A DNA stretch of 64,000 nucleotides from Kiritimatiellia bacterium. GTDB lineage: Bacteria > Verrucomicrobiota > Kiritimatiellia > RFP12 > DVOR01. Location: positions 2,874 through 66,873 of the forward strand of contig JAVBMC010000069.1 in NCBI GenBank assembly GCA_031552845.1, in the 5' to 3' direction. The translations under genes were made by a program, and so were the position numbers. Below are positions 1 through 64,000 of the stretch, one piece after another (positions within the stretch are counted from its first letter, which is position 1; each line of letters opens with the position of its first letter). The notes under the pieces are model-generated. The model ran no database searches. It worked only from the letters and a program-made list of their open reading frames with translations, and had not been told where the DNA came from.

Positions 1-1
1 C

Positions 2-574
2 CTTCTCGCCCTTGTTCAAACTAAAGACTTGAAATGTTTGTTCAAAACGATCTGCGGTTTCCAGACACTCTTCTTTTCTTTCTTTGGGGACCTGTTGAAT
101 ACCAGTAGTCGTCGACACATTTGTCGGCATCAATTGCGCAATCTGCCGATAGACATCATACTCGCGTTGGTTCTGTGCCCATATTAGCGCATGGGTATGA
201 ATCCAATAATCTTGCCGGTTCGTCGGGTTATTCAAAAAGTACGCGACGGGATCAATCTCCCGTTGATACGCACTCTCCATTTCCTCTACGCTCGGCAGGA
301 ACGTACGCATCTTCGGCGGTACCGCTTTAATACGGTCAAGCTTCTCTCTTGCAATCAATCGACACTTTTCAGAAAGAGCACTGTTGAAGATATCATGGTC
401 CCTTCGCAGGCTATCAAACAGCTCCTTACTCGCCTCGACTTTTACTGAAGAAAGAACCCGCAGACTATCGATCTCTTCTTCTCCACATCCCGACAACATC
501 AATAAGACACAGGCGCACGCAGCCAACAACATCGGTGCCCTGTTCCTTTTTCTGCCGTATTGTTGCATTTTCAT
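2..574 (-). CDS. Putative lipoprotein, hypothetical (partial, runs off window edge)
   Basis: Manually translated and absent from the ORF track: ATG at 574 after RBS AAGGAGG, MKMQQYGRKRNRAPMLLAACACVLLMLSGC (lipobox LSGC), open to position 2. Confidence 0.8.
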   Translation of the reverse strand, partial: MKMQQYGRKRNRAPMLLAACACVLLMLSGCGEEEIDSLRVLSSVKVEASKELFDSLRRDHDIFNSALSEKCRLIAREKLDRIKAVPPKMRTFLPSVEEMESAYQREIDPVAYFLNNPTNRQDYWIHTHALIWAQNQREYDVYRQIAQLMPTNVSTTTGIQQVPKERKEECLETADRFEQTFQVFSLNKGEK

Positions 575-625
575 TTCATCCTCCTTTGCAAATGACTCCT
601 CCAGACACACGACCAAGCACACACG

Positions 626-1345
626 CTATTCAGTCTCAACCGGCACTTCTTTGCCATTGAGCCATAACTCGCGGAAATCTCTATTGACTCGCTTAAAGGA
701 CTCCTCATTCCGTTCAAGGCGCTCCGGATAATGTTCCTTCAAATAGTTGTAAATACCGGTGACGAAAGGCTTATCTTTTACGATACCCTCCTCCCATAGA
801 CTTTTATCCCAGCGTGCGACAATATCGCCGTTCTGATTGACATGGACAGAATACAATGTCATCAATGAATCATATAGCACAATCTCCAAAGCGAACACCG
901 GCTTCTGGCGGTTGTTAAAAAAGATAATTCCATCCCTCAAGGTGCCAATGAAAGGAAAATCATGTCCGGCATTCTTCGGATCTGTTATTCCTTCAACCCA
1001 CGATTGAACCTGCGCCGCGCTGACATCAATCTTATCTTTGACTTTGATGACTTGGCAAAACTTCGGGCAAGAATCAGAACGGAACGGATCAACGGCATCG
1101 TTCTCCTTCTTCGACGCATCCTCGTTTTCTTCCACCTTTTCAAACGGATCCGGAGACTGCTTTTCTGCTTCAAATCCAGCACAGAATGTATTGCCCTCCG
1201 TATGCGGGTCTTTGTTGGTGAATTCAAAAAAATAAGCTGAGGTTACGGCACTCGCATCAATCTGCTCATACCACTTCAACTCCGGCTTGGTGGCACAGCC
1301 AATCAATCCCACGATCAACAGAAAACAGAAACACAAGTCTCTCAT
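626..1345 (-). CDS. Putative lipoprotein, paralog of 1376-2086
   Basis: Signal peptide with lipobox LIGC; shares GCATKPELKWYEQIDA and HYPERLERNEE blocks with the neighbouring gene. Confidence 0.85.
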   Translation of the reverse strand: MRDLCFCFLLIVGLIGCATKPELKWYEQIDASAVTSAYFFEFTNKDPHTEGNTFCAGFEAEKQSPDPFEKVEENEDASKKENDAVDPFRSDSCPKFCQVIKVKDKIDVSAAQVQSWVEGITDPKNAGHDFPFIGTLRDGIIFFNNRQKPVFALEIVLYDSLMTLYSVHVNQNGDIVARWDKSLWEEGIVKDKPFVTGIYNYLKEHYPERLERNEESFKRVNRDFRELWLNGKEVPVETE

Positions 1346-1375
1346 AGTCTTGTCCTCCCAAATACCGACACCATA

Positions 1376-2086
1376 CTACTTCGCCCAGCCTGAAACTTCT
1401 CCGCCATTAATCAATATTTCTCGAAAATCCAAATTGACGCGCCTAAAGAACTCTTCATTTCGCTCAAGCCGTTCCGGATGATATGCCTTCAAATAATTAT
1501 AAATATCGGTGACGAAGGTTTTATCACGCGACCAGTTATCAAAAATGTCATCCTCATAGCGCATCACAACATCACCGTTTTTGTTGATGTGAATTGGATG
1601 CAAGCGCACCAATGAATCAAACCGCAATATTTTAACAGCGAACAGCGGTTCTTGCCGACCGTTGAAGAATAGAATACCTCCATCCAGATAACCGATGAAT
1701 GGAAAGTTATCCGCAACATTCTTTGGGTCAGTTATCTCTGCCACCCAAGCTTGCACTTGTTCTGTGTTTACGGTAATTTTATTTATGGCTCTGATGACGT
1801 GACAATCTTTCTCACAAAAATTAGGGTCGTCCTCCTCAAATCCAGCACAGAAAGTATTACCCTCTGTATGCGGGTCTTTGTTGGTGAACTCAAAGAAATA
1901 AGCAGATGTCACAGTCCTCGCATCAATCTGTTCATACCACTTCAGTTCCGGCTTGGTGGCACAGCCAACAAGACCCATGATCAGAATAACGCTAAAAAGT
2001 AAAGATTTCACATCCAATCCCCTCAAAAACAACACCGACAGGCAGACGAACAGGTGTATTATAAACCTCCCCATTAAGTTAAGCAA
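1376..2086 (-). CDS. Putative lipoprotein, paralog of 626-1345 (true start may be GTG at 2011)
   Basis: Lipobox LVGC; high protein and DNA similarity to 626-1345 at both ends. Confidence 0.85.
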   Translation of the reverse strand: MLNLMGRFIIHLFVCLSVLFLRGLDVKSLLFSVILIMGLVGCATKPELKWYEQIDARTVTSAYFFEFTNKDPHTEGNTFCAGFEEDDPNFCEKDCHVIRAINKITVNTEQVQAWVAEITDPKNVADNFPFIGYLDGGILFFNGRQEPLFAVKILRFDSLVRLHPIHINKNGDVVMRYEDDIFDNWSRDKTFVTDIYNYLKAYHPERLERNEEFFRRVNLDFREILINGGEVSGWAK

Positions 2087-2247
2087 GCGTAGAAGAGGAA
2101 ACCCCTTAATTATTGCGTGCCGTTGATTCCTTTAAAAAATGGCCCATTTGATTGGAGAGATAAAAACACGCAATGTAGGCAGATGCGCTTTCTTTTCAGG
2201 GGAGATTCATCACTAAACTTAAATTGTTCCGCCAATAGAGTGGTAAT

Positions 2248-2345
2248 TTTCTGTGAGCCTTGTCGGATATTTGTATGAGCCGGGCAAGAGTTTTGTGTGA
2301 ACCCAGTATGTGAAATGTGTGAGCCACGTCAGACTTTTGTACCAT
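2248..2345. repeat. Array of direct repeats TTTGTRTGAGCC in exact 22-bp phase
   Basis: TGAGCC/TGAACC begins at 2254, 2276, 2298 and 2320; a partial fifth unit (TTTGTA) keeps the phase at 2336-2341. Confidence 0.75.
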
Positions 2346-2597
2346 GTGCCTCGTACTTTTTCAACATACGCGTTTTTTGAGCGTATTATGCAGTGCCGTC
2401 AGCGGCAACACTCGGTTGAAAAACAGGAGATATTTACTGCGTTAACCGATGGTACGTAGCATCGTACCGCGCAGCACGTACTATCCATTTGCGCAGCAGG
2501 TGCTGCGTGTTTGGACAGCGGGTGCTGCAGTTTTGTATAGCACGTGCTATCGTACTGAAACATGGAAGGCTTGGGGGTGTTGTAACGACGAAAATTA

Positions 2598-2684
2598 TGT
2601 AAAGGGTCTGTTTTAATGCAATCGCCCAAAAACAAAGGGTACATTTTGCCTTTGTTCTTGGGGTGATGGGAATGGGTACGTTTT
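2598..2684. repeat. Left-end putative transposase-binding sites
   Basis: AAAGGGTCTGTTTT (2601), AAAGGGTACATTTT (2634) and AATGGGTACGTTTT (2671); inverted counterparts at 32513-32582. Confidence 0.65.
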
Positions 2685-4752
2685 AATAAAGCTTTTCGAC
2701 AACCAAGCGCATCGCCTGAATATATAACGTTTCGCCGACGCTCCCGCTTTGTCTTAGCCGAAAATATGTAAATGCAGGCATATCGACATACCAAGACGCC
2801 TCAATACATTTACGATCGGCACTGATATGCACACCGTCTTGATTCGCCAGCCGAGTCGTTGGCGTGGTTGTTGGACCAGTCACCAGCTCCAAATTAAGCG
2901 TCTGATTGGTGGACATTGCAGTACTGAGGGTATAGCGAACGTCAACACGGTAAAATCCTTTCTTTCGGGCAGTCAGATAGGCTGTTGACCCGGATCCCGT
3001 CAAAGTGATGCAATCTGAACTTGCTGCCGGTGCCGGGAACTGCACATCCGTTGGAAATATACACACATTGGTTACCGTCGTCGAAACGGTCATACTAGTA
3101 GCACCAGTCCGTCCTGAACGCAGAAAAAAACTATCCTTTAGAGTTATTAGAGGGGCTATGGTGCCTTGAATCTCAACGATCTGTTTTCGAAGCCCTACGG
3201 TTACAGGCGGATCATAGAAGGTCGGTATCACTCCATAGTACTTTCCGTTCTGTTCGTCCCAAGGACGCTCACCGATTCCCCGACCTCTTTCTACCTCAAC
3301 GCGCCCAATGTAAGTATAAACCCCTTCGAAGGACGGGTCATAAAACCCGCCGAAGGCATCTAAATCACAAACGCGCAACACGTCAATATGCCCACCTGTG
3401 AAGCAATCATCGCCCAATCGCCCGGTGACCGCTGGCAGTTCCAATAAATCCGTGTGTAACCCGGCAAACGCCTTGTGTTCTATCCAAAAACATTTCGGCA
3501 ATTCAATTTGTGCACCCTCGGCAAAGATGCTTTCGACCTCTCCGTTAGACCAAATCCCGCCGAAAGCGCCAGCATCAATTGCTAAAACATTTGCACGGAA
3601 CCTTTTTATCAGCCGCTCATCCGGAGGCATTCGGTCACTAAAACTGTCCCCAATGGCTACGACCTGCTGCCCATCAATCATGTCCGGAATCGTAATCTCA
3701 TAATCCCAGTCCACCTCTGCACCGACAGCTTCATAAAACGCTTCTAGCAGTGCCCAATTCACACCATCAATTTGTAAACCATCTGGCAACTGGTCTCCGC
3801 ACAACGCCTGTTTATTAACCGGTGATGCAGTTAGGCACCAGGGCGGTGTTATGCCTTGTTCCCAATAACGTCGAGCCTCGGCTTTGTCAATCGCCTTAGC
3901 GGTGACACTGGTGGCGGCGTTGGTAGCGGCCTTGGACGATGCTGCGCTGGCGGCGATAATGGCGGTGCTGACATAGTTGGTGCTGGCTAAGGGTGCCAAT
4001 TGTGCGGGGATAGCGCTTAGTTGGGTTGATAGCCCGTCGACTGCGCCATGTGTGTATCCACTTAGATCTGTAAGAGCCGTTCGTAGTTCACCGCCCAAGG
4101 CATCGAGTTCTGCCGCCCGCGCCAACCCATTGGTTATCTCTGCCGTGACAAAGCCTGCCGCAAATACAGAGTTTGACAAGCTTCCAAGATTGGACTGTAC
4201 GCCGTCAACACTCGATGCTAGGATAGCCAGTTGATTGGCTGTGAGCGCTATGGCGTCCTGGACATCTTCCATTTTAGCGTACCCTGTCAGCCAGGTCACC
4301 GGAACTGGAACTGCCGTGGAAGGGTAGTTAAGACCGGACAACTTCAATTGGCCCGATGCCCGGACGATCCGTGCGGATCCATCCGTGGCGGCCACTTCAA
4401 GCGTCCAAGTGCCGGAGGTGAAGTTTGCTGGTAACCATTGTGACGTGTTCACTCGAACACCCACCACGCCCATCCTAATCACCGAACCGCTTACCTGGTA
4501 GCTTTGCCCGCCGGGCATATTGTTCGTGGTAGCGTGTAACGTCACCGTGCAGCCATTTAGATCCATCGGTGCCGCATAGCTGGTCAGCTTGCATTCAAGG
4601 TCGATCACCTCGCCGCGCCGGAGATCCAGCGTTTTATCGCTGGGTGCCGAAGTCTCAACTGACCAAGACAGCTTGGGAACGGTTTGGGCGGGCAAGTTGA
4701 TACAACCGCCGAGAAGGCATAACGCCATCAACATCATGTGCAGCATTTTCAT
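2683..4752 (-). CDS. Tail fibre/receptor-binding-like protein with N-terminal lipobox, BppU-like domain and BspA-type LRR insert
   Basis: Last gene of the tail operon; signal MKMLHMMLMALCLLGGC; Ala/Thr-rich helical stalk; LRR-like motifs ITIPDMIDGQQVVAIG, IDAGAF and IEHKAF; beta-rich C-terminus. Confidence 0.55.
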   Translation of the reverse strand: MKMLHMMLMALCLLGGCINLPAQTVPKLSWSVETSAPSDKTLDLRRGEVIDLECKLTSYAAPMDLNGCTVTLHATTNNMPGGQSYQVSGSVIRMGVVGVRVNTSQWLPANFTSGTWTLEVAATDGSARIVRASGQLKLSGLNYPSTAVPVPVTWLTGYAKMEDVQDAIALTANQLAILASSVDGVQSNLGSLSNSVFAAGFVTAEITNGLARAAELDALGGELRTALTDLSGYTHGAVDGLSTQLSAIPAQLAPLASTNYVSTAIIAASAASSKAATNAATSVTAKAIDKAEARRYWEQGITPPWCLTASPVNKQALCGDQLPDGLQIDGVNWALLEAFYEAVGAEVDWDYEITIPDMIDGQQVVAIGDSFSDRMPPDERLIKRFRANVLAIDAGAFGGIWSNGEVESIFAEGAQIELPKCFWIEHKAFAGLHTDLLELPAVTGRLGDDCFTGGHIDVLRVCDLDAFGGFYDPSFEGVYTYIGRVEVERGRGIGERPWDEQNGKYYGVIPTFYDPPVTVGLRKQIVEIQGTIAPLITLKDSFFLRSGRTGATSMTVSTTVTNVCIFPTDVQFPAPAASSDCITLTGSGSTAYLTARKKGFYRVDVRYTLSTAMSTNQTLNLELVTGPTTTPTTRLANQDGVHISADRKCIEASWYVDMPAFTYFRLRQSGSVGETLYIQAMRLVVEKLY

Positions 4753-4779
4753 CTGTGTTTCCTTTGTTTTGTGTTTATG

Positions 4780-6156
4780 TTAGCGGTGGCTGTCATGGCG
4801 ATCAAAAAACCGCGTGAGGCCACCGTCAAAGTTTAACCTGATTTCACCTGTTGGGCCGTTACGCTGTTTGGCAACGTCGACAATCGCCAACAGTTCATCC
4901 CCGCATTCCTCATCTCCCGGATACTTGCACGGACGGCGCAACAATAATACCACATCGGCATCCTGCTCGATCGCACCGGAATCGCGCAGATCCGACAGCT
5001 TGGGCTTGCCCGTCTTGTTGCCGTGCTGTTCGGAGTTACGGCTCAACTGCGACAGCACAATCACCGGGATATTCAACTCTTTAGCCATCGCTTTGACATT
5101 GGCCGAGATCTGCGCCGTCTCAATCTGGCGCCCCTGCCGTGCAAACTCACGATGGTTCATCAGCTGAAGGTAATCGATCACAATCAGTTCGATGTTGTGC
5201 TTTTTCTTCATACGGCGTGCCCGTGCCCGCATTTCCATCACATCGATGCCGCCTGTATCGTCCACAAAGATAGGCGCCTTGGACAGCGTAGCCGCGCCCT
5301 GCGATAGCTGGTACATGATCTTATTCTGGTTGACCAGCCCCGCATCCAGCTGCCAACCCGCTACGCCGGAAACCCCGCAAAGCATACGCTGCGCCAGCGC
5401 TCCCTGGGACATTTCTACGCTGAACACACCCACCGCATGAGGCCGATCGTGTTCACCCTCAAACTTGTTGCCGTCCATATCGCGTCCCAAGGCCACACAT
5501 TCGGCAATGTTCATCGCCAAAGATGTTTTGCCCTGGGAGGGACGGGCTGCCAGCACGATCATTTCAGCCGGACGCAGCCCCTTCAGCTTTTTGTCGAGGT
5601 TCTTTAATCCCGTCGGTAGTCCCATCAGGCCATTGGGCTGTCCAAAGATTTTCTCAACATGTGTGATCGTTTCACGGACCGCACCGCTCCAACTAACACG
5701 TGCCTCGGTATTGTCGCCCAAAGCAAGAAAAGCCTGCTCGGCGTGCCCAAGAATCAGATCCGCACTCTCCACCTCATCGTAACACTCGCCCTCAGTCTTA
5801 CGAACCGCCGATAGGATAGAGCGCAGCAGGTGCTTTTGGCGAACGATGTCAATATAGTACTCCGCATGTGCCGATGTTGGCGTACGATCAATCAGCTCTT
5901 CGAGGAACCGCATGCCGCCCACTTCGTTCAGGCGTCCGTTGACAGATAGCCGCTCGACAAGCGTCACAAGGTCGACTGCCTGCATTCCGGCCATCATCTG
6001 TTGTATGGTCTTGAACAGTTCAGCGTGTGCCGGCACATAGAACGTTTCTGGGGTAAATCCCTTTTCAAGGCATAGATCCATCACCCGATTGGCATCGAGT
6101 AAGATGGATCCCAAAACACCACGTTCGGCTTCCAAGCTCTGGGGCGGCAGTCTCAT
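4780..6156 (-). CDS. dnaB: Replicative DNA helicase DnaB, full length
   Basis: PPQSLEAERGVLGSIL N-domain, Walker A ARPSQGKT, FSVEM, IVIDYLQL, LSQLSR, DLRDSGAIEQDAD, KQRNGPTG. Start at ATG 6156 after AAAGGAAA. Confidence 0.97.
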   Translation of the reverse strand: MRLPPQSLEAERGVLGSILLDANRVMDLCLEKGFTPETFYVPAHAELFKTIQQMMAGMQAVDLVTLVERLSVNGRLNEVGGMRFLEELIDRTPTSAHAEYYIDIVRQKHLLRSILSAVRKTEGECYDEVESADLILGHAEQAFLALGDNTEARVSWSGAVRETITHVEKIFGQPNGLMGLPTGLKNLDKKLKGLRPAEMIVLAARPSQGKTSLAMNIAECVALGRDMDGNKFEGEHDRPHAVGVFSVEMSQGALAQRMLCGVSGVAGWQLDAGLVNQNKIMYQLSQGAATLSKAPIFVDDTGGIDVMEMRARARRMKKKHNIELIVIDYLQLMNHREFARQGRQIETAQISANVKAMAKELNIPVIVLSQLSRNSEQHGNKTGKPKLSDLRDSGAIEQDADVVLLLRRPCKYPGDEECGDELLAIVDVAKQRNGPTGEIRLNFDGGLTRFFDRHDSHR

Positions 6157-6178
6157 TGGATTTCCTTTGTGTTGCATA

Positions 6179-7111
6179 TTAAACCGTCATTCCTGCAATC
6201 GAAGCGTAAGAGTGCATGGTCGCCCAAGGTGAGGCACAGGCTTGCTCCTGCGTCCAATACAAAATAACGTCATTATTTGACATTCCGTCTGATATTTGAT
6301 CGCACAAGCAAAAAGGTCCCATAATGCAATTCTCCCAATACCAACCAACGCTAACATCAACATAGCGTGTCGTGTTTAACATGTTGACCACAATATCGGG
6401 CATATTCAGATAAATCTTGCCGTTATACATAAAAGTATAATTGCCCATGCCTGCGGCGATTTTACCATTCCCCTGTTGTGCGTTGAGTGACGCCAGATTG
6501 ACACGGTCAAGCCTGAAAGAATACGTATTGATTCCGTTGCTGACAGTTACGCCCAGCCAAGAATTATTCAACCTGTCCATCCAGTTCGTGCTATGTCCGT
6601 AAGGGCCTACTAGATCCACGAAATAACCGTCGAACATATTCAAATATAATCGCGGTGATGTTTCCCGTTCAAAAAAGAACGTATGGAATATCTGTCCGGC
6701 ATTACCCAGCCATAACTTAGCTGTGGTTACTGTGGACACCTCTGCCGGCAGCGTGAGCCGGCACCGTCCGTCTTGGAGATAGAAATAGTTCTCGCTACGC
6801 ATGGCGCCATTATATCCACTTGAACCATGACTATGCGCGCTGGTGATTCGTGCTACAGGGGTGCCATTTGAAAAGCCTGTCTTGTTGAGAACCTCGACAA
6901 CCTCCGGAACAATCTTCACAGAAGAGGTTGCGGAGACATATCTGGCCATATACGCCCACGTAGTCGACAAGCCCGTGCCATTCGATTGGTACCCGGAAGA
7001 GCTGCTGCGCGTCCCGGCATTAGACATAATGCACTCATAGACGGGCTCTTTAAATACCAATGCCCCGTTACGCCATGCCAATTTACTGCTGCGAAAACCA
7101 AGTGATCCCAT
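6179..7111 (-). CDS. Putative phage tail protein, beta-rich
   Basis: Ser/Gly/Asn/Tyr-rich ORF tightly packed in the tail operon. Confidence 0.55.
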   Translation of the reverse strand: MGSLGFRSSKLAWRNGALVFKEPVYECIMSNAGTRSSSSGYQSNGTGLSTTWAYMARYVSATSSVKIVPEVVEVLNKTGFSNGTPVARITSAHSHGSSGYNGAMRSENYFYLQDGRCRLTLPAEVSTVTTAKLWLGNAGQIFHTFFFERETSPRLYLNMFDGYFVDLVGPYGHSTNWMDRLNNSWLGVTVSNGINTYSFRLDRVNLASLNAQQGNGKIAAGMGNYTFMYNGKIYLNMPDIVVNMLNTTRYVDVSVGWYWENCIMGPFCLCDQISDGMSNNDVILYWTQEQACASPWATMHSYASIAGMTV

Positions 7112-7113
7112 TG

Positions 7114-7818
7114 TTAAACCTGTATCGTTGGCGAGATGATGTACTCATACGCAGTCGAAACACTCAACAACCGCCCGTCTTCACTAAATCTCAACCGACG
7201 TTGTTCCGCCAAAAGATTGGGCGTTGTTTTGGAATTGTCGATATAAACACGTGAGACAATATTCAGATACAACCCCTGTCCGCTGACATGTCCGCTAACA
7301 CCTAAAGCCACCCAGCTGAATGTACTTGGTGCGCTGCCACCCCCAGACGCTCCGGAGAACTCACCCCAAAAAGCAGGCTGTGTTGCATGTGCTGAAGCCG
7401 GAGCAGGCGCTAATGGCGATCCTTTGTGAACGTGATCCGCTCGTGCAACATCGGTTGCCGTTCCGACGGCTGCCGAAGCGGCAACATCCTTGGGCGTTGC
7501 GCTGGATAATTGGACGCCCTTATGCACGTGATCCGCCCGCGCAGCGGTAGCGGATGTTCCGGCTGTCGCCGTGGTGGCTACGTCTTTTGGCGGTGCATCT
7601 GACAGCTCAATATCACTGCCGCCATCACTCACCGGCACCTGTTCCGGAATCTCAAGTACGACCGGATCAAGTTTCGAAGGATTATGAGGTTTTTCTAAAG
7701 TAACCCCGCCACGAACACTTAAAGTGTTTAAAAACTTGGCAACGGAATTAAACCACGATGCGGGGACGGCCAAAATTGTGTCCCGTTCAGAGAAATCGTC
7801 TTTGATATGAAAACTCAT
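7114..7818 (-). CDS. Putative tail fibre protein with internal repeat
   Basis: Two copies of PKDVA...GT...ARADHVHKG, a repeat type seen in phage fibres. Confidence 0.65.
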   Translation of the reverse strand: MSFHIKDDFSERDTILAVPASWFNSVAKFLNTLSVRGGVTLEKPHNPSKLDPVVLEIPEQVPVSDGGSDIELSDAPPKDVATTATAGTSATAARADHVHKGVQLSSATPKDVAASAAVGTATDVARADHVHKGSPLAPAPASAHATQPAFWGEFSGASGGGSAPSTFSWVALGVSGHVSGQGLYLNIVSRVYIDNSKTTPNLLAEQRRLRFSEDGRLLSVSTAYEYIISPTIQV

Positions 7819-7821
7819 GAA

Positions 7822-8184
7822 TTATTGCGTTGTGGTAGTGGTTATCGTTTCGGTGACAGTAAGCGTCCAGCCCGCCGCCTCATTCACACGCCGTGCTGAG
7901 GCTGCCTTTTTGTTTCCATTGATCACCACGCCGACGTAAGTGATGGAGAAAGGTGTCCAACTGCCGAATGTCCTGGAATCTGAATTATACGCCGAATCCT
8001 CTGCCAATTGCATAGCCAATGTTTCGGTTAATCCACGGTACTCCGTCACAATGACGATCTGTCTTTCAAAAAGATACTTTGTCGTGCCGTTGGATGTAAT
8101 GCGCATTTTCTCCACTTTATCGCCACCCTTTTGCAGAGGGATACCTTTGAAGCGCGCATCAGCTTTGTTACTGATCCAGCCCAT
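7822..8184 (-). CDS. Phage tail-module hypothetical protein
   Basis: Follows the tape measure gene with a 1-nt gap. Confidence 0.6.
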   Translation of the reverse strand: MGWISNKADARFKGIPLQKGGDKVEKMRITSNGTTKYLFERQIVIVTEYRGLTETLAMQLAEDSAYNSDSRTFGSWTPFSITYVGVVINGNKKAASARRVNEAAGWTLTVTETITTTTTQ

Positions 8185-8185
8185 A

Positions 8186-9982
8186 CTAGCCGCCTCCTTT
8201 CATCCGCATCAGCTCATCAAACTTCTCGGCTAACTCAGCGGTATTCTCTTCGATGGCCTTCAAAGTGGCTGAGGCCGCCTTTTCCTCTTCACGCGCGAGA
8301 ACTACGCGCCGTACAGCCTCATCTTCCAAGGAAAGATTCTTGGCATCGCGCCAACCGCCACGGCGTGTCAAGCTGGCGGCATCCTTGGCAAACTGTCTTT
8401 CCGCATCGGCGTTGGCTTTCTCTTCTTCCAGCTGTGCCTTTAGGCTGTCTTTGTTTCTATACCAGCCCCACGCCTGCTGGGATTGCGCCTTGGCGGCGGA
8501 AAGGCGTCCTTGGGCGTCCTGCTGCGCTTTGCTTTGTGCAGCCACCTCTTCACGCACCCCGGTAATCCGCTGATCCAGCTCAATGCCAAGCAACCTCTGA
8601 CGCTCTGCCGCCAACTGAGCTTCGAGCGCACGCCGGGCATCCGCTTCTTTCTGCAAGGCTTCCAGACGTTTGGCTTCCTCTTCTTCGAGCAGTTTCTTAG
8701 CCTCTTCAGCCCGCTTGGCGTCAATCTTCTTCTGACCGTCTGCCATCTGCTGGGCAATGCGCTCCTCTTCGGCCACTTCCGCATCTCGCGTTTCCTGCTC
8801 TTTGGCAGCGGACTCCATTGCCTGTTGTTTGGCGTGCTTGTCTTTGGATTTGCTGTCGACTTCGTCCCAAACATCGCGCACATCGTTTGTCCAGCCGTGG
8901 CGCCCGGAATAGCGCCGAGCGGCGGCATCTGATAAACGCCCTGTGCCCATGCGCGCCAAAAACAGATCCCGGCTATCCCTGAACCCATCCCCTCGCGCCA
9001 TACCGACCACGCCGTTAAGCATCCCGCCTGCTAACATCGGCAGGTTCCAGGCGTGTTGAAGTAAATTGGTTTGGCCGCGCGAACGATCGAATGCGTCTTT
9101 TTTAGCACCGGATCCTTCGTCATTCAACAGGCCATGAAGTTTTCCGACGGCGCTGATTATTCCGGCTATGGCTGCGCTCGCCTTTTCTGCCCATAAAGCC
9201 AAGGTGCCATCCTTAACAAGGCTCTCAATTGCTTTGGTCAGTGCGCCAATACCATCCTTCGCCTGATCAAGAAACGCATCGCCAAAAGTGCGCTTGGCGT
9301 TGTCCCACTGGGAACCGAGCGCCCCGATCATGCCTTCGCCCGTCTCTTCGGTTTCCTTCATTGCACCGTTGAAACGCCCCAGCTGTTTTTCCAGCGTTTG
9401 CCAGATCTCGATATTGGAAGCGCCCGCCGATTGCATAGCCTCTAACTTGGCCGCCACCTCCGGCGTGATCACGCCCATGTTGACCAACTGCATGGTTGCG
9501 CGTTGAATAGGTTCGCCATCGCGGATTACGCCATACGCTCGGCCAATTGAATGCGCTAAACCTTCCAACGGCTGACCGGTAGCGGCGGCGGCATCGCCGA
9601 CCAATTCCAAGGATTTCTTATAACCCAGCGCGCCTTCACTCATCACCAGCATCGCCCTGGACGCAGCGGCGAACTCATCCAGCGAAAACGGTGGCGTGTC
9701 GCCAAGTTCTTTGAGCATCTGCATGTGGCGGCGCGCCTCTTCCATCCCGCCGACAAGCATCTTGAACTGCCGCGTTTGCGTTTCAAACTTTAGAGAAGTT
9801 TCCAGCACGGAATAAAGCTTGGTTGCCGCGCCTCGTACCATCTCGAACCCGGCTTTAATGTTCATCAAATTGCTAAAGATGCCTTTAGCGAATGACTTCA
9901 CACCTGAAGCCGCCTTGGACAACCCCGCGCTGAGGTTGTCTTTTAGCTCGATGATAGCCTTTAATGTCAGATTCTTAGCCAT
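8186..9982 (-). CDS. Tail tape measure protein
   Basis: 598 aa, Ala/Glu/Lys-rich helical; tape-measure-like segment (TPPFSLDEFAAASRAML...VGDAAAATG); position after tube and chaperone. Confidence 0.85.
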   Translation of the reverse strand: MAKNLTLKAIIELKDNLSAGLSKAASGVKSFAKGIFSNLMNIKAGFEMVRGAATKLYSVLETSLKFETQTRQFKMLVGGMEEARRHMQMLKELGDTPPFSLDEFAAASRAMLVMSEGALGYKKSLELVGDAAAATGQPLEGLAHSIGRAYGVIRDGEPIQRATMQLVNMGVITPEVAAKLEAMQSAGASNIEIWQTLEKQLGRFNGAMKETEETGEGMIGALGSQWDNAKRTFGDAFLDQAKDGIGALTKAIESLVKDGTLALWAEKASAAIAGIISAVGKLHGLLNDEGSGAKKDAFDRSRGQTNLLQHAWNLPMLAGGMLNGVVGMARGDGFRDSRDLFLARMGTGRLSDAAARRYSGRHGWTNDVRDVWDEVDSKSKDKHAKQQAMESAAKEQETRDAEVAEEERIAQQMADGQKKIDAKRAEEAKKLLEEEEAKRLEALQKEADARRALEAQLAAERQRLLGIELDQRITGVREEVAAQSKAQQDAQGRLSAAKAQSQQAWGWYRNKDSLKAQLEEEKANADAERQFAKDAASLTRRGGWRDAKNLSLEDEAVRRVVLAREEEKAASATLKAIEENTAELAEKFDELMRMKGGG

Positions 9983-10691
9983 TCTGGATTGCCTTATGCT
10001 TTTGGACTATGGCTTTCTTCGTGCGTGCCAATGCGCCAAGCGCGGCGTTTAAGTCATCATCCGGAGCCTTCGAGACGCCGCCAAAGATGCCCGCGCGGAT
10101 CTCCAAGCAATGACGATAGGCCGAAAACACCGCCCGCGCCGATTTCTTCCACAGCCACGTCTCCGCTGGAATACCGCTCTGGACTTCGATGGCGCCAATG
10201 ATCTTCACCCAAGCATCGCGGATTTCTACGCCTTGCTGTTTCTTGCTGGGCGGCGGCGCATCGCTGCGCCCCAGCACCCAATCCACCGCCGCTTCCAGCT
10301 CTGCCCGTGAGCAGGTAACGCCCAGCGCCCAGGCGTGAACCCGTTCATAAGCCTCTTCTTTGTCGGTCAGCGTGGTAAACACGTTTTCCCGGCTATGTGC
10401 CAAGGCAAACGCGATTGCCCAAAACATCCACGTGTCGGACGCCTTCCACCAAACCTCTGCATACGTTTCCAGCCAGATTGCCGCGCCCACCGACAGCGGC
10501 CACAGATAGACGGCAGTGCTGGCCACCGGACACGGAACGCCAATGAGGTCTAGGCGTTGGCGCGGATCCGGATGCAACACGTTCTCACAGGCGGCATGTA
10601 AGCGCAGAATGTCAGCCGTGTCCGGCGTAATCCCGCGCTCACGCAGATCCGCGAGTGTCGCCTCTAAAAGCTGGCTGGGCTGAGAGGTCAT
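9975..10691 (-). CDS. Putative tail assembly chaperone
   Basis: Position between tail tube and tape measure. Confidence 0.5.
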   Translation of the reverse strand: MTSQPSQLLEATLADLRERGITPDTADILRLHAACENVLHPDPRQRLDLIGVPCPVASTAVYLWPLSVGAAIWLETYAEVWWKASDTWMFWAIAFALAHSRENVFTTLTDKEEAYERVHAWALGVTCSRAELEAAVDWVLGRSDAPPPSKKQQGVEIRDAWVKIIGAIEVQSGIPAETWLWKKSARAVFSAYRHCLEIRAGIFGGVSKAPDDDLNAALGALARTKKAIVQKHKAIQNG

Positions 10692-11413
10692 GCGGCTGCT
10701 TCAGCTGAAATATGTTTGGTGAGGCTGACAGACGCCTTCGTGGCTGCGGTATTACTCTGATCAGAAAGCCCCAGCGAATCCACGTGCCAGTCAGACGCCA
10801 CCGTGTAATCAGTTGCTGGATCCGCATGGCCTGTCATGTCAACTTGCAAGGTTTCCACGCCATCGTGGTTGTCGCCTGCCAAGTGCCCGCCTTCGCCATC
10901 CTGTTCGTCGACGTGCGTGCAGGCCAGCGTATAGTTGTACCCGCGCATGCCCAGCTCGGTTTCATCGTCCAGCTCGAACACCGGTACGCTGCCGTTGCTG
11001 GGAATCTGATCGCCCACTCCGAACCGTGCCGGTAACTTGATCGTAGAAGCATATTGACGGCAGGATCCCGCCGTGTGGCCGTTCCCTGCAATGTGCTTGT
11101 GTCCGTTGACCGTCAGCGTCGGCCAGCCTGTGGGCGAACCCGCTACGGAAATGCTGTCAATATGCCAGCCCGTGGTGGTCACCATGCCGACTTTCGGCAG
11201 CACTAAGCTGCCCGTGGCCTTTTCGCAGATATAGACACAACTGCCGGACGCCGCCTTGCCGTAACCCTGCTGTGCGATCGCGTCACCAGACGAACCCAAT
11301 GCCACCGCCAACTGTTCAGTTGTGGCCGGGTTTGCGCCTGTTTGGAGTTTCCACTCCGCGCCCGCCAATCCAAAAACATCTGTCGGTGTAAAAAATGGAA
11401 CTTTCTCGCTCAT
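10688..11413 (-). CDS. Putative major tail (tube) protein
   Basis: Gly/Thr-rich beta protein of 241 aa after the head-tail joining genes. Confidence 0.55.
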   Translation of the reverse strand: MSEKVPFFTPTDVFGLAGAEWKLQTGANPATTEQLAVALGSSGDAIAQQGYGKAASGSCVYICEKATGSLVLPKVGMVTTTGWHIDSISVAGSPTGWPTLTVNGHKHIAGNGHTAGSCRQYASTIKLPARFGVGDQIPSNGSVPVFELDDETELGMRGYNYTLACTHVDEQDGEGGHLAGDNHDGVETLQVDMTGHADPATDYTVASDWHVDSLGLSDQSNTAATKASVSLTKHISAEAAA

Positions 11414-11874
11414 ACCAATGCTCTCCTAATTACAAATGTGATCTTATAACAAGCCAATGTCGTGCCATCCGGTGCGCTGGCCTGCTGTGTGCGTTCATAA
11501 CAGCTGCGTTTCTCCACCGTGTTGTCATTATTCGGGATCTCCCAGTGCGTCAAAATCCGTTCGATGTGTTCGCAGAGATCAAACAACGTTTGACCATCGC
11601 CAAGCTTCTGCGCTGCGCCCGCGTCTGCCGCCAAAGGTGCCCGCTTATACAACCACACCGCAAAGCGCGTGGTCACCGGCACAGCTCCGGCAGGCTGTGT
11701 ATCAATCCGATCCTGCCCTTCATAAGCCAGAATCATCTCGCCGCCCGCCTTCATCGCCAGAATGCGCGTCAACGGCTCCGTCGGATCGGCGGCAATATGA
11801 CACTTCATCCGGTTCAGTTCCGCTTCAGACTCTAGGCGCTGTTTCAACGCCTCCAATAAAACTTTAACTCTCAT
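11410..11874 (-). CDS. Putative tail terminator (Mu gp37-like position)
   Basis: Synteny after the gp36-like gene. Confidence 0.5.
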   Translation of the reverse strand: MRVKVLLEALKQRLESEAELNRMKCHIAADPTEPLTRILAMKAGGEMILAYEGQDRIDTQPAGAVPVTTRFAVWLYKRAPLAADAGAAQKLGDGQTLFDLCEHIERILTHWEIPNNDNTVEKRSCYERTQQASAPDGTTLACYKITFVIRRALV

Positions 11875-12263
11875 GCCATGAACCCGCCTTTACTCGGCGT
11901 TGCTTTTGTCGGCGTGGTGAGACAATCACCGCCGGACGCTTCACCATCCGGACGCTCGACACCCGCCGCCAAATTGATCAGCCGCTTTTCAGCTGCCGCC
12001 GCTTGCTGTGAAAAAGGATTCCGATCGCCGGAGTAACCCCTCCGGCGATACAGAATCTCTAAACAGAAGACCTTCAAGGCGTAATCAGAAGCCAGCTTCC
12101 ACATCTCCGGCGGTTCCCCGCCAAAGGCGTTGATCACACGCTCGCGCGCCGATTGCGTCACCGCAAACCAAGCCGCCTCATCAGCCTCGCCATCGCCGTT
12201 ATCATCCAATGCTTGAATCAGCGACTCGCGCGGCATTTCACCCTGAAGATCTTCCCAGTCCAT
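11871..12263 (-). CDS. Head-tail adaptor, Mu gp36/DUF1320-like
   Basis: LIQALDDNGDG N-terminus and helical C-terminus; follows the major head gene. Confidence 0.7.
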   Translation of the reverse strand: MDWEDLQGEMPRESLIQALDDNGDGEADEAAWFAVTQSARERVINAFGGEPPEMWKLASDYALKVFCLEILYRRRGYSGDRNPFSQQAAAAEKRLINLAAGVERPDGEASGGDCLTTPTKATPSKGGFMA

Positions 12264-13237
12264 TATTCCCCTCCGGTCCCGCCGCCAGACGCCGCATCAG
12301 GATCCACCCATGCAGTCACATCCTTGTCAGGATTGCCCATGTAAGCCAGGAACGGCAGCGTCATAAACGCCTCGCCACGCGCATCCGTCCCGTAGAGGAA
12401 CTTGTTGCCATTGAAGACGTTTGCGTCTGTGTCCTTGTCCAGGCGCGTCAGCACCGGCTCTTTGCGCTTTTGGACGCAGACGGCCTTGATACCGTTCTTC
12501 TCGCCCACGATAAACCACGACTTTTCGTGTGTGCCGACCAGATCCTCTGCCACACGCACCTTCAGGTTAATGGCAGGGGAAGTGTTGGAAACGCTCGTGG
12601 TGCCGTCGCTGATCAGTGTCGCCTCGCAGATCCGCTTGGCCAGCGATTCCAACGCAGGACCAACGACCAACACAACCGGACGGACGCCTGCCGTCTGATC
12701 GCCATTCAGCTGCCAGCCGCGCATCGTTGCCATCGCTGCTTCAACGGCACTCTGCGACAAAGCCGCTTTGGAAGCGTTGGTGACCGTATTCCTGCCGAAC
12801 TTACGCCCGGAACAGAAAAACTTGTTGCCGTCCGCCCAAAGATCATTGGCAACCATCGCGCCAACCGTCAGTTGTAGCCACAGCTTTGCAGCCGCTGCGC
12901 CCATGCTGGCGATCAACTGCGCGTAGACGCCATAGGCATCATCTTCGATTGCATTACGCGGCACCTCAACCGTGCTCTCAAAAGGCCGGTTGACTACGGT
13001 CAGCAGTCCCAACTCCAAGGTGTTGATTACACGATCGCCAGCCCATTCCTTCATGGAGGGCAGCTGATTCAGCCACGCATGATTGGTAGCGGCACCGCCG
13101 GAGGGGACCAGCATAGCCACATCTTCAACCAGCAAGTCATTTGCATTGACCCGCTCATCAGCAGGCGCCATTGCGGCATTAAACTTGGCGTTGAATGTCT
13201 GAAACAAGGCATCCATCGTTGCTTTATTCGTATCCAT
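12263..13237 (-). CDS. Major capsid protein, Mu gpT-like
   Basis: WLNQLPSMKEWAGDR, NRPFESTVEVPRNAIEDDAYG and QKRKEP motifs of the Mu-like gpT family. Confidence 0.9.
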   Translation of the reverse strand: MDTNKATMDALFQTFNAKFNAAMAPADERVNANDLLVEDVAMLVPSGGAATNHAWLNQLPSMKEWAGDRVINTLELGLLTVVNRPFESTVEVPRNAIEDDAYGVYAQLIASMGAAAAKLWLQLTVGAMVANDLWADGNKFFCSGRKFGRNTVTNASKAALSQSAVEAAMATMRGWQLNGDQTAGVRPVVLVVGPALESLAKRICEATLISDGTTSVSNTSPAINLKVRVAEDLVGTHEKSWFIVGEKNGIKAVCVQKRKEPVLTRLDKDTDANVFNGNKFLYGTDARGEAFMTLPFLAYMGNPDKDVTAWVDPDAASGGGTGGE

Positions 13238-13276
13238 AGATTTATAAAAACCTTTCTTGTTTGTTTCTACCCGGAC

Positions 13277-14248
13277 TTACTTGGCTTTCGTCGGCCAAAC
13301 CTTATCCGGATCCATCCCGCAGCTCAACGCGATCGTACGCGCCTCCGGCGTGATGCCTTCCGTCAAAGATGTTTCCTTGACGTTGCCCGGCGTGCGTGCA
13401 TGCAGCGGCACGGTCACAGCCAACGCCTTCACGTGCTCTTGGAGGGATGCCAGCGACATCTCGCCAACCGCCGTTGCGGACAGCGCCACAACCTTACCCT
13501 CGGCCTTGGCAGCATCCAAGACCGCTTGCTTATCGCGTTTAAGCAGCTCGCCCTGCAAACTGACAAGACCAGCCGACAACGGTGCTACTGCCGCCTGAAC
13601 GGCTTCCTGAATGGCGTCCGTTGCGTCCGGCGCCGTCTTAGCTGCCGCATCAAGCGCAGCCTGAATGTCTTCATCGCTTGCATCGGACGCAAGGCCCAGC
13701 AGCGCGATCAACTTGGATTTGTAATCCATGTGTGATGTTCCTTTATTGTTGTTAAAATGCGGCCACGCATTCAGCGGCGCCGCCGTGAACTCCATATCCG
13801 GCACTGCGCCCGTACGGCAGAGTGCCACCGACATGATCCCAACTGCCTCACCTGCCTTGTCGACGATAGGTGCGGCCGAAACATCGATATAATTGTGGGC
13901 GCTCTCAATGCCCAACGGCGTCCAGCTAACCATGGACAGATAGACGCCATCACCCGGAACGATCTCAATATGACCATAACCCGCCACCGGACGCGGCTCT
14001 TTGCTTTCTTTCCAGGCGGGCGTGCCCTCGACTGTGTTATGCTCGAAGTCCAAGGGAACCGTTCGGAAAGGATATTCCGGCGCAATGGAACTTTTCAAAA
14101 GCTTGTCACCGATAAAAATCCGCGTCTTGCGCGCATTAGGGTTTTCGCCCCAGTTCAAAACCTTAATCCGCTTCGGCAGCTTGCCCGGCTCCAAAACCGT
14201 GGGCACCGCCGCCGCCAAAACCAGTGAAAATAGATGTTGTTTGTGCAT
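13277..14248 (-). CDS. Prohead protease/scaffold, Mu gpI-like
   Basis: PLDFEHNT, YIDVSA and SVALC motifs; Ala-rich scaffold-like C-terminus. Start chosen at ATG 14248. Confidence 0.85.
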   Translation of the reverse strand: MHKQHLFSLVLAAAVPTVLEPGKLPKRIKVLNWGENPNARKTRIFIGDKLLKSSIAPEYPFRTVPLDFEHNTVEGTPAWKESKEPRPVAGYGHIEIVPGDGVYLSMVSWTPLGIESAHNYIDVSAAPIVDKAGEAVGIMSVALCRTGAVPDMEFTAAPLNAWPHFNNNKGTSHMDYKSKLIALLGLASDASDEDIQAALDAAAKTAPDATDAIQEAVQAAVAPLSAGLVSLQGELLKRDKQAVLDAAKAEGKVVALSATAVGEMSLASLQEHVKALAVTVPLHARTPGNVKETSLTEGITPEARTIALSCGMDPDKVWPTKAK

Positions 14249-14283
14249 GGGCAAAAGTCTACCATAACACAAGCTTTACCACT

Positions 14284-14302
14284 CGCGGGTGCGGGGCGTG
14301 TG
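14284..14302 (-). promoter_or_regulatory. Putative late-promoter activator site upstream of the protease/capsid operon
   Basis: CACACGCCCCGCACCCGCG, 18/19 identical to 32533-32551. Confidence 0.65.
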
Positions 14303-14308
14303 AGCGAC

Positions 14309-14339
14309 AAAAAAAGCCGCCCCAGTGACGGGACGGCTT
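14309..14339 (-). terminator. Rho-independent terminator after the gpG-like gene
   Basis: Minus strand GCCGTCCC-GTCACT-GGGGCGGC followed by T7. Confidence 0.8.
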
Positions 14340-14364
14340 CGTTTTAAATTTGAAAGACGGTTGG

Positions 14365-14778
14365 TTATTTTAGCAGATGGTTCACCATCGCTTCAACTGC
14401 GTCTTGGATTACATCTAAGGCTTGTGGGGCGATTTCGCCACTCGTATCTACCGGGAAGTAAGGCCGTGCCGGGAGATTGCGTGGTTCATAGCCATAATTC
14501 TGTGCGCAGGCATACGGGCGGTCTGTGCCGACCGCGATTGCATCCACGCTCAAAGGTTCCAGTTGAAGGCTCTTACACAGCAGACCCTCTTTTTGGAGTG
14601 TTGCCTCCGAACCATCTTTCTTCGGCGGCCATGGTGTAAGGCGGCGTACAGGGTCAGTCCAAGACAGCTCCGATTCGCTTTGCAGTGCCATTCCAGACGC
14701 AATCAAGATCGGTGTTTTATCCCGCAGCTTGTAGATCAGCCGCGCCAGTTCCGGAGAAACTTCATCAATGAGGTTCAT
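14365..14778 (-). CDS. Virion morphogenesis protein, Mu gpG-like
   Basis: LQKEGLLCKSL, VGTDRPYACAQNYG and PARPYFP motifs. Confidence 0.85.
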   Translation of the reverse strand: MNLIDEVSPELARLIYKLRDKTPILIASGMALQSESELSWTDPVRRLTPWPPKKDGSEATLQKEGLLCKSLQLEPLSVDAIAVGTDRPYACAQNYGYEPRNLPARPYFPVDTSGEIAPQALDVIQDAVEAMVNHLLK

Positions 14779-15004
14779 CAGCCGATTCCTCCCGCAGCCA
14801 TTTCAAAATACGCGGCCACCGTTCCTCAGATGGAATCAGCCGACCCCGTGCCTCGTTCTCACGGTGCCACCGGTTCACTGCGTCAATCAATTCGCTCAGG
14901 CGGGCTGACTGCTCCGGTGTCGGACGCGTCTTGCCATCCGTGGGCAGATTCAGCTTGCGGACCTCCGCCTCAAATTCATCCTGGTCAATGATACGTTCGT
15001 CCAT
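14765..15004 (-). CDS. Small hypothetical protein downstream of MuF (candidate immunity protein)
   Basis: 79 aa, 2 nt after the MuF stop, overlaps the next gene. Confidence 0.6.
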   Translation of the reverse strand: MDERIIDQDEFEAEVRKLNLPTDGKTRPTPEQSARLSELIDAVNRWHRENEARGRLIPSEERWPRILKWLREESADEPH

Positions 15005-15006
15005 GG

Positions 15007-16158
15007 CTAAAATGTCCTTTTGATTTCAGTGTAACGGATGAGACCCGCATCTTCAAGCTTTTTAAGCGCGTCACGGTAGTTTTTTCGGAAGTGAGCCAAC
15101 AGCAGTACCATCTCATCGGCATCCAAGCGGATCGGTTCCAAAACCTCCACCACGCTGTACCGCGTCTCCCCCACCACCGTCAGCCGCTGGCAGGCATCGC
15201 TATTCGCCAGCGTGGTCGCCAGATCCTGCGGACTGACCAGATGGTCGCCGCCCGGATGATTGTGCAGCACCGCCATCCGCACCTGCGCCGCCCGCGCCAC
15301 GTCAAAGATGTTGCCTTCGCTCACGTAATCATTTGTGCCGTGGCTGCGGGCAACCACATCGCCTGTAGCATAATCCCGGGCAATCAGCCGTTCGGTCTTC
15401 AATCCCTTCACCTCCGCCAGATCCTTCCGGTCGTAATCCTGCCACAGCCAATCCCAAGCCGTCTGTTCAGGGTTGCCATACGTCTGCACCGGCGTCTTAC
15501 GCATCGCCGCACAAAAACACATCCACTCCGCAGGCAGATACTTTTCTTTCACCTGATCCAGATTCACCGTCAGGTTCTTCGGATGAAAGCCATACCCTGA
15601 CTTCGCTGGCGCTCCCGGTAGTTTACTCACGTCACACACGCCGCCCAAACCCTCAGCTTGCCTTTTTGTCAGCTGCGTAACCATGCAACGACACCCCCAT
15701 TCCCACGGCGGATAGTGAGTATCCCACCACGGATCATCCGCCGGAACAATCTTGCCGTCCAGCTCTTTATGCCCGTCACGCACCCTATCGTCATTCATGC
15801 AGCTATACCGCCAATACGGAAAAATAACAGCCATGTACTGTTGTTGCGAATACCGTCCGGCGGAATAAGCTTGAAAGCCGTTGACACGCAAAAGTAGCTC
15901 TGCCCGCGCCTTTGCGCCTTGCTGGTCGCCGCCGATCACAGCGGCAATACCGTTTTTGATTTTGCTCCAATCGCCCCCTGCTGGCAGCTCGGCAATCATA
16001 TCGCGGATCCGCGCTAACGCCTGCAAGTCCTCAATTCCGGATGCCGTGAAAGCGCGCACCTTCAACGCCGCTGGCAGTTGTCCGAATGCTTCCGGATTGA
16101 TTGCTGCCTTCCCGCGAATATAGCGGATGGCCACTTCATTATCGACTACGTCTAACAT
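15007..16158 (-). CDS. MuF (gp30) head morphogenesis protein with C-terminal JAB/JAMM-like domain
   Basis: MuF motifs DRVRDGH and YPPWEWGCRC; C-terminal HNHPGGDHLVSPQD matches HxHx7Sx2D. Confidence 0.85.
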   Translation of the reverse strand: MLDVVDNEVAIRYIRGKAAINPEAFGQLPAALKVRAFTASGIEDLQALARIRDMIAELPAGGDWSKIKNGIAAVIGGDQQGAKARAELLLRVNGFQAYSAGRYSQQQYMAVIFPYWRYSCMNDDRVRDGHKELDGKIVPADDPWWDTHYPPWEWGCRCMVTQLTKRQAEGLGGVCDVSKLPGAPAKSGYGFHPKNLTVNLDQVKEKYLPAEWMCFCAAMRKTPVQTYGNPEQTAWDWLWQDYDRKDLAEVKGLKTERLIARDYATGDVVARSHGTNDYVSEGNIFDVARAAQVRMAVLHNHPGGDHLVSPQDLATTLANSDACQRLTVVGETRYSVVEVLEPIRLDADEMVLLLAHFRKNYRDALKKLEDAGLIRYTEIKRTF

Positions 16159-16167
16159 TTATGCCTC

Positions 16168-16665
16168 CTATGCAGTGAATACGCCTACCTTACCAAGACC
16201 GCTTGCTTCCAATTGACGAAGTAAAGATGCCTCTTGCTCTGAAAATGCCACAAGGCACGATGGCGCATTGGCAGAATTGCCCTGTTGGCCGTCGACGTAA
16301 TGAAATCGAAGCCGCCCCTTAATAAACAAGATGGTTGCGCCAGCTTGAAAAATATCCTCTTGAAAGCCACGTGTTTCTGTCCGTGCAAAAATCAATGCCA
16401 ATCCACTGCCGCCTGTTTGGCAATGTTCACGGAGGCGTTTAATCCAGTTAAATGTTTCACGGTCATACGGCGGATTCAGCCACACGCGCCCAATCCACGG
16501 ATGCGCGAGGCCGTCCTCTTCTTTGGTGTAATGATATGTAGCCGTATCCCAAGGCCTGTTAATCGGCACACAGGGATCTAAGTCAAACTTACCAAGCTGT
16601 TTCAACAGGCTGGGCGGCGTAAGCCATTCGTCATTGTTCACAGTATTGGTATTAAAGTTTTTCAT
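16168..16665 (-). CDS. Phage DNA N6-adenine methyltransferase
   Basis: DEWLTP, FDLDPC, VWLNPPY, ALIFARTET and FIKGRLRF motifs. Start at ATG 16665. Confidence 0.85.
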   Translation of the reverse strand: MKNFNTNTVNNDEWLTPPSLLKQLGKFDLDPCVPINRPWDTATYHYTKEEDGLAHPWIGRVWLNPPYDRETFNWIKRLREHCQTGGSGLALIFARTETRGFQEDIFQAGATILFIKGRLRFHYVDGQQGNSANAPSCLVAFSEQEASLLRQLEASGLGKVGVFTA

Positions 16666-16666
16666 C

Positions 16667-17185
16667 CTATTCCTTCCGCTTCCATCCGCCCATGCCATTG
16701 GCCTCTAAGTAATGGCGCCGCTCATCGCCATCCTCATCCCAGAAATCCGGATCATCTGCACAGGCTGCCAGATGACGGAACCAACTGTCCAACTCCAACA
16801 ACCAACACCCCGGCGACACGTGGTGCATTTCGATATAACCGGCACGGTTCAACCGTTTCAATGTTTCATACTTCCGGCCTCGATCGAGATCACGAAAGCC
16901 AAGCTCTGTACAAAGGCTAATCGATAACCGAATATATTTGCCCCCCAGCGGGATCGGTACAAAGCCGCCTTCGTTTTTTTTCTCCACCCAACGGCAAAGC
17001 GTATAGGTTGGCGGCTGTTGACCATTCTTAGGCGTCCAGACAAGTTTATCCGGTGCAATTCGCACCATCACCGGCTCGGCCAACTCTCGGAACTTTTTTG
17101 AGGCCGCTTCCACATCGGGCGACTTTTTAGGTTTCACCTCCTCATCGCCATCCCAAAAGGTCTGTTGAACGATATTTTTACTCAT
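16667..17185 (-). CDS. Hypothetical protein (candidate late activator by position)
   Basis: ATG 17185 after GGAGG; near the end of the early operon; function inferred only. Confidence 0.55.
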   Translation of the reverse strand: MSKNIVQQTFWDGDEEVKPKKSPDVEAASKKFRELAEPVMVRIAPDKLVWTPKNGQQPPTYTLCRWVEKKNEGGFVPIPLGGKYIRLSISLCTELGFRDLDRGRKYETLKRLNRAGYIEMHHVSPGCWLLELDSWFRHLAACADDPDFWDEDGDERRHYLEANGMGGWKRKE

Positions 17186-17398
17186 CTTGCACCTCCGCTT
17201 GTCGGTTATCGGCTTAACAGCCACGAGAAGCCACGGGAAACGAGGGGGAAATGACTTTAAGAGGGCGGACATAAAAATATAGCCCCCCTCCCCATCCCCC
17301 CATCTTAAAACGCACGAAAACACTGTTTTTAGAATCGCGCTGCGGACGCGGATATGACCCTGCGGTTTGCACCGCCGTGAATTGCGGCTGTAAAAAAA

Positions 17399-17914
17399 TC
17401 ATTTGCGCTTCTTTCCGCCACGATTGCGTAAAGTAAACAGCACACTCCACACCTGTTTGGCGGTTGCTTGTTTGCGGGTTGTCTTGTGGATCTTCACAAA
17501 CAACGAATCAACGTACCGCGCCACGCCATCGACGCCACCGAACGCATCCACCCAAACCTTCTCTTCGTTCGATAGCGCATTGTTCGCCCGGCGCCATTCA
17601 TCGGCGGATTGCATCGCCTCCGGACTTGCGGGAACACCCCGCGCCGCCACCGTCCCGGCCAGCTTGGCAAAGTAGATGCGGACTTTCGAGTACTCACGTT
17701 GGTTGATCAGCTTAAAGCTGGTCTTGTGGCAAGCATCCCACAGCGCGCCTTTGCGGAACACGTCGAAACTCTCATCGTCCACCAACCCCAGCCGTTTCTG
17801 TTCATCATAGGCTTTATGCGCCACGATGATCAGATCCCGCTTCTGCGTGTTGGTGATAAAGCAATCACCTTGCCCTCGCACCGCCTGATCTGCTTTGTTG
17901 TCATCCTTTTTCAT
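17399..17914 (-). CDS. GemA/DUF1018-like early protein
   Basis: LGLVDDESFDVFRK...TSFKLI...YFAKL resembles GemA; early operon position. Confidence 0.5.
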   Translation of the reverse strand: MKKDDNKADQAVRGQGDCFITNTQKRDLIIVAHKAYDEQKRLGLVDDESFDVFRKGALWDACHKTSFKLINQREYSKVRIYFAKLAGTVAARGVPASPEAMQSADEWRRANNALSNEEKVWVDAFGGVDGVARYVDSLFVKIHKTTRKQATAKQVWSVLFTLRNRGGKKRK

Positions 17915-18073
17915 CGTCACTCCTCTCTTCCTCTCCGCGCCTCCGCGTCTCCGCGTGAGCTTCACCCACCTACTCGCGTTAGCCTCTCAACTTATTACCT
18001 ATTACTTCTTACTTCGCTCTCGTCTTGGCTTCAAATATCCGAGGCGGTGTTACCCGCCCCGGCGGTTTCCATG

Positions 18074-18241
18074 CTAACCCTTTTTCTTGCGCGTTTTCTT
18101 CGGCTTATCCGCTGCGGGCGTCTTCGGCTCTTCAGCCGGAGTTTCCGCTGCTGTGCCCGAAGGAATCGGCAATCCCTTCGGCGGTTTAACCGCCGTGCTC
18201 TTAACGGCAGTACTCCTGCGTTGCGTCCATTTAACTGGCAT
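18074..18241 (-). CDS. Small basic Pro/Lys-rich protein
   Basis: ATG 18241 after GGAGG, directly after the Gam stop; ends KPKKTRKKKG. Confidence 0.5.
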   Translation of the reverse strand: MPVKWTQRRSTAVKSTAVKPPKGLPIPSGTAAETPAEEPKTPAADKPKKTRKKKG

Positions 18242-18242
18242 T

Positions 18243-18764
18243 CTATTCACCTCCTCCCTCTTTGGCTGGGCTGACATAAAAGCTTTCCTGCCGCTCAATA
18301 CGCAGCCCAACTTTCCGTAAATCTTCGACGGTCAACTTACCGCCTTGAAAATCACCAAGGATCCGTTCTTTGTCTAACTCGACCTTCTCGCGGGTGTAAA
18401 TCTGCAAATCCGGATCCGTCTGCACCAGTCCCAGCGTATACTCAACCTTGACGCCCGTCAGCTGCTTAACCGCCGGAGTACCGGAACGAAAGCCGATGGA
18501 TCCGTGAATCAGATCCAGCCGCTTCTTATCGCCGAACTCACCGAGGTTCAGCGACGCCCAAGCCATCATGTCATTGTACAGCTCATCGACTTGGCGTTTC
18601 AATTCTGTCAAAGGTGCCTCATACTTGGTACGAAGTTCAGTGATCTGTTCTTCCAAGCTCAACTGTTGCTTGTTGTACTCAATCAGAATTGAACAGTACT
18701 CGCCAAACACGCCCTCCAACTGCTCGCGGGTACTGATTGTTGTCTTTGTAGGTTTCTTTGCCAT
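18243..18764 (-). CDS. gam: Host-nuclease inhibitor, Mu Gam-like
   Basis: LDLIHGSIGFRSGTP, YTREKVELDKE and QESFYV motifs. Confidence 0.85.
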   Translation of the reverse strand: MAKKPTKTTISTREQLEGVFGEYCSILIEYNKQQLSLEEQITELRTKYEAPLTELKRQVDELYNDMMAWASLNLGEFGDKKRLDLIHGSIGFRSGTPAVKQLTGVKVEYTLGLVQTDPDLQIYTREKVELDKERILGDFQGGKLTVEDLRKVGLRIERQESFYVSPAKEGGGE

Positions 18765-18775
18765 TGTCTTATCTC

Positions 18776-19369
18776 CTAGTATTTGAGCCGCATCCCAAGT
18801 TTAATGTCCCAGACATCACGATCGGTAATGCCAAGGTCATTCTTGCAAATGTGGCGTTTGATTGATACAATCCTGAACTTCAGGTTAAACTGGGTATAGC
18901 CGCGAGCGAAACAAACCTTGGTGAACTTCTTTTGAGACAGCAGTTTGTTCCAGTGGCCCGAAGTCTCGCGGTACTCGTGGTCCTTTTCGCCGCTCTCCAT
19001 CTGATCATACCACTTGTGTTTCAGCACCATGTAGAGTGTGGAGTTATCATCGAGCAGTATGCCATCGCCACAAGCCGTCCGCGGATAGAAGTGATTAAGC
19101 AGCCGTCCCGTTTCCGGCTGCTTCTCGATATTATCGTCAATCCCCAGCACATCATGAAGCAGGGTGAAGCCATCCGCATCCAAAAGCCTTTCAAAGTCAA
19201 TCGCGGCACCGTAGCCATGACAGGCCAACAGGCTCATGTGGAGTTCTTTGCGTGAAGGCGGCTTGCACCCGGACGACCGAATCAGCTGCATCACCTTCGT
19301 GATACAGCGTGAAGCCAGCCGCAAATCCTTGGCACTCATCTTCTCGCGGAGTAAAGCAAAGTCAATCAT
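18776..19369 (-). CDS. Two-domain protein: small phage domain fused to ASCH-like domain
   Basis: N-half IDFERLLDADGFTLLHDVLGI...GRLLNHFYPRTA; C-half LKHKWYDQMESGEKDHEYRE...VCFARGY (ASCH/PUA-like). Confidence 0.6.
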   Translation of the reverse strand: MIDFALLREKMSAKDLRLASRCITKVMQLIRSSGCKPPSRKELHMSLLACHGYGAAIDFERLLDADGFTLLHDVLGIDDNIEKQPETGRLLNHFYPRTACGDGILLDDNSTLYMVLKHKWYDQMESGEKDHEYRETSGHWNKLLSQKKFTKVCFARGYTQFNLKFRIVSIKRHICKNDLGITDRDVWDIKLGMRLKY

Positions 19370-19378
19370 AGCACCTCC

Positions 19379-20338
19379 CTAGATTTTCGCCGTCCGCCGC
19401 ATGGACACATCCGATACCGCCTGCGAGACCGCTTGAATCGACAGCCCCGCGCCGATCAGCTGTTTGGACACGTCCCGAACAAACGCCAGGGCGCCGTTAT
19501 TCTGTGCAGCCGGGCGGATCATCTTGGCCGCCGCGTGCAGCTCTGCCTTTTCGGCCTCCGGGAAGATGTTCTTTAAGTAGCCTTCAACATCTTTCACATC
19601 CAAACCCAGCTTGACACGTGCGCTGATCCGATTGGTCGACAGCTGACGCGCCTCAGAGAAAGCGGCTTTGTACAACTTTGCCCACATCTCCGGGATGCCA
19701 ATTAAGACGAACTCACCGGGTGTGCGGTTGACAAGCGTCTTGATCACGTTGAGGCACTTCGGTCCCATATGATGTGCCTCATCGATGATGATGCAACGCC
19801 GGGAAACCTTCAGCAGTTCCATGACGCGCGATAAACGGCTCACGCCACGGAAAGGCGGTGTCAGTTCGCCGAGTTCCACCAGCAGATCCCCCAACAATGC
19901 CGCAGGCGAATCGTTCCACATGCAGTTGGCTTCGATCATCAAAACACGCTTGCCGTACTTTCCGCAGAGGATCCGCGCCGAGGTTGTCTTGCCGCATCCG
20001 CTTTCACCGTCAACGAACACCACCCGGTCAGTGCCCCAGCTCTTCATCGCACCAACCGCCGCCAAACGTACCGCATCCACGCCCGGCAGGTTGTCGTACT
20101 GCTCTTCGGCCGAACCCTCGCCCGTCAACGCCTGGATCAACGCCGCCGCCGCGCGGTAGTTCGCCAGCTGGGCATCAACGTCATAGCCTGCTGTTTTGCC
20201 CGCTTTCATATCGCGGAAGGTTTTCTCACTGCCCAGTCCTGGATACTCTTTTACAAGCTTGGCGATGCCGATGCCCTTACGGGTAGCGTAATCGCTCATC
20301 ACCGTTGCCAACTCCATCAGTTCTTTATTCTGTTCCAT
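19379..20338 (-). CDS. Transposition ATPase, MuB-like AAA+
   Basis: Walker A GESGCGKT, Walker B CIIIDEAH; downstream of the transposase. Confidence 0.9.
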   Translation of the reverse strand: MEQNKELMELATVMSDYATRKGIGIAKLVKEYPGLGSEKTFRDMKAGKTAGYDVDAQLANYRAAAALIQALTGEGSAEEQYDNLPGVDAVRLAAVGAMKSWGTDRVVFVDGESGCGKTTSARILCGKYGKRVLMIEANCMWNDSPAALLGDLLVELGELTPPFRGVSRLSRVMELLKVSRRCIIIDEAHHMGPKCLNVIKTLVNRTPGEFVLIGIPEMWAKLYKAAFSEARQLSTNRISARVKLGLDVKDVEGYLKNIFPEAEKAELHAAAKMIRPAAQNNGALAFVRDVSKQLIGAGLSIQAVSQAVSDVSMRRTAKI

Positions 20339-20365
20339 ACTCTCTCTCCTTTTCGTTTGTTACTG

Positions 20366-20482
20366 TTACTTCAACCATGCGATGATTCTCAACACCGCCA
20401 AAATTATCATTCCTGCCACACTCACAAAAAACAACACGCCCGCCGAAAAATCCACCCGATCCCCTGTGTCTTCGTCTCTCAT
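20366..20482 (-). CDS. 38-aa single-TM peptide between transposase and MuB
   Basis: Manually translated: MRDEDTGDRVDFSAGVLFFVSVAGMIILAVLRIIAWLK; fills the intergenic gap. Confidence 0.55.
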   Translation of the reverse strand: MRDEDTGDRVDFSAGVLFFVSVAGMIILAVLRIIAWLK

Positions 20483-20497
20483 GGTTCAGCCCCTTCG

Positions 20498-22168
20498 CTA
20501 ATACAAAACAACGCCGCTTTCCTCGCGTGCCCAATCAATCGGCTTGGGCGCAGCCTCCGGCTTCGGTTTCGGTAGCGTCACCACGGGCGCCACCTTGACC
20601 GGCTTAATCCGCCCGCGCTTGTCATAAGCGCGCGCCGTGCGACCGATCAGCGCGGCAGACGCTTTCTTGACCGCCGTACCCAGCACTCGGCCATCAGTAG
20701 AGAACGCCCGCCACCCGTCACCGCTGCGCTCGACGCACGGCGCCACAGAAACACACGTGGCCGCCTCTGCTATTACGTGCCCCTTCGGCCATTCGCAAAA
20801 CTTCTTGGCCAAGGTCAGCTGCGCGCCGTTGCCGATCTCCGCCGGATCAAAAGCAACCATGACCCGCGCACCCTCAAACAAATACCCCTCCTCACAAGCA
20901 AACTGATAGGGCAGCTTAGTTTCCAGCCCAAACGGTGCCTCAGTTTTAACCTCGATCATCCCGCCACGTAGCATCGTGCGCACCTCACGGACTGGCAGAG
21001 CGTAAGCGGCCATACCATCCGGTAAGCGGTGACCTTTGTGCAGCTGCGCGCCGTAAACCTCTGACGGCACCCAGCGCCCATAAGTAGCGGACTGCATCAC
21101 CTCATCATTCAAGTACCGCACGCTCTTATCAATCAGCTCCAAGGTTTCGCTGAGGGATAAAAACAGCGTCCGCGGATCCCGCGCACCTTCCCGGCAGGCC
21201 GTCCAGTTCGCCGTCTCTTTGACCAGCTCACCGCGGAACCGCCCAACATGCCCGCGCGGCTCTAGCGCGGACTGAACCGTCCAAAGGCGGTTGAAGTAAC
21301 CCTCCACCAGCTTTTGGTTAGGACGCCCCTTAGCCGAGATTGAGGAAACGCCTGCCGCCTTCACAAACGCCTTCACGCGCTCGCTCTGCCACACGCCGCC
21401 CTCAACTACCAACTCATTAGGGGCGTAACCAATATCCCGCCAGCAGCGCTGCAAGGCCGAAGCTACGTCCGCCGCACGGTAAGCATCATTCGCACGGCGC
21501 ACGTAAGACCAGCCCACGCAGAAATCGGTGGCGCAGTCAATCCCCAGCAGTAGCTGATAGCGCGCCAAACGGACACCGAACTTATCACTGCACTTATCCC
21601 CACCCTGCGGCCAAGGCACGTAGCACCCAAAGTTGATACTGGCGTCATCCCACACCTGCCGCTCGCCCGGCACCAAGCGGCGGGAACCATCCTGCACCAT
21701 CCGCAAAAAGCCCGGTACGTAAATCCCGTCATTCTGGCCTGCCTTGGGATTGCGATACTTCGCCACCACCGCACGGCCCAGACGCATGGCGCGTTTGATC
21801 GCGGTGGGCAAAGCGTGTTTATTAGACAGCCCAAGAATCACTTGGCGGGTTTCCGGGCGAAGCGGTGACTGCTCATCCTTCGCCGCGATACGCGCCGCGG
21901 CTGTCATGCTGCCTGCCTCTTTGCCGCGATTCGAGCGGATGTAAACCTCAGCCAAATACTTCGCCTCGGCATCGTTCAGCTCCACCTTGGGCGGACGCCC
22001 CGCGCGCGGTAATTCCTGCGCACCATGCAATCCAGCCGCTTCTATTCGCTCAGTCCACCGACGATACCAGGCTTTCGAGACATCCACCCGGCGCAACGCC
22101 TCATCCAGCGTCAGCCCGTGGCCTTGCCAAGTGCGGATCAGATTCAGTGTTGCAACCGGATCTTTCAT
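20498..22168 (-). CDS. Phage transposase (MuA/Tn552-related DDE family)
   Basis: N-terminal HTH, RNase H-fold motifs QVWDD, LLGID, LVVEGG and KLVEGYF; C-terminal beta domain. Confidence 0.9.
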   Translation of the reverse strand: MKDPVATLNLIRTWQGHGLTLDEALRRVDVSKAWYRRWTERIEAAGLHGAQELPRAGRPPKVELNDAEAKYLAEVYIRSNRGKEAGSMTAAARIAAKDEQSPLRPETRQVILGLSNKHALPTAIKRAMRLGRAVVAKYRNPKAGQNDGIYVPGFLRMVQDGSRRLVPGERQVWDDASINFGCYVPWPQGGDKCSDKFGVRLARYQLLLGIDCATDFCVGWSYVRRANDAYRAADVASALQRCWRDIGYAPNELVVEGGVWQSERVKAFVKAAGVSSISAKGRPNQKLVEGYFNRLWTVQSALEPRGHVGRFRGELVKETANWTACREGARDPRTLFLSLSETLELIDKSVRYLNDEVMQSATYGRWVPSEVYGAQLHKGHRLPDGMAAYALPVREVRTMLRGGMIEVKTEAPFGLETKLPYQFACEEGYLFEGARVMVAFDPAEIGNGAQLTLAKKFCEWPKGHVIAEAATCVSVAPCVERSGDGWRAFSTDGRVLGTAVKKASAALIGRTARAYDKRGRIKPVKVAPVVTLPKPKPEAAPKPIDWAREESGVVLY

Positions 22169-23205
22169 TTGCGGCGTCCTTTGCTCTTGCCTGCCTTTTG
22201 CAGTTCGTCTGTTTCCATGATCGTCTTTAGGAGGTTCCAGACATCCATCGGTGCCGACCGAAGCGCTGCGTCCAATTCCTTCAAAATCTTTTCCCGCGTT
22301 TCCTGGGTAATTTCACGGCACCAAATGACATCATCTTCAACCTCAAACGTGCGGCGCAATGCGGTTGCAGCCCTCAGCACAATTCCGCCATAATCGGTGG
22401 CGGCACGCTCGGTTCCCTCCGTTGCTGACCGTCCCTTGAGTGCAGCCGCCCATCGCCGGATTGGCGTGCGCCCGCCCATCACGTCTAGGTAAGTGCGGTT
22501 GATATGATCGCTCACCGCTGGATCATCTGCCGGAATAATCACGGTGCGTCCATCGGTCAAGCGCTTCGGCAGCCCCCCTTCAATCCTTGCAGCCGCCAAC
22601 TCAATCCCTTTTGACACATCCTTTCGGGAACACCCTAGGCGGGCGGCGATTACGCCCGCCGAAAAGACTGGGTCATGTGACTCACCCTTTGCCGGGGAGG
22701 GGTAGTCACGTGACGAACCCTCCCCATTGTGCTTTCCGCGGGCACCTGTGGCGGCTGGGTTTTGATCCGCCTTCCACGTTTTCAAAATAGCATCGCAGTG
22801 TAAATCAATGTACCGCATAATTCGTTCCCCGGCAGTGATACGGCGGCGAAAAGCGTTTTTGGAAAGGGCGATGTGGCGGACTTTGTCGATGTCGATCTCA
22901 TAGATGCTACATGCAACTACCTCCAATCCAGCATACCGCGCAGCCTTTAGACGCCCACAACCATCCAGCACCCAGTACTCATCCGTCGAGCTAAACTTTA
23001 GGCTCACCATCAGCGGTTCCAACAGGCCATGCTCGCGAATATCATTGACCAATGCCGCGCTATCCTCTTCCTCATCCTTCTCACGATGCAACCCCCAAAA
23101 AGCGGCAGCATCCGGATGCGCCTCTAGTTTGTCCAATGCAATCATTTCCGTGCGGATAAACTCAGGCCGGACGGGTTCGTATTGTGTTGCTTTCTTCATG
23201 GTCAT
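22165..23205 (-). CDS. ParB/Srx-like N-terminal domain protein with HTH
   Basis: DIREHGLLEPL and VLDGCGRLKAA (GxxRxxA); IAARLGCSRKDV HTH. Confidence 0.75.
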   Translation of the reverse strand: MTMKKATQYEPVRPEFIRTEMIALDKLEAHPDAAAFWGLHREKDEEEDSAALVNDIREHGLLEPLMVSLKFSSTDEYWVLDGCGRLKAARYAGLEVVACSIYEIDIDKVRHIALSKNAFRRRITAGERIMRYIDLHCDAILKTWKADQNPAATGARGKHNGEGSSRDYPSPAKGESHDPVFSAGVIAARLGCSRKDVSKGIELAAARIEGGLPKRLTDGRTVIIPADDPAVSDHINRTYLDVMGGRTPIRRWAAALKGRSATEGTERAATDYGGIVLRAATALRRTFEVEDDVIWCREITQETREKILKELDAALRSAPMDVWNLLKTIMETDELQKAGKSKGRRK

Positions 23206-23975
23206 TTTCCTTTCGATTTACTAGCCGCCAAATCGGCAATCAGTTTATCAAACACCGTCCTCGCATACTCGCGCGACCACTCGCAGCCATCTGCTGCGCC
23301 ATGCAATTGCAACATCAACAGGGTCAGTAGATGCCGCTCAGACTTTTGCGTGGATCGAAAAGCCAGCAGCGCATAGGTTTCGAACCGATATTGTTCGCTA
23401 TTGACAAAGAGCCACTTAGCTTGTTCTTGGCTCATGCGTTTTCTTCCTTCAAACTCATCCTGCTTCTGTTGCAGTTGCTTTGTCATCGGCTTTTTTCCAG
23501 TCAGCAGATAGTCAGTGCTCACCTGAAAATACTCAGCCATCCTTTTGAGGTGTTTCGGCATTATCGTCCCGCCATTTTTCCAGCGATTCAGATTCTGGGG
23601 CGATACTCCACAAATATCTGCAAGCTGGGCAAGAGACAGGTCACACGTGCTTCGGAGTTGATCAATTCGTGCAAAAATATCGACCATGTCAGAATCATCT
23701 TGCTCTGGTTCTTTCCCGGTCAAAAGCCAATCCATCGAGACATTGCACTTCTGGGATATAACATGCAAATTTTCAGCATGGGGCACTGATCCATTCTTCC
23801 ATCGTTGGTATACTGGTGTTGATATGCCGAGGAAACGGCAGAAATCAGCGATATTACGGTCGCCTTGCAAAAAAAGCACCCGCTCAAAGAAATTCTTAGA
23901 TACCGCTGGAATTGACGCATCTTTAGATCTTACTAGCTCGACCGACTCCACCACCACTTGAACTTGTTCGCTCAT
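23202..23975 (-). CDS. Tandem XRE-type HTH protein with C-terminal extension
   Basis: Two HTH units ending VSMDWLLTGK and VSTDYLLTGK. Confidence 0.8.
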   Translation of the reverse strand: MSEQVQVVVESVELVRSKDASIPAVSKNFFERVLFLQGDRNIADFCRFLGISTPVYQRWKNGSVPHAENLHVISQKCNVSMDWLLTGKEPEQDDSDMVDIFARIDQLRSTCDLSLAQLADICGVSPQNLNRWKNGGTIMPKHLKRMAEYFQVSTDYLLTGKKPMTKQLQQKQDEFEGRKRMSQEQAKWLFVNSEQYRFETYALLAFRSTQKSERHLLTLLMLQLHGAADGCEWSREYARTVFDKLIADLAASKSKGK

Positions 23976-23996
23976 GGGTTTCTCCTTTCGATTCAG

Positions 23997-24194
23997 CTAC
24001 TTCGCCGCCAACAGCTTGGCCGCATGCCGCCGGTATTGCTGGGCTAAACCATACGGATCATTTCGCTGGCCGTTCAGAATATACCACAAGTGAGACGGGG
24101 AAACTCCACACTCAATGGCAATTAGTTTCACCCCCGGAAACTTCGCATTTGGCCTGAAAAATGGCCGTTTTTCGCTCTCTTTTTCACTCTTCAT
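23997..24194 (-). CDS. Ner/Cro-like small HTH protein
   Basis: IAIECGVSPSHLWYILNG; first early gene, divergent from the repressor; ATG 24194 after AAAGGAAG. Confidence 0.7.
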   Translation of the reverse strand: MKSEKESEKRPFFRPNAKFPGVKLIAIECGVSPSHLWYILNGQRNDPYGLAQQYRRHAAKLLAAK

Positions 24195-24209
24195 CTCGCT
24201 TCCTTTCGT

Positions 24210-24238
24210 TTGCTTTTTGCTCGATTTTGTGATACAAT
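24210..24238 (+). promoter_or_regulatory. Putative repressor promoter (Pc-like)
   Basis: TTGCTT-17-TACAAT with an extended -10 TG. Confidence 0.65.
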
Positions 24239-24266
24239 TATAAGGTTGTGTGCGCAACTGGCAGAC

Positions 24267-24295
24267 ATTCTACTCCTTTTGGATTAGATAGTCAA
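24267..24295 (-). promoter_or_regulatory. Putative early promoter (Pe-like)
   Basis: TTGACT-17-TAGAAT on the minus strand. Confidence 0.75.
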
Positions 24296-24310
24296 CTCCA
24301 AAAGGAGTAG
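24270..24310. repeat. Perfect 14-bp inverted repeat (operator or RNA hairpin)
   Basis: CTACTCCTTTTGGA-N13-TCCAAAAGGAGTAG; overlaps Pe and the repressor SD. Confidence 0.8.
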
Positions 24311-24312
24311 TT

Positions 24313-24642
24313 ATGGAAAATGATTTATCCGATCGGATTAAGATACTTTGTGGCGATATGTCTGTGGCGGCGTTTGCCCGGAAAGTCGGCTTGAACCAAG
24401 CTGCATTGGACAGGTATATCAAAAAGATACGCGAACCTAATAATCACGCCATTGTTACAATCGCAAAATCGTGCGGAGTCTCCACTGACTGGTTGTTAGG
24501 CTTAACTACGGAGCAGGCGACACTGGAGGTGGAATCGGAGTGGAAAGTACGTGCTTTGCAGGCCGAAAAAAAACTCGAACAAGTTCGTAAAGCCTTTCGC
24601 AAGGTCGCAAGTGCTGTTGACGACTTGGAAGAGGCTTTATAA
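24313..24642 (+). CDS. Prophage repressor, XRE HTH plus coiled coil
   Basis: SVAAFARKVGLNQAALDRY...GVSTDWLLG; divergent from the early operon. Confidence 0.8.
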   Translation: MENDLSDRIKILCGDMSVAAFARKVGLNQAALDRYIKKIREPNNHAIVTIAKSCGVSTDWLLGLTTEQATLEVESEWKVRALQAEKKLEQVRKAFRKVASAVDDLEEAL

Positions 24643-24674
24643 GACAAACTTGCGAAAACAAAAAAGAAAAACTC

Positions 24675-25037
24675 ATGCACTATTTTCAAATACAATTTGA
24701 GCCAAATGATGAGGCACTTGCACAGAAGTTTGCAGATGAGATGAATACCAAGCTTGGGAAAGAAATATTTTTCGTCGGATGCCCTTGTCCGTTAAGCGTA
24801 GTGACTGACTTTGTTCAGTTTTTTTATGTTTTTTCAAAGTTGTGTGCTGAGTGGGCAACAGTGCTTGGATTTATTTGGAAGGTTGCAGAAACAATAAACG
24901 CAAAAATCAAGGTTTCTTTGCCCGATGAGAAGGAAACTCAGACTTGTCAATCTTTGGCTGAGCTTACCCAAAAGTGTGATAAATATCCAACTGACCGAAT
25001 TGATATTGTGATTTCAAAATCCATTTCTGACAAGTAA
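24675..25037 (+). CDS. Hypothetical moron protein
   Basis: AT-rich ORF of 120 aa with a central hydrophobic helix. Confidence 0.6.
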   Translation: MHYFQIQFEPNDEALAQKFADEMNTKLGKEIFFVGCPCPLSVVTDFVQFFYVFSKLCAEWATVLGFIWKVAETINAKIKVSLPDEKETQTCQSLAELTQKCDKYPTDRIDIVISKSISDK

Positions 25038-25041
25038 CCTC

Positions 25042-25368
25042 ATGAGTAATCTTCCGCGAGACAAATCTGATGATGCCGGGCAGTTGAGGCTGTATTGCTT
25101 GGCTTTTTTGGCCGAACGTGCGCCCCGACGTTTAACCGCGCAGGCGATTCGGACGCGGCTGATTGCGAGTACGATTTTGGATGCAGTGCCAACGCAGGCC
25201 GAGCTAAATCAGGTTTTAGTGGATCTACAGAAAAATGGCGCCTGGGTGGAGGTAGAGATTGAGCCCGTCACCAAAGAAGTATTGTGGTATGCCACCGATG
25301 CCGGCAAGCGTCAATGGGTGTTGGACGGTCAGCCACAGATCGGAGGCAAGCCCAATGAAGTGCAGTGA
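25042..25368 (+). CDS. Winged-helix-like protein, paralog of 31056-31325
   Basis: Shares FLA.R.P and PVTK...WYATDAG..QW.L.G with 31056-31325. Confidence 0.75.
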   Translation: MSNLPRDKSDDAGQLRLYCLAFLAERAPRRLTAQAIRTRLIASTILDAVPTQAELNQVLVDLQKNGAWVEVEIEPVTKEVLWYATDAGKRQWVLDGQPQIGGKPNEVQ

Positions 25369-25390
25369 TGTGGAAGAAATGTGGGCTGCT

Positions 25391-25431
25391 CCGCCCGTAC
25401 CCGACTTCACCGATTTTCACCGACTTCATCG
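25391..25431. repeat. ~9-nt periodic repeat, copy 1
   Basis: 25400-25427 is 27/28 identical to 27291-27318. Confidence 0.8.
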
Positions 25432-25495
25432 CTCCCTTCCCCCCCCCCGGCAGAGTAATTTGTTTGATTTTGATTGATTAACACAGGATTGATGA

Positions 25496-25927
25496 ATGAG
25501 TGTTTTCTCAGATGCCGCATCCACAAAGGCAAGCAACAAGAAACTGTCAAGTGAAGCAACGGAACGTTTGTTGATTGCTCAGGCAAAGGCCAAGGGACGG
25601 TTGTGGGCAAAAATAGCTGACTGCATCAAAAGCGGATTTTGCTGCGTTACGATTTTTTCAGTTGTATTTGTGCTGGCAAACGCGGCGGTACGCATGGTTG
25701 AGGCAAACCCGAATGTGGAAACTGTTGATGCAGTGACACGCTTGATTCATGCATTCTTTCTGGACAAGGTCCTCTATGCAGTCAGCTTATGCGTAATGGG
25801 TGGGGTGGCTTGGAGTTATCGGGATAGTGCAGTAACCGCGAAGCTACGGTTAAAAGAACGGACCCAACAGCTGGAAGACTTGAAAACCGCGCTTGAAAAT
25901 GTTAAACTAATTAAGCAGGAGAAGTAA
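25496..25927 (+). CDS. Hypothetical two-TM membrane protein with C-terminal coiled coil
   Basis: Hydrophobic segments FCCVTIFSVVFVLANAAV and VLYAVSLCVMGGVAW. Confidence 0.7.
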   Translation: MSVFSDAASTKASNKKLSSEATERLLIAQAKAKGRLWAKIADCIKSGFCCVTIFSVVFVLANAAVRMVEANPNVETVDAVTRLIHAFFLDKVLYAVSLCVMGGVAWSYRDSAVTAKLRLKERTQQLEDLKTALENVKLIKQEK

Positions 25928-25929
25928 AT

Positions 25930-26565
25930 ATGGACAAGGTAGTGTCTTTTTTGTTCTTTTTTGTTTGTACGATTTTTGCCATCAAGGCGTTTGCCGTAGC
26001 GATAAGGTCGCTGACTGATGAGTTGATGGGTAAAGAGTTTGATAAGATGCTCCAGCTCTGGCTGGACGGCAAACTGACAGATTACGAGTACAAGGTATTG
26101 TCGGAGTTAAAAGAGCGTTGTTCGCGTGCCTTGACCCGCATCCGTTTTGTAGGATTCATTGCGTTCTCGGCATCGTTGGATCGTGGCGGGGTTGAGCTAA
26201 CGCCACACAACTATTTTGCCGATTTCTCAGATGAAGCCCGTGTGATCGCTGAAGAATACTACGGCCAGCTGCTTGATTATGTAAGGGTCTATATGGTCAT
26301 GACTTCATTTTTCTTGATTCCCGTGCTGATTGCAGGTTGCGTACTGTTGGCTAAGACGTTTGTGGATGAAAAACTGCCCAAGCTGTTGCGCGCGTGCTCC
26401 GACTGGCTGCCGGCCGGAGTAACAGTCCCAGCGGTTTGCAGTGTGGTGATCTTGGCGGTGGCCCAGCAATGTACGCATAAATCCATGCAGTTGTTCCGAT
26501 GTGATGACCCTGTTCAGTTTGAAAATCGGGTAGCAGCATTAGGCGGATCGCCTACCGAATGTTAA
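25930..26565 (+). CDS. Hypothetical multi-TM membrane protein
   Basis: About three hydrophobic segments; 2 nt after the previous stop. Confidence 0.7.
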   Translation: MDKVVSFLFFFVCTIFAIKAFAVAIRSLTDELMGKEFDKMLQLWLDGKLTDYEYKVLSELKERCSRALTRIRFVGFIAFSASLDRGGVELTPHNYFADFSDEARVIAEEYYGQLLDYVRVYMVMTSFFLIPVLIAGCVLLAKTFVDEKLPKLLRACSDWLPAGVTVPAVCSVVILAVAQQCTHKSMQLFRCDDPVQFENRVAALGGSPTEC

Positions 26566-26629
26566 TCGCTAGCGATTTGAGGGCTCAATTTCCGTCCTCT
26601 CAAAATTAGTCCAAGAAAGCTAAAACATC

Positions 26630-27226
26630 ATGTCTGGACTTAGTGCAAGTGATTGGTTAAGCGCTATTGTTAACCTTGTCGGTGTTGCTGCCGGTCTTGG
26701 AATTGGTTCGTGGTTGATTCAGCGGCACTTGAATCGGATGGAGCGTGAAGCGGACGATTTGAAGGATTTGGTAGCCTTGCTGGATCGCTTTTACGAGCAA
26801 TTTTGCAATGCCCTTTTCCTTCGCGATGCCCACCAACGAATAAGAGGCCTTGCTACAGTTGTATATACGTTCGTTTGGCTCAAAGCGGAGTTGACGGATC
26901 GTTACAATATTGAGGATGCGCTTGCAGAAGAGTTAGAAAATCTTCATGAAATCGTAAAAATGAGCAATGACGCGCTTAGGCAAGATTTTAATTTAGAAAG
27001 TGCCATTGACATACAGTCACAAGGCATGGATCCTTACCTCACAATACGTCACTTGTTAAAAGCTTGGCCTCCTCGCTTGAAGAAAACAAGTCAATTAGGT
27101 GAGTATGTCATTGAGCTGCCAGATTCTTCAATGTTCGACGAAAATGCCTCGCAGAAAGATAATGACGCCCCCGTGCCCGAAAAACCACCAACCCCCGCCG
27201 ACACCCCCGAACCACAGGGCACCTAG
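26630..27226 (+). CDS. Hypothetical protein with N-terminal TM anchor
   Basis: WLSAIVNLVGVAAGLGIGSWLI followed by a helical domain and a Pro-rich tail. Confidence 0.7.
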   Translation: MSGLSASDWLSAIVNLVGVAAGLGIGSWLIQRHLNRMEREADDLKDLVALLDRFYEQFCNALFLRDAHQRIRGLATVVYTFVWLKAELTDRYNIEDALAEELENLHEIVKMSNDALRQDFNLESAIDIQSQGMDPYLTIRHLLKAWPPRLKKTSQLGEYVIELPDSSMFDENASQKDNDAPVPEKPPTPADTPEPQGT

Positions 27227-27320
27227 CCGCCCGTACTCGACCTCGCCGATCTCATCGGCCTCATCGATCCACTCCCGCCCCCGCTCTGTGCCCGACTTCG
27301 CCGATTTTCACCGACTTCCC
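27227..27320. repeat. ~9-nt periodic repeat, copy 2 (two sub-units)
   Basis: CCGCCCGTACTCGACCTCGCCGATCTCATCG and CCCGACTTCGCCGATTTTCACCGACTTC. Confidence 0.8.
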
Positions 27321-27330
27321 CGCTGTATCA

Positions 27331-28794
27331 TCAAGCCTTCTGCTGGGTTCCGTTGTAAGCGTAAACCGTCAGCGCCTGTTCCAACAACTCCGCCGAATCA
27401 TTCCGCCCGTTGCCTTCCGCCCAGGCGCGGACGCGTCTAATGCAATCTTCCGGCGAGGTCGACGCCGTGATCAATGCTTGTAGCTCTTTGTAACGCTCGC
27501 CCAGCGCCGCCGCCAGCTTGTCGGTGTGTTTCGCCTCCACTGGATCCGCTGGAGCATTGAGCGGTAAGGCCGACAGCCCGCCAAAGGGTGAAGGCGAAGG
27601 CGATGCCTTCCGCCGGATCGTGAAGCCCACACGTTCCCCCAACGCATCCAGTCCATCATCATCCGGCTCGAATCCTGCGGCGCCGAGCTTGGCCACTACA
27701 TTCATGGCGGCGTTGAGTTCCGCAGCCGAATCAGTCCCGAACAGAATCAGCGGTGTTTTACCGGGCAAGGCGTTGATTTGACAGAGCTGCTGAAACAGCC
27801 CGCCGCGGATTGTTGCCGCCAACATCTTGGCATCCATCTTCCGCAGATCCTCACGAACCTCGCCTTGCAGGTTAGCCGTGCCGCCGCCCAGTTCGCCAGT
27901 TGGCTGTGCTTGGCCGGATAGCGTTTGACCGACAATCAACTTGGAAATCTCGCGGTTGCACAGTTCGATAAACCGTTCATGACTGTTCGAGGTGTCTCCG
28001 GTGGCGGCTTGGATAATCTCGACCTCGGTCTTTTTGTTGATCACGATTGCACCCAGCCTAACCGCCGTTTGGAATGCCCGTGTCAAAACGCCGCGCCCGG
28101 CATCGTCGCCAACGTCGAACTTTCCAACCATAAACGGCACGCCGAACCGCTCAATGAAGTCCGCCCACCACTGCCGGGACATCGTCCGCAACAACCACCA
28201 AAAGAGCAGCGCCCGCATCGGCCCACCCCAATTATCCGGCGTGGGCATGAGGTGGCCACGGTGAACAATATACCGCGCCGGATCCGGCACGTGTGACGTT
28301 GACAGCGGCCTGCCGTTTGCGTCCGTATCAAAGATGCGCAAAGCCCCGCTGGAATAATCCAACAGTTGATACGGCACTGACACAATATCCTTCAACGTGT
28401 AACCTGTGGCCGTTGTGGCGTAAACTTTCTCCACCACCGCCACCGGGTAAAGCGTGGCATTGAGCAGCCAAGATACCATGTTGACAAATGCCGTGCTGTC
28501 TGTGATCACAAAGCAGAGGTCTTTCGTGGCCAAGTCTGCCGGATTGCGTTTATCCCAGGGAACCACGGTGGCACCATCCCCCAGAATCGCCGCTTTGCGT
28601 TTGGTAAACTCAGTCAGAATCTGGTTGTCAGATGCCACGACATCGCGGTAAAGTGCGAACAGTTCGCGGGTATCTCCGGCCTCCGCTTGCCGGATGATGC
28701 TCATAAGCCGGTCAGCCGACAAGGCAGGCAATACGCTGGCGGGTTCATAGGCAGGGTTGAGAATGGTAATTGGATCTTCGGGTTGTGGTTTCAT
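27331..28794 (-). CDS. Portal protein, Mu gp29/DUF935-like
   Basis: WWADFIERFGVPF.VGK, EISKLIVGQTLS and REDLRKMDA motifs. Start at ATG 28794. Confidence 0.9.
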   Translation of the reverse strand: MKPQPEDPITILNPAYEPASVLPALSADRLMSIIRQAEAGDTRELFALYRDVVASDNQILTEFTKRKAAILGDGATVVPWDKRNPADLATKDLCFVITDSTAFVNMVSWLLNATLYPVAVVEKVYATTATGYTLKDIVSVPYQLLDYSSGALRIFDTDANGRPLSTSHVPDPARYIVHRGHLMPTPDNWGGPMRALLFWWLLRTMSRQWWADFIERFGVPFMVGKFDVGDDAGRGVLTRAFQTAVRLGAIVINKKTEVEIIQAATGDTSNSHERFIELCNREISKLIVGQTLSGQAQPTGELGGGTANLQGEVREDLRKMDAKMLAATIRGGLFQQLCQINALPGKTPLILFGTDSAAELNAAMNVVAKLGAAGFEPDDDGLDALGERVGFTIRRKASPSPSPFGGLSALPLNAPADPVEAKHTDKLAAALGERYKELQALITASTSPEDCIRRVRAWAEGNGRNDSAELLEQALTVYAYNGTQQKA

Positions 28795-28801
28795 GTTACT
28801 C

Positions 28802-30430
28802 CTATGCGTAAAAGGTAGAGGTGGCGGCAGGGTCATCATCGGTTGGACGTAGCGGCATCCGATCAGGCGCGGAACCTCCGCTGGTTGGGTGAGCCGTGCG
28901 CATGCCGAGCGGAACTGCCTCGGCTTCCGCCGGACCGCTCGCCGCCGTCAGCGAATAGATCGAGTTTTTCCACGCATCGAACAAATCGCCGTGCCGTCCG
29001 GTGGCGGTATCCAAGACATTATCAAAGCCACCTTTGAACCGCCGCACTAGGCGGAAGTCATCTTTAACCTCATTGGACGCCGGGATGGCTGCCGTCTGGT
29101 CTTCAAAGGGATTGGTGCCAAGGTGCCCCAGATACGATTTGAACAGGATGCGCTCACCGTTGTATTCGATTCGCTCCGAAGCCTTCACAAGGATAACTTC
29201 GCAGATGCCTTGCAATTCCTGTTTGACCTCGGCGCACCAGTAGGTTTCCCCTGTGGCGTCAAGCGTGATTGCCTCCGGTTTCAAGCGCTGCGCCAGTTCT
29301 TTCAAGATAGCCTTGGGCTTTCGCGGATCCGCAGACTTCATCGACAGAATCAGCTTGGCAACATACACGCCATCAATCCGCTGTGTGACGCAAATGCCAA
29401 AGGGATTGGAGGTCTCGCCATCGGTTGTGGCCGGATCGCCGCCGATCCCGATGGGCGCGCCCGGCTTGAACAGGCTTGCCCATTCTTCCGGCAAATCATC
29501 CTTCGCATAAACACACCCCAGACGTTCCCCTGCCTGCTGGGCATCGAGCAAGGCCATTAAACCAATCGCTGCGGATCCGCCCGTAACGAAGATGCACCCG
29601 TAGTTACGATCCCACGCCTCTTTGTCATAAGCCATACGCCTGGACTCTGCCGGGGACATTGGCTTACCCGTCTTTAGATCATACAAGGGCACGTTGTCAG
29701 CGTAAGCGTCAAAAGCGTCCACCCGCAACACAGTAACGCCTTTGACAGACTCATAAATGTTGCCTTCCGGATTGACTCCAAAGATCGTGCCCGGCGGCGG
29801 CGCCAGCTGTTCAAACGAATAGTGGGTATCATCCGGTGGTGGCGTGGTCGAAAGTAGCAGCCTAAACTCCGGATTGCTGGACACAATCGGTTCGATCGCT
29901 TCCCACGTCTCGCGCCAGTTCCCGATACGGCCAACTTCGTCCGCCATCAGATCGCCCGTTTCACCAACGGTATCAGGCCGTAGCGCAACCACTTTGGTAC
30001 GGCTGTATCGGTTCCTGTCATGGTAGTAACGGAACTCCAATCGCGAAGCCTCGAATAACTCCGCAAAATCATCATGCGTCAATCGATCAGGAATCCGCCC
30101 ATCCCGTGCATCCGCCACCAACAGCTTGCCGGTCTTGGCACGGCGAATAGCTTCAGCAATAGCGCTTTCAATTACCGACGATTCCTTGCGAACGATTTCC
30201 CGTGATAGATTCAGCTTGGCGCTACCAAAGATTACCGTGTGGTCTTTTCGGCGCATCATCTTACTCATGGCTATATTGCCAAAGGTGGTTGTCTTGCCAA
30301 ATTGCCGACGTGCCAAAAATGCCAGCAGTCGAATATCTTCCACCAGCTCAAAGACACGCCTTTGACCGGCTCGCATCTGAATGAGTGGGCGCTGCTCGAC
30401 AATCTCAAGTTGACCTATTGACTTTTCCAT
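28802..30430 (-). CDS. Terminase large subunit, Mu gp28-like
   Basis: RRQFGKTT Walker A, LMADEVG Walker B, LLSTTP, IGGD, LDATG and HGDLF nuclease motifs. Confidence 0.9.
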   Translation of the reverse strand: MEKSIGQLEIVEQRPLIQMRAGQRRVFELVEDIRLLAFLARRQFGKTTTFGNIAMSKMMRRKDHTVIFGSAKLNLSREIVRKESSVIESAIAEAIRRAKTGKLLVADARDGRIPDRLTHDDFAELFEASRLEFRYYHDRNRYSRTKVVALRPDTVGETGDLMADEVGRIGNWRETWEAIEPIVSSNPEFRLLLSTTPPPDDTHYSFEQLAPPPGTIFGVNPEGNIYESVKGVTVLRVDAFDAYADNVPLYDLKTGKPMSPAESRRMAYDKEAWDRNYGCIFVTGGSAAIGLMALLDAQQAGERLGCVYAKDDLPEEWASLFKPGAPIGIGGDPATTDGETSNPFGICVTQRIDGVYVAKLILSMKSADPRKPKAILKELAQRLKPEAITLDATGETYWCAEVKQELQGICEVILVKASERIEYNGERILFKSYLGHLGTNPFEDQTAAIPASNEVKDDFRLVRRFKGGFDNVLDTATGRHGDLFDAWKNSIYSLTAASGPAEAEAVPLGMRTAHPTSGGSAPDRMPLRPTDDDPAATSTFYA

Positions 30431-31053
30431 AAATCGCCAAACATTAACTTACCGAGCGCTTCGGTCTTGGCATCATTATCCAGAGTTCGATCTCCGGCAA
30501 TCTGTTGTGCATCTTGTGACGCCGACCACTTGACAAACAGCTCACAGGTAACACGCTGGAACTTCATCTTTTCGAGTTCTAACGCTTCCCGCGAAATAGC
30601 CACCTTATTCTTGGCCAGATCCAACCGCCGCGCCGAGGTTTCTTGTGCTTGGAGGCGGGTAATCGCGTTGACCAAATCACCGACCTTCTCATCCGGCACC
30701 CGCTCCAATATATCCAGCAGTTGACCTGCAACGATATTCGCGCCAACCGTGGCAACAGATCCACCGGACGCGGTGACAATCTGCATTGACTGTTCGGCCA
30801 GCTTGCGGATCCGTTCCGAATGCGCCTGGTCATCCAGCCAGTCTTTGTATCCAGTTCCGCGCCAATCGGTCAGATTCTGCGCGCTGATCGCGCCGCACTT
30901 CTCGGTGCGCATGACAGACTTGTATTCCTTCCGACCGTTGAGCCAATCCACCAGCTTGCCGCTAGTCTCGCCATCGCGGATCCGTTCGTTGAGTTCATTT
31001 CTGATCACGAACGGCAAGCGGCCAATCTTTGAACGATAGTACCTTGTGTTCAT
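30415..31053 (-). CDS. Terminase small subunit, Mu gp27/DUF3486-like
   Basis: SKIGRLPFVIRNELNERI N-terminus; directly precedes terL. Confidence 0.75.
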   Translation of the reverse strand: MNTRYYRSKIGRLPFVIRNELNERIRDGETSGKLVDWLNGRKEYKSVMRTEKCGAISAQNLTDWRGTGYKDWLDDQAHSERIRKLAEQSMQIVTASGGSVATVGANIVAGQLLDILERVPDEKVGDLVNAITRLQAQETSARRLDLAKNKVAISREALELEKMKFQRVTCELFVKWSASQDAQQIAGDRTLDNDAKTEALGKLMFGDLWKSQ

Positions 31054-31055
31054 GG

Positions 31056-31325
31056 TTACCTCACACAAAGGCGGCCTGATAACTGCCACTGTTTGACACC
31101 AGCGTCCGTGGCATACCAGGCGGTGGCCTTAGTGACAGGATCCACGACGACATCGACAAGTTTACCCATCCGCTCAGACGCCAAATAATTTAACTCACTG
31201 CCAAGCGAAATCAGCGGATTGTCCAACAACCCGCTGGCCTCAACGCGGAGCTTGATTGTGTCTTCGCAAAAAGCCGCAGGCGAACGCCCGGCCAGAAACG
31301 CTAGAATAACCTCACGTGTATTCAT
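31056..31325 (-). CDS. Mu gp26-like small winged-helix protein
   Basis: Position before the small terminase; ELNYL...WYATDAG. Confidence 0.6.
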   Translation of the reverse strand: MNTREVILAFLAGRSPAAFCEDTIKLRVEASGLLDNPLISLGSELNYLASERMGKLVDVVVDPVTKATAWYATDAGVKQWQLSGRLCVR

Positions 31326-31615
31326 TTTTTATCGCCTATGTTTACGCTGATTGCCGGGCCTAAAAGCCTCACCAGCATTTCAAGATTACCGTCAATGCGT
31401 GCCAATTGGCTTTGGACGCCGCGGCTTAGATCAAAGAGCTGATTGTGATCCTGCCTGTTTTCATCCTTGTGCTTGTTGAACTCTTCCCGTGTAACTGGTT
31501 GCTGATCAATGTGGATGCGCTGCGAAATCTTGGATTGGAGTGCTTTTACCAGAAGACCGGAAAGCACTCCAAAAAATCCGCTTGACGCCGAAATAGTAAA
31601 TGTTTCGACATCCAT
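31322..31615 (-). CDS. Mu gp25-like protein (N-terminal TM plus coiled coil)
   Basis: GFFGVLSGLLV followed by VTREEF...LARIDGNLE. Confidence 0.55.
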   Translation of the reverse strand: MDVETFTISASSGFFGVLSGLLVKALQSKISQRIHIDQQPVTREEFNKHKDENRQDHNQLFDLSRGVQSQLARIDGNLEMLVRLLGPAISVNIGDKK

Positions 31616-31616
31616 T

Positions 31617-31961
31617 TTAAGCAGCGTTTACGCGGTTTTTAATCGTAGTGTAGACAACCTGCAAAACGGTGTCCAGCAGATTCTGTTCCCCGCAGGCAAT
31701 GCCGCTGGCTTCTAAGCGTTCTTTGAACACTTCCATGGCGGCATCCCACGCGTCATCACCGCGTAATCCGGCTTGAATCGCAGCCACTACGCCATCTTTG
31801 GCGCAGTCTTGCACATCCTCATTGTTGATAAAGTCAACAATCTCACGCTTGACGCCGTCTAAGGCGAGCGAAAAAAGCCGTTTGCCAACGGTTGTAATCC
31901 AGTTCCAAAAACGTTTGTACCAAGGCGTTGTGGGGTTTGCTTGTGTGTCTATTGTAGGCAT
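31617..31961 (-). CDS. Hypothetical protein, possibly holin-like
   Basis: Amphipathic PWYKRFWNWITTVG; lysis-module position; ATG 31961 after AAAGGAAA. Confidence 0.45.
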   Translation of the reverse strand: MPTIDTQANPTTPWYKRFWNWITTVGKRLFSLALDGVKREIVDFINNEDVQDCAKDGVVAAIQAGLRGDDAWDAAMEVFKERLEASGIACGEQNLLDTVLQVVYTTIKNRVNAA

Positions 31962-31990
31962 AGTCTGTTTCCTTTGTGTGTTGTTTACAG

Positions 31991-32413
31991 TCAATCGCGT
32001 TTCTTTGCCGCCTTTGCTTCTTCCAGCTCATTCAGCATTCGATCCATAAGAGCATTAGACAGCCACCATCCTTGCATCTTAACCGTGTTGGTTACTGCTG
32101 GTGCATGGGGATCGTCCGGAACAGTCACAAACTGATAATCATACCACATCGGTATCGCTTCCATGCACGATGGAACATAAACAGTGGCTGCTTTCTCGGT
32201 GGTGCATCCGGCCAGCATCGCCAAGCCGCCGACAATCACGCATTTAGTCAGTTTTTGGATCCGGCCATTAACCGCATCAGCGTTCCCCTCATAAACAGCG
32301 GTGGTGTTCGCCTCTTTTTGCTTCTCGACCTTCGTTTCGCGCCGATCCGAAGACGTCCACCACTTCAAAAGATATTCGCCTATCTTCGCCAACCCGCCCA
32401 AAATAGTTTTCAT
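31991..32413 (-). CDS. First late gene, spanin-like protein with internal lipobox
   Basis: N-terminal amphipathic segment, then VIVGGLAMLAGC with Cys at residue 70. Confidence 0.5.
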   Translation of the reverse strand: MKTILGGLAKIGEYLLKWWTSSDRRETKVEKQKEANTTAVYEGNADAVNGRIQKLTKCVIVGGLAMLAGCTTEKAATVYVPSCMEAIPMWYDYQFVTVPDDPHAPAVTNTVKMQGWWLSNALMDRMLNELEEAKAAKKRD

Positions 32414-32512
32414 GCCATACCTCGCTTCTTAAAAGCCGCGCGGGAAGTAACCGAAAGGAGTAAGCGAAAACCCCCGCGCGGCACGGTTTACAGTAACGGC
32501 GTCTAGTATAGC

Positions 32513-32585
32513 AAAACGTACCCTATATAACGCGCGGGTGCGGGGTGTGTGGGCACGGGTTTTTGTGTAAAAGGTACCCTTTACA
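32513..32585. repeat. Right-end putative transposase-binding sites and terminal inverted repeat
   Basis: Reverse complement reads TGTAAAGGGTACCTTTT (from 32585) and ATAGGGTACGTTTT (32526-32513). Confidence 0.65.
32533..32551 (-). promoter_or_regulatory. Putative late-promoter activator site upstream of the lysis/packaging operon
   Basis: CACACACCCCGCACCCGCG, 18/19 identical to 14284-14302. Confidence 0.65.
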
Positions 32586-32875
32586 AAATAATATCTTGTA
32601 CCCTTCGGCGGCTTTTCGGCCTAAATGTTAATATCGCCCTTTAAAATCAAGGCATTTCAAGGCTCATCAAGCCTCATCAGCACACATCAAGACTTTTCTT
32701 CGGGGTGGTGTTCGAAAGCAGGGATTATGTTACTTTACTCTCGTTGCAGGGGGGCTATGTTTTCAAGACGGCGGCTTCGACGAGGTGCCGCAAGCACCTT
32801 CATACCCTACCTGCTGATGCGCACACAATGTCGGCGAGGATTTTTTGCGGGGCACTCCCAAAGTAGATACAAACA

Positions 32876-32976
32876 CGGCTTCACCGATTTTCGTCGACTT
32901 CATCAGCAATGCGGGCAGGAATACCCGCACTCCCAAGGCCGTACGCGATCTCATCGACCTCAACGGTCTCATCGAC
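32876..32976. repeat. ~9-nt periodic repeat, copy 3 (outside the prophage)
   Basis: CGGCTTCACCGATTTTCGTCGACTTCATC and CGCGATCTCATCGACCTCAACGGTCTCATCGAC. Confidence 0.7.
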
Positions 32977-33060
32977 GCGCAAAGCAGCGCAATAACAAGG
33001 GTAATAACAATGGCAGAGAATGTGAGCATGATAAAAGAGTCCTTTTGTGTTTTCAATGGA

Positions 33061-33164
33061 CTGCTCGCCGACCAACGGGCTTGTCATAGTTGATGGCTCC
33101 TTGGAGCTTGGGCTCCGATATGCGTCAAAGCGTCAGGGATCGGTCACCCAATGGGGTCAACGGA
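33061..33164 (-). ncRNA. Candidate structured leader RNA, copy A
   Basis: High identity to 52985-53088; starts 7 nt after a conserved -10 box. Confidence 0.6.
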
Positions 33165-33168
33165 ACGC

Positions 33169-33196
33169 AGTTTAGCAAAATGCAGGAATAAGTCAA
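33169..33196 (-). promoter_or_regulatory. Sigma70-type promoter of leader copy A
   Basis: TTGACT-16-TAAACT; boxes identical to copy B, spacer divergent. Confidence 0.7.
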
Positions 33197-33311
33197 GAGG
33201 GAAAATTAGCGAACAAGAAAACCTTAATAAAACAAGGGGTAAGAGTGGAATAATCTAGAGAAGGCTGACGTTGGGTGCCAATTCCGGCACTATTCCTGTC
33301 AATCCTAAGCT

Positions 33312-35030
33312 TCAGCCTACAGCGCCGGAGAGTTCGCGGGCGCGGATGAGGGCTTCGTCGATGTGGCCAAAGATGTTGTCTTGGCCGAGTTCGTCAAAGA
33401 AGCCGGATTTTTGCATGATGATGAGGGGTTGGCTGTGGACGCCGGAGAGGAGGAGAGTAACGCTGTGTTTGCGGGCGTCTTTGAGCATTTCGCGCAGGGA
33501 GTGGAGTGCCGTGGCGTCGAGCACCCGTACATGGCGCATGCGGAGGATGAGAATGCGTTTTTGGTGGCCGTCGATGGGTACGATGTTGCGGAATTTGTCG
33601 GCGGCGCCGAAGAAGAGCGCGCCTTGGATTTCGAAGACTTCGACATTGGGGGGGACGTCACGGGAGGAGAGGCTGAGGGGGTCGTTTTCGCTGGCGGCGT
33701 CGCTGGCTTCATCGGTGATGAGTTTGGTGACGTTGACTGCCGCACTGACTTCGGACATGCGTTTGATGAAGAGTCCGGCAGCGACGAGCATTCCGGCCTG
33801 AATGGCAACGGTGAGGTCGACGAGGATGGTAAGGAAGAAGGTGAGCAGTAGCACGAGCACATCGCCGGAGGTGCTGCGGAAGAGTCCCACAAAGGTGCGC
33901 CATTCGCTCATGTTGTAGGCGACAACGACCACAATGCCGGCGAGCACGGCGAGCGGAATCATGGCCGCCCATTTGCCGAGGAAGAGCATGATGAGCAGGA
34001 GCAAGGCGGCATGCACTAAGCCGGAGACAGAGGAGGCTGCTGAGGATTTGACGTTCGCGGCGGTGCGGGCGAATGCCCCTGTACAAGGTATGCCGCCAAA
34101 GATGGCGGAGCCGATGTTGGCGACGCCTTGTCCGATGAGTTCGGTGTTGGAGTTGCTGCGCTGGCCGGTCATGCCGTCGGCCACAACCATCGAAAGGAGC
34201 GATTCTAGTCCGGCGAGCACAGCGATGGCAATGGCGGGCGAGATGAGTTCGCGCACGGCTTCCGGGCTGATGCGGGGGAAGACGGGCATGGGGATGGTCA
34301 TACCGCCGGCCACGGCAGGGAAGCGGTCGCCGATGGTTTCAACGGGGATGCCGAAGAGTTGGACAATGGCTGTCAGTGCAACGATGGCAATCAATGAGCC
34401 GGGAATCTTTTGGGTGACGTTTTTCCAATAGATGCAGATGCAGACGGAAATGCCGCTGACGACTGTCGCGGCTAAAACTTTGGGGACGTCTTGCGCCGGC
34501 AGGTGAATGATGTATTGTCCGTAGGCGATGAGTTTGGCGGCAATGTCCGGCGGGACCTTGTCCATTTGAAAACCGAAGAACTCGCGGATTTGCCCAATGG
34601 CGATGATGAGTGCCAGGCCGGCGGTGAGGCCGACGACCACAGGGTACGGAATGAACTTGATGATGGAGCCCATACGGCAAATGCCGAGCACAACAAGAAT
34701 TACCCCGGCCATGATGGTGGCAACCATCAATCCGGCGTAGCCGTATTGCGAAATGATGCCGTAGATGATGACGATGAAGGCACCCGTCGGGCCGCCGATT
34801 TGAACTTTGCTGCCGCTGAGCATGGAGATCAGGAAGCCGCCGATGACTGCCGTTGTGAGGCCCTGCACCGGATTGGCTCCCGAAGCAATACCGAAGGCAA
34901 TCGCCAACGGCAGTGCCACTACCGCGACGACCACGCCTGCAACCAAATCACGGAAGAACATCTTGAACGAATATTCGCGCAAGATTGAAAGCGACGCCGG
35001 ATAAAATGTTTTGGAAAGCTTGCTGTTCAT
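33312..35030 (-). CDS. sulP: SulP-family anion permease with STAS domain
   Basis: GVVVAVVALPLAIAFGIASG, QIGGPTGA and C-terminal STAS (FFGAADKF, LDATALHSL). Confidence 0.95.
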   Translation of the reverse strand: MNSKLSKTFYPASLSILREYSFKMFFRDLVAGVVVAVVALPLAIAFGIASGANPVQGLTTAVIGGFLISMLSGSKVQIGGPTGAFIVIIYGIISQYGYAGLMVATIMAGVILVVLGICRMGSIIKFIPYPVVVGLTAGLALIIAIGQIREFFGFQMDKVPPDIAAKLIAYGQYIIHLPAQDVPKVLAATVVSGISVCICIYWKNVTQKIPGSLIAIVALTAIVQLFGIPVETIGDRFPAVAGGMTIPMPVFPRISPEAVRELISPAIAIAVLAGLESLLSMVVADGMTGQRSNSNTELIGQGVANIGSAIFGGIPCTGAFARTAANVKSSAASSVSGLVHAALLLLIMLFLGKWAAMIPLAVLAGIVVVVAYNMSEWRTFVGLFRSTSGDVLVLLLTFFLTILVDLTVAIQAGMLVAAGLFIKRMSEVSAAVNVTKLITDEASDAASENDPLSLSSRDVPPNVEVFEIQGALFFGAADKFRNIVPIDGHQKRILILRMRHVRVLDATALHSLREMLKDARKHSVTLLLSGVHSQPLIIMQKSGFFDELGQDNIFGHIDEALIRARELSGAVG

Positions 35031-35110
35031 TTATTGATTGGACACTTCTGCCATAATTATACAGCGCGGAGGGCCGGAGCCATCCGCGCTGCGGAGAATC
35101 GTACTCGATG

Positions 35111-36451
35111 CTAGGGAGTTGTGATGACCTTGAGCGGATCGGCCGGGTCGACCTCAAAGTCGCCATTGGGCACCGCCACTCCGGCAGCCTGCAAACGGCG
35201 GCTCCACTTGGCCATCAGATCGCGGCGCACCGTCGCGGGCGAATCATCACCCTCGGCATTCTTCAGCGGCGAGAACTCCTCGGCACGGTCAAACGCCAGA
35301 TTCACAACGGTGTCAGCATCCGGCAGTACATCGAAGATGAACTTTTCGAACTTATACCCGTTCGGCGTGTCGGGCTTGATGAGCTTGCCCGCGGCATCGC
35401 AATACGGAATCTTCTTGTGAGCAATGTGCAAGGGCATATTACCCAGCGCTTCACGCTTCAAAAACTCGCGGTCAAACACATGAATGGCCACGCTGCCGTA
35501 CTTGTAGTACAGCTCGCCATCCGGCGTGCGCTGTTCCATCTGCTCCGGGGTGAGCTCGGAGTATTCCACCATGGCGAACTTACCGCCTCGCTTGACGACG
35601 ATGCCCAAACCTTCCTTGGCGTTGCGCTTGGCGCAGACTTTAACAGAGATGCCTGCCTTACGTTGAGCGTGTAGCCCCATGAAAGCAGGGTCGCAGATTT
35701 CAACCAGCGGATTATCCACCTGGAAAAAGAAAAGGGAGGTGACGTTGCGCTTCTCCATATCCGCCACAGCGCCGGAGGCGGCCAATGCGGAGAGCATGCC
35801 GCCATGTCCGTCAGGATTCATGAAGATGTGTCCAGGTTCGTCCAACATGATCTTACCGTCGGCCGTCAGCGCGGGCCACATGCCTTGCTTGAAGAAGAAA
35901 ACGTCTTCAGGGTTCAGTCCCAGATAGTTCCAACGTGCGAAGTGGGCGCGGGTCGCTTCGTCATTCGTCTCGCTGGTCATGATGTAAAACGGAATGCGTA
36001 CGTTGTACTTCCGCGAGAGCGCGATGATCTGGTGGGCGTGGAAAAAGAAAATGCAGCGCTCGGTGACCGGTGCGATAGGATACATCCCCTTGGGACCATC
36101 GTAACCCAAGCGCGAGCCCTGTCCGCCCGCCACCATCAACACGCCCGCCCTGCCGGCACGCAGGAGGTCTTCACCCGCAGCAACGGCCTGTGCACGCTGG
36201 TCGTCCGACAAAATCTCAACCGGTGCAGGTTCGCCGACTTCGCGCACAGCATCGGCTTTGGGGGCAGAGGCATCTTTCAACATCGCCTGCATGCGGCCGA
36301 TTGCTTTAAAGTCCAGCGTGGCAATCTGCGCCAGCAGCGCCGCCTGCCCTGCAGTATCCAACGTACTCCAGAATTGCAGGACATGGGCTTGTCCGTTGCG
36401 TTCCAATAAATCTTTCGCCGCTTCAAACGTCATATCAGCCTCCAAATTCAA
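35111..36451 (-). CDS. UDPGP/UAP-family nucleotide-sugar pyrophosphorylase (likely UDP-GlcNAc)
   Basis: AGGQGSRLG, PKG, PDGHGG, VEYSE, YKFEKFIFD and EFSPLKN motifs. Confidence 0.9.
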   Translation of the reverse strand: MNLEADMTFEAAKDLLERNGQAHVLQFWSTLDTAGQAALLAQIATLDFKAIGRMQAMLKDASAPKADAVREVGEPAPVEILSDDQRAQAVAAGEDLLRAGRAGVLMVAGGQGSRLGYDGPKGMYPIAPVTERCIFFFHAHQIIALSRKYNVRIPFYIMTSETNDEATRAHFARWNYLGLNPEDVFFFKQGMWPALTADGKIMLDEPGHIFMNPDGHGGMLSALAASGAVADMEKRNVTSLFFFQVDNPLVEICDPAFMGLHAQRKAGISVKVCAKRNAKEGLGIVVKRGGKFAMVEYSELTPEQMEQRTPDGELYYKYGSVAIHVFDREFLKREALGNMPLHIAHKKIPYCDAAGKLIKPDTPNGYKFEKFIFDVLPDADTVVNLAFDRAEEFSPLKNAEGDDSPATVRRDLMAKWSRRLQAAGVAVPNGDFEVDPADPLKVITTP

Positions 36452-36525
36452 AAGAGCATTACTATAGCAAATCCCTAACAGGGAAACAACACCAAATGCA
36501 GTTTCGGGCGGGAAGCCGTCCGGCG

Positions 36526-37533
36526 CTAGTAGCGGCGCAGGAGTTCCAGCATCTGCCGGTCGAGCTTATGTCCGCGAAAATCTTCATACCGCACGTCGGT
36601 ACGCTCGCTGTCCAAGATCCCAAAACCGCCGCGCAGAGTCCATAACGCCCAGCCCCAGTTGGCTTCCTTCCAGACTTTGAGATTATCCTCCATCCAGCGC
36701 AGGACAACGTCGTGCGGCGTCTTGTTAAACGCGCCGAACTCGCCAACCATCACGCTCACATCGTTTTCGACTGCAGGCTGCCAAGGTTTAATCATATGCT
36801 CCCGCAAATCCTCCAGCGCGTTCTTGCCCTCCGGCGGCCAGACAGGTTTTTCGGACGGCGAACCTACCCACGACGCCAAGTAGTGGGAAATACTGAAGGG
36901 ATAGTAGCCGCGCGCGCCTTGGCTGATTTTCAGATCAAAAAGCTGCTTGACGGGATAACGCCCCCATGAGAGGCCATCCGCACAAATTGGACGGTACGGG
37001 CTTTCTTCACGGATGGCCTTGACCAACTCCACGGCCACGCGGCGGTACTGCTCGGGCGTGATCTTATCATCCGGTTCGTTGAACAAGTTAAAGCTCAGAT
37101 CCTCAGGCGAGACGTCTTTATACCGCCGAGCCAACGCCCGCCAATGCAGGCAGGCAACAGTCAGCGCATCGTCGTCAGCAAACAGGTTGCGGGACTCCGG
37201 TGGCTGTGCAACCGTGTAACCGGGAATGCGGTGCAGGCACATTTGAATATGTATCTTATGCTTTTGCCCCAGCTTCAGCACATCATCCAACGGCTTGAGT
37301 TTGTCGGCATCAATTTCATTCCATTTGCCGTCCTTAATCCAGAAACGATAGTCCATCGGCAGGCGTGCAAAGTTGAAGCCCCACTCCTGCATCAATTCAA
37401 AATCCTCCGCACGGAAGCTTGCCGGCTCGCCTTTATATTTAGCTAGGTCCGTCAGATTGAATCCGCGGAACCGCGGCGCAGCTATTGTCGAACAGGCGGC
37501 CAAGACAAGTCCTAACATGATCGCTTTACGCAT
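36526..37533 (-). CDS. Glycoside hydrolase family 5, secreted
   Basis: Signal peptide; WGFNFARLP, catalytic NEP and VGEFG. Confidence 0.9.
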   Translation of the reverse strand: MRKAIMLGLVLAACSTIAAPRFRGFNLTDLAKYKGEPASFRAEDFELMQEWGFNFARLPMDYRFWIKDGKWNEIDADKLKPLDDVLKLGQKHKIHIQMCLHRIPGYTVAQPPESRNLFADDDALTVACLHWRALARRYKDVSPEDLSFNLFNEPDDKITPEQYRRVAVELVKAIREESPYRPICADGLSWGRYPVKQLFDLKISQGARGYYPFSISHYLASWVGSPSEKPVWPPEGKNALEDLREHMIKPWQPAVENDVSVMVGEFGAFNKTPHDVVLRWMEDNLKVWKEANWGWALWTLRGGFGILDSERTDVRYEDFRGHKLDRQMLELLRRY

Positions 37534-37551
37534 ATCCCCTCCTTGCGAATG

Positions 37552-38565
37552 TCACTTGACGCCGTGAGAAAACCGATCCATCCAATACGGAAGCACCATG
37601 TTTTCCGGCATATTACTGTCGAACTGTTTGGCAATCCGCTCTACGCGCTCCAAATTCATCAAAGCCTGAGCTCGGGTCAATCCGGCAGCGCGCAGGCTGT
37701 AGACCTCCGCATACTGCGGATAAAATAAAACACCGTCATCACCGCCGGAAACAGCCACCAGCAAGTCGCGGAACCATTTATTCAACGTCATCAAAAAGTT
37801 AGACCGCTGTTCGCGGTAACGCGCACTGATCTTGGCATCCAGCACATCATCGTCCTCGTCCACGTGCTGGGTTTCCTGCTGCGCTTTGTTCTCGGCCATA
37901 ACCTCTGTCTCGGCGGCATCCTTCATTTCCTTCAGCAACGTCACCAGCTGCAGTGCTGCGGCAGTACGGCCCGCCAAAGAATTTAAAGGAGAATTCGCCA
38001 ATACCTCCAGCACCTGCTCCCGCCACTCATCAGGCAAGTCGCGCACATCCTGCAAATCAATCCGCTGACAGCGGGACAGGATCGTCGGCAAGATTTCTTG
38101 TGGAGTATCCGACAGCAATAAAAACATCGAATCCGGGCTGGGTTCCTCCAGCGTTTTCAACAACGCATTGGCCGCGGCATCTTTCATACGGTCAGCACCG
38201 ACCAGCACAGCGACTTTCCAGCCGCCGATCAACGACGTTTGCTGCATGACCGGCAGGAGTTCTCTGCGGATTTGTTCGACGCTGAAGATACGGGACTTCT
38301 TCTCCGGATGCAGCCAATGCACATCGGCAAATACGCGGCGTTCAATCTGCTCGCACATCTGACACGTACCGCACGGCTTCTCATTACCGGTGCAAAACAA
38401 GTACTGTACAATGCGCAACGCCAGTGCCATTGCTTCGCCGCGGATTGAGCCCGTGATCAAATACGCCTGCGCCGGACGTCCGCTGTCAATTGCGCGGCGT
38501 ACCATGGCGAACTTATCTGCAACCGCGGCAGCGGCTTTCACATCACTGGCCGCATCCGCACACAT
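37552..38565 (-). CDS. holB: DNA polymerase III delta' subunit
   Basis: CGTCQMC Zn site, AANALLKTLEEP and LPTILSRCQ; follows tmk. Confidence 0.92.
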   Translation of the reverse strand: MCADAASDVKAAAAVADKFAMVRRAIDSGRPAQAYLITGSIRGEAMALALRIVQYLFCTGNEKPCGTCQMCEQIERRVFADVHWLHPEKKSRIFSVEQIRRELLPVMQQTSLIGGWKVAVLVGADRMKDAAANALLKTLEEPSPDSMFLLLSDTPQEILPTILSRCQRIDLQDVRDLPDEWREQVLEVLANSPLNSLAGRTAAALQLVTLLKEMKDAAETEVMAENKAQQETQHVDEDDDVLDAKISARYREQRSNFLMTLNKWFRDLLVAVSGGDDGVLFYPQYAEVYSLRAAGLTRAQALMNLERVERIAKQFDSNMPENMVLPYWMDRFSHGVK

Positions 38566-39178
38566 CGTCTGTCACCTTCCTGATATCCGCCGCAACCACA
38601 TCGGTCTCGCGGTCGACATTCACCACGCGGAAACGCTGCGGTTCGCCTGCGGCCAAATCTAAGAATCCCTGACGCAAACGGCAATGGAACGCGAGCTCTT
38701 CCTTTTCAAAACGGTCTTGTCCTGCCCCGCGGTCATTCACCCGGCACAACCCGGCCTCGGGCGGTAAATCCAAGAGCACCGTTAAATCCGGCACGAGCCC
38801 ACCCGTCGCAAAGCGGCTGAGACGGCGCAATTCATCCACAGCCCAACCTCGTCCTGCGCCTTGATACGCCAGCGTCGAATCTTCAAAGCGGTCACACAAC
38901 ACCCAAGCGCCTCGCGCTAAAGCGGGTTCAATCACTGCGGCGACCAATTGCGCCCGGCTGGCGCAGAACAGCAGCACCTCTGCCCGCGGCAGGGGCGCTT
39001 CGCCTGCGGCATCATGCTGCAGCAGATTACGCACAGCTTCGCCTAACAGCGTGCCGCCGGGTTCGCGCGTCATGACAACTTCAATTCCGCGCTCTTGCAA
39101 ATGCGCGGCCAGCAAACGGATGTGTGTACTTTTACCGGCACCTTCACCGCCTTCAAATGTGATGAAGCGTCCTCTCAT
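38543..39178 (-). CDS. tmk: Thymidylate kinase
   Basis: FITFEGGEGAGKST, TREPGG and LCDRF motifs. Confidence 0.97.
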   Translation of the reverse strand: MRGRFITFEGGEGAGKSTHIRLLAAHLQERGIEVVMTREPGGTLLGEAVRNLLQHDAAGEAPLPRAEVLLFCASRAQLVAAVIEPALARGAWVLCDRFEDSTLAYQGAGRGWAVDELRRLSRFATGGLVPDLTVLLDLPPEAGLCRVNDRGAGQDRFEKEELAFHCRLRQGFLDLAAGEPQRFRVVNVDRETDVVAADIRKVTDDVCGCGQ

Positions 39179-41034
39179 GGTTCTGTCCTTGGCTGAATAA
39201 ACGTCCGGTCGATCGCGGCCAGCGTCTCGTCCGACAAAACATACACTAGTTCACGCCCGCGCAGCATGGCATAACGTCCGCCGCCACGCGCCTTTGCGCC
39301 AATCAGCAACACCCGGCGCAGTGCGTCGTCACCGGTTAAATCAAACCGCACCTCCAGCATCGGCGAGGAGAGTCCATACAATGTCAACGCTTGCGGCGGC
39401 GGATTCAACTGCTCGACATATTGCGCCCGCAAATCCACGAACTGCCCCAGCCACTCTTTGAACGCCGGCACGTCCAATACGCCGGATTCCGTCTGCCAAA
39501 CACCATTGGGCGACGGCAGTGTACAACTCACTGAGTTAGTGACGCCATTAGGCTCGTAACGCGTCACAGCAACCGCCTTGACCGCCGCAGACGGAACAGA
39601 AAGAACGGTCCGATCAGCAAAGCGTCGAACATCCAAATTACCCCGCAGCTCGGGCGGCAGATTTGTCGCGGCCACCACGCACACATTACTTGCGGCCCCC
39701 GGCAGGCGAAGGCAATAGTCACGCGCACTGTCCTCCAGTGCAAAAACTTCCAGTTCAAACGGCGTCTGCTTGCCGGTCAAAGTAACCTTAGCGATCGGCT
39801 GTCCCAACGGCAACACAACCGCAGGCAGGTTCAGCTCCGGACGCAGCCGGACAATGGAGGTGAGCCACGTGTTGATATACTCGCTGTCGGCACGGCGGCC
39901 ATCGACTCCCGCCAGCATCCAGCCGCCTCCGGCATTGCGCACCACATCCACAGTTTGGTCGCCCACCACCAAATGCAGCTGTTGGATTTCATCGGGGTCG
40001 CCGTTATAGAACCGCGCTCCGGCGAAGACTTCCTGCAAGCTAGACTCTAATGCTGTCCAATACGCATTAGTCACCGTCACCAGCACATCGTCGTTCTCAA
40101 ACAAAGCATACACCTGTCCCGGCTGAGAAGCGGACAGCCGTCCCAAACGCAAACGCAACGGCTGTTCGCGTCCACGCTCACTCACCCAAATCCGTATAGC
40201 GTGTTCATCATCCAAGCCGTATTGGTTCAAGCGTGGCGTGGAGGCCAGCAACACCTCGGCGGCAGTGTTTGTCGTCTGAGCGGAAATCTCCGGCATGGCG
40301 GACTGCGCAAAGCTATCGGCACGGAACTCATACAAACGGGCCAGCAACGCTTGCACCGTCCGCGGATCGGCGACGCGTCCCACCGGTTGCCGCAAGATCC
40401 ACGTGCCGGACTCCAATGCCAACTGCACGCTACCCGATTCCGGCCTGCGGATTTCTACCGCCGTTGCGCGCTCCGCCGCAGCACCTAAGAAAGTACGAGA
40501 GCGTGCATCAACAGCGGTCTTCGGCAAGGCATCCCAAAAAGCCCGCGGCATCAGCTCGATACGTGAAGTGCCGGCACGTCCGACGTAGATTTCCGTTTCA
40601 TCCGCCGTCAGGCGGCCCAATAGAACCGACTCGCTGGTACCATCGGCATACTCAAGCGTGATGGATGCGGCCGGCGGTTCCAAGCCGAAGGTCTCGCGTG
40701 AAACGCGCCGCTGTTCAGCCTCTTGCGGCATAATCACATCGGTCGCCCGCGTATGCTCCAGCTCCGACAAAAGACGTTCGATGATCGCTCCATCGGCTTC
40801 ACAAGCAACGGGCTTCAACAAGCGCCAGCGTCCTCCGCTATTGGCCGCAGCAACCGTCTCGGCTCCCCGTTGCCACGTCAAAGAGACAACTTCATCAAAG
40901 CGCGGCGAGAACATGCCGCCTCCATCATGCTCAACGCTCGGCAAACCGGATTCCCGACGGTAAACCACCAACAGCAGAATCGAGAACAAACCAATCCAGA
41001 ACAACCATCGGATGAGTGATTTAACGGGGTTCAT
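39175..41034 (-). CDS. DUF4340-domain protein, repeated domains
   Basis: N-terminal TM, repeated ..FGLEPP/YGL motifs; follows the GldG-like gene; ATG 41034 overlaps the upstream stop. Confidence 0.75.
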   Translation of the reverse strand: MNPVKSLIRWLFWIGLFSILLLVVYRRESGLPSVEHDGGGMFSPRFDEVVSLTWQRGAETVAAANSGGRWRLLKPVACEADGAIIERLLSELEHTRATDVIMPQEAEQRRVSRETFGLEPPAASITLEYADGTSESVLLGRLTADETEIYVGRAGTSRIELMPRAFWDALPKTAVDARSRTFLGAAAERATAVEIRRPESGSVQLALESGTWILRQPVGRVADPRTVQALLARLYEFRADSFAQSAMPEISAQTTNTAAEVLLASTPRLNQYGLDDEHAIRIWVSERGREQPLRLRLGRLSASQPGQVYALFENDDVLVTVTNAYWTALESSLQEVFAGARFYNGDPDEIQQLHLVVGDQTVDVVRNAGGGWMLAGVDGRRADSEYINTWLTSIVRLRPELNLPAVVLPLGQPIAKVTLTGKQTPFELEVFALEDSARDYCLRLPGAASNVCVVAATNLPPELRGNLDVRRFADRTVLSVPSAAVKAVAVTRYEPNGVTNSVSCTLPSPNGVWQTESGVLDVPAFKEWLGQFVDLRAQYVEQLNPPPQALTLYGLSSPMLEVRFDLTGDDALRRVLLIGAKARGGGRYAMLRGRELVYVLSDETLAAIDRTFIQPRTEP

Positions 41035-42485
41035 GCGCGCCTCCACAAAACCAACAGACGCAGCAGCAAAAAGGCCGCAATCAATCCGGCCGATGAAACA
41101 CCCAAATAAGCCAGCCATTGCAAGCGGGTAAAGTTCAGCAGCAGCACCGCATCCTGTCCGCTTGCCGCACCGCCGCCGGTCGAATCATAACCTGCCAGCC
41201 AATTCATCGTATTTAGCAGGAAATCCATATTGGCGGCCGCGCGATGGTTCAGCGTTCCATTACTGGCACAAGCCGCATTACCGATAATCACCGCACGGGC
41301 AGAACGATACGCCAACCCCGTCGCTACATTACCACCACGTTCAATTGCCACAGCCAGCACAAACGGTCCTCGTTTGTCATTGGCGCCGATTTGGGCGGAT
41401 TCATCCGTTTTGACCAGCGGCAATACGCTCAGCGCCTCCGATTCATTCTTTAGAACCGCCTCCGACAGCTCCAACGCACGGGATGGCCCGAAGTGCAGCG
41501 TCAAATCGCCCAAGCTCCGCGTAATCTCGTGGTCAGCAAAATCCCGCACGACGATTTCAGCGCCGGACAGTGTTCGCGGCGATGTCACTGTTGATCCGGA
41601 TATCCGTACGCCCCAGCGCAAAAACAAATCACTTGCCACCGCCGGCGCCATCGCATTAGCAAAGTAAAGCACCCGCCCGCCGCGGTTGAGGAACTTATCA
41701 ATCCACTCCCGTTCTTCAACGGCAAACGCGGTCCGCGGCCCGACCACCGCCAGAATATCACACTCCTGCGGAACGCCCTGTTCTTGCACTAAGTCGCATA
41801 ACGACAGCTCAAATCCGTGGCGTCGAAGGGCATCTGCAAAAATAGAACACCCGCTCCAAACATCAAAATCATCCGGCCGCAATTCGCCATGGCCCGTCAG
41901 CCAGCCCACCTGCATCGTCCCACCCCGCAACAGCCGCTGGATTGCCGAAGCACAGGCCGACTCGTTGTGAAATATCTCTACATACTTGGCGTGCCGCTCG
42001 CGTCCGCTCATCAAGAACCCCGCCGTCGGTGTCGGCGTTTTTCCCTCCAAAGGTACCGCCACATGCCGCCAGCCTGATTCGAAGACGATTGTCCCCGGAC
42101 GCACGCCCATCTTCACAAAACGCAGGGCCGCATCAATGTCACGCCGCGGGTCGACATAGGCCAAATCAATCCGAGCACCCGCCACTCGGCGCGAGGCCGC
42201 TTGAATACCCCGCAACAGCCGGGACGCTGCACGATAACGCGGGTCGGTGGAGGATAGAAAACAGGTGACTTTCAAACTGCCCTGCGTCTCCGCGAGCGCA
42301 TTCTCCATCCGGACAGAGGCAACCCGGCGATGCCCCAAGCTCAGCTCGTGCGTGGGATTGATCCGCCATGCCAGCAGGTTCACCAGCACCGCCAGCACAA
42401 CCGCCAGCACGCCGGTCAAGCAGCGGTAAGCGGCTAGCGTGCGCGGGGGAAGCATAAAGGATATTTTCTTTGAACCGTGCGGCAT
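41031..42485 (-). CDS. GldG-like ABC transporter auxiliary protein
   Basis: TM at both ends, WLTGHGE, and N..FLLNTMNWL motifs. Confidence 0.75.
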   Translation of the reverse strand: MPHGSKKISFMLPPRTLAAYRCLTGVLAVVLAVLVNLLAWRINPTHELSLGHRRVASVRMENALAETQGSLKVTCFLSSTDPRYRAASRLLRGIQAASRRVAGARIDLAYVDPRRDIDAALRFVKMGVRPGTIVFESGWRHVAVPLEGKTPTPTAGFLMSGRERHAKYVEIFHNESACASAIQRLLRGGTMQVGWLTGHGELRPDDFDVWSGCSIFADALRRHGFELSLCDLVQEQGVPQECDILAVVGPRTAFAVEEREWIDKFLNRGGRVLYFANAMAPAVASDLFLRWGVRISGSTVTSPRTLSGAEIVVRDFADHEITRSLGDLTLHFGPSRALELSEAVLKNESEALSVLPLVKTDESAQIGANDKRGPFVLAVAIERGGNVATGLAYRSARAVIIGNAACASNGTLNHRAAANMDFLLNTMNWLAGYDSTGGGAASGQDAVLLLNFTRLQWLAYLGVSSAGLIAAFLLLRLLVLWRRA

Positions 42486-42496
42486 TTCAAAACCTC

Positions 42497-43249
42497 TTAC
42501 CGCCCGCTCAGGCGCAAATTACTCAAGCGGATGACCGCCAGCCATAACATGACCACGATCACCGACACATCAAAGACAACCGGGAACAACGCCAGAAGTC
42601 CCGTCGACACATCATAAATATGTGACAACGGCGAAATCCATCCCAACAAACTCCGCGCCGTCGGGAACCACAACCGCATCACGCCGATGGAGGCCAACGG
42701 CAATCCACAGCACACAAACAACATCAACGTGCCCGTCGCAGCGATCTGTTTGAAAAAGAGAGAAAGGAACACCGAGATGGAACACCATACCCCCGCCTGC
42801 AGAATCAAAACACACATCACGCTGGTCAGCTCAAAGAACGACACGCGAGGCACGCCTGAACCGGCCATCATCTGCGGCAGGAAGATGAGAGGGCTTAACG
42901 CTGTCACCAGAATAAACAAAACCATTGCCAGCCATACCGCGAGGAACTTGCCCAGCACCAAATACCCCTCGCTTATCGGCGAACTGAAAAATAACTCCAG
43001 CATCCCGGACGCACGGTCCTCCGCAAACAATCGGACAGACAGCAACACTGCCAAGATCGGCAGGCACAACGCTAGCGAAAAGCCCCATACCGCCTGCAGC
43101 GGCAGCTCGCCCACGCCATTACGCTGAAGCAGCCAGACAAACAATGCCGCCGACCCCACCAACGCCGACACTAATGACACCACGCCGGACGAGGGCCACT
43201 GAATCAACAACCGCCACTCACGCCGGCAGGTCACCCACACGCCGCTCAT
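42497..43249 (-). CDS. ABC-2/GldF-like permease
   Basis: RLFAEDRASGMLELFFSSP...VLGKFLA; about six TMs. Confidence 0.85.
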   Translation of the reverse strand: MSGVWVTCRREWRLLIQWPSSGVVSLVSALVGSAALFVWLLQRNGVGELPLQAVWGFSLALCLPILAVLLSVRLFAEDRASGMLELFFSSPISEGYLVLGKFLAVWLAMVLFILVTALSPLIFLPQMMAGSGVPRVSFFELTSVMCVLILQAGVWCSISVFLSLFFKQIAATGTLMLFVCCGLPLASIGVMRLWFPTARSLLGWISPLSHIYDVSTGLLALFPVVFDVSVIVVMLWLAVIRLSNLRLSGR

Positions 43250-43965
43250 GCTGCCCCCTTTCCGGCGCCGGACGACAGCTCAATCAATTTAGCCGTCAGC
43301 TCCGCCGGTTGAAAGTCGCGGACATTCAGCATTGCGGCCAAACGTCCCTCGTGCAACACGGCAAACCGCGTGCAAAAAGTCTTCATCATTTCCAACGCAT
43401 GACCGCTCAACACGATCGCCGCATTCGTCGACAGGTCAGTCAAGGCGCTCCCGATGCGCTTTTGCGTCACAGGGTCAACTCCGGCTAGAGGATCGTCTAA
43501 GAAAACCGCTTGAGGCGACAGCAATAACGCATCTGCAATGGCCACACGCTTCCGGCAGCCCAGCGACAGCTCGCGCATCGGCCTATCCGCAAAAGCATCC
43601 AAATCCAATCGATCAGACGCCTCCCTCAAACGGCGGCGCAAACGCAGCCAACGCTCCCGCTTCAAACGCGCCCGGTAGCGCAGATAGTCGGTTGGCGTCA
43701 TGTCTCCATAAACAGGACACGACTCCGGCAGAAAGGCGATATGCTTGCGGTATTCCAATGAGTTGCGGTAACAATCCAACCCATCCAATACCACCTTGCC
43801 CTTCGACGGCACCAACACCCCCGCCAGCAGCTTCAATAGAGTACTCTTACCCGCACCATTCGCGCCGACCACTCCGACAATCTCGCCAGGCGAAACGTCA
43901 AACGAAACATCCCGCACCGCCGGCCGGCGTCCATAAGCAAAGTAGAGTCCCTCTGCCGTCAGCAT
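43246..43965 (-). CDS. ABC transporter ATP-binding protein, GldA-like
   Basis: GANGAGKS Walker A, LSLGCRKR signature, FLDDP Walker B. Confidence 0.9.
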   Translation of the reverse strand: MLTAEGLYFAYGRRPAVRDVSFDVSPGEIVGVVGANGAGKSTLLKLLAGVLVPSKGKVVLDGLDCYRNSLEYRKHIAFLPESCPVYGDMTPTDYLRYRARLKRERWLRLRRRLREASDRLDLDAFADRPMRELSLGCRKRVAIADALLLSPQAVFLDDPLAGVDPVTQKRIGSALTDLSTNAAIVLSGHALEMMKTFCTRFAVLHEGRLAAMLNVRDFQPAELTAKLIELSSGAGKGAA

Positions 43966-45143
43966 AGGTCAATAATCTCCCGCGGCAATTCCGTCAAACA
44001 CTCCGTCCCCGACTCGGTGATCAAAAACGTATCTTCCGTGCCCACGGCACCGACTCCCGGCAACACAAACTTCGGCTCCACCGCGATACACATACCCGCC
44101 TCGAGCACATCCTTCGAACGCGCCCCCAGCACCGGCAGCTCGTTAATCACCAGCCCCGTGCCATGCCCGACAAACTTGGCCTTCTGCGCCAAGCCCATGA
44201 AACAATCTGCGCCGCCCGCATCAGCCGCCATCTGCAAGGCCAAATCATACAGCTCTTCGCACCGCACGCCGGGCCGCATTCGCTTCGCGACCTCCTGCTC
44301 AATCGCCACAGCCGCATCATGCAGGCGATACGCCTCACCCGATAGCCGCCCGCACGAATAAATCCGGCTCATGTCGGTCAAATAGCCCGCCGTATTCCAC
44401 GACAAGTCCGCCATTACCGACATCCCAGATGCAATCACCGTGCCATTCTCGCCGACAGGAATCGAACGATCCTCACCCGCGCCACCCAACGCAAAATCAT
44501 ACGGCGAAGGCTCCCCGGCATTATCCCCGGCCAGCACCAAGCCCACAAAAATCTCCATGCTCTGCCCGAACACGCGGAACATCCCCAAAGACCCCGCCTT
44601 ACGCAACGTATGCTCTGCCTCAATAGAAAAGTCGCGATCCGTCATCCCCGGCTTATACAGCCCCGGAAACTCCGCATAAGCCGCTGCATGCCGCCGTCCG
44701 GCCTCCCGCATGATCTCAATCTCACCCGGCGTACGCACCGCCCGCAGCCGCCGCAGCGTCAGCGAACCATTCACGCAGACAGCCGACGAAAACGCCGCGG
44801 CAATCCGCATGCAATCGCTATACGCCAGCTCATCCTGTTCCAGCGCCAGCCGCTTCGGCAAAGTCACGCCCTGCGCCGCCAACAGCTCCGGAATCTGCTC
44901 CACCTTACGGATCGACAGCACATGCCCGCCCGACAACCCGCACGGACGCTTCACAAAAAACCACGGTTCTCCCACGGCAGGCACATACACATACCCTAGA
45001 AAAATCCGCCCCGACAGATACAAAATATTCACCGTCGAGACAATCAACATCCCCTCGGCCTCCAGCCGCGGCAACTCCGCCTGCACTCTTTTCCAGCGCA
45101 GCGCCAAATCCAACTTCACATTATCAGAAACATCACTCAGCAT
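43959..45143 (-). CDS. Xaa-Pro aminopeptidase, M24 family
   Basis: Creatinase-like N-domain, DMSR, GHGTGL, VEP and TEDT metal ligands. Confidence 0.9.
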   Translation of the reverse strand: MLSDVSDNVKLDLALRWKRVQAELPRLEAEGMLIVSTVNILYLSGRIFLGYVYVPAVGEPWFFVKRPCGLSGGHVLSIRKVEQIPELLAAQGVTLPKRLALEQDELAYSDCMRIAAAFSSAVCVNGSLTLRRLRAVRTPGEIEIMREAGRRHAAAYAEFPGLYKPGMTDRDFSIEAEHTLRKAGSLGMFRVFGQSMEIFVGLVLAGDNAGEPSPYDFALGGAGEDRSIPVGENGTVIASGMSVMADLSWNTAGYLTDMSRIYSCGRLSGEAYRLHDAAVAIEQEVAKRMRPGVRCEELYDLALQMAADAGGADCFMGLAQKAKFVGHGTGLVINELPVLGARSKDVLEAGMCIAVEPKFVLPGVGAVGTEDTFLITESGTECLTELPREIIDLC

Positions 45144-45298
45144 CGCAGGCCTCACAAAAATGAAGCCCAAAGTATAACACAGCCCAGACTAAAAACAAAG
45201 GAAAAACCCCCACCCGTTTCCCCTTCCATCCACACGATTTGACGTGCTCTGCAACAATCAATGCAAGCAAACTAGAGCCACGCATGCCTGAAGGCATT

Positions 45299-46423
45299 TT
45301 AAGCTTTGCGTACGACGTTTTTAATGTATTGCGTATGAATGTGCCCGTCGGCGTGAAGGATATGATAGCCGACGTTGAGTAGGAGTCCCAACGCAAGGAA
45401 GTCGGTTAGGATGCTTGATCCGCCCGAACTGATGAAGGGCAGCGCGAGGCCTTTCGGAGGAAAGAGTCCGGATACCACCGCCATGTTGAATGCCCCTTGA
45501 AAGACGAGCAGCAGCGTCGCCCCCAATGCCAGATAGCGTCCCAAGCGGTCGGGCGCATTGAGCGAGATGGTGATGCCGCAGGCAAGTATCACCGCGAAGA
45601 GGACAACCATCCCGAGCGTGGCGGGCAAGCCGAGCTCTTCACCGACAATTGCAAAGATATAGTCGGTATGGGCCTCCGGCAGATATTGGTGCTTTTGCAT
45701 GCTCTGGCCGAGTCCCACGCCCCAAAGTCCACCCGCTTTGAAGGCCAAGCGCGCCTGCCGAGGCTGATGAGCTTTTTCGGATGTTGCGCTGCTGCCATCC
45801 AAGTGCGCACGGATGCGCTCCATGCGGTTTTCATTGTTCACCACCAAAACGGCTACACCGATACATGCCGCTACAGCCAACGCGATTAAATACGGTAACG
45901 GCACCCGCCCGACCAGCAGGATGCTGCCGCCGAGAACCAACAAAACCAGCGCACATCCAAAGTCCGGCTGCGCCAGCACCGGCAAGACAAACGCCGCAGG
46001 CGCCAGACAGGCCAGCACCGCACCTTTCCAAAACTTGTTAATCGACGGCCCTAACCGCACCACCCATACGCTGGTGACAATCACTGTCACTAATTTGGCC
46101 AGTTCGCTTGGCTGAAAGCTCACCCCTGCAACCACCAGCCAGCGATAACTGCCTTTCATAAACCTACCGATCCCCGGCACCCACACCATCATCAACAAAA
46201 TCAACATCGCGACAAACATCGGAATGATGACATACTTCTTCTTATACCAATGGTAGTCGAACTTATAGAGGACAGCCGCCCCGATAATGCCGATGCCGAA
46301 GAACCCGAGCTGCGAAGTCCAAATACTCGCCCCGCGCGGACTGGCGGCTGACGTTAGAATCAAAATGCCCAACCCGCACAGCAATATTACGGAAAGAATC
46401 AAACACGTTACAACTTTTCTCAC
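45299..46423 (-). CDS. ftsW: SEDS protein FtsW/RodA
   Basis: FQPSELAK, QPDFG, LPEAHTDYIFAIVGEELG and LPFISSGGSS motifs. Confidence 0.88.
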   Translation of the reverse strand: MRKVVTCLILSVILLCGLGILILTSAASPRGASIWTSQLGFFGIGIIGAAVLYKFDYHWYKKKYVIIPMFVAMLILLMMVWVPGIGRFMKGSYRWLVVAGVSFQPSELAKLVTVIVTSVWVVRLGPSINKFWKGAVLACLAPAAFVLPVLAQPDFGCALVLLVLGGSILLVGRVPLPYLIALAVAACIGVAVLVVNNENRMERIRAHLDGSSATSEKAHQPRQARLAFKAGGLWGVGLGQSMQKHQYLPEAHTDYIFAIVGEELGLPATLGMVVLFAVILACGITISLNAPDRLGRYLALGATLLLVFQGAFNMAVVSGLFPPKGLALPFISSGGSSILTDFLALGLLLNVGYHILHADGHIHTQYIKNVVRKA

Positions 46424-46453
46424 GCCAACCTCCTTTCTGGATAATCACCATCA

Positions 46454-47371
46454 CTAACGCACGTCTGCGGCAGGTTCGTTCGTGCTCACCGGCACTAGCA
46501 GCTTGACCTCCGAAGTCAGGGGAATCGGCTTCGCGACACGTTCATCCACGTTGATCGGCACCAGCAGCTTCGGCAAATTCTTCAACGCCTGCTGCACGGC
46601 CGTTTTGTGCTCGGCAGCCGCCTGCGGCGTAAACGAACACTCATGCCCGACCGGACCGCCCTCGACTTCATACAGTACATTGTTCTCGATCTTCCGCGCC
46701 AGTTCGATCTTGAACTCCGGACACGTAAACACACACGCCGCACCGCTAAACTCCACAACCAGCCCATTTTGATTGAAGGGCTTCTCGCACGAATTCAACT
46801 CACTCCGCAACGAACGCTCAAACCGTGAACTCAACGCGCTCAATCCGTTGGTTGCATACGGCTGCAACCCCGTTTCAACTTCCACCGTAAAAGTATCATA
46901 CCGTTGCCGCTCCCGACGTACGCGGGTATACAGGCCGTTTTGGAAGGTATAGACCGAAAAAATCTTCTCTGCCCAACCGCACTTATAAACGTCGACAATC
47001 TGATACCACCCGCCCGACTTCTCCGCCAGCATCGGGAAGCCAAAAAACTCTCCGACATCCTCCCACTTCTGGGAGGGCCGTATCCGCTGAATCCGCCACG
47101 CATTACCGCCAGAACCACCGGTGCTATCGCAAACCACTGTTTCGGCGATACCGTCGTCGTTGAAGTCAAACTTCATCGACCGTGAACCATCCACCCGCTG
47201 TTGGTTCGCAGGCAGAATCTTCGGCAGCTGGTAGCCATCCTCCGGCAGCATGCGATATGTCGGGATTTCATCCGGCGCCTTTGCGATAGGGCACCCAACT
47301 TTCGCCGTCTCGGCTGCGCCGGCCCACAACACTGCCAGCGCAAGCCCGCCTAAAAAGTGACCCCGTTTCAT
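46454..47371 (-). CDS. Secreted hypothetical protein
   Basis: Signal peptide; DFNDDG Ca-binding-like motif. Confidence 0.7.
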   Translation of the reverse strand: MKRGHFLGGLALAVLWAGAAETAKVGCPIAKAPDEIPTYRMLPEDGYQLPKILPANQQRVDGSRSMKFDFNDDGIAETVVCDSTGGSGGNAWRIQRIRPSQKWEDVGEFFGFPMLAEKSGGWYQIVDVYKCGWAEKIFSVYTFQNGLYTRVRRERQRYDTFTVEVETGLQPYATNGLSALSSRFERSLRSELNSCEKPFNQNGLVVEFSGAACVFTCPEFKIELARKIENNVLYEVEGGPVGHECSFTPQAAAEHKTAVQQALKNLPKLLVPINVDERVAKPIPLTSEVKLLVPVSTNEPAADVR

Positions 47372-47372
47372 C

Positions 47373-48587
47373 TCACAGCACCTTCTTGAGGCGCTTCATC
47401 GCCTCACGGACATTCTCACGTGAATTGAACGCGCTGATGCGGATGAATCCCTCGCCGCACTTGCCGAATCCTGCGCCTGGTGTCGTCACGATCTGCGCCT
47501 CGTTCAACAGCTTGTCGAAGAACTTCCACGAATCCTGCTTCACGTTCACCCAGATATACGGACTGTTCTCGCCGCCCGTGCAAGTGTAACCAAACTTCGT
47601 CAGCGTCTCGCGGATGATCTTGGCATTGGCCAGATAATAATCCACCTGCGCCTTCGTCTGCTTCTTGCCTTCCTTTGAATAAACCGCCTCGGCTGCACGC
47701 TGCACCGGATACGACACGCCATTGAACTTCGTCGTATGACGGCGGTTCCACAATGCATGCAATGACACCGGCTTACCCTGCGCGGTATAAGCAATCACAT
47801 CCTTCGGCACCACCGAGAACGCACAGCGCGTCCCCGTGAAACCGGCTGTCTTCGAAAAGCTGCGGAACTCAATCGCCACCTCACGCGCGCCGGGAATCTC
47901 ATAGATCGACTTCGGCAACGACGGGTCGCGCACGAATGCCTCATACGCCGCATCAAACAAAATCAGCGCCTTGTTCGCCTTCGCATACTTCACCCAAGCC
48001 GCCAGCTCCTTACGCGTCGCGGTCGCGCCCGTCGGGTTGTTCGGGAAGCACAGGTAAATTAAATCCACCTTCTCCTTCGGCGGCGCCGGCACGAACTTGT
48101 TCTTCGGCGTAGACTCCAAATACACGAGCCCGTCATACCGCCCCGTCTTCGACGCGCCCGTGCGCCCGGCCATCACGTTGGTATCGACATACACCGGATA
48201 CACCGGATCCGGCACCGCAATCACCAGCTTCTGCGCAAACAGCTCTTGGATATTCGCCGTGTCGCACTTCGCGCCGTCCGATACGAAAATCTCATCCGCC
48301 GCGACATCCACATTCGCATAGTCATTCTTCGCAATCGCCTCACGCAGGAAGTCATACCCCTGCTCAGGCCCATACCCGCGAAAAGCCCCCTCCGTCGCCA
48401 TCTCATCCACCGCCTTGTGCAGCGCCTTGATACAAGCCGGCGCGAGCGGCATCGTCACATCGCCAATACCCAAGCGGATGACCTTCTTATCCGGATTAGC
48501 CGCGGTATAAGCCTTGATGCGCTTAGCGATCTCAGCAAACAAATAAGACGATTGTAATTTAGCGTAATGCTCGTTGACGCGAATCAT
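47373..48587 (-). CDS. dapL: LL-diaminopimelate aminotransferase
   Basis: LGIGDVT, GYGPEQG, SDGAKCD, PNNPTG and [13 protein letters not shown]; start MIRVNE at 48587. Confidence 0.95.
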
Positions 48588-49500
48588 GCCTCTTCTCCTT
48601 TGGTGGTGATAAAATCCAACGCTTGTTAAACCAAAACCATTGCCCCGGGTCATTACGGATCGCCTTATCAAACCCGCTCATGACCTCCTGCGCAATCCGC
48701 TTCACCTCATCCTCCTCAGGTGCCTGCAAATCCGGATGCGCAACCCCCAACACCTCAAAATGAAACTTCGTCCAGCCCACCCGATGCGGCGCCGCATACA
48801 CCACCGGTACATTCGACGTATACGCAAACCGCCCGATCCCCTCGCCGATGTTCGCCTTACCCCCCAAGAAATCCACCGACACCCCATGATGCTTCATGCT
48901 GATATCCGCCAGAATCGCCACCGCCCCGCCCGTGCGCAGGAACTCCGTCACCCGCCGCAGCGAACTCGGCGTATTGCGCTCCACAATCTGCGTCCCATGC
49001 GTGCGCGTACGATTAATCCAAGCATTCAACAGCGGATTACGCTGCCGCGCCGAGATCGCAATCATCTTAATATCATACGTCCGACACGCAATCGCCGCCA
49101 AATCCCAGTTGCCGAAATGCGGCACCGTAATCACCGCCCCGCCGAACTTCTCAATCAACCCAATCACTCGCGGAATCTGCGGCCCAAAATCCGGCATATT
49201 CCGATCCACCCACGCCCGGTCAAAACGGTTCGCGCGCATCATCTCAATCATGTTAAACGCCATGTTCCGCAACGACAGCCATGCAATCCGATTCACCTCC
49301 GCCTCCGGCACCTCCGCCCCGAACACTTCACGCACCCGCTCCGCCACCAGCCGCCGCTTCTTCCCGAAGCCCAGCCAGAAAACCCCCTTCATCACCACCC
49401 ACGCAAAAGCAAACGCCAGCCGCAGCGGCAGTAGCCCCAACAACGTTTGCACCGTCCGTACAAACCCATATTCAACCATGTCACGGACAGAATACTTCAT
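48559..49500 (-). CDS. Lipid A biosynthesis acyltransferase, LpxL/HtrB family
   Basis: HFGNWD motif and [11 protein letters not shown]. Confidence 0.88.
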
Positions 49501-49583
49501 GCGCCCCAAATCTAAAAAAGCCCCCAAACACCAAACAGGCCCGCGCCAAACGACGCAGGCCTGCCTACACAAGCCGCACCGGA

Positions 49584-50063
49584 TTACTTCGTCTCGTCGT
49601 GCAACAGCGCCATGATCTTATTAATCATCTGCACCTGGTCATTATGCGACCGGATCAACGTATTACACACGCTGATCGCCTCCGCCGTACGCCGCAACGT
49701 CTGCGCATGCGAGACCTCCTGCTGCGTGCGCGAATCGCGCAGACTCTTCAACGTCGCTCCAAGCTCCGCCACCTGCTGCTCAGACTTCTGCAACAGCTGC
49801 CGCGTGTGGAACAACTGCGACAACACCTCGCCCGGCTCCAAATCCAAATCCGACACCCGCATTCCCTCCGGAATCGGCGCCAAGATCTGATTCCCGCACT
49901 CCGAGCACGGCACTTGCAAGCCCGCCCCGCGATAATCAATCACCAGATTATGGCCGCACACCGGACAATCAAACACGATATCCGTCGAACGGATCTCTTC
50001 AATGCCCTCCTGCTCCGGGGTCGTATCATCCAAATCCTGAACCTCTTCAATACCTTCGCTCAT
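49584..50063 (-). CDS. Zn-ribbon plus coiled-coil hypothetical protein
   Basis: CPVC...CSEC followed by heptad repeats. Confidence 0.75.
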   Translation of the reverse strand: MSEGIEEVQDLDDTTPEQEGIEEIRSTDIVFDCPVCGHNLVIDYRGAGLQVPCSECGNQILAPIPEGMRVSDLDLEPGEVLSQLFHTRQLLQKSEQQVAELGATLKSLRDSRTQQEVSHAQTLRRTAEAISVCNTLIRSHNDQVQMINKIMALLHDETK

Positions 50064-50099
50064 AGCTAAACTCCTTCAGAAAACCACCCCGTTACAACG

Positions 50100-50135
50100 A
50101 AAAAAGGCGATGCCCGTCACCGGGCGCCGCCTTTT
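50100..50135 (-). terminator. Probable terminator after rpmB
   Basis: GGCG/GCCCG-containing hairpin flanked by A and T tracts. Confidence 0.55.
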
Positions 50136-50165
50136 CCAAAAACACCTGCGTAAGCCTACCTCTGC

Positions 50166-50393
50166 CTACGCTTTCGTCACGGCGCCCGACTTCAAACAAG
50201 ACGCGCACACCGTCATTCGACGGCTGTTCGGCCCATCCTTCACCCGCACGGAACGCAAATTCGGCATAAAACGACGCTTCGAAATCCCGGTGGTATGCAA
50301 GCCGATACCGCCCTTATACTTCTCGAGACCATGACGGACAATCTTACATCCTGTCATCGGACCCTTACTACAAACTTCACACACTCTCGACAT
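50166..50393 (-). CDS. rpmB: 50S ribosomal protein L28
   Basis: MSRVCEVC...KRRFMPNL...VCASCLKSG. Confidence 0.95.
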   Translation of the reverse strand: MSRVCEVCSKGPMTGCKIVRHGLEKYKGGIGLHTTGISKRRFMPNLRSVRVKDGPNSRRMTVCASCLKSGAVTKA

Positions 50394-50630
50394 AGTTATA
50401 ACTCCTGAAAGGACACCATCTTATCATGAACCCCACCCCATATCAAGCCCAAAGCATATCCCCGCCCGAGTTTTTACATCCATGTAAAGTGTAAAATATC
50501 TTTTCCCTGCAGATGGGGGGTGCCCGGGCACGCTCTCTTTCAGGGAAGCCCCCCATGGGGGGCGCGAAAATCTAACCGCCGGTTGAGACGTTTAGTGTTC
50601 CATCGGCGGGTCGATTTTCGTATCATTTTG

Positions 50631-51760
50631 ATGACTAAACCAAACACCCGAAAGGAACCGCCGATGGAACGCCGCCAGCATACAAAACCCCGCCGTAAGA
50701 ATCAACCCTTAACTCAGCTTGACCGCCAGCGTCTTGAACAATGGCACGCAGAAGCCCGCAAGCAAGCTCCCGGACGCCGGGTGCAGGTTGCTGCGTTCTG
50801 CAAAGAAATGGCCGTGCGCTTGTGCTGTTGCACACGCACGATTCGCAATGAACTCAAACGGGGGTACTACGCTCATCAGCTTTCGGACTTAACAACAGTT
50901 CCGGCCTATTCGTGGCACTGCGCGCAGACCTGGATCAATGCGAACAAGCTCAAACGAGGACGTAACCCGCTTGAAAAGCAGGATAAGCAGTTCAAAATCT
51001 TCCGGGGTATCGTGATCGACCTATTGCAAAGCAGGGAGGCGCACCAGCGTTACTTCATTTATGCCGCCACCCAAATAGCCAATCAGTGCACCGGCCTTCA
51101 TATCAGTGCTAAAACCGTCTATAACATGTTGATGCAAGGCCGCTTAGGCAACCTGACCCCCGAGAAAGTCCTCTTCTTCCGCAAGCCCAAACGCAAGGCT
51201 CCGCGCAAAGCCACCACCCCCCATAAAGCCAAACTCGGCCACAGTATTGACCAACGCCCGCAGCACATCGATCTGCGCGAAGAGTTCGGGCATTTTGAAG
51301 GCGATACCATCTGCAGCCGCCGGGGCGATAAAACCGTCATCTTCTCCTTCATCGAACGCTCCACCCGCATGCAGTTCTGCTACAAAATGTCCCGCAATAC
51401 CATCAAATGCGCCCGCAAAGCCCTGCGCCTGCTGCTCAAAGACTGCCCCTACATCAAAACAATCACTTTCGACAACGGCAGCGAGTTCTCCATGTCAAAG
51501 GGATGCTCAAACTCCTGCGCCGTCATACCCCAGGTGCCATGAGCTATTACGCCCACCCCTACAGCTCCTGGGAACGCGGCAGTAACGAAAACAACAACCG
51601 CCTCATCCGCCGCTTTGCTCCCAAAGGCAGCCGGCTAAGCCAGATCAGCCACCGCGAACTCGCCGAAGGCATTAGCTTCATCAACCAGCTTCCTCGCAAG
51701 ATCTTTGACGGGCAAAGCGCTCTTGAGCTCTGGCACGCCGCTTTGCAAAAAGTCGCCTGA
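50631..51760 (+). mobile_element. IS30-family transposase split by a -1 frameshift near 51490-51503
   Basis: HTH (IRNELKRG), FGHFEGDT and TITFDNGSEF in frame 0; HPYSSWERGSNENNNRLIRRFAPKG in the -1 frame. Terminal IRs not resolved. Confidence 0.88.
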
Positions 51761-52080
51761 AAGTGAAATCATTTATTGCAATGAACCTTAGGTATCAAAA
51801 CACCTCGCGTCTTGCGATGCGTGCAAGATTCACCTGTAGAGAGGGCATGGGTGCTACCACTTATGGAGCATCGATGGGAGCTCTCGTGGGGTATGAGTGG
51901 CAGCATCCATAGGGCATGTGTGGTAGCAGGTATGGGGTATGAGTGATAGCATCGTGGAGCTGTTGAGGGGACGTCTTCTGGGGTGTTGGTGGGACGTCGA
52001 ACGTTGCTGCTCAGGGAACAAAAAGGGACGCTGGGGGTGAACCTGCGCCCTTTGAGGGATGTGTTATTCCCGCTCTGCTG

Positions 52081-52812
52081 TCAGTCAACCGCGCTGAGTG
52101 TCTCGGTCAAGCTGCCGATAGCGAGGTGCTTGCTGCCGTTGATGCGGTTGCGCACTTCGACTCGATAGCGTTGCCCCACCTGCAGCTCTGTCGGAATGAG
52201 GAAGCTCAGGCGGGCGGGGTTATTATCTAGAAAGTCCGTCACACGCAGGGTTTCATCATCGGGAGTCTCCGGAATGAGCCAAACGCCTTCGTCCTCGGCG
52301 GAGAGATCGACGCGCAGGTATTTGCCATGTAACGCCGCCATCTTGCCGCGCGTAAGCTGCGTATTGATGGTGCCACTGCGGGCGTCCTCGAAGCGTGTGG
52401 GCTTCGGAGTTTTTGCCTTGAAGTCCACCAGCTCGGCCGAGAGGTTGTCCGTGCTGATGGTGAGATTAAGCAGTGCCTTTTTAAAGGTCATCTTCATACG
52501 GTAACGGCGTCCTTTAGGGGCGATGTCGTTGCCGTCTTTATCCATCACGCCATTGGCAAACAGATGGATGCTGCCCAGCCCCGGAATCTCCACGGCCATA
52601 CCGTGCATGACTTCATCGATAATGACGTCGCCAAGGTTGTTCAGCACCGCCAGCACATCGGCCTTCGACACGGTAGTGCCGGAGACGGCAATGCGTTTGG
52701 CGAGCTTGTCGACAGGGAGCTTCTGGCCCATTTTCGTGGCGTAGATGTATTCGCCGCGTGCCTTCTGATCGGCGCATAATGCAGGCCGCTTGATGAGTGT
52801 GATCTTTGACAT
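52081..52812 (-). CDS. HU-like DNA-binding protein with DUF4469-like Ig domain
   Basis: SKADVLAVL...GMAVEIPGLG HU-like fold; C-terminal GKYLRVD...NNPARLSFLIP. Confidence 0.8.
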   Translation of the reverse strand: MSKITLIKRPALCADQKARGEYIYATKMGQKLPVDKLAKRIAVSGTTVSKADVLAVLNNLGDVIIDEVMHGMAVEIPGLGSIHLFANGVMDKDGNDIAPKGRRYRMKMTFKKALLNLTISTDNLSAELVDFKAKTPKPTRFEDARSGTINTQLTRGKMAALHGKYLRVDLSAEDEGVWLIPETPDDETLRVTDFLDNNPARLSFLIPTELQVGQRYRVEVRNRINGSKHLAIGSLTETLSAVD

Positions 52813-52949
52813 GATGTCATTTCCTAACTGCCGCCTTGCGTATGATATTGGCAGCCGGCGGCGTCTGTCAACCCGACGCTACGGCGATTCCGAATAAACA
52901 ATGCAACGCACTCGCGTCACTAGTGGATCTCCGCCTCCTGCTTTCCCCA

Positions 52950-52977
52950 TTGACTTTATCATCCAATCTGCTAAACT
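52950..52977 (+). promoter_or_regulatory. Sigma70-type promoter of leader copy B
   Basis: TTGACT-16-TAAACT with TG just upstream of the -10. Confidence 0.7.
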
Positions 52978-52984
52978 GCGCCCT

Positions 52985-53088
52985 GTTGACCCCATTGGGT
53001 TACCGATCTCTGACGCTTAGACGCATATCGGAGCCCAAGCTCGGAAGGAGCCATCAACATATAGACTGCCCGTTTGGTCGGCGTGCAG
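52985..53088 (+). ncRNA. Candidate structured leader RNA, copy B
   Basis: High identity to the reverse complement of 33061-33164; GTTGA...TCAAC closing stem with internal hairpins. Confidence 0.6.
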
Positions 53089-53225
53089 TTCAGATGCCAG
53101 GGGAAGGTACGATGCTCATACACACGAAAGATGTACACGGGGGGAGTTTGGAGTTGCCCCCGTCTTTAAAATATGATACTCTACTCCGCTTCGAATTTGA
53201 CTACGATTTGTTTTCGGGGGTTTCC

Positions 53226-53696
53226 ATGAGCACCACCACTCCTACGCCTTTTAATGATATTATCAAAAGTTCAGCCGTCCGCATTAACTTACGCGCGACG
53301 AACATGCACTACGCCATCGCCGAGCTGATTGAGGCTTTGGTTGAGGAGAAGCTGATTGCGGAGTCTGTCCGCGAACAGGTAACCCAAGCGGTTTTGAAGC
53401 GCGAAATGAGCGCCTCGACTGCTATGCCTGATGGGATTGCGCTGCCGCACGGCCGCTCCGATGTAATAGATCATTTGATCTGTGCGATTGGCACGAGCGA
53501 AGGTTTTGACGGCGGTGCGCCTGATGGTTTGCCGACACGGATCGTGCTGCTACTCTTAGTCCCCTCGAAGGTCGGCTGTGACCACATCCATTTCTTGGCG
53601 CGCATCAGCCCGAAACTGCTGGTCGCGGAGACGTATGAGAAGGTTCTGGCCGCAACGCAACCGCAAGATATCCGTGATGCGTTAATTCAGGCTTGA
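53226..53696 (+). CDS. PTS IIA domain protein, PtsN/fructose type (in-frame upstream ATG at 53112 possible)
   Basis: REMSASTAMPDGIALPHGR with the phospho-His motif. Confidence 0.85.
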   Translation: MSTTTPTPFNDIIKSSAVRINLRATNMHYAIAELIEALVEEKLIAESVREQVTQAVLKREMSASTAMPDGIALPHGRSDVIDHLICAIGTSEGFDGGAPDGLPTRIVLLLLVPSKVGCDHIHFLARISPKLLVAETYEKVLAATQPQDIRDALIQA

Positions 53697-53746
53697 CCTG
53701 TCCGCCTGAAAATGGTAAGCTTCACCCCGTTTGTTTTGCATCCTAA

Positions 53747-53822
53747 GCCGGTTTAGCTCAGTTGGTAGAGCAGCTGATTTGTAATCAGCAGGTCGTCGGT
53801 TCGAGTCCGTCTGCCGGCTCCA
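53747..53822 (+). tRNA. tRNA-Thr (anticodon TGT)
   Basis: 76-nt cloverleaf, anticodon arm GCTGA-TTTGTAA-TCAGC, TTCGA loop, encoded CCA. Confidence 0.95.
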
Positions 53823-53831
53823 TATTTTATG

Positions 53832-53863
53832 CCGCCCGCATTGATTTGCGTGGCGGTTTTTTT
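53832..53863 (+). terminator. Rho-independent terminator after tRNA-Thr
   Basis: CCGCCCGCA...TGCGTGGCGG followed by a T run. Confidence 0.75.
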
Positions 53864-53979
53864 GTGCCCCGATACCGCGCGGGGATGTTGGCGGGGTGTG
53901 TGGCGGAAAAGCGGTTGCATCTTGGAGGAGAAGCCTGTATAATAGGGTTGTTTCGATGTACTGTATTCGGAGGTTTGCT

Positions 53980-56091
53980 ATGTATAGTTTACTTTGGCGC
54001 GGTTTGGCGGTGGTAGGGGTGACGGCGTGTTTGGGTTTGGTGGTGGGGTGTACCACGGCTCCAGATGTAAAGGTGGAGCCACCGGATATTAAGAATGCAA
54101 AGGCTAAAGCACCGGGGGGTAGGAATGCAATTGCTTTGCAGTTGAAAAGTGAGGGAGAATTGGGTATCGTCGTCCAGCGGAAATCTATAGTCTCGAGAGA
54201 ACTCAAATTGGAAGATGTGACGCTGGTGCGCGTCAGGGACATGTCCTTGATACTGGCTGATGGGCGCGTATTGGGTAAGGAGCCACGAATCAAGTCAATC
54301 ACGAAGACACCGGTGAATAAATGGTTCAACGCGTCAGTCTATAAGAAGTCCACGGTGGAGATGCAGGGGGAATTCACGCGCGTGGAGTTTGAGGGCGGTT
54401 ATGCGATTACGCTGGCGGCGTTTGAGGATGGCGTAGCATATCGGTGGGAGACGAGTCTGCCGGGCGAGATTAATATTGTGAGTGAGTCGGCAGACTTAGA
54501 TGTATTCCATAATAGTGAAGGTTTCTTCTCTTATGGCAATGGCGAGTATAAGGGGGACCCAATGCAGAACTCGTGGGAGACGCCGCATAGCTTCTCAAAG
54601 GTGGAAGACTTGAATCCGAATAAGTTGGTGCTGTTACCGATGTATTTGCAGACACCGTTTGGGGTAGTGGTGGTATCGGAGACTGATTTGTGGGATTATC
54701 CGGGGTTGAATTACGTCCGATCGAATGACCGTAAAGGGCTCACGACACGTCAGGCCAAGTTACCGGCAGAGGAGGAGTTGGAGAAGGGACGGTATCTGCG
54801 GGTGACCAAGCGTCAGGATATTATTGCCAAGACAAAAGGTACGCGCACGTTTCCGTGGCGGACGTTTACAATCGCTAAAGAGCCTATCGACCTGCTGAAT
54901 GCGGACTTGAACTATAAGTTGGCGGCCCCCTGTACAATGGAGGATACGAGCTGGATTAAGCCCGGCATCGTAGCATGGGATTGGTGGAACAACTGGAACT
55001 TGACGGATGTAGACTTCAAGGCGGGGTGCAACACCAAGACGTACATCAACTTCATCGACTTTGCGGCATCGAACAAGATCCCCTATGTCATTCTCGATGC
55101 AGGCTGGTCGAAGCGCGAGGATGTGTTGTCGCTGAATCCGGAGGTGGATTTGCAGGCGTTGTTCAAGTATGCCGAGGAGAAGAAGGTCGGCTTGATCCTG
55201 TGGTGCACCTATGCGCAGCTGCTTAATCGCGAAGATCAGATTCTCGGACACTATGCCAAGATGGGCGCGAAGGGGTTTAAGATTGATTACTTTGAGCGCG
55301 ATGACCAAACGGTGTTGCAGGCGATGGAGCGCATCGCCCAAGCGGGAGCGAAGCATAAGCTGTTGCTGGATTATCACGGCATCTTCAAACCGGTGGGACA
55401 CCAGCGCAAGTATCCGCACATCCTCACGATTGAGGGTGTGTTTGGGTTGGAACAGGCGAAATGGAACGGCAAGGTGGACTTTGCACGCAACGACACCATC
55501 CTCCCCTTCACCCGCATGGTGGCCGGGCCGATGGACTACACCCCCGGCGCGATGGGCAACCAGACGCTGGAACAGTTCAAGCCCAACTACAACGCCCCCA
55601 CTGCGCAAGGCACCCGTGTGCATCAGATGGCGTTGATGATGATGTTTGAGTCACCGTTGCAAATGATGTGTGACTCCCCTTCCAAGTACCGCGCTAACCC
55701 GGAGTGCACCGACTTCATGGCGAAGATTCCGACAGTGTGGGATGAAACAATCGGCCTAGAAGGAAAACCCGGCGAGTATCTCGTCATGGCACGGCGTAAA
55801 GGCGATGCGTGGTATATCGCCGGCATTAATAATTGGGATACCGAGAGAAGCTGCGGAATTGAGTTGAAGCGCTTCCTGCAAGACTGGAACTGGACGTGTG
55901 AGGCCTTCGCTGATGGTAATGTTGCGCTCGGGAGGAAAGAAGCTGGCACAGATAGAAGCAAAGCGAGTACTGACCCAAGCGATTGGAAGCGCGAAACTGA
56001 TATCAGAAACCTGTTGCACTCTTCAATGGGAGTTGCCGTACACATGGCACCAGGCGGGGGTTGGATTGGCCGTTTCGAGCGCAAGAAATAG
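53980..56091 (+). CDS. Glycoside hydrolase family 97, lipoprotein (copy 1)
   Basis: GGAGG RBS, lipobox LVVGC; WIKPG, GFKIDY, EGVFGLE, RMVAGPMDYTPG, PTVWDET. Confidence 0.93.
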   Translation: MYSLLWRGLAVVGVTACLGLVVGCTTAPDVKVEPPDIKNAKAKAPGGRNAIALQLKSEGELGIVVQRKSIVSRELKLEDVTLVRVRDMSLILADGRVLGKEPRIKSITKTPVNKWFNASVYKKSTVEMQGEFTRVEFEGGYAITLAAFEDGVAYRWETSLPGEINIVSESADLDVFHNSEGFFSYGNGEYKGDPMQNSWETPHSFSKVEDLNPNKLVLLPMYLQTPFGVVVVSETDLWDYPGLNYVRSNDRKGLTTRQAKLPAEEELEKGRYLRVTKRQDIIAKTKGTRTFPWRTFTIAKEPIDLLNADLNYKLAAPCTMEDTSWIKPGIVAWDWWNNWNLTDVDFKAGCNTKTYINFIDFAASNKIPYVILDAGWSKREDVLSLNPEVDLQALFKYAEEKKVGLILWCTYAQLLNREDQILGHYAKMGAKGFKIDYFERDDQTVLQAMERIAQAGAKHKLLLDYHGIFKPVGHQRKYPHILTIEGVFGLEQAKWNGKVDFARNDTILPFTRMVAGPMDYTPGAMGNQTLEQFKPNYNAPTAQGTRVHQMALMMMFESPLQMMCDSPSKYRANPECTDFMAKIPTVWDETIGLEGKPGEYLVMARRKGDAWYIAGINNWDTERSCGIELKRFLQDWNWTCEAFADGNVALGRKEAGTDRSKASTDPSDWKRETDIRNLLHSSMGVAVHMAPGGGWIGRFERKK

Positions 56092-56110
56092 CAAATCATA
56101 GGGAGACGGT

Positions 56111-58108
56111 ATGAGGTTCAAACTAGCGGGATTTTGCGTGCTGCTGGCAGTGGGGGCGTTTGCCATGCAGGCTTACGAGCGGACGTTCAAGGGCACTTAT
56201 ACGGTGACATCGCCCGATGGGCGAAATCGATTTGTGCTTGAGGCCAGCGAGGATCTGATCACCTACTCGGTATATCACGGTGAGCAGGCAGTCATCCTCG
56301 CTAATCCGATCAGCATGACACTCGATGGCGGGGTTGTCCTTGGGGTTGGCTCGAAGGTACTCAGCACCAAGCGCACCCGCTTGAACGAGACGGTCAAGTC
56401 GCCGTTCTATAAGAAGTCGGAGGTCGTCATTCAAGGCGAACAGCGCACAATTACCTTTGGGGGCGGTTATGCGATTACGATTGCCGCGTTCGACGATGGC
56501 GTGGCTTACCGTTGGGAGACCGCCCTGCCCGGCGAAATCACCATCATCAATGAGCAAGCAGGCATCAAACCCGCGCTTGATTATCAGGGGTTCTTCTCTT
56601 ACGGTAACGGCATGTTTGAGGGGGATGTTTTTCAGAACTCGTGGGAAACGACCTATGAGCATTGCAAGGTATCCGAACTCGACCACAAGAAGTTGGTGAT
56701 GCTGCCCTTTTATCTCAGCTTGCCTAACGGTGGTGCCATGGTGATGTCGGAGACTGACTTGGTGGATTATCCCGGCCTCAACTTCTTCCGTAATATGCTT
56801 GACCCGCAGAAGCTGGACTCTGTTTTTGCGTTATTCCCGGACTTGAAGACGATTGAGCGGACGCCGCTTCATCTGCGCGTGCACAACCGTTTGGGATATA
56901 TTGCCAAGACCAAAGGTACGCGGACGTTTCCGTGGCGCACGTTTACCCTCGTGAAGCATCCGCCGGAAGTGATGAATGCCGACTTGAATTACAAGCTGGC
57001 CTCAGCGTGCGCATTGGCGGATACCAGCTGGATCAAGCCAGGCAAGGTCGCATGGGAGTGGTGGCATTCGTGCAATTTGACAGATGTCGAATTCAAGCCC
57101 GGGTGCAACACGCCGACCTATAAGCACTATATCGACTTTGCGGCGGCGAACGGTATTGAGTATATCATTCTCGATGGCGGCTGGACGGGCGAGAAGGATA
57201 TCATCAATCCCAGCAAGAATGTCGATTTGCCGGAGCTGATCCGCTATGGCAACGCGAAGAATGTCGGGCTGATTCTGTGGGCGGCGTGGCCGCAGCTTTA
57301 CGGACGGCAGGAGGCCGTCATCGGCCATTATGCGCAGATGGGCGCGAAGGGATTCAAGATCGACTTCTTTGACCGCGACGATCAGGACGTGATGCGATGC
57401 ATCGACCTCATCGCCCAAGCGGGAGCAAAGCATAAGATGCTGATTGACCTGCACGGCATATTCAAACCCGCCGGGTTTCAACGCACCTATCCAAACGTCA
57501 TTAACTTTGAAGGCGTGTTCGGGCTGGAGCAGGCGAAGTGGGACGACAAAGCCGACTTCATGCGCCACGATACCATCCTCCCCTTCACCCGTATGGTGGC
57601 CGGACCGATGGACTACACGCCCGGCGCGATGGGCAACGTGACCAAAGCCAACTTCAAACCGAACTACGACGCCCCCGTGGCGCAAGGCACCCGCGTGCAT
57701 CAAATGGCGTTGATGATGATGCTGGAGGCACCGCTGCAGATGTTCTGCGACTCTCCTTCCAAATACCGCGCCAGCCCGGAGTGCACCGAGTTCATGGCGA
57801 AGATTCCAACAGTGTGGGATGAAACAATCGGCTTAAAAGGCGAGCCCGGCAAGTATGCCGTCATCGCGCGCCGCAAAGGTAATGTGTGGTATGTCGCAGC
57901 CGTTAATAACTGGGAGGAGCGGACAGTCACGGTCGGGCTCAACACTATCCTCAAAGACGATCAGTGGAACAGTGAGGTCTTTCAAGACGGCGATGATGCT
58001 GCAATCAATTCTACAGTTTGGAAACGCAGGACTGACTTGCAAACGCAGATGCAGAGCATCGAGCTCGCACCCGGCGGCGGTTGGATCGGCCGCTTTGAAC
58101 GCCGGTGA
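56111..58108 (+). CDS. Glycoside hydrolase family 97 (copy 2)
   Basis: Signal peptide; same GH97 motifs with GFKIDF. Confidence 0.93.
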   Translation: MRFKLAGFCVLLAVGAFAMQAYERTFKGTYTVTSPDGRNRFVLEASEDLITYSVYHGEQAVILANPISMTLDGGVVLGVGSKVLSTKRTRLNETVKSPFYKKSEVVIQGEQRTITFGGGYAITIAAFDDGVAYRWETALPGEITIINEQAGIKPALDYQGFFSYGNGMFEGDVFQNSWETTYEHCKVSELDHKKLVMLPFYLSLPNGGAMVMSETDLVDYPGLNFFRNMLDPQKLDSVFALFPDLKTIERTPLHLRVHNRLGYIAKTKGTRTFPWRTFTLVKHPPEVMNADLNYKLASACALADTSWIKPGKVAWEWWHSCNLTDVEFKPGCNTPTYKHYIDFAAANGIEYIILDGGWTGEKDIINPSKNVDLPELIRYGNAKNVGLILWAAWPQLYGRQEAVIGHYAQMGAKGFKIDFFDRDDQDVMRCIDLIAQAGAKHKMLIDLHGIFKPAGFQRTYPNVINFEGVFGLEQAKWDDKADFMRHDTILPFTRMVAGPMDYTPGAMGNVTKANFKPNYDAPVAQGTRVHQMALMMMLEAPLQMFCDSPSKYRASPECTEFMAKIPTVWDETIGLKGEPGKYAVIARRKGNVWYVAAVNNWEERTVTVGLNTILKDDQWNSEVFQDGDDAAINSTVWKRRTDLQTQMQSIELAPGGGWIGRFERR

Positions 58109-58142
58109 GCAAAGACCGCAGTTTATACCTGATTCCAAGGAC

Positions 58143-58228
58143 TGAGGTCACCTGACCTCAGACTCGCAGGTGCTTAGACCTCATCCGTTGAGGTCGCCTG
58201 ACCTCTAAGTATGAGGTCAAGTGACCTT
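58143..58228. repeat. Cluster of imperfect palindromes GAGGTC-N4-GACCT(C)
   Basis: Copies start at 58144, 58190 and 58213, with a half site near 58177. Confidence 0.7.
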
Positions 58229-58383
58229 GCAAAGGAATTACTAGAGGTGCCCATTAGAAGTGGCCTGCGCGATGGCGCGAAGAGCCGTTTTCCTGTCTGT
58301 GAGGCGTTTTTGGTTGCAACGGCAAGCGGGTTGGGTGTATAATGCAGAGACATTGTTTGTAGTCGATTAAATAGGGGATTATT

Positions 58384-60387
58384 ATGAAGTTGAAATTAGG
58401 GGGTGCCTGCGCGTTGATTGCCGCAGCGGGTTGTTTTGCCATGCAGTCGTTCGAGAAGATGCCGGAGGGAATGTATGCGGCAACTTCGCCGGATGGGCAG
58501 AATAAGATTGTGCTCGACACCGCCGGTGATGTGATTACTTTCTCCGTGCTGCGCGGCGGCGTGCCGGTGGTGGCGGTATCTGAAATCAACATGACGCTGG
58601 CCGATGGCAAAGTATTAGGTAAAGCCCCAAAAGTCACAGATACGAAGCGTACCCGCCTGAATGAAACAGTCAAATCGCCTTTCTATAAGAAGGCCGAGGT
58701 TGCCATCAAGGGCGAGCAAAGGACAATCACCTTTGAAGGCGGTTATGCCCTCACGCTGGCGGCGTTTGACGATGGCGTGGCTTACCGCTGGGAAACCGCC
58801 CTCCCCGGCGAAATCACAATCATCGGCGAACAGGCGAGCATCAAGCCCGCAGGCGACTTAGAAGGCTTCTTCTCCTACGGCAATGGCGCATGGGAAGGCG
58901 ACCCCGCTCAGAACTCATGGGAGACCACTTACGAAGGCTGTCCGGTTTCCAAGCTCGACCCGAAGCAGCTGGTGATGATGCCGTTCTATCTGAAGGCGTC
59001 CAACTGCGTCGTGGCAATGTCCGAGACCGACTTGGTGGATTACCCGGGGCTCAACTTCTTCCGCAGCAAGACGCATCCGCAGAACTTGGACTCCTTCTTT
59101 GCGGCGTTCCCCGACCTGAAGAAAATTGAAAACGACCAACGCCAGCTCCGCATCCGCGGCCGCTTGAACTACCTTGCCAAGACGCAAGGCACGCGGACCT
59201 TCCCCTGGCGCACGTTCACCCTCGCCGCAAATCCGGCTCAGCTGATGAACGCCGACCTGAACTACAAGCTTGCAACGCCCTGCGTGTTGGAAGACATCAG
59301 CTGGATCAAGCCCGGCAAGGTCGCGTGGGACTGGTGGAATGCGTGGAACCTGACCGACGTTGATTTCAAGGCCGGCTGCAACACGAAGACTTATGAGAAC
59401 TATATCGATTTTGCCGCAAAGAATGGTATTGAGTATGTGATCTTGGATGAGGGCTGGTCGGTGAAGCTCAAAATCATGGAGCTGAATCCTGAAGTTGACC
59501 TCGTACACTTGCTCAAGTATGCCGAAGAGCGCAATGTCGGTTTGATTCTCTGGGCCGCTTGGCCGCAGCTGTATAACCGCCAGGAGGAAATCATCAGCCA
59601 CTACGCCAAGATGGGCGCCAAGGGTTTCAAGATCGACTTCTTCGACCGCGACGACCAAGAGGTATTGCAGTATATGGAGACCACGGCCAAGGTTGCCGCC
59701 AAATACAAGGTGCTTGTTGACTACCATGGCATATTCAAACCCGCCGGCATGCAGCGCACCTATCCCAACGTCATCAACTTCGAAGGCGTGTACGGACTTG
59801 AACAGGCCAAGTGGGATGCCAAGCAGGACTTCATGCGCCACGACACAATCCTCCCCTTCACCCGCATGGTGGCTGGGCCGTTGGATTACACGCCCGGCGC
59901 AATGCACAATCAAACCAAGGCTGAGTTCAAACCCAACTTCGACGATCCGACAGCACAGGGTACCCGCGTGCATCAAATGGCGCTGTTGGTGTTGTTTGAA
60001 GCGCCCCTCCAAATGCTCTGCGACTCTCCCTCCAAATACCGCGCCAACCAAACCTGTGCGACATTCATGGCGGGCATTCCGACTGTGTGGGACGAGACCA
60101 TCGGCATTGATGGCGAGCCCGGCAAGTTCGTCGTCATCGCACGCCGCTTGGGCAAGACGTGGTATATCGCGGCTGTCAACAACTGGACGGCTATGGATTA
60201 TGATTTGAACTTGGCGGCTATCCTCAAGAAGGGCAAGTGGCAGGCTGAAATCTTCGCCGATGCGGCCGATGCCGGCACCAAGCCGATGAACTACACAACG
60301 GAATCCAAGGAAGTCTCCGGCAGCCAATTGCTCAACATCAAGCTGGTTCCCGGCGGCGGTTGGGTGGCAAAGTTCACTGAGAAATAA
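58384..60387 (+). CDS. Glycoside hydrolase family 97 (copy 3)
   Basis: Signal peptide; same GH97 motifs. Confidence 0.93.
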   Translation: MKLKLGGACALIAAAGCFAMQSFEKMPEGMYAATSPDGQNKIVLDTAGDVITFSVLRGGVPVVAVSEINMTLADGKVLGKAPKVTDTKRTRLNETVKSPFYKKAEVAIKGEQRTITFEGGYALTLAAFDDGVAYRWETALPGEITIIGEQASIKPAGDLEGFFSYGNGAWEGDPAQNSWETTYEGCPVSKLDPKQLVMMPFYLKASNCVVAMSETDLVDYPGLNFFRSKTHPQNLDSFFAAFPDLKKIENDQRQLRIRGRLNYLAKTQGTRTFPWRTFTLAANPAQLMNADLNYKLATPCVLEDISWIKPGKVAWDWWNAWNLTDVDFKAGCNTKTYENYIDFAAKNGIEYVILDEGWSVKLKIMELNPEVDLVHLLKYAEERNVGLILWAAWPQLYNRQEEIISHYAKMGAKGFKIDFFDRDDQEVLQYMETTAKVAAKYKVLVDYHGIFKPAGMQRTYPNVINFEGVYGLEQAKWDAKQDFMRHDTILPFTRMVAGPLDYTPGAMHNQTKAEFKPNFDDPTAQGTRVHQMALLVLFEAPLQMLCDSPSKYRANQTCATFMAGIPTVWDETIGIDGEPGKFVVIARRLGKTWYIAAVNNWTAMDYDLNLAAILKKGKWQAEIFADAADAGTKPMNYTTESKEVSGSQLLNIKLVPGGGWVAKFTEK

Positions 60388-60440
60388 TCTTAAGGCGGGA
60401 GCGCCACGGTTGGCCCGGACGCTCCTGCAATCCATAAGCA

Positions 60441-61799
60441 ATGATTTTTACACGACGTTCATTTCTGCGGACGGCGCCCTTGAGTGCGGCGCCTTTGCTG
60501 TTGCCTGGTTGCATGACCGGCGGAGAACAGCAGCGGTTCGCAGCTAATGCCCCCTTGCGCATCGGCATCATCGGATGCGGACGCATGGCGGGCAACCATA
60601 TCCGCACATTGTTGACACTGCCGGAGGCGGTGCGTATCACGGCATTGTGCGATGTGGACGCTCTGCGCCTCCAGCGCACGGGCGAAACGATTGCAGAAGC
60701 CGGATTGTATCCCAAGCCGGCTCTTTTTTCAGATGTGCGCTTGATGGTGCGCGATGAGAATGTGGATATTGTACTGGTAGCAACACCGGACTTTCAGCAT
60801 GGATATTGCGCTGCCGCCGCTTTGCTGGCCGGCAAGGATGTCTATCTCGAAAAGCCCACGACTTATACGGTTGAAGAAGGTCGCCTCCTGCTGAAGCTGG
60901 CGAAAGCGAAGAACTTGATTGTTCAGATCGGCTCACAACAACGTTCGCAAAAAGAGTTTTACACCGCGGCCGAGTTGGTTCGCGCCGGACGCATTGGCAA
61001 GATCAAGACGATCAAGGTTGGTTTGCCGTCCGACGTTGAGGGCGGTTCTGCAGCACCGATGCCGGTACCGGAGACGTTGGATTACGACCGCTGGCTGGGG
61101 CCCCTGCCCTTTAGTCCTTACACCGAAGACCGCGTACACCCGCAGGCTGATTTGGGCCGTCCGGGCTGGATGCGCTGGGAACCGGCTGACTTGGGCATGG
61201 TCGCCAACTGGGGCGCACACCATATCGACATCGCACAATGGGCGATGGATTCCGGCGTGCCCGTACAAGCTGTCGGACAGGCCGAGTTTCTCAAGCAGGG
61301 TCTTTGGAATGTTCACCGCACGATGGATGTACTGCTCACCTACCGTAACGGCGTGACGCTGCATCTGTGCGACAAATACTACAACGGTATCTTGTTTGAG
61401 GGTGAGAAGGGCTGGCTGTTTGCCTCGCGCGATAACATCCGCCTGCCCGCCGACAGTCCGTTTGCACCGCGCAAGGTTTTGAAGGCGCTCGACGCTTCCG
61501 ATCCGGCGATCTTGGCTCCATTGGGCAAAAACGAGAAAGTGCTTCATCATGAGGGCTTCTCTCACATAGAGGATTGGTTCAACGCCGTCCGTACCCGCAC
61601 GCAGCCGGTCGCTCCGCTGGCCGCCGGGCACGCCGCGAATACGGCATGCGTCATTGCCTGGGCGGCCATGAAGACCGGCAAGCTGCTGCACTGGAATCCC
61701 GAGACTGAAATGTTCGTTGATAATCCGCGCGCCAATACGCTGATCGCTTATACGCCGCGCCGTCAATTTTCGATTCGTTCACTTATTAAAAACAACTAA
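60441..61799 (+). CDS. Tat-exported Gfo/Idh/MocA oxidoreductase
   Basis: TRRSFL Tat motif, IGCGRMA, YLEKP, GSQQRS and WGAHHID. Confidence 0.9.
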   Translation: MIFTRRSFLRTAPLSAAPLLLPGCMTGGEQQRFAANAPLRIGIIGCGRMAGNHIRTLLTLPEAVRITALCDVDALRLQRTGETIAEAGLYPKPALFSDVRLMVRDENVDIVLVATPDFQHGYCAAAALLAGKDVYLEKPTTYTVEEGRLLLKLAKAKNLIVQIGSQQRSQKEFYTAAELVRAGRIGKIKTIKVGLPSDVEGGSAAPMPVPETLDYDRWLGPLPFSPYTEDRVHPQADLGRPGWMRWEPADLGMVANWGAHHIDIAQWAMDSGVPVQAVGQAEFLKQGLWNVHRTMDVLLTYRNGVTLHLCDKYYNGILFEGEKGWLFASRDNIRLPADSPFAPRKVLKALDASDPAILAPLGKNEKVLHHEGFSHIEDWFNAVRTRTQPVAPLAAGHAANTACVIAWAAMKTGKLLHWNPETEMFVDNPRANTLIAYTPRRQFSIRSLIKNN

Positions 61800-61813
61800 C
61801 CCCTAAGGCTACT

Positions 61814-63325
61814 ATGAAAAGTTCACGCCGTCAATTCTTGCAGACTACGACCGCCGCAGGCGCTGTTGCAGCCACTGCCTCCATCCTTCCCGCTTGCTGC
61901 ACCTGTTCGGGTGGCCGTAAAAAACATGCCGATGGAAAGATTCATGTGGGTATCATCGGCCTTGGCCGCATCTCCAACGAGTTCGAGATGCCAAACCTCT
62001 TCAAGCAGTCCGACAAGGCCATCATTGTCGCGGTCTCGGACTTTGACAAGAACCGTCTCGACGCCGGACAGAAGCGCGTCAACGACCAATATAAGAATGA
62101 AACTTGCAAAGCTTATTCCAACTACAAAGACCTGATCAACGACCCGAACGTCGACGCCGTGATGGTTTGTACGCCCGACCACTGGCATGCCTTGGCTTGC
62201 GTCGAAACCGCCATTGCCGGCAAGGACATCTGGGTGCAGAAGCCCCTCGCACAGACCATCGCCGAGAGCCGCCTGATTGCCGACCTCGTTGAGAAGAAGA
62301 AACTCGTCATGCAAGTCGGCGCGCAGCAGCGCTCCTGGTGGCAGTTCCGCCGTACGTGTGAACTCGTGCGCAACGGGCGTATCGGCAAAATCACCCGCGT
62401 GGAAATTGGCTTGGCAAAGGATCCGAGCGGCGGCAGCTTGGAGAAAATTCCCGTGCCGACAGGCTTTAACTACGACGGCTGGCTGGGGCCGATTGGCGTG
62501 CAGAAGGACTATCCTTATACATCCGACCGCTGCCATCCGCAAGGCAAGCCCGGCAAGCCGAGCTTTGGCCGCCCGGGCTGGATTGTGATTGAGCCCTTTG
62601 GCTGGGGCATGATCACCAACTGGGGTGCCCATCACTTGGACATCGCACAGTGGGGCTTGGGCATGACCGATGCCGGCCCAATTGCTGTTGAAGGCACCTG
62701 CAAGCCTCTCGGCGGCCCTGGCCTCTGGAACGTGCATGGCGATTACGACATCACCTACACCTATCCTAACGGCACAATCCTGAGCCTGTGCAGCGACCAC
62801 CGCAACGGCATCAAGTTCATCGGCGAGAAGGGTTGGATTTTCGTGACGCGTGCCGGCGGCCCGGCCACCAAGAACGACCCCGCAGGTGCGGCGGCTAAGC
62901 TCGATCCGAAGACGTTGAAGGATCCGACCTCACCACAGAACGGCATCTCCTTCGGCATTGAAGTCAGCGACCCCGAGCTGTTGAACATTGTCTATAGCAA
63001 GGAGAAAGACGACGTAATCTTGAAGGACAGTCCTTACCCGGACAAGGGTGAATGCTTCCGTCACGTGGCCGACTGGCTGCAATGCATCGAGACCCGCGAA
63101 AAGCCGATTGCACATGCAGAGAGCAGCCACCGCACGAACATCGTTTGCATTCAAGGCCTTGCCGCGATGAAGCTGAAGCGTCCGCTCAAGTGGAACAACC
63201 AGACCGAGATGTTTGATGATGATGAGGCGAATCTGCGCTTCAACAAACTCTTCTTCGAGCAGCCCGGTTATAGCATCACCGAGGCCATCAAGAAGGCCGG
63301 TCTCACGTCGATGCTGCGCTCGTAA
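61814..63325 (+). CDS. Tat-exported Gfo/Idh/MocA oxidoreductase
   Basis: SRRQFL, IGLGRI, TPDHWH, VQKP and WGAHHLD. Confidence 0.9.
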   Translation: MKSSRRQFLQTTTAAGAVAATASILPACCTCSGGRKKHADGKIHVGIIGLGRISNEFEMPNLFKQSDKAIIVAVSDFDKNRLDAGQKRVNDQYKNETCKAYSNYKDLINDPNVDAVMVCTPDHWHALACVETAIAGKDIWVQKPLAQTIAESRLIADLVEKKKLVMQVGAQQRSWWQFRRTCELVRNGRIGKITRVEIGLAKDPSGGSLEKIPVPTGFNYDGWLGPIGVQKDYPYTSDRCHPQGKPGKPSFGRPGWIVIEPFGWGMITNWGAHHLDIAQWGLGMTDAGPIAVEGTCKPLGGPGLWNVHGDYDITYTYPNGTILSLCSDHRNGIKFIGEKGWIFVTRAGGPATKNDPAGAAAKLDPKTLKDPTSPQNGISFGIEVSDPELLNIVYSKEKDDVILKDSPYPDKGECFRHVADWLQCIETREKPIAHAESSHRTNIVCIQGLAAMKLKRPLKWNNQTEMFDDDEANLRFNKLFFEQPGYSITEAIKKAGLTSMLRS

Positions 63326-63381
63326 GTCACACACGGGGCGGTTCTGCGGAGCCGCCCCTCTCATTTCAAGAAGGAGTCTCC

Positions 63382-64000
63382 ATGACAAAAACTACTCTCC
63401 GCCTGCTGCCGTTAGCCTTGTGCGTGCCGGCCGCTCTGATGTTAGGCTGCGGCCTGTTCAATATGAAATCCAAAGCCCCGCAAATCAGCTTGATTACCCT
63501 CGATCCCGGCCACTTCCACGCCTACCTCGTGCAGAAGCAGATGTATCCGGAGATCAATCCCGTGGTGCATGTTTACGCACCCAAAGGCTCCGAGGTCAAA
63601 GCGCACCTAAAGCAGATTGAAAACTTCAACCACCGCGCCGACAATCCGACATCGTGGAAGGAAGAGGTATTTGTCGGAACCAATTACCTCTCCAAGATGC
63701 TGGCAGACAAAGCCGGCAATGTCGTCGTCATGGCCGGTAACAACGCGCGCAAAGCCGAATACATCGCGGCCTGTGTGAACGCCGGTTTGAACGTACACTC
63801 CGATAAGCCGATGGCCATTACTCCCGAGGATTACGTGGTGCTCAAGCAGGCTCTGATTGATGCAGATCAAAAGGGCGTGCTCGTGCGCGACATCATGACC
63901 GAGCGTTATGAAATCACCACCATCCTGCAAGCCGCCCTCTCCCGTTATCCCGAGCTCTACGGCACGCAAGATATCGGCACGCCCGAGAATCCGGCCATCA
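63382..64000 (+). CDS. Putative Gfo/Idh/MocA-related oxidoreductase, lipoprotein (partial)
   Basis: Manually translated: AAGGAG RBS, LMLGC lipobox, TLDPGHFHA, DKPMAI and DIMTERYEI; runs off the window. Confidence 0.8.
   Translation, partial: MTKTTLRLLPLALCVPAALMLGCGLFNMKSKAPQISLITLDPGHFHAYLVQKQMYPEINPVVHVYAPKGSEVKAHLKQIENFNHRADNPTSWKEEVFVGTNYLSKMLADKAGNVVVMAGNNARKAEYIAACVNAGLNVHSDKPMAITPEDYVVLKQALIDADQKGVLVRDIMTERYEITTILQAALSRYPELYGTQDIGTPENPAI

Follow-up and report, generated by a model that had tools for sequence, protein, structure and literature searches.

Mu-type phages are the textbook example of a virus that replicates entirely with the restart primosome and the replisome of its host, and the locus described here raises the question of why one of them should carry a replicative DNA helicase gene, dnaB, at the end of its late genes. 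The gene lies in a 64-kb stretch of DNA from an uncultured gut bacterium of the Kiritimatiellae, the whole of which was analysed and is called the window below, and an earlier note on this sequence had taken it for a captured helicase of host-like type. Our analyses give good support to the view that a Mu-like phage captured a cellular dnaB.

Extent and ends of the prophage

The prophage is Mu-like and spans approximately 30 kb. Its genes run from about 32.4 kb down to 2.7 kb, on the minus strand except for a plus-strand cluster at 24313-27226, and host genes (sulfate permease, holB and tmk) follow from 33.3 kb on (Table 1). The head genes present are of Mu type, namely gpT capsid, protease I, MuF and Mu portal (PF10124, PF10123, PF04233 and PF06074). 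The putative transposase has no rve or MuA match in Pfam or PDB, and tblastn against GenBank phages returned no match for it; its homologues adjoin MuB-like genes in related phages.

Both ends of the element carry candidate terminal sites. The 11-mer GGGTACNTTTT occurs four times in the 64-kb window, against 0.1 expected, and its copies form two inverted clusters that bracket the phage genes: two plus-strand copies (2637 and 2674) follow closely on the stop of the 689-aa gene, and two minus-strand copies (32513 and 32569) stand a short way upstream of the first phage ORF. A 22-nt inverted repeat beginning TGTAAAGGGT (2594-2615 / 32568-32589) goes with these clusters, and together they are arranged as transposase-binding sites would be at the two ends of a Mu-type element. 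The related phage L009 has a comparable motif, GTACCCTTTT...CGTTACA, just beyond its last called gene and near the contig end. The uncertainty in the prophage termini is 17-40 nt. A search of the flanks gave no clean target duplication of 5 bp, the best candidates being AATTA / AAATA (a 4/5 match) for termini 2598 and 32585. The Mu-type genes and the inverted terminal GGGTACNTTTT repeats support the identification of a Mu-like transposable prophage, in agreement with the earlier note. That note had also considered that the region left of 6180 might not be prophage; the element in fact extends down to approximately 2581-2598.

Table 1. Features of the prophage and of the dnaB insertion, with positions in the window
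Feature	Position	Strand	Basis or remark
Prophage end, tail-fibre side	2581..2690		Transposase-site-like repeats AAGGGT(A/C)(C/T)NTTTT at 2602, 2635, 2672; terminus 2581 or 2598 (TGTAA...)
BppU-like tail fibre or receptor-binding protein, 689 aa	2683..4752	minus	Lipoprotein-type signal peptide; last gene before prophage end
dnaB, cellular-type replicative DNA helicase, 458 aa	4780..6156	minus	Pfam, PDB, homologues
Spacer, 22 nt, ahead of dnaB ATG	6157..6178	minus	SD-like ACAAAGGAAA at 6161-6170
ORFan, 310 aa	6179..7111	minus	S/T/N/G/Y/W-rich
Small conserved tail gene (234 aa)	7114-7818	minus	blastp, collinear with L007
Small conserved tail gene (120 aa)	7822-8184	minus	blastp, collinear with L007
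Tape measure protein	8186-9982	minus	PHROG match; collinear with L007
Rest of Mu-like prophage beyond tail genes	10688..32413	minus	
MCP gpT	12263-13237	minus	PF10124/PF10123/PF04233/PF06074 set of Mu-type head-gene matches
Protease I	13277-14272	minus	
MuF	15007-16158	minus	
Dam	16168-16698	minus	
Gam	18243-18764	minus	Clear match
MuB-like AAA (AAA_22)	19379-20338	minus	Clear match
Putative transposase	20498-22168	minus	phrog_310 E 4e-10, winged HTH, gene position
ParB-like	22165-23205	minus	
HTH regulator	23202-23975	minus	
Mu-type portal	27331-28839	minus	
TerL	28802-30430	minus	
TerS	30415-31089	minus	
Other prophage end	32505..32626		Same repeats inverted at 32513, 32569, 32598 (degenerate); terminus between 32585 and ~32626

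The phage belongs to a family from an almost unstudied phylum, and the order of its genes is unusual. The TerS/TerL/portal block (27331-31089) lies upstream of the regulator and the transposition module, apart from MuF (15007-16158). In the relatives L010, L012, L013 and L014 the genes likewise run directly MuA-MuB-(Gam)-MuF, an order unlike that of Mu, D3112 or B3, and the separation of terminase and portal from MuF is not read as a nested or rearranged prophage, since the MuA-MuB-MuF order is the same in these four relatives. Between portal and regulator, the plus-strand cluster comprises six small ORFs of low GC (38-54%); one encodes an HTH protein, a possible repressor, and the others, which have no family match, are candidates for accessory or exclusion genes.

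Several repeats were observed in and around the element. Direct repeats with a period of approximately 9 nt (CGAYYTCAY...) occur inside the prophage at 25391-25433 and 27227-27324, and a third copy lies outside it at 32871-32977, in host intergenic sequence 260-390 nt beyond the right prophage end; these could be operators, iterons or what is left of an older insertion. A 50-nt repeat, 74% identical and with the core CGCGGGTGCGGGGYGTGTG, is located upstream of two late gene blocks (14256-14305 and 32505-32554) and is a candidate late promoter or activator site common to both halves of the prophage. The left host flank (626-2086, minus strand) contains two paralogous lipoprotein-like genes of 239 and 236 aa, with a GC content of 42-45% and no family match, whose DNA repeats are 78-87% identical.

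The insertion site and the helicase gene

The position of dnaB is best seen by comparison with the related phage L007, which is collinear with the prophage gene by gene through MuF, protease, capsid, four small genes, tape measure and the 120-aa and 234-aa genes. In L007 the counterpart of the 689-aa gene comes directly after the 234-aa gene, whereas the window carries a further 2.3 kb in this place, consisting of the 310-aa ORFan and dnaB. Hence, the collinearity with L007, the inverted GGGTACNTTTT clusters and the phage-type 689-aa gene downstream together place dnaB inside the prophage. DnaB was found in none of 85 related Mu-like loci (664 kb), related prophages being where the earlier note had advised looking for it; the contexts of L008-L011, inspected separately, have neither DnaB nor the 310-aa protein, and searches of viral contigs with DnaB, the 310-aa ORF and the portal returned no relatives.

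The 310-aa ORFan has no homologue among 5.8e9 proteins and no Pfam or PHROG match, and a tblastn search of the 85 related loci yielded no homologue in any. Its single-sequence AF2 model is unusable (pLDDT 30). It probably belongs to the same insertion as dnaB. On the other side, the 689-aa protein has an N-terminal domain (approximately residues 8-170) that is common to 130 proteins with variable C-termini, and its homologues occur in the tail modules of the Mu-like phages L007, L009 and L010. Its AF2 model combines an N-terminal beta-sandwich (pLDDT >90) with long predicted helices (pLDDT ~40-70), and resembles, as modelled, the BppU, neck-passage and tailspike proteins of siphoviruses. Sec-type signal peptides begin both this protein, in which the lipobox is LLGGC, and its 130 relatives, which would not be expected of a virion protein that is put together in the cytoplasm. 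A motif, ...A(A/V)ARADHVHKG..., is duplicated in the 234-aa tail protein.

The 310-aa ORF, dnaB and the 689-aa ORF are all on the minus strand and closely packed, with 22 nt between dnaB and the stop (6179) of the first and 27 nt between dnaB and the ATG (4752) of the last. The description of dnaB as wedged co-directionally among tail genes with gaps below 30 nt thus holds for strand, spacing and location inside the late/tail region, but no evidence marks its upstream neighbour, the ORFan, as a tail gene. Starting instead at an in-frame ATG at 6177, 1 nt from the stop of the ORFan, would extend the reading frame to 4780..6177 (minus strand) and the product to 465 aa. The likely start is the ATG at 6156; ACAAAGGAAA precedes it, and the resulting 458 aa equal the length of the corresponding product, P0001, in the protein collection. 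The 10-mer ACAAAGGAAA has four exact copies in the 64 kb; the three on the minus strand (4758, 6161 and 31968) each stand a few bases before an ATG (4752, 6156 and 31961), and the observation that dnaB shares its SD with phage genes was therefore correct.

The product is a DnaB-family replicative helicase, judged by both of its domains and by its conserved residues. The Pfam matches cover the full length (PF00772, N-terminal, E 8e-26, residues 11-114; PF03796, DnaB_C, E 7e-86, residues 186-458), and the best PDB alignment (E 8e-87) extends over residues 3-452 with Thermus aquaticus DnaB 2q6t, end-to-end alignments being obtained also with 2r6a and 6bbm (DnaB structures, including those of Geobacillus and E. 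coli). Every column that is invariant among eight Kiritimatiellae DnaBs is kept, for example in A-R-P-S-x-G-K-T-S and S-D-L-R-D-S-G-A-I-E-Q-D-A-D, and the predicted catalytic residues (Walker A GKT/S, Walker B and the arginine finger region) are retained. At the 156 columns that are at least 97% conserved there are two departures, both common to P0002 and P0003, the two nearest homologues, and no private change. The gene can thus be regarded as full-length and intact, as had been claimed, and as constrained in the same manner as cellular DnaBs; because it is so, it is most likely expressed and used.

The affinities of the protein lie with the cellular DnaBs of Kiritimatiellae. Its nearest homologue is P0002 (88% identity), followed by P0003 (85%) and then by a continuum from 71% to 60%, and in a tree it nests among Kiritimatiellae DnaBs on a branch that is not lengthened. 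The best DnaB among 50,697 GenBank phage records is 37% identical and P1 Ban 36%, and a scan of genome contigs with DnaB recovered only distant DnaBs (37-58% identity). These comparisons support a cellular Kiritimatiellae type of DnaB and not a typical phage DnaB; together with the absence of the gene from related phages, they bear out the idea of a captured host-like helicase, and the phylogeny proposed in the earlier note leads to the same conclusion. Codon usage and GC3 do not separate phage from host genes, and consequently say nothing on the origin of dnaB.

The form of the gene departs from that of its cellular homologues at both ends. Homology to cellular dnaB extends from the ATG at 6156 to two codons short of the stop, and the protein has neither the N-terminal (MPRxA...) nor the C-terminal tail, both variable, of its cellular counterparts; the 22-nt spacer stands where the cellular homologues have their N-terminal extension. 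In two relatives dnaB is set in the array rpsF-ssb-rpsR-rplI-dnaB-bamA-ompH, and the canonical neighbours (L25, Pth, S6, SSB, S18, L9, BamA, OmpH and HisI) are absent from the whole 64-kb window, as had been noticed for the surroundings of the gene. P0003, encoded on a 58.4-kb NCBI contig, begins at the same trimmed position as the window DnaB (MRLPPQ), unlike the other aligned homologues, and may be another displaced or mobile copy of dnaB. The contigs of P0002 and P0003 contributed no cluster to the list of MCP homologues, so there is no sign of those DnaBs being carried by a related phage. Derived residues shared among P0001, P0002 and P0003 (counts of 2, 3 and 2) leave the branching order of the three unresolvable from this source.

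Possible uses of the gene and a probable dnaB of the host

The explanation that we favour, and consider on balance probable when taken as a whole, comprises the capture of the gene, its arrival in the 2.3-kb insertion and its retention for use, likely in supplying helicase for phage replication. A Mu-like transposable siphophage would have acquired a cellular dnaB from a host of the Kiritimatiellae lineage; the gene would have arrived with the 310-aa ORFan between two conserved late genes, and the copy would have been cut back to the conserved core of the helicase and have acquired the SD context of two other prophage genes. During Mu replication, the PriA/DnaT/DnaC restart primosome loads host DnaB at the strand-transfer intermediate (PMC3325207). 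Because replication of this type requires such loading, and would need the host replicative helicase at every strand-transfer fork, a phage-borne copy might enlarge or secure the DnaB pool while the phage replicates. A helicase approximately 88% identical to the cellular enzyme should fit the loader, primase and polymerase of the host. We infer, by analogy with Mu, that helicase supply for replicative transposition would be the most likely use. Two circumstances weaken this reading: dnaB stands at the far end of the late/tail genes, which is late for a function in replication, and the arrangement is a single occurrence in one metagenome assembly.

A serious rival, less probable in our view and nonetheless of real weight, is that dnaB is a passenger (moron) that takes no part in the replication of the phage. 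It may have been picked up by illegitimate recombination and merely carried, or it may be expressed from the prophage and benefit the lysogen, for example as a DnaB insensitive to the helicase-targeting proteins of competing phages. In the manner of a moron, dnaB occurs in one phage and is missing at the same position in the collinear relative, and its closest homologues are cellular genes of the host lineage; its place in the distal late region, beside an ORFan, is typical, and it is missing from all sampled relatives. Furthermore, the prophage has the same sequencing depth as the host, with no sign of lytic activity, and may be inactive. Against a neutral passenger stand the neatly trimmed ORF, the SD common to two other prophage genes and the unrelaxed conserved sites, features which point to a maintained function without saying for whom.

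An extension of the helicase-supply reading is doubtful. The phage DnaB might be a dedicated part of the hand-over from transposition to replication, making the phage independent of a limiting host helicase or allowing it to outcompete the chromosome for it, and the ORFan might be a loader or adaptor at strand-transfer forks. Were this true, it would be the first known case of a transposable phage supplying some of its replisome itself. Of the roles suggested in the earlier note, nothing was found in favour of one in the virion, and assistance to or competition with host DnaB is unsupported here.

The question of another dnaB was approached through run X1, which comes from an invertebrate gut metagenome and is alone among public runs in containing the window sequence. 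Besides the prophage gene, X1 contains further dnaB contigs, 80-85% identical to it in DNA and with different flanks; most of the listed differences affect third codon positions. Where two of these contigs run beyond the match, their translations read ILRTPPQNLD and GAPSTAKGKS, in exact agreement with the two terminal junctions, N and C, of P0002, and the depth of the two (11.0 and 10.7) compares with 10.7 for the contig with the prophage dnaB. A dnaB of canonical type, with host-like tails at either terminus, hence occurs in this sample and is as abundant as the prophage gene. To judge from the equal depth it probably belongs to the host, which very probably keeps its canonical dnaB. This second dnaB, found in the metagenome where the earlier note had advised a search of the host genome, argues against the view that the prophage gene is the bacterium's only functional copy, moved into the prophage or surviving only there and thereby locking the element into the genome. 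No rplI-dnaB-bamA locus occurs in the 64-kb window, which says little on the rest of the genome, and the prophage copy is as constrained as a cellular DnaB; with P0002 in the same run, at the same depth and with different flanks, we consider a sole dnaB very unlikely.

The assembly was assessed with an independent one of run X1, in which one contig (Logan, 18,113 nt, depth 10.7) spans window positions 1-17958 unbroken, so both dnaB junctions are reproduced by a second assembler, and its depth compares with 11.9-12.2 for the host flank, which indicates a single-copy, integrated prophage. That a chromosomal dnaB was joined to phage sequence at a conserved stretch, in assembly or binning, is scarcely credible: central dnaB (~4950-5010) is common to many organisms of the metagenome (depth up to ~600 at 80% likeness) and other dnaB contigs break there, but the two assemblies agree, positions 1-17958 have even depth, each junction falls at a tight gene boundary and has an SD resembling that of two other prophage genes, homology to cellular dnaB ends at the ends of the ORF with no remnants of rplI or bamA, and a chimera at the conserved core would not put phage sequence on both sides of a complete ORF.

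Two short contig joints (344>7557 and 5187>6886) were disregarded, having only 21-22 matching letters on one side. Elsewhere, Logan contigs break at 17931-18020 and 33103-33157, where depth jumps to ~100 and ~140-170; these are short sequences common to many genomes or elements in the sample. Rfam gave no RNA match in the right flank (32400-33400). Two metatranscriptomes from the same study contained no sequence from the dnaB/prophage region.

Comparison with known systems

Phage-encoded DnaB helicases are common, P1 Ban being the classic temperate example, and host-derived auxiliary genes in phages are well known. In the literature searched, no transposable phage was described as having a DnaB of its own. 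What is new here is the combination, in one metagenomic instance, of a near-cellular DnaB, a transposable phage and a position among tail genes. A host-compatible DnaB in a Mu-type phage suggests that the supply or loading of helicase can limit replicative transposition, and the phage offers a natural construct for testing such a limitation. The case also illustrates well how a phage can take over an essential housekeeping gene in intact form and, to judge from the conserved columns, keep it under purifying selection.

P1 Ban resembles the window DnaB in being a full-length, DnaB-family hexameric helicase, borne by a temperate phage and homologous to that of the host, and the two align over residues 5-457. 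They differ in that Ban is 36% identical to the window protein, whereas the latter has 88% identity with a cellular DnaB from the host lineage and lies among Mu-like tail genes; P1 replication, moreover, proceeds in plasmid form or through theta and rolling-circle modes, and not by transposition. The phage helicases of PHROG 19 (from lambdoid and SPP1-like phages and streptococcal prophages) share the family match (phrog_19, E 5e-91), but these belong to diverged lineages, at most 37% identical, and stand in early replication modules beside initiators or loaders, whereas the window gene is in the late region with no adjacent loader or initiator. The cellular Kiritimatiellae DnaBs are closest, at 60-88% identity, and share their domains and every invariant residue with the window protein; they have variable tails and the canonical rpsF-ssb-rpsR-rplI-bamA neighbours, and the window copy, in its prophage, has neither.

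With the Mu-like phages the window prophage shares capsid, protease, MuF, portal, Gam, a MuB-like AAA protein, a putative transposase adjacent to it and inverted terminal sites. It differs from Mu in its terminase and portal block, which in this family is set apart from MuF, and in carrying a dnaB of its own, where Mu uses the DnaB of its host by way of the PriA-dependent restart primosome (PMC3325207).

Follow-up and report, generated by a model that had tools for sequence, protein, structure and literature searches.

Organization of the MuF-JAB locus

The window analyzed here, a 64,000-nt stretch of DNA from a Kiritimatiellia bacterium of the gut, corresponds to contig 16 of a 2.98-Mb, 83-contig genome. 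It contains a tightly packed set of phage-related genes, in which a minor head protein of the MuF family is predicted to carry a C-terminal JAB/JAMM module and is directly followed by a 79-aa ORF. The features of this region, all on the minus strand, are listed below in the direction of transcription.

16168..16698, minus strand: Dam-type DNA methyltransferase gene (Pfam Dam, E 1e-13; PHROG 111)
15007..16158, minus strand: MuF-JAB fusion gene, 383 aa (P0001), from the ORF listing, Pfam, PHROGs and an AF2 model
15454..16158, minus strand: conserved MuF part, residues 1-235, common to tail-less and other-tailed relatives
15679-15963, minus strand: Pfam MuF core, residues 66-160, within the conserved MuF part
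15445..15462, minus strand: junction motif T-A-W-D-W-L, residues 233-238, beyond which C-terminal modules diverge in alignments
15010..15453, minus strand: predicted RadC-like JAB/JAMM module, residues 236-383 (Pfam, PDB profile search, Foldseek, hhalign)
15391..15393, minus strand: codon of the predicted catalytic Glu256, within KTERLIA, invariant in 7 MuF-JAB clusters
15223..15264, minus strand: JAMM motif HNHPGGDHLVSPQD, residues 299-312 (H299, H301, S309 and D312, all four invariant)
14765..15004, minus strand: 79-aa partner ORF (P0045), a predicted three-helix protein (homolog behind P0051, AF2, cassette tally)
14365..14778, minus strand: gpG-like virion morphogenesis gene (Phage_tail_S, E 1e-3; PHROG 26, E 1.5e-7)
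14313..14340, minus strand: strong terminator-like hairpin with a 12-bp stem and T run, closing the Dam / MuF-JAB / partner / gpG unit

The Dam gene ends 9 nt before the start of the MuF-JAB gene, which itself stops with a TAG at 15007-15009; after 2 nt (CC) comes the ATG of the 79-aa ORF, which shares its last 14 nt with the beginning of the gpG-like gene. The gpG-like gene holds the same position in all relatives. Downstream of it are genes for a Mu gpI-type protease/scaffold and a gpT major capsid protein (Pfam, PHROGs), so that the MuF-JAB gene sits in a head morphogenesis module together with gpG, the protease/scaffold and the major capsid genes, and the portal gene (27331-28839) does not adjoin it. 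Upstream, beyond Dam, is a Mu-like early region with Gam, a MuB-like ATPase, a putative transposase, a ParB-like gene and an HTH regulator. A nested second prophage that would split MuF from the portal was considered and dropped as unnecessary, because the order of early region followed by MuF recurs in relatives. A sigma-70 promoter scan around the MuF-JAB and partner genes gave no signal above chance.

The earlier note on this DNA had described the fusion gene as a MuF head protein with a C-terminal JAMM/JAB motif, and both halves of this description were borne out. Pfam matches Phage_Mu_F to residues 66-160 (E 8e-22), with PF04233 scoring 78.6 bits against a curated cut-off of 29.6, and TIGR01641 scores 49.7 against a cut-off of 39.65. 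The protein also matches PHROG 220 ('minor head protein and DNA pilot', E 4e-40), and the fold matches of its MuF part in BFVD are MuF minor capsid proteins. By these scores the predicted product of 15007..16158 is a member of the MuF / SPP1 gp7 minor head protein family.

The C-terminal module is a predicted RadC-like JAB domain

The tail that follows the conserved MuF part measures 148 aa (residues 236-383), close to the ~140-aa extension proposed earlier. Its exact HxHx7Sx2D motif occurs once across the six frames of the 64-kb window, and such a motif arose by chance in 82 of 200,000 shuffles of the MuF-JAB protein. The upstream glutamate that had been singled out in KTERLIA is E256. This residue, H299, H301, S309 and D312 are invariant across the 7 MuF-JAB clusters (33-41% identity), so that none of the five catalytic positions of the JAMM site is lost; the other invariant positions in these clusters are W235, G274, P302 and G304.

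When the module alone was compared with Pfam, RadC scored 20.3 bits, below its gathering cut-off of 22.1 (E 5e-4), and at E <= 1 the scan returned no toxin-JAB family and, besides RadC, a weak wHTH match. We therefore treat the module as RadC-like and not as a member of RadC (PF04002). An L-x-x-L-x-x-x-G-x-I element at its C-terminal side is a possible winged helix that would bind nucleic acid. A single-sequence PDB search with the module yielded noise, and a profile was needed for real matches; with the profile, RadC (2qlc) ranked first (E 0.003), followed by Rpn11, CSN5 and the Citrobacter BubCD JAB. The RadC-like JAB protein YeeS of E. coli aligned to the module profile with an hhalign probability of 92%. 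An AF2 model built on the JAB alignment has a mean pLDDT of 82.7 and a pTM of 0.73, with 10-residue block means over the module mostly at 79-92. In a Foldseek search of the PDB the best match was again RadC 2qlc (probability 1.00, TM 0.51-0.55 on target), then BubCD, AMSH/Sst2 and Prp8-Jab1, and the top 14 matches were all JAB/MPN proteins. The earlier note had held that a C-terminus without an MPN fold would speak against its reading; the AF2 model and the Foldseek search give JAB/MPN matches instead. Together, profile, model and fold comparison support an MPN/JAB fold in which the JAMM site is intact, and the module is a putative JAB zinc hydrolase with a complete catalytic site. The biochemical function of RadC-clade JAB domains is not established (PMC11981726).

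One function suggested at the outset for such an enzyme was that of a counter to ubiquitin-like conjugation defenses. On this account the module, delivered by the virion, would act as a deubiquitinase-like isopeptidase and remove the ubiquitin-like conjugates that host defense systems make (CBASS Cap2, Bil/Bub), with the small ORF as its regulator. The complete JAMM site would suit such an enzyme, as would the presence of AMSH/Sst2, Rpn11, CSN5 and the BubCD JAB among the fold and profile matches, and in two JAB relatives Prok-JAB slightly outscores RadC (Pfam). However, the best matches in both sequence and structure are to RadC, and RadC-like and toxin JAB clades have been argued to lack the residues of the ubiquitin-tail tunnel or groove (PMC3482391, PMC5512222). 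In addition, the window annotation places no E1, E2 or ubiquitin-like gene next to MuF-JAB, and the 93%-complete host genome holds no SMODS CBASS cyclase and no Prok-JAB match above cut-off; the two ordinary ThiF-family genes that a ThiF search found there say nothing either way. Because of the RadC affinity and these missing neighbors and host systems, the suggestion has lost ground, and we consider a deubiquitinase-like role improbable.

Different C-terminal modules follow the same MuF junction

The MuF N-terminal part has its closest relatives (~50% identity) in proteins 236-239 aa long, which stop at a T-x-W-D-W-L junction; the first tryptophan of this junction (W235) is the invariant one in the alignments. 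After the same junction, P0010 and P0013 carry a PI3/PI4-kinase-like domain and P0016 and P0023 a HEIGH zincin-type tail with a weak match to LPD1, and some Verrucomicrobiota MuF relatives reach 1,050-1,180 aa. As judged from sequence, tail-less, kinase-like, zincin-like and JAB forms that share one junction constitute a polymorphic MuF scaffold.

We searched 1.84 billion representative proteins exhaustively with phmmer and obtained no more than about nine true relatives of the JAB module, with six further MuF-JAB fusions (P0007, P0051, P0056, P0057, P0059 and P0060) and three free-standing JAB relatives of 147-212 aa. P0052 and P0058, also among the matches of this search, were set aside as repeat-protein false positives. 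A standalone JAB protein, P0055, starts with the junction motif T-A-W-D-W-L. A word-indexed homolog search with the C-terminal region alone recovered nothing beyond the query itself, and a pattern scan of IMG/VR with the JAB-module alignment found nothing. Among INPHARED phage records none covers more than 57% of the MuF-JAB protein, and on this basis the JAB tail is missing from deposited phages. JAB-bearing MuF genes are found in MAGs labelled Kiritimatiellia/Kiritimatiellae, Verrucomicrobia and Lentisphaerae, many of them from the ruminant gut, as well as in IMG/VR contigs. One such locus (L049) lies on a 31,176-bp contig of a sheep-rectum Kiritimatiellae MAG (JAFXIL010000122.1), the encoded proteins of which match G232:C74; G232 and the window's genome belong to one order.

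When the JAB tail was mapped on a tree of 146 MuF N-terminal regions, its distribution called for 8 gains or losses, at least 5 of which are forced by well-supported branches, and the MuF clade of the window is otherwise tail-less (SH-aLRT 97). The tail is scattered on the MuF tree, and the module has therefore moved between MuF lineages. The idea that tail-less relatives might carry the JAB domain as a separate downstream gene was rejected, as the ORFs after MuF in the tail-less locus L002 are unrelated.

The JAB module travels with a small partner ORF

A word-indexed search of 5.8 billion proteins with the 79-aa ORF returned nothing beyond the query itself. Its sole known homolog was found by reading the loci of the JAB relatives: the ORF behind P0051, the closest JAB relative (locus L039), is 41% identical to it over 49 aa (pairwise E 4e-8). 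The ORF that the earlier note had placed 2 nt downstream of the fusion gene thus has a counterpart elsewhere. Indeed, in every inspected JAB-bearing gene except L131 a small ORF overlaps the JAB gene or lies within a few nt downstream, L131 being the single JAB-bearing MuF without such a neighbor. These ORFs encode 61-110 aa; those in MuF loci encode 61-102 aa and are placed before gpG, commonly with a 4-nt ATGA overlap. Since the small ORF overlaps the JAB gene or sits a few nt downstream, the arrangement suggests translational coupling of the two.

The partner ORFs form groups that track JAB clades. The commonest, group A, has a nearly invariant Pro/Trp-rich C-terminal tail (...DPGPWEMPPVPEGVEP); group B consists of the 79-aa ORF and the ORF at L039, and groups C and D are mutually related. 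Profile comparison of groups A, B and C detected no homology between them; what links the groups is a shared position and co-variation, and they need not be one family. None of the groups is related to the ORFs that follow MuFs with a zincin tail, a kinase tail or no tail. Searches of Pfam, PHROG and NCBIfam assigned the partner ORFs to no family, and they matched no known immunity family, gave no significant fold match in the PDB and showed no profile-level link to E. coli YeeT; a pattern scan of the metagenome collection with the group-B alignment likewise returned nothing.

To quantify the association, we tallied partner-type small ORFs across the 102 MuF relatives that the genome and IMG/VR scans gave after dereplication. 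Such an ORF accompanies 17 of the 18 JAB-bearing genes and none of the 84 other MuF relatives (Fisher p 2e-18, in a test that ignores phylogeny and with partner HMMs built partly from the tally loci). Outside phage settings, three free-standing chromosomal JAB genes are each directly followed by a small ORF. One of them (L030) lies between GH5-like and Sel1-repeat genes and has a group-A partner, another (L040) adjoins an MmeI-type fragment and has a group-C partner, and the third (L031), flanked by a T2SS/T4P ATPase gene and by rplQ-rpoA, is followed by a small ORF that matched no partner group. In a decayed prophage (L032) the JAB gene is truncated and the partner intact.

The MuF-gpG junction carries assorted small ORFs even in tail-less relatives, which, together with the failure of the 5.8-billion-protein search to match the 79-aa ORF, could mean that this ORF is a filler or moron with no functional link to the JAB module. 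Against such a chance arrangement stand the homolog behind the nearest JAB relative, the way in which partner type follows JAB clade in the tally, the small ORFs that also follow free JAB genes, and the purifying selection on group-A partners (dN/dS 0.07-0.25). We regard an unrelated filler as extremely improbable; on comparative evidence the 79-aa ORF is a real gene, linked to the JAB module.

The two genes might instead act in head assembly, in the processing of a capsid component, and not in conflict. Both belong to the stretch of the head module that runs from MuF to gpG, and they share its transcription unit, as would be expected of assembly genes, but the closest MuF relatives do without the tail and the partner, others have kinase-like or zincin tails in its place, the MuF lineages with a JAB tail are polyphyletic, and the cassette also occurs free at non-phage chromosomal sites. 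A Mu gpI-type protease is, moreover, already present in the module. An assembly role is in our estimation very improbable.

JAB enzymes classically cleave at the C-termini of small proteins, and the small protein could accordingly be the substrate of the JAB module, its Pro/Trp-rich tail being trimmed for example, or a co-delivered co-effector, in place of an inhibitor. The near-invariant tail kept by group-A partners would fit a cleavage site, and the tight gene spacing would fit any 1:1 complex. However, the window's own partner lacks the group-A tail, and AF2 predicts it as a three-helix protein (pLDDT 73); the partners appear helical and not beta-grasp. Partner sequences also differ wholly between groups, a pattern seen more often with immunity or inhibitor proteins than with a conserved substrate. 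A substrate or co-effector role seems quite improbable to us.

These observations support the view that, on the polymorphic MuF scaffold, the JAB module and its downstream ORF co-vary as one cognate cassette. The delivery domain is conserved, the junction is sharp, and the unrelated enzymes beyond it each have their own small gene; this leads to an effector/inhibitor reading, and the pattern is the comparative signature of a polymorphic effector and immunity pair on a MuF delivery scaffold. Polymorphic toxin/immunity systems of this pattern are known, and MuF is among their described scaffolds (PMC3482391, PMC5576092). In this comparative respect the toxin-immunity-style pairing put forward in the earlier note held up.

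A model for a putative virion-delivered JAB effector and its inhibitor

The model that we consider reasonably probable as a whole is that of a MuF-anchored RadC-like JAB effector with a cognate small inhibitor, delivered by the virion. The gene encodes a minor head protein of MuF type from a Mu-like prophage, in which residues 1 to ~235 would be the part associated with the capsid or portal; the two-gene cassette has been recombined onto different MuF lineages and also occurs free on chromosomes. JAB and partner would be made side by side, their genes being tightly packed in a single transcription unit, and in the producing cell the partner, a predicted three-helix protein, would bind the JAB module and silence it. 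The enzyme would then be taken into the capsid by the MuF part, a step for which SPP1 gp7 is a known case and which has been proposed for MuF toxins and polyvalent proteins; we presume virion packaging of the MuF protein from the biology of SPP1 gp7 and Mu gp30. Ejected with the DNA into the next cell, where it would be free of its partner, the enzyme may hydrolyze a host target and thereby aid takeover or harm the cell.

Several reports bear on these steps. MuF-fused enzymes have been read as head-packaged effectors injected with the DNA (Iyer 2017, PMC5512222), downstream of MuF toxins there is usually a small ORF (Jamet 2017, PMC5576092), and RadC-clade JAB domains occur in polyvalent proteins, with a nucleic-acid or nucleotide substrate predicted (PMC5512222). 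Because of the RadC affinity of the module, a nucleic-acid- or nucleotide-linked substrate, or another defense component, would be a likelier target than a ubiquitin-like conjugate. The partner shares its transcription unit with MuF and gpG, and for this reason its most likely task is to hold the enzyme inactive where virions are produced, not to protect lysogens. In these it may not even be expressed, and classical lysogen immunity cannot be its role.

Mobile elements very commonly carry RadC-like JAB proteins. As a tentative extension, which we think unlikely, mobile-element RadC-clade JABs in general would be effector enzymes checked by small, fast-evolving cognate partners. These would be the 61-110-aa ORFs in the present loci and possibly the DUF987 proteins encoded next to YeeS, YkfG and YfjY in E. 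coli. If the extension is true, the MuF-borne cassette would offer a tractable entry to RadC-like activity, as an injected enzyme acting on host nucleic acid or a defense component.

Significance and comparison with known systems

There are few ways in which tailed phages are believed to inject enzymes with their DNA, and MuF-anchored cargo is one of them; the catalogue of such cargo shows which host processes phages attack first. JAB/RadC cargo with an obligatory partner would add an enzyme class to this catalogue, in Kiritimatiellia and Verrucomicrobiota of the gut and the environment, a phylum in which, to our knowledge, very little phage biology has been described. A compact pair of enzyme and partner would also be a practical system for finding the activity of RadC-like domains. 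What looks new is the class of RadC-like JAB cargo and the partner families, as far as gene comparisons go; the kind of MuF delivery system is known.

Among nearest relatives of the module in sequence and fold are RadC 2qlc and YeeS of an E. coli cryptic prophage, CP4-44, in which the RadC-like gene is also followed by an ORF of ~70 aa. The small protein encoded after YeeS is the DUF987 protein YeeT; it is not detectably related to the partners described here, and the alignment to RadC and YeeS is limited to the core around the motif. Cellular RadC differs further in its N-terminal HhH part, which is absent in MuF-JAB. The Cap3 and Bil/Bub deubiquitinases share the JAMM motif and MPN fold, and BubCD is among the fold matches, but the present module has no linked E1, E2 or ubiquitin-like genes, is closer to RadC and occurs in a virion protein.

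Two other clades of JAB toxins with immunity proteins have been described in polymorphic toxins (Zhang 2012, PMC3482391). They share with the MuF-JAB module a divergent E, HxH, S, D arrangement as C-terminal cargo, an accompanying immunity gene, putative in the present case, and a predicted action like that of RadC and unlike that of deubiquitinases; the module has no Pfam match to them at E <= 1, its delivery would be by MuF and not by RHS, T6SS or T7SS, and its partners are different. Polyvalent proteins (PMC5512222) likewise join a RadC-like JAB domain to a marker domain of DNA codelivery among virion genes, whereas the present proteins have a minimal two-domain form and an obligatory small partner gene, which PMC5512222, its online tables aside, does not describe. 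The closest parallel in overall design is provided by the MuF polymorphic toxins (PMC5576092, PMC3482391), with the same MuF N-terminus, a swapped C-terminal enzyme, a downstream small ORF and a prophage setting. Neither the part of Jamet 2017 (PMC5576092) covered here nor Zhang 2012 (PMC3482391) lists JAB/RadC as MuF cargo, and the present pairs, known from their genes alone, stand apart from the MuF toxins in their host clade, Kiritimatiellia/Verrucomicrobiota, and in having partners without a match to any known immunity family.

Prophage gene order

The MuF gene lies apart from the terminase and portal genes of the prophage (window 16168-30430); plus-strand genes together with the entire early/transposition region stand between them.

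window 28802-30430: terminase
window 27331-28839: Mu-type portal

A nested insertion is not needed to explain this separation. Five relatives (the tail-less MuF locus L002, L033, L037, L042 and L039, which carries the closest JAB relative) keep the identical order, in which early genes (MuB, Gam) are followed by MuF, the virion morphogenesis gene gpG, protease and capsid. The separation of MuF from terminase and portal is therefore a trait of the lineage.

The window also carries a full-length DnaB-type replicative helicase gene (4780-6177; DnaB_C E 7e-86), set among prophage genes that presumably encode the tail.

JAB modules within and outside intact MuF genes

A decayed relative was found in L032 (G038:C19, 4955-5535), where a 130-aa ORF fuses MuF residues 1 to ~24 straight to the half of the JAB module that contains the HxH motif. 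Behind it come an intact partner ORF of group A, the commonest partner group, and a truncated gpG. At two further loci the JAB gene stands free with a small ORF behind it.

L031 (G011:C43) 4311-5121: free-standing JAB gene and small ORF
L030 (G030:C6) 4516-5318: free-standing JAB gene and small ORF

These two-gene islands, which sit amid ordinary chromosomal genes (e.g. adjoining rplQ-rpoA), resemble orphan toxin-immunity or TA-like modules.

The C-terminal end of the window's JAB module (residues 347-383; window 15010-15120) is helix-helix-strand and carries a conserved L-x-x-L-x-x-x-G-x-I-x-Y element with L365 and L368 invariant. It also has a weak match to a GMT-like wHTH (E 0.02), and may be the remnant of a small winged-helix, nucleic-acid-binding domain.

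Other MuF C-termini and comparison with yeeS-yeeT

In the MuF relatives L042 (3501-5365) and P0013, the C-terminal domain resembles PI3/PI4 kinases (PF00454, E 1e-9) and is a further MuF cargo that looks unreported; an unrelated 80-aa ORF comes next. Genomes of Opitutales, Verrucomicrobia and Geminisphaera encode MuF homologs of 1,050-1,180 aa (L053, L054, L057, L059, L071, L079, L085, L087), probably polyvalent proteins of large size. In the zincin-tailed relative (L041, 2465-3508), a tyrosine-integrase gene (Phage_integrase) immediately 5' of MuF replaces the Dam methyltransferase gene.

In E. coli K-12 CP4-44 (L090, 4309-5039), the RadC-like JAB gene yeeS is followed by yeeT (DUF987, 73 aa) and cbeA/cbtA. 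Homology was not detectable between YeeT and the group-A partners, the sole group compared; the likeness of yeeS-yeeT to the JAB-plus-small-ORF arrangement is one of position.

Follow-up and report, generated by a model that had tools for sequence, protein, structure and literature searches.

Two similar sequences on opposite strands of the 64,000-nt stretch of DNA analysed here (the window) are best explained as copies of a lineage-specific dispersed cassette. The cassette joins a sigma-70-type promoter to a 5′ leader that is structured, about 105 nt long and presumed to act in cis, and there are about 25–35 copy-equivalents of it. We hold this explanation with roughly even confidence. The initial annotation had taken the leader for a riboswitch aptamer. 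The promoter-like module, the structured RNA, the unrelated downstream genes and the absence of an Rfam match all stood, whereas the step to an aptamer was not supported: the copies are 85–95% identical, they were found in one lineage only, the nearest PtsN homologues are not preceded by the element, and no canonical expression platform was found. The family looks more like a spreading promoter–leader cassette than a classical riboswitch.

Copy A lies on the minus strand (33057–33200) and copy B on the plus strand (52947–53092). By blastn they are 85.4% identical over 144 nt (E = 3.6e-38), a likeness far beyond chance, and the two inverted copies 20 kb apart read in the sequence as described before. 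The likeness begins about 6 nt 5′ of the −35 and stops at 33057 and 53092, respectively. Over the first 74 transcribed nucleotides, copies A and B are 96% identical; the three substitutions and one indel (4/4) are all at unpaired positions. No third copy was found in the 64-kb window, where the next blastn match was no better than E = 0.3. A covariance model (CM R1), run over the whole window with filters off, returned only copies A and B, and their cores scored 103.4 and 107.2 bits, respectively. The 20 kb between the inverted copies is ordinary chromosome, with holB-like, tmk, rodA/ftsW-like, ABC transporter and rpmB genes.

The promoter scan detected TTGACT and TAAACT 16 nt apart in both copies, with a TG extended −10 in each. 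The promoter is sigma-70-like with a GC-rich discriminator. In copy A, the −35 hexamer TTGACT is at 33191..33196 (minus strand) and, across the 16-nt spacer, the extended −10 TGCTAAACT is at 33169..33177 (minus strand). In copy B, TTGACT is at 52950..52955 and the extended −10 TGCTAAACT at 52969..52977, both on the plus strand. The window contains three occurrences of TGCTAWACT against 0.36 expected. Among the metagenome copies aligned to copy A, the −35 had zero variants. The loose-end consensus of other copies gave TTGACT at the same position as the copy A −35, and loose ends from runs X1 and X3 placed the TTGACT of other copies exactly at 52950–52955. The −10 hexamer was invariant in the other copies, and their spacers had substitutions and indels. 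The scan of both copies and the metagenome variants agreed with the earlier observation that the hexamers are kept 16 nt apart while the spacer diverges.

Both leaders are predicted to fold into the same three-way junction, followed by a 3′ hairpin (P4). By MFE folding and CM R1, the core RNA of copy A has 73 nt (33089..33161, minus strand, predicted +1 G at 33161), and that of copy B has 74 nt (52985..53058, plus strand, predicted +1 G at 52985). In the MFE fold of the copy A core (minus strand), P1 pairs nt 1–5 with 69–73 (GUUGA/UCAAC), P2a pairs 11–16 with 49–54 (UUGGGU/GCCCAA), P2b pairs 19–23 with 43–47 (CCGAU/AUCGG), and P3 pairs 55–58 with 63–66 (GCUC/GAGC). Two unpaired segments are invariant, CCCCA at the P1/P2 junction and AAGGAG in P3. 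P4 was placed from sequence and fold at 33059..33085 in copy A (minus strand; GAC..GC.CGUU-loop-GGCG.GC..GUC) and from the fold at 53064..53090 in copy B (plus strand); the helix is common to both copies, and the internal loops differ. The leader of about 105 nt consists of the junction and then P4, and the start codon lies 3–30 nt 3′ of P4. The multi-way junction with a 3′ hairpin that had been sketched before was borne out in this form. The sketched GUUGA/UCAAC and CCGAU/AUCGG stems were recovered, whereas the CCC-AUU-GGG and AGC-CCAA-GCU mini-hairpins were replaced by P2a.

The MFE of the copy A core was −23.2 kcal/mol (z = −2.75; 1 of 200 shuffles was as stable), and that of the copy B core was −23.6 kcal/mol (z = −2.47). 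The antisense strands folded more weakly, with z = −1.65 and −0.65, respectively. Folds of the whole leaders were unexceptional (z = −1.0 and −1.3).

In contigs of the source metagenome, the family amounted to about 25–35 copy-equivalents at the genome's own coverage; full-length sequences were read for copies A and B, and the other copies are known from variant tables and 30-nt loose ends of Logan contigs. The depth of the element core was 250–400 against 10–12 for flanking unique DNA. Single contigs with other copies had depths of 8.7–13.2, the same as this genome. Other copies had flanks unlike those of A and B, and the downstream sequence differed between copies, with downstream genes read from two copies and differing loose ends from the remainder. 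A Logan contig also reaches about 155 nt past the left end of the window.

Among the variants of these fragmentary contigs, compensatory or G–U-compatible changes were seen. One-sided stem changes kept a pair in eight of nine cases (A5>G, U16>C, A22>G, G49>A, C51>U, C52>U, C58>U and C70>U), and G47>A alone broke one. A22>G was seen in five contigs and U44>C in three. Several pair-keeping changes go via G–U, which is valid on the sense RNA strand only. In a diverged copy (GACUCGUCAC...GCGCAUACGAA), P2b CCGAU/AUCGG was replaced by CUCGU/ACGA with the same fold shape; three pairs of the five-pair P2b were changed on both sides, with the linkage of some paired changes assumed. The apical stem (P2c) varied yet remained pairable (CG/CG, CGC/GCG or GCGC/GCGC), and the P3 loop was variable. 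In another metagenome copy, P4 changed from CGUU/GGCG to CGUU/AACG, by which two G–U pairs became A–U pairs. The X3 and X5 copies retained P4 with one loop change. The secondary structure of the leader appears to be under selection.

This pattern bears on a rival reading, a dispersed repeat that is selfish or neutral (MITE-like or a putative mobile promoter, PMP), which would have no RNA function and whose hairpins would serve DNA mobilisation or nothing. Many near-identical copies within one genome speak for such a repeat, as do the assemblies that break at the element and the joints at other loci, which point to tandem 273-nt units and module shuffling. The definition of PMPs (Matus-Garcia, Nijveen & van Passel 2012; summarised in PMC3575422) also applies: a stretch of 50 nt or more, with identity of 80% or more, stands ahead of genes whose coding sequences are not homologous. 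The authors remark that PMPs may carry RNA regulatory motifs. The window copies are 85% identical over 144 nt, one before a PTS EIIA gene and the other before a doubtful ORF and a prophage late region. As in PMPs, non-coding DNA of more than 80% similarity stands before non-homologous genes in one genome with no known IS link. PMP families are mostly pairs, whereas the cassette has about 25–35 copies, a defined leader RNA from the predicted +1 and signs of structural selection. A selfish repeat does not account well for divergence in the spacer and loops with hexamers and stems kept, nor for the G–U-compatible changes and the sense/antisense fold asymmetry, which point to RNA-level selection. 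For the MITE alternative raised earlier, no terminal inverted repeats (TIRs) were seen: the ends, TTGACT... and ...GCAGU(Y), have no inverted-repeat relation. No target-site duplication was visible at either copy, as judged without an empty-site comparison. We consider a selfish or neutral repeat of this kind rather improbable.

The Neisseria Correia elements and ERIC are promoter-bearing MITEs that are transcribed into mRNA leaders and affect mRNA fate. They resemble the cassette as dispersed repeats of about 100–150 nt that supply promoters and fold as RNA in 5′ UTRs. The cassette differs in having no TIRs and no visible TA or other target duplication, and it is not one long palindrome. An IS200/IS605-type PATE was rejected because P2 does not resemble P4 and the G–U pattern is RNA-specific.

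The two window copies precede unrelated genes, as had been claimed: copy A a small ORF of doubtful status at the edge of a prophage, and copy B a PTS IIA-Ntr gene. In the translation-start region of copy A (33027..33056, minus strand), an in-frame UUG (33054–33056) comes right after P4 and is followed by AAGGAC and AUGCUC (33024–33029). The reading frame confirmed that the ATG at 33029 opens a hydrophobic ORF. This ORF (32763..33056, minus strand; 88/97 aa; hydrophobic N-terminus) is doubtful as a coding sequence. Its region is composed of short direct DNA repeats, and 12 of the 16 substitutions in two paralogous copies are non-synonymous. Homologues are P0100 and P0101 (E about 1e-9), both on an NCBI 72-kb contig, and P0102; no relatives were found in IMG/VR.

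Copy A adjoins a prophage late region, with a phage late gene block of about 30 kb beyond. Features in this part of the window are TerL (28802–30430), a further window protein (31991–32413) and SulP (33312–35030). The location fits a prophage-related origin, in which the copies would be duplicated att sites or else 5′ UTRs of a phage-borne, type-I-toxin-like hydrophobic peptide gene, with copy B as a decayed relic. The hydrophobic ORF start, kept in three to five 'A-type' copies and in P0100–P0102, and one joint that hints at tandem units also fit. An attL/attR duplication was rejected, however, as the copies face opposite ways across 20 kb of core genes, the phage lies outside the pair, and there are many further copies (about 25–35 in all). 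The TerL-related IMG/VR phages L008–L024 lacked the element by nhmmer and CM. The peptide version is opposed by the mostly non-synonymous substitutions in an 'ORF' made of short repeats and by the absence of a hydrophobic ORF downstream of copy B. No antisense promoter was found near copy A, and together with the 12/16 ratio and an ORF start confined to A-type copies, this did not match a type I toxin–antitoxin system. A prophage-related origin is very improbable. HK022 put RNAs are cis-acting processive antiterminators of about 70 nt, with two stem-loops, located directly after promoters. By layout alone the window copies are similar, being two alike structured RNAs of about 70 nt in opposite orientation, one of which heads a region that runs into a phage late block of about 30 kb; in contrast to two stem-loops, they have a three-way junction and a hairpin, and the cassette has many chromosomal copies.

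Downstream of copy B is a PTS EIIA-2 gene (PtsN-like, PTS IIA-Ntr; 53226..53696, plus strand; 156 aa; Pfam PF00359, E = 9.7e-21). Two AUGs at 53094 and 53112 (53094..53114, plus strand) are both in the PTS IIA frame, and GAAGG lies 5′ of the second. The initial annotation had used ATG 53112, which is in frame; as PtsN homologues have 150–159 aa, ATG 53226 is the more probable start. Between leader B and this probable start is a weak terminator-like element, a GGGGG-N12-CCCCC hairpin followed by GUCUUUAAAA (53140..53171, plus strand). The scan missed this hairpin because its loop is longer than 8 nt. The terminator scan found no canonical intrinsic terminator after either copy, and weak hairpin-plus-U sites lie 3′ of both copies at different distances.

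A riboswitch or protein-binding leader would place a regulon of about 25 operons under one effector, with the likeness of the copies due to recent regulon expansion. The kept structure with compensatory changes and the invariant junction nucleotides are consistent with it, as are the position exactly at the predicted 5′ end of the transcript ahead of start codons and the weak hairpin-plus-U sites. A P2c stem of variable length and the P3 loop are typical of aptamers. Three-way-junction riboswitches (purine, TPP) likewise have about 74 nt, a P1-closed junction, a 5′ UTR site and peripheral stems that vary but pair. In contrast to them, the cassette matches no Rfam model, has a narrow range and very high copy identity, and includes the promoter in the repeat; the scans found no canonical expression platform.

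The leader matches no described RNA family. Covariance models of Rfam 15 detected only tRNA over the whole window at the gathering threshold, and no known class matched the window or either copy, in line with the initial annotation. At E ≤ 10, the 601-nt stretches around each copy gave two chance lncRNA fragments (9.8 and 11.6 bits). The CUGAUGAG motifs 3′ of copy A were rejected as a hammerhead ribozyme because the canonical core is missing from them and the whole-window scan at the gathering score gave only tRNA; the CUGAUGAG stretch (32645–32700) is outside the 601-nt E ≤ 10 search.

Within the searched collections, the family is lineage-specific and was detected in runs X1, X3 and X5 only. 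Scans with exact or degenerate DNA patterns gave 0 matches each in IMG/VR, GTDB genomes and JGI metagenomes; a looser pattern gave three, all chance. Searches of INPHARED and PLSDB by blastn with the element, and a protein search with the antisense pseudo-ORF, found no match. The closest PtsN homologues (54–59% identity) do not have the element in front of them, and no PtsN relatives were found in GTDB genomes. Recurrence before functionally related genes in many taxa was not seen in GTDB, JGI, IMG/VR or the PtsN upstream regions.

The narrow range, the missing Rfam match and the absence before PtsN homologues argue against a riboswitch. So does the repeated unit itself: it contains the promoter, and its 85–95% identity extends through promoter, junctions and loops, indicating a recently amplified repeat rather than independently maintained aptamers. 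Neither a conserved terminator/antiterminator nor an alternative anti-SD pairing was detected. A P1/P1′ switch (GUUGACC/GGUCGGC) was rejected because its 3′ partner is not conserved and the pairing is broken in other copies, and a split SD was rejected because AAGGAG in P3 is too far from the start codon after P4. We consider a riboswitch or protein-binding leader unlikely, though credible. Tentatively, and at the same low probability, the three-way junction could serve as sensor for an undescribed riboswitch or RNA–protein regulatory class and have been copied with its promoter before about 25–35 transcription units.

The own promoter, the small folded RNA (about 105 nt) and the multiple copies would also suit sibling genes for trans-acting small RNAs, to which the downstream genes are incidental. 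The conserved part, however, has no intrinsic terminator at its end, the start codon comes directly after P4, and each of the two window copies is oriented towards the gene that follows it. AUGCUC is found 3′ of P4 in three differently flanked copies (A, B and one metagenome copy). AUGCUC after P4 and the lack of an intrinsic terminator favour a leader over an independent RNA gene. In two metatranscriptomes, no RNA contig covered the element in any of about 25 copies, although these libraries did yield RNA of tRNA size; this is weak evidence against small RNAs at an organism depth of only 2–6. Small RNA genes are an improbable explanation.

As a promoter–leader cassette, the element would act in cis and supply transcription. 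Its 5′-terminal paired structure, with P1 starting at the +1, may shield the mRNA from degradation that needs an unpaired 5′ end, and P4, which abuts the start codon, could gate translation initiation. CCCCA and AAGGAG could be where a protein, a ligand or the ribosome makes contact. The ompA 5′ UTR stem-loop and the STAB-SD of B. thuringiensis cryIIIA are 5′-terminal mRNA stabilisers. The cassette is comparable in having a helix at or beside the +1 and an SD-like AAGGAG in the leader far 5′ of the start codon; they are single-gene features, in contrast to a dispersed cassette, for which a stabiliser role is inferred. The cassette probably spread through duplication or recombination rather than classical transposition. 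Many unrelated genes, including the PtsN-like gene and the prophage-edge locus, would then share one 5′ control module.

At about 150 nt, the cassette is a small, self-contained unit that can be tested directly. Were it no more than a selfish repeat, the cassette would still be a clear promoter-bearing repeat without transposon hallmarks. If the leader is what we propose, it would be a new structured RNA family in a phylum-level lineage for which hardly any non-coding RNAs have been described. If the sensor reading is true, an uncultured gut bacterium of the PVC group (possibly Kiritimatiellota) would have built a regulon through the spread of a mobile 'promoter plus sensor' cassette. Should the proposed function hold, many unrelated genes may have been rewired at once by copying a promoter together with a structured post-transcriptional element.

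The initial annotation described two inverted copies of a promoter followed by a leader, and both were as claimed. Copy A (33057–33200, minus strand) and copy B (52947–53092, plus strand) were 85.4% identical over 144 nt (E = 3.6e-38, blastn of the copy against the window), and no further copy was found in the 64-kb window (no other blastn match below E = 0.3). The alignment spans from a few bases before the -35 to 33057 in copy A and 53092 in copy B. A promoter scan called TTGACT-16-TAAACT in both copies, each with a TG-extended -10. The window has three TGCTAWACT sites, where 0.36 would be expected. The conserved RNA opened with a purine 7–8 nt past the -10 (G 33161 in copy A and G 52985 in copy B), and its first 74 transcribed nt were 96% identical between the copies.

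Searching the whole window at the gathering thresholds of Rfam 15 returned only a tRNA-Thr, confirming that the leader matches no known class. An E-value search of Rfam with 601 nt around each copy gave only two chance lncRNA fragments. The proposed multi-way junction was recovered as a three-way junction, which is the MFE structure of the isolated core, i.e., the first 73 nt (copy A, 33089–33161) or 74 nt (copy B, 52985–53058) of the predicted RNA. It consists of P1 (GUUGA/UCAAC), P2a (UUGGGU/GCCCAA), P2b (CCGAU/AUCGG), which is topped by a small apical stem, and P3 (GCUC/GAGC). A second hairpin, P4, follows the core (33059–33085 in copy A and 53064–53090 in copy B). The z scores of the core folds were -2.75 and -2.47 for the sense strand, whereas those of the antisense strand were -1.65 and -0.65. 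Whole-leader folds were unexceptional (z = -1.0 and -1.3). All four core differences between copies A and B fell at unpaired positions.

The window comes from an invertebrate gut metagenome, the run X1 (SRR23967709), which contained 92–99% of its sampled words. In X1 contigs on both loci, depth was 250–400 over the core versus 10–12 over the flanks. It dropped to ~65–190 over the promoter and ~90 over P4, because divergence is greater there. More than 30 distinct X1 contigs matched at 80–99% identity, and those long enough to be listed had depths of 8.7–13.2, the depth of this genome. The family amounted to roughly 25–35 copy-equivalents, and the copies most plausibly share one genome with the window. 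Further copies were present in two other runs, X3 (labelled 'organism A') and X5 (a wastewater metagenome). Between 32836 and 33197, X1 contigs carried joints from 33197 back to 32925, from 32976 back to 32874, and from 32916 skipping to 33089. These joints imply tandem 273-nt units (promoter, leader, and the next ~135 nt) and shuffled modules at other loci.

Evidence from the other copies is fragmentary, consisting of 30-nt loose ends and variant tables from contigs; copies A and B are the full sequences. No variant in either promoter hexamer was seen among the metagenome copies compared. In the loose-end consensus, TTGACT stood at the identical position, and the spacers and upstream sequences were unrelated. 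Eight of the nine one-sided stem changes kept a pair (A5>G, U16>C, A22>G, G49>A, C51>U, C52>U, C58>U, and C70>U; core RNA numbering), some via G-U, which is possible on the sense RNA strand only; G47>A broke one. Five contigs carried A22>G, and three carried its partner, U44>C. A diverged copy, contiguous in one loose end (GACUCGUCACUAACGCUUUGCGCAUACGAA), had CUCGU/ACGA as P2b, with three pairs altered on both sides and a similar fold. The apical stem differs in sequence among subfamilies and can still pair. In another copy, P4 changed from CGUU/GGCG to CGUU/AACG. All the variation data agree and point to selection on RNA structure, on the promoter's strand. A selfish repeat whose RNA has no function is a less likely explanation of the family.

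The element was not found in GTDB species genomes, JGI metagenomes, IMG/VR, INPHARED or PLSDB, or related phages, nor upstream of the closest PtsN homologues, which were only 54–59% identical. More distant PtsN homologues (~47% identical) belonged to named Kiritimatiellae MAGs, which makes any assignment to a taxon tentative. Two metatranscriptomes of the same study gave no RNA signal on the element, with an organism depth of only 2–6 on scattered genes. The copies might instead encode sibling sRNAs. This is less likely; an abundant stable sRNA transcribed from ~25 promoters is at odds with the silent element, although at such depth the silence counts only weakly.

The 20 kb separating the copies is ordinary chromosome, with genes for GH5, a holB-like protein, tmk, an ABC transporter, an FtsW/RodA-family protein, an aminotransferase, and rpmB. 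A transposase-like gene (50520–51760, plus strand) was split into two overlapping ORFs, 50520–51542 with a weak rve match and 51407–51760, which by eye resembled the C-terminal part of an IS30-family transposase. The gene is frameshifted or a pseudogene. A separate high-copy repeat at 52840–52932 had a depth of ~430 in X1 and ~52 in X3, against 10–12 and 2–7 nearby. It overlaps a near-consensus promoter (TTGACA-18-TATCAT, minus strand) of an HU-like/DUF4469 gene (52081–52812) and a terminator-like hairpin (52903–52920).

Two in-frame AUGs follow copy B (53094 and 53112, plus strand), and a GGGGG/CCCCC hairpin trailed by a U-rich stretch (53140–53171, plus strand) lies between them and the PTS EIIA-2 gene. 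AUG 53112 is in frame with PTS EIIA as proposed, but the homologue-consistent gene start is 53226. The open frame (53094–53225) could add an N-terminal extension of 38–44 aa, which was present in none of 99 PTS EIIA homologues (150–159 aa). A tRNA-Thr(TGT) comes next, and right behind it are three consecutive GH97 glycoside hydrolase paralogues (53896–60387, plus strand; 731, 665, and 667 aa).

A sulfate-permease gene ends 115 nt before copy A. Copy A points into ~650 nt without a convincing gene and then into the late genes of a prophage, which run from lysis-like ORFs through terS-like and terL to portal. The prophage-like block (~600–32700, mostly minus strand) encodes lysis-like small ORFs (31056–32413), a terS-like protein (30415–31089), terL (28802–30430), portal (27331–28839), a Mu F-like head protein (15007–16158), and a DnaB-type helicase (4780–6177). 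It runs off the left window end, and the Logan contig ends ~155 nt beyond. TerL was 35–52% identical to those of related IMG/VR phages. The third TGCTAWACT is a separate promoter-like site (32505–32513, minus strand; TTTTGCTATACT) with the element's extended -10 and no -35. Three AGGGTAC repeats, ~30–56 nt apart, precede it, and the region (32505–32620, minus strand) resembles a phage late promoter that depends on an activator, placed before the first lysis-like gene. An origin of the element as a prophage att site or from a type I toxin was considered less likely.

The hydrophobic ORF claimed after copy A exists, in that an 88/97-aa ORF, hydrophobic at its N-terminus, begins directly past P4, but its coding status is doubtful. 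Two paralogous copies differed from it mainly by non-synonymous changes, and it is composed of short DNA repeats. Its three database relatives (P0100, P0101, and P0102) are small proteins of 82–100 aa that begin alike (MLTLFAIAITLAIALLFTSMRPLRSMRSR at the N-terminus); a single NCBI 72-kb contig encodes two of them. In P0102 the short motifs recur in another order, which suggests translated repeat DNA. Short direct-repeat arrays lie downstream of copy A (32645–32700 and 32885–32976, minus strand), with four to five CUUGAUGAG-like units, two GUCGAUGAGAYCG units at 18-nt spacing, and a tandem pair of UGUUAUURCSCU. These arrays generate the apparent ORF and may serve as binding sites for a protein, as in a pac/cos site or an operator. 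AUGCUC stood 3' of P4 in copy A, copy B, and a third copy with other flanks, so the conserved unit seems to reach the start codon.

The initial annotation took the element for a candidate riboswitch. What stands is a structured leader matching no Rfam family. It lacks the usual comparative signs: the databases searched showed no breadth across taxa, the two known downstream contexts are unrelated, and the scan called no canonical expression platform. That the leader is a true riboswitch or binds a protein is rather unlikely.

The best-supported reading is a dispersed, cis-acting cassette of promoter and structured 5'-leader. By its working definition, a putative mobile promoter (PMC3575422) describes this cassette, which goes further in its copy number and in carrying an RNA whose structure shows signs of selection. 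P1, starting at the predicted +1, may protect the 5' end of the mRNA, and P4, next to the start codon, might control translation. Two unpaired segments that do not vary, CCCCA and AAGGAG, would be candidate contact sites.
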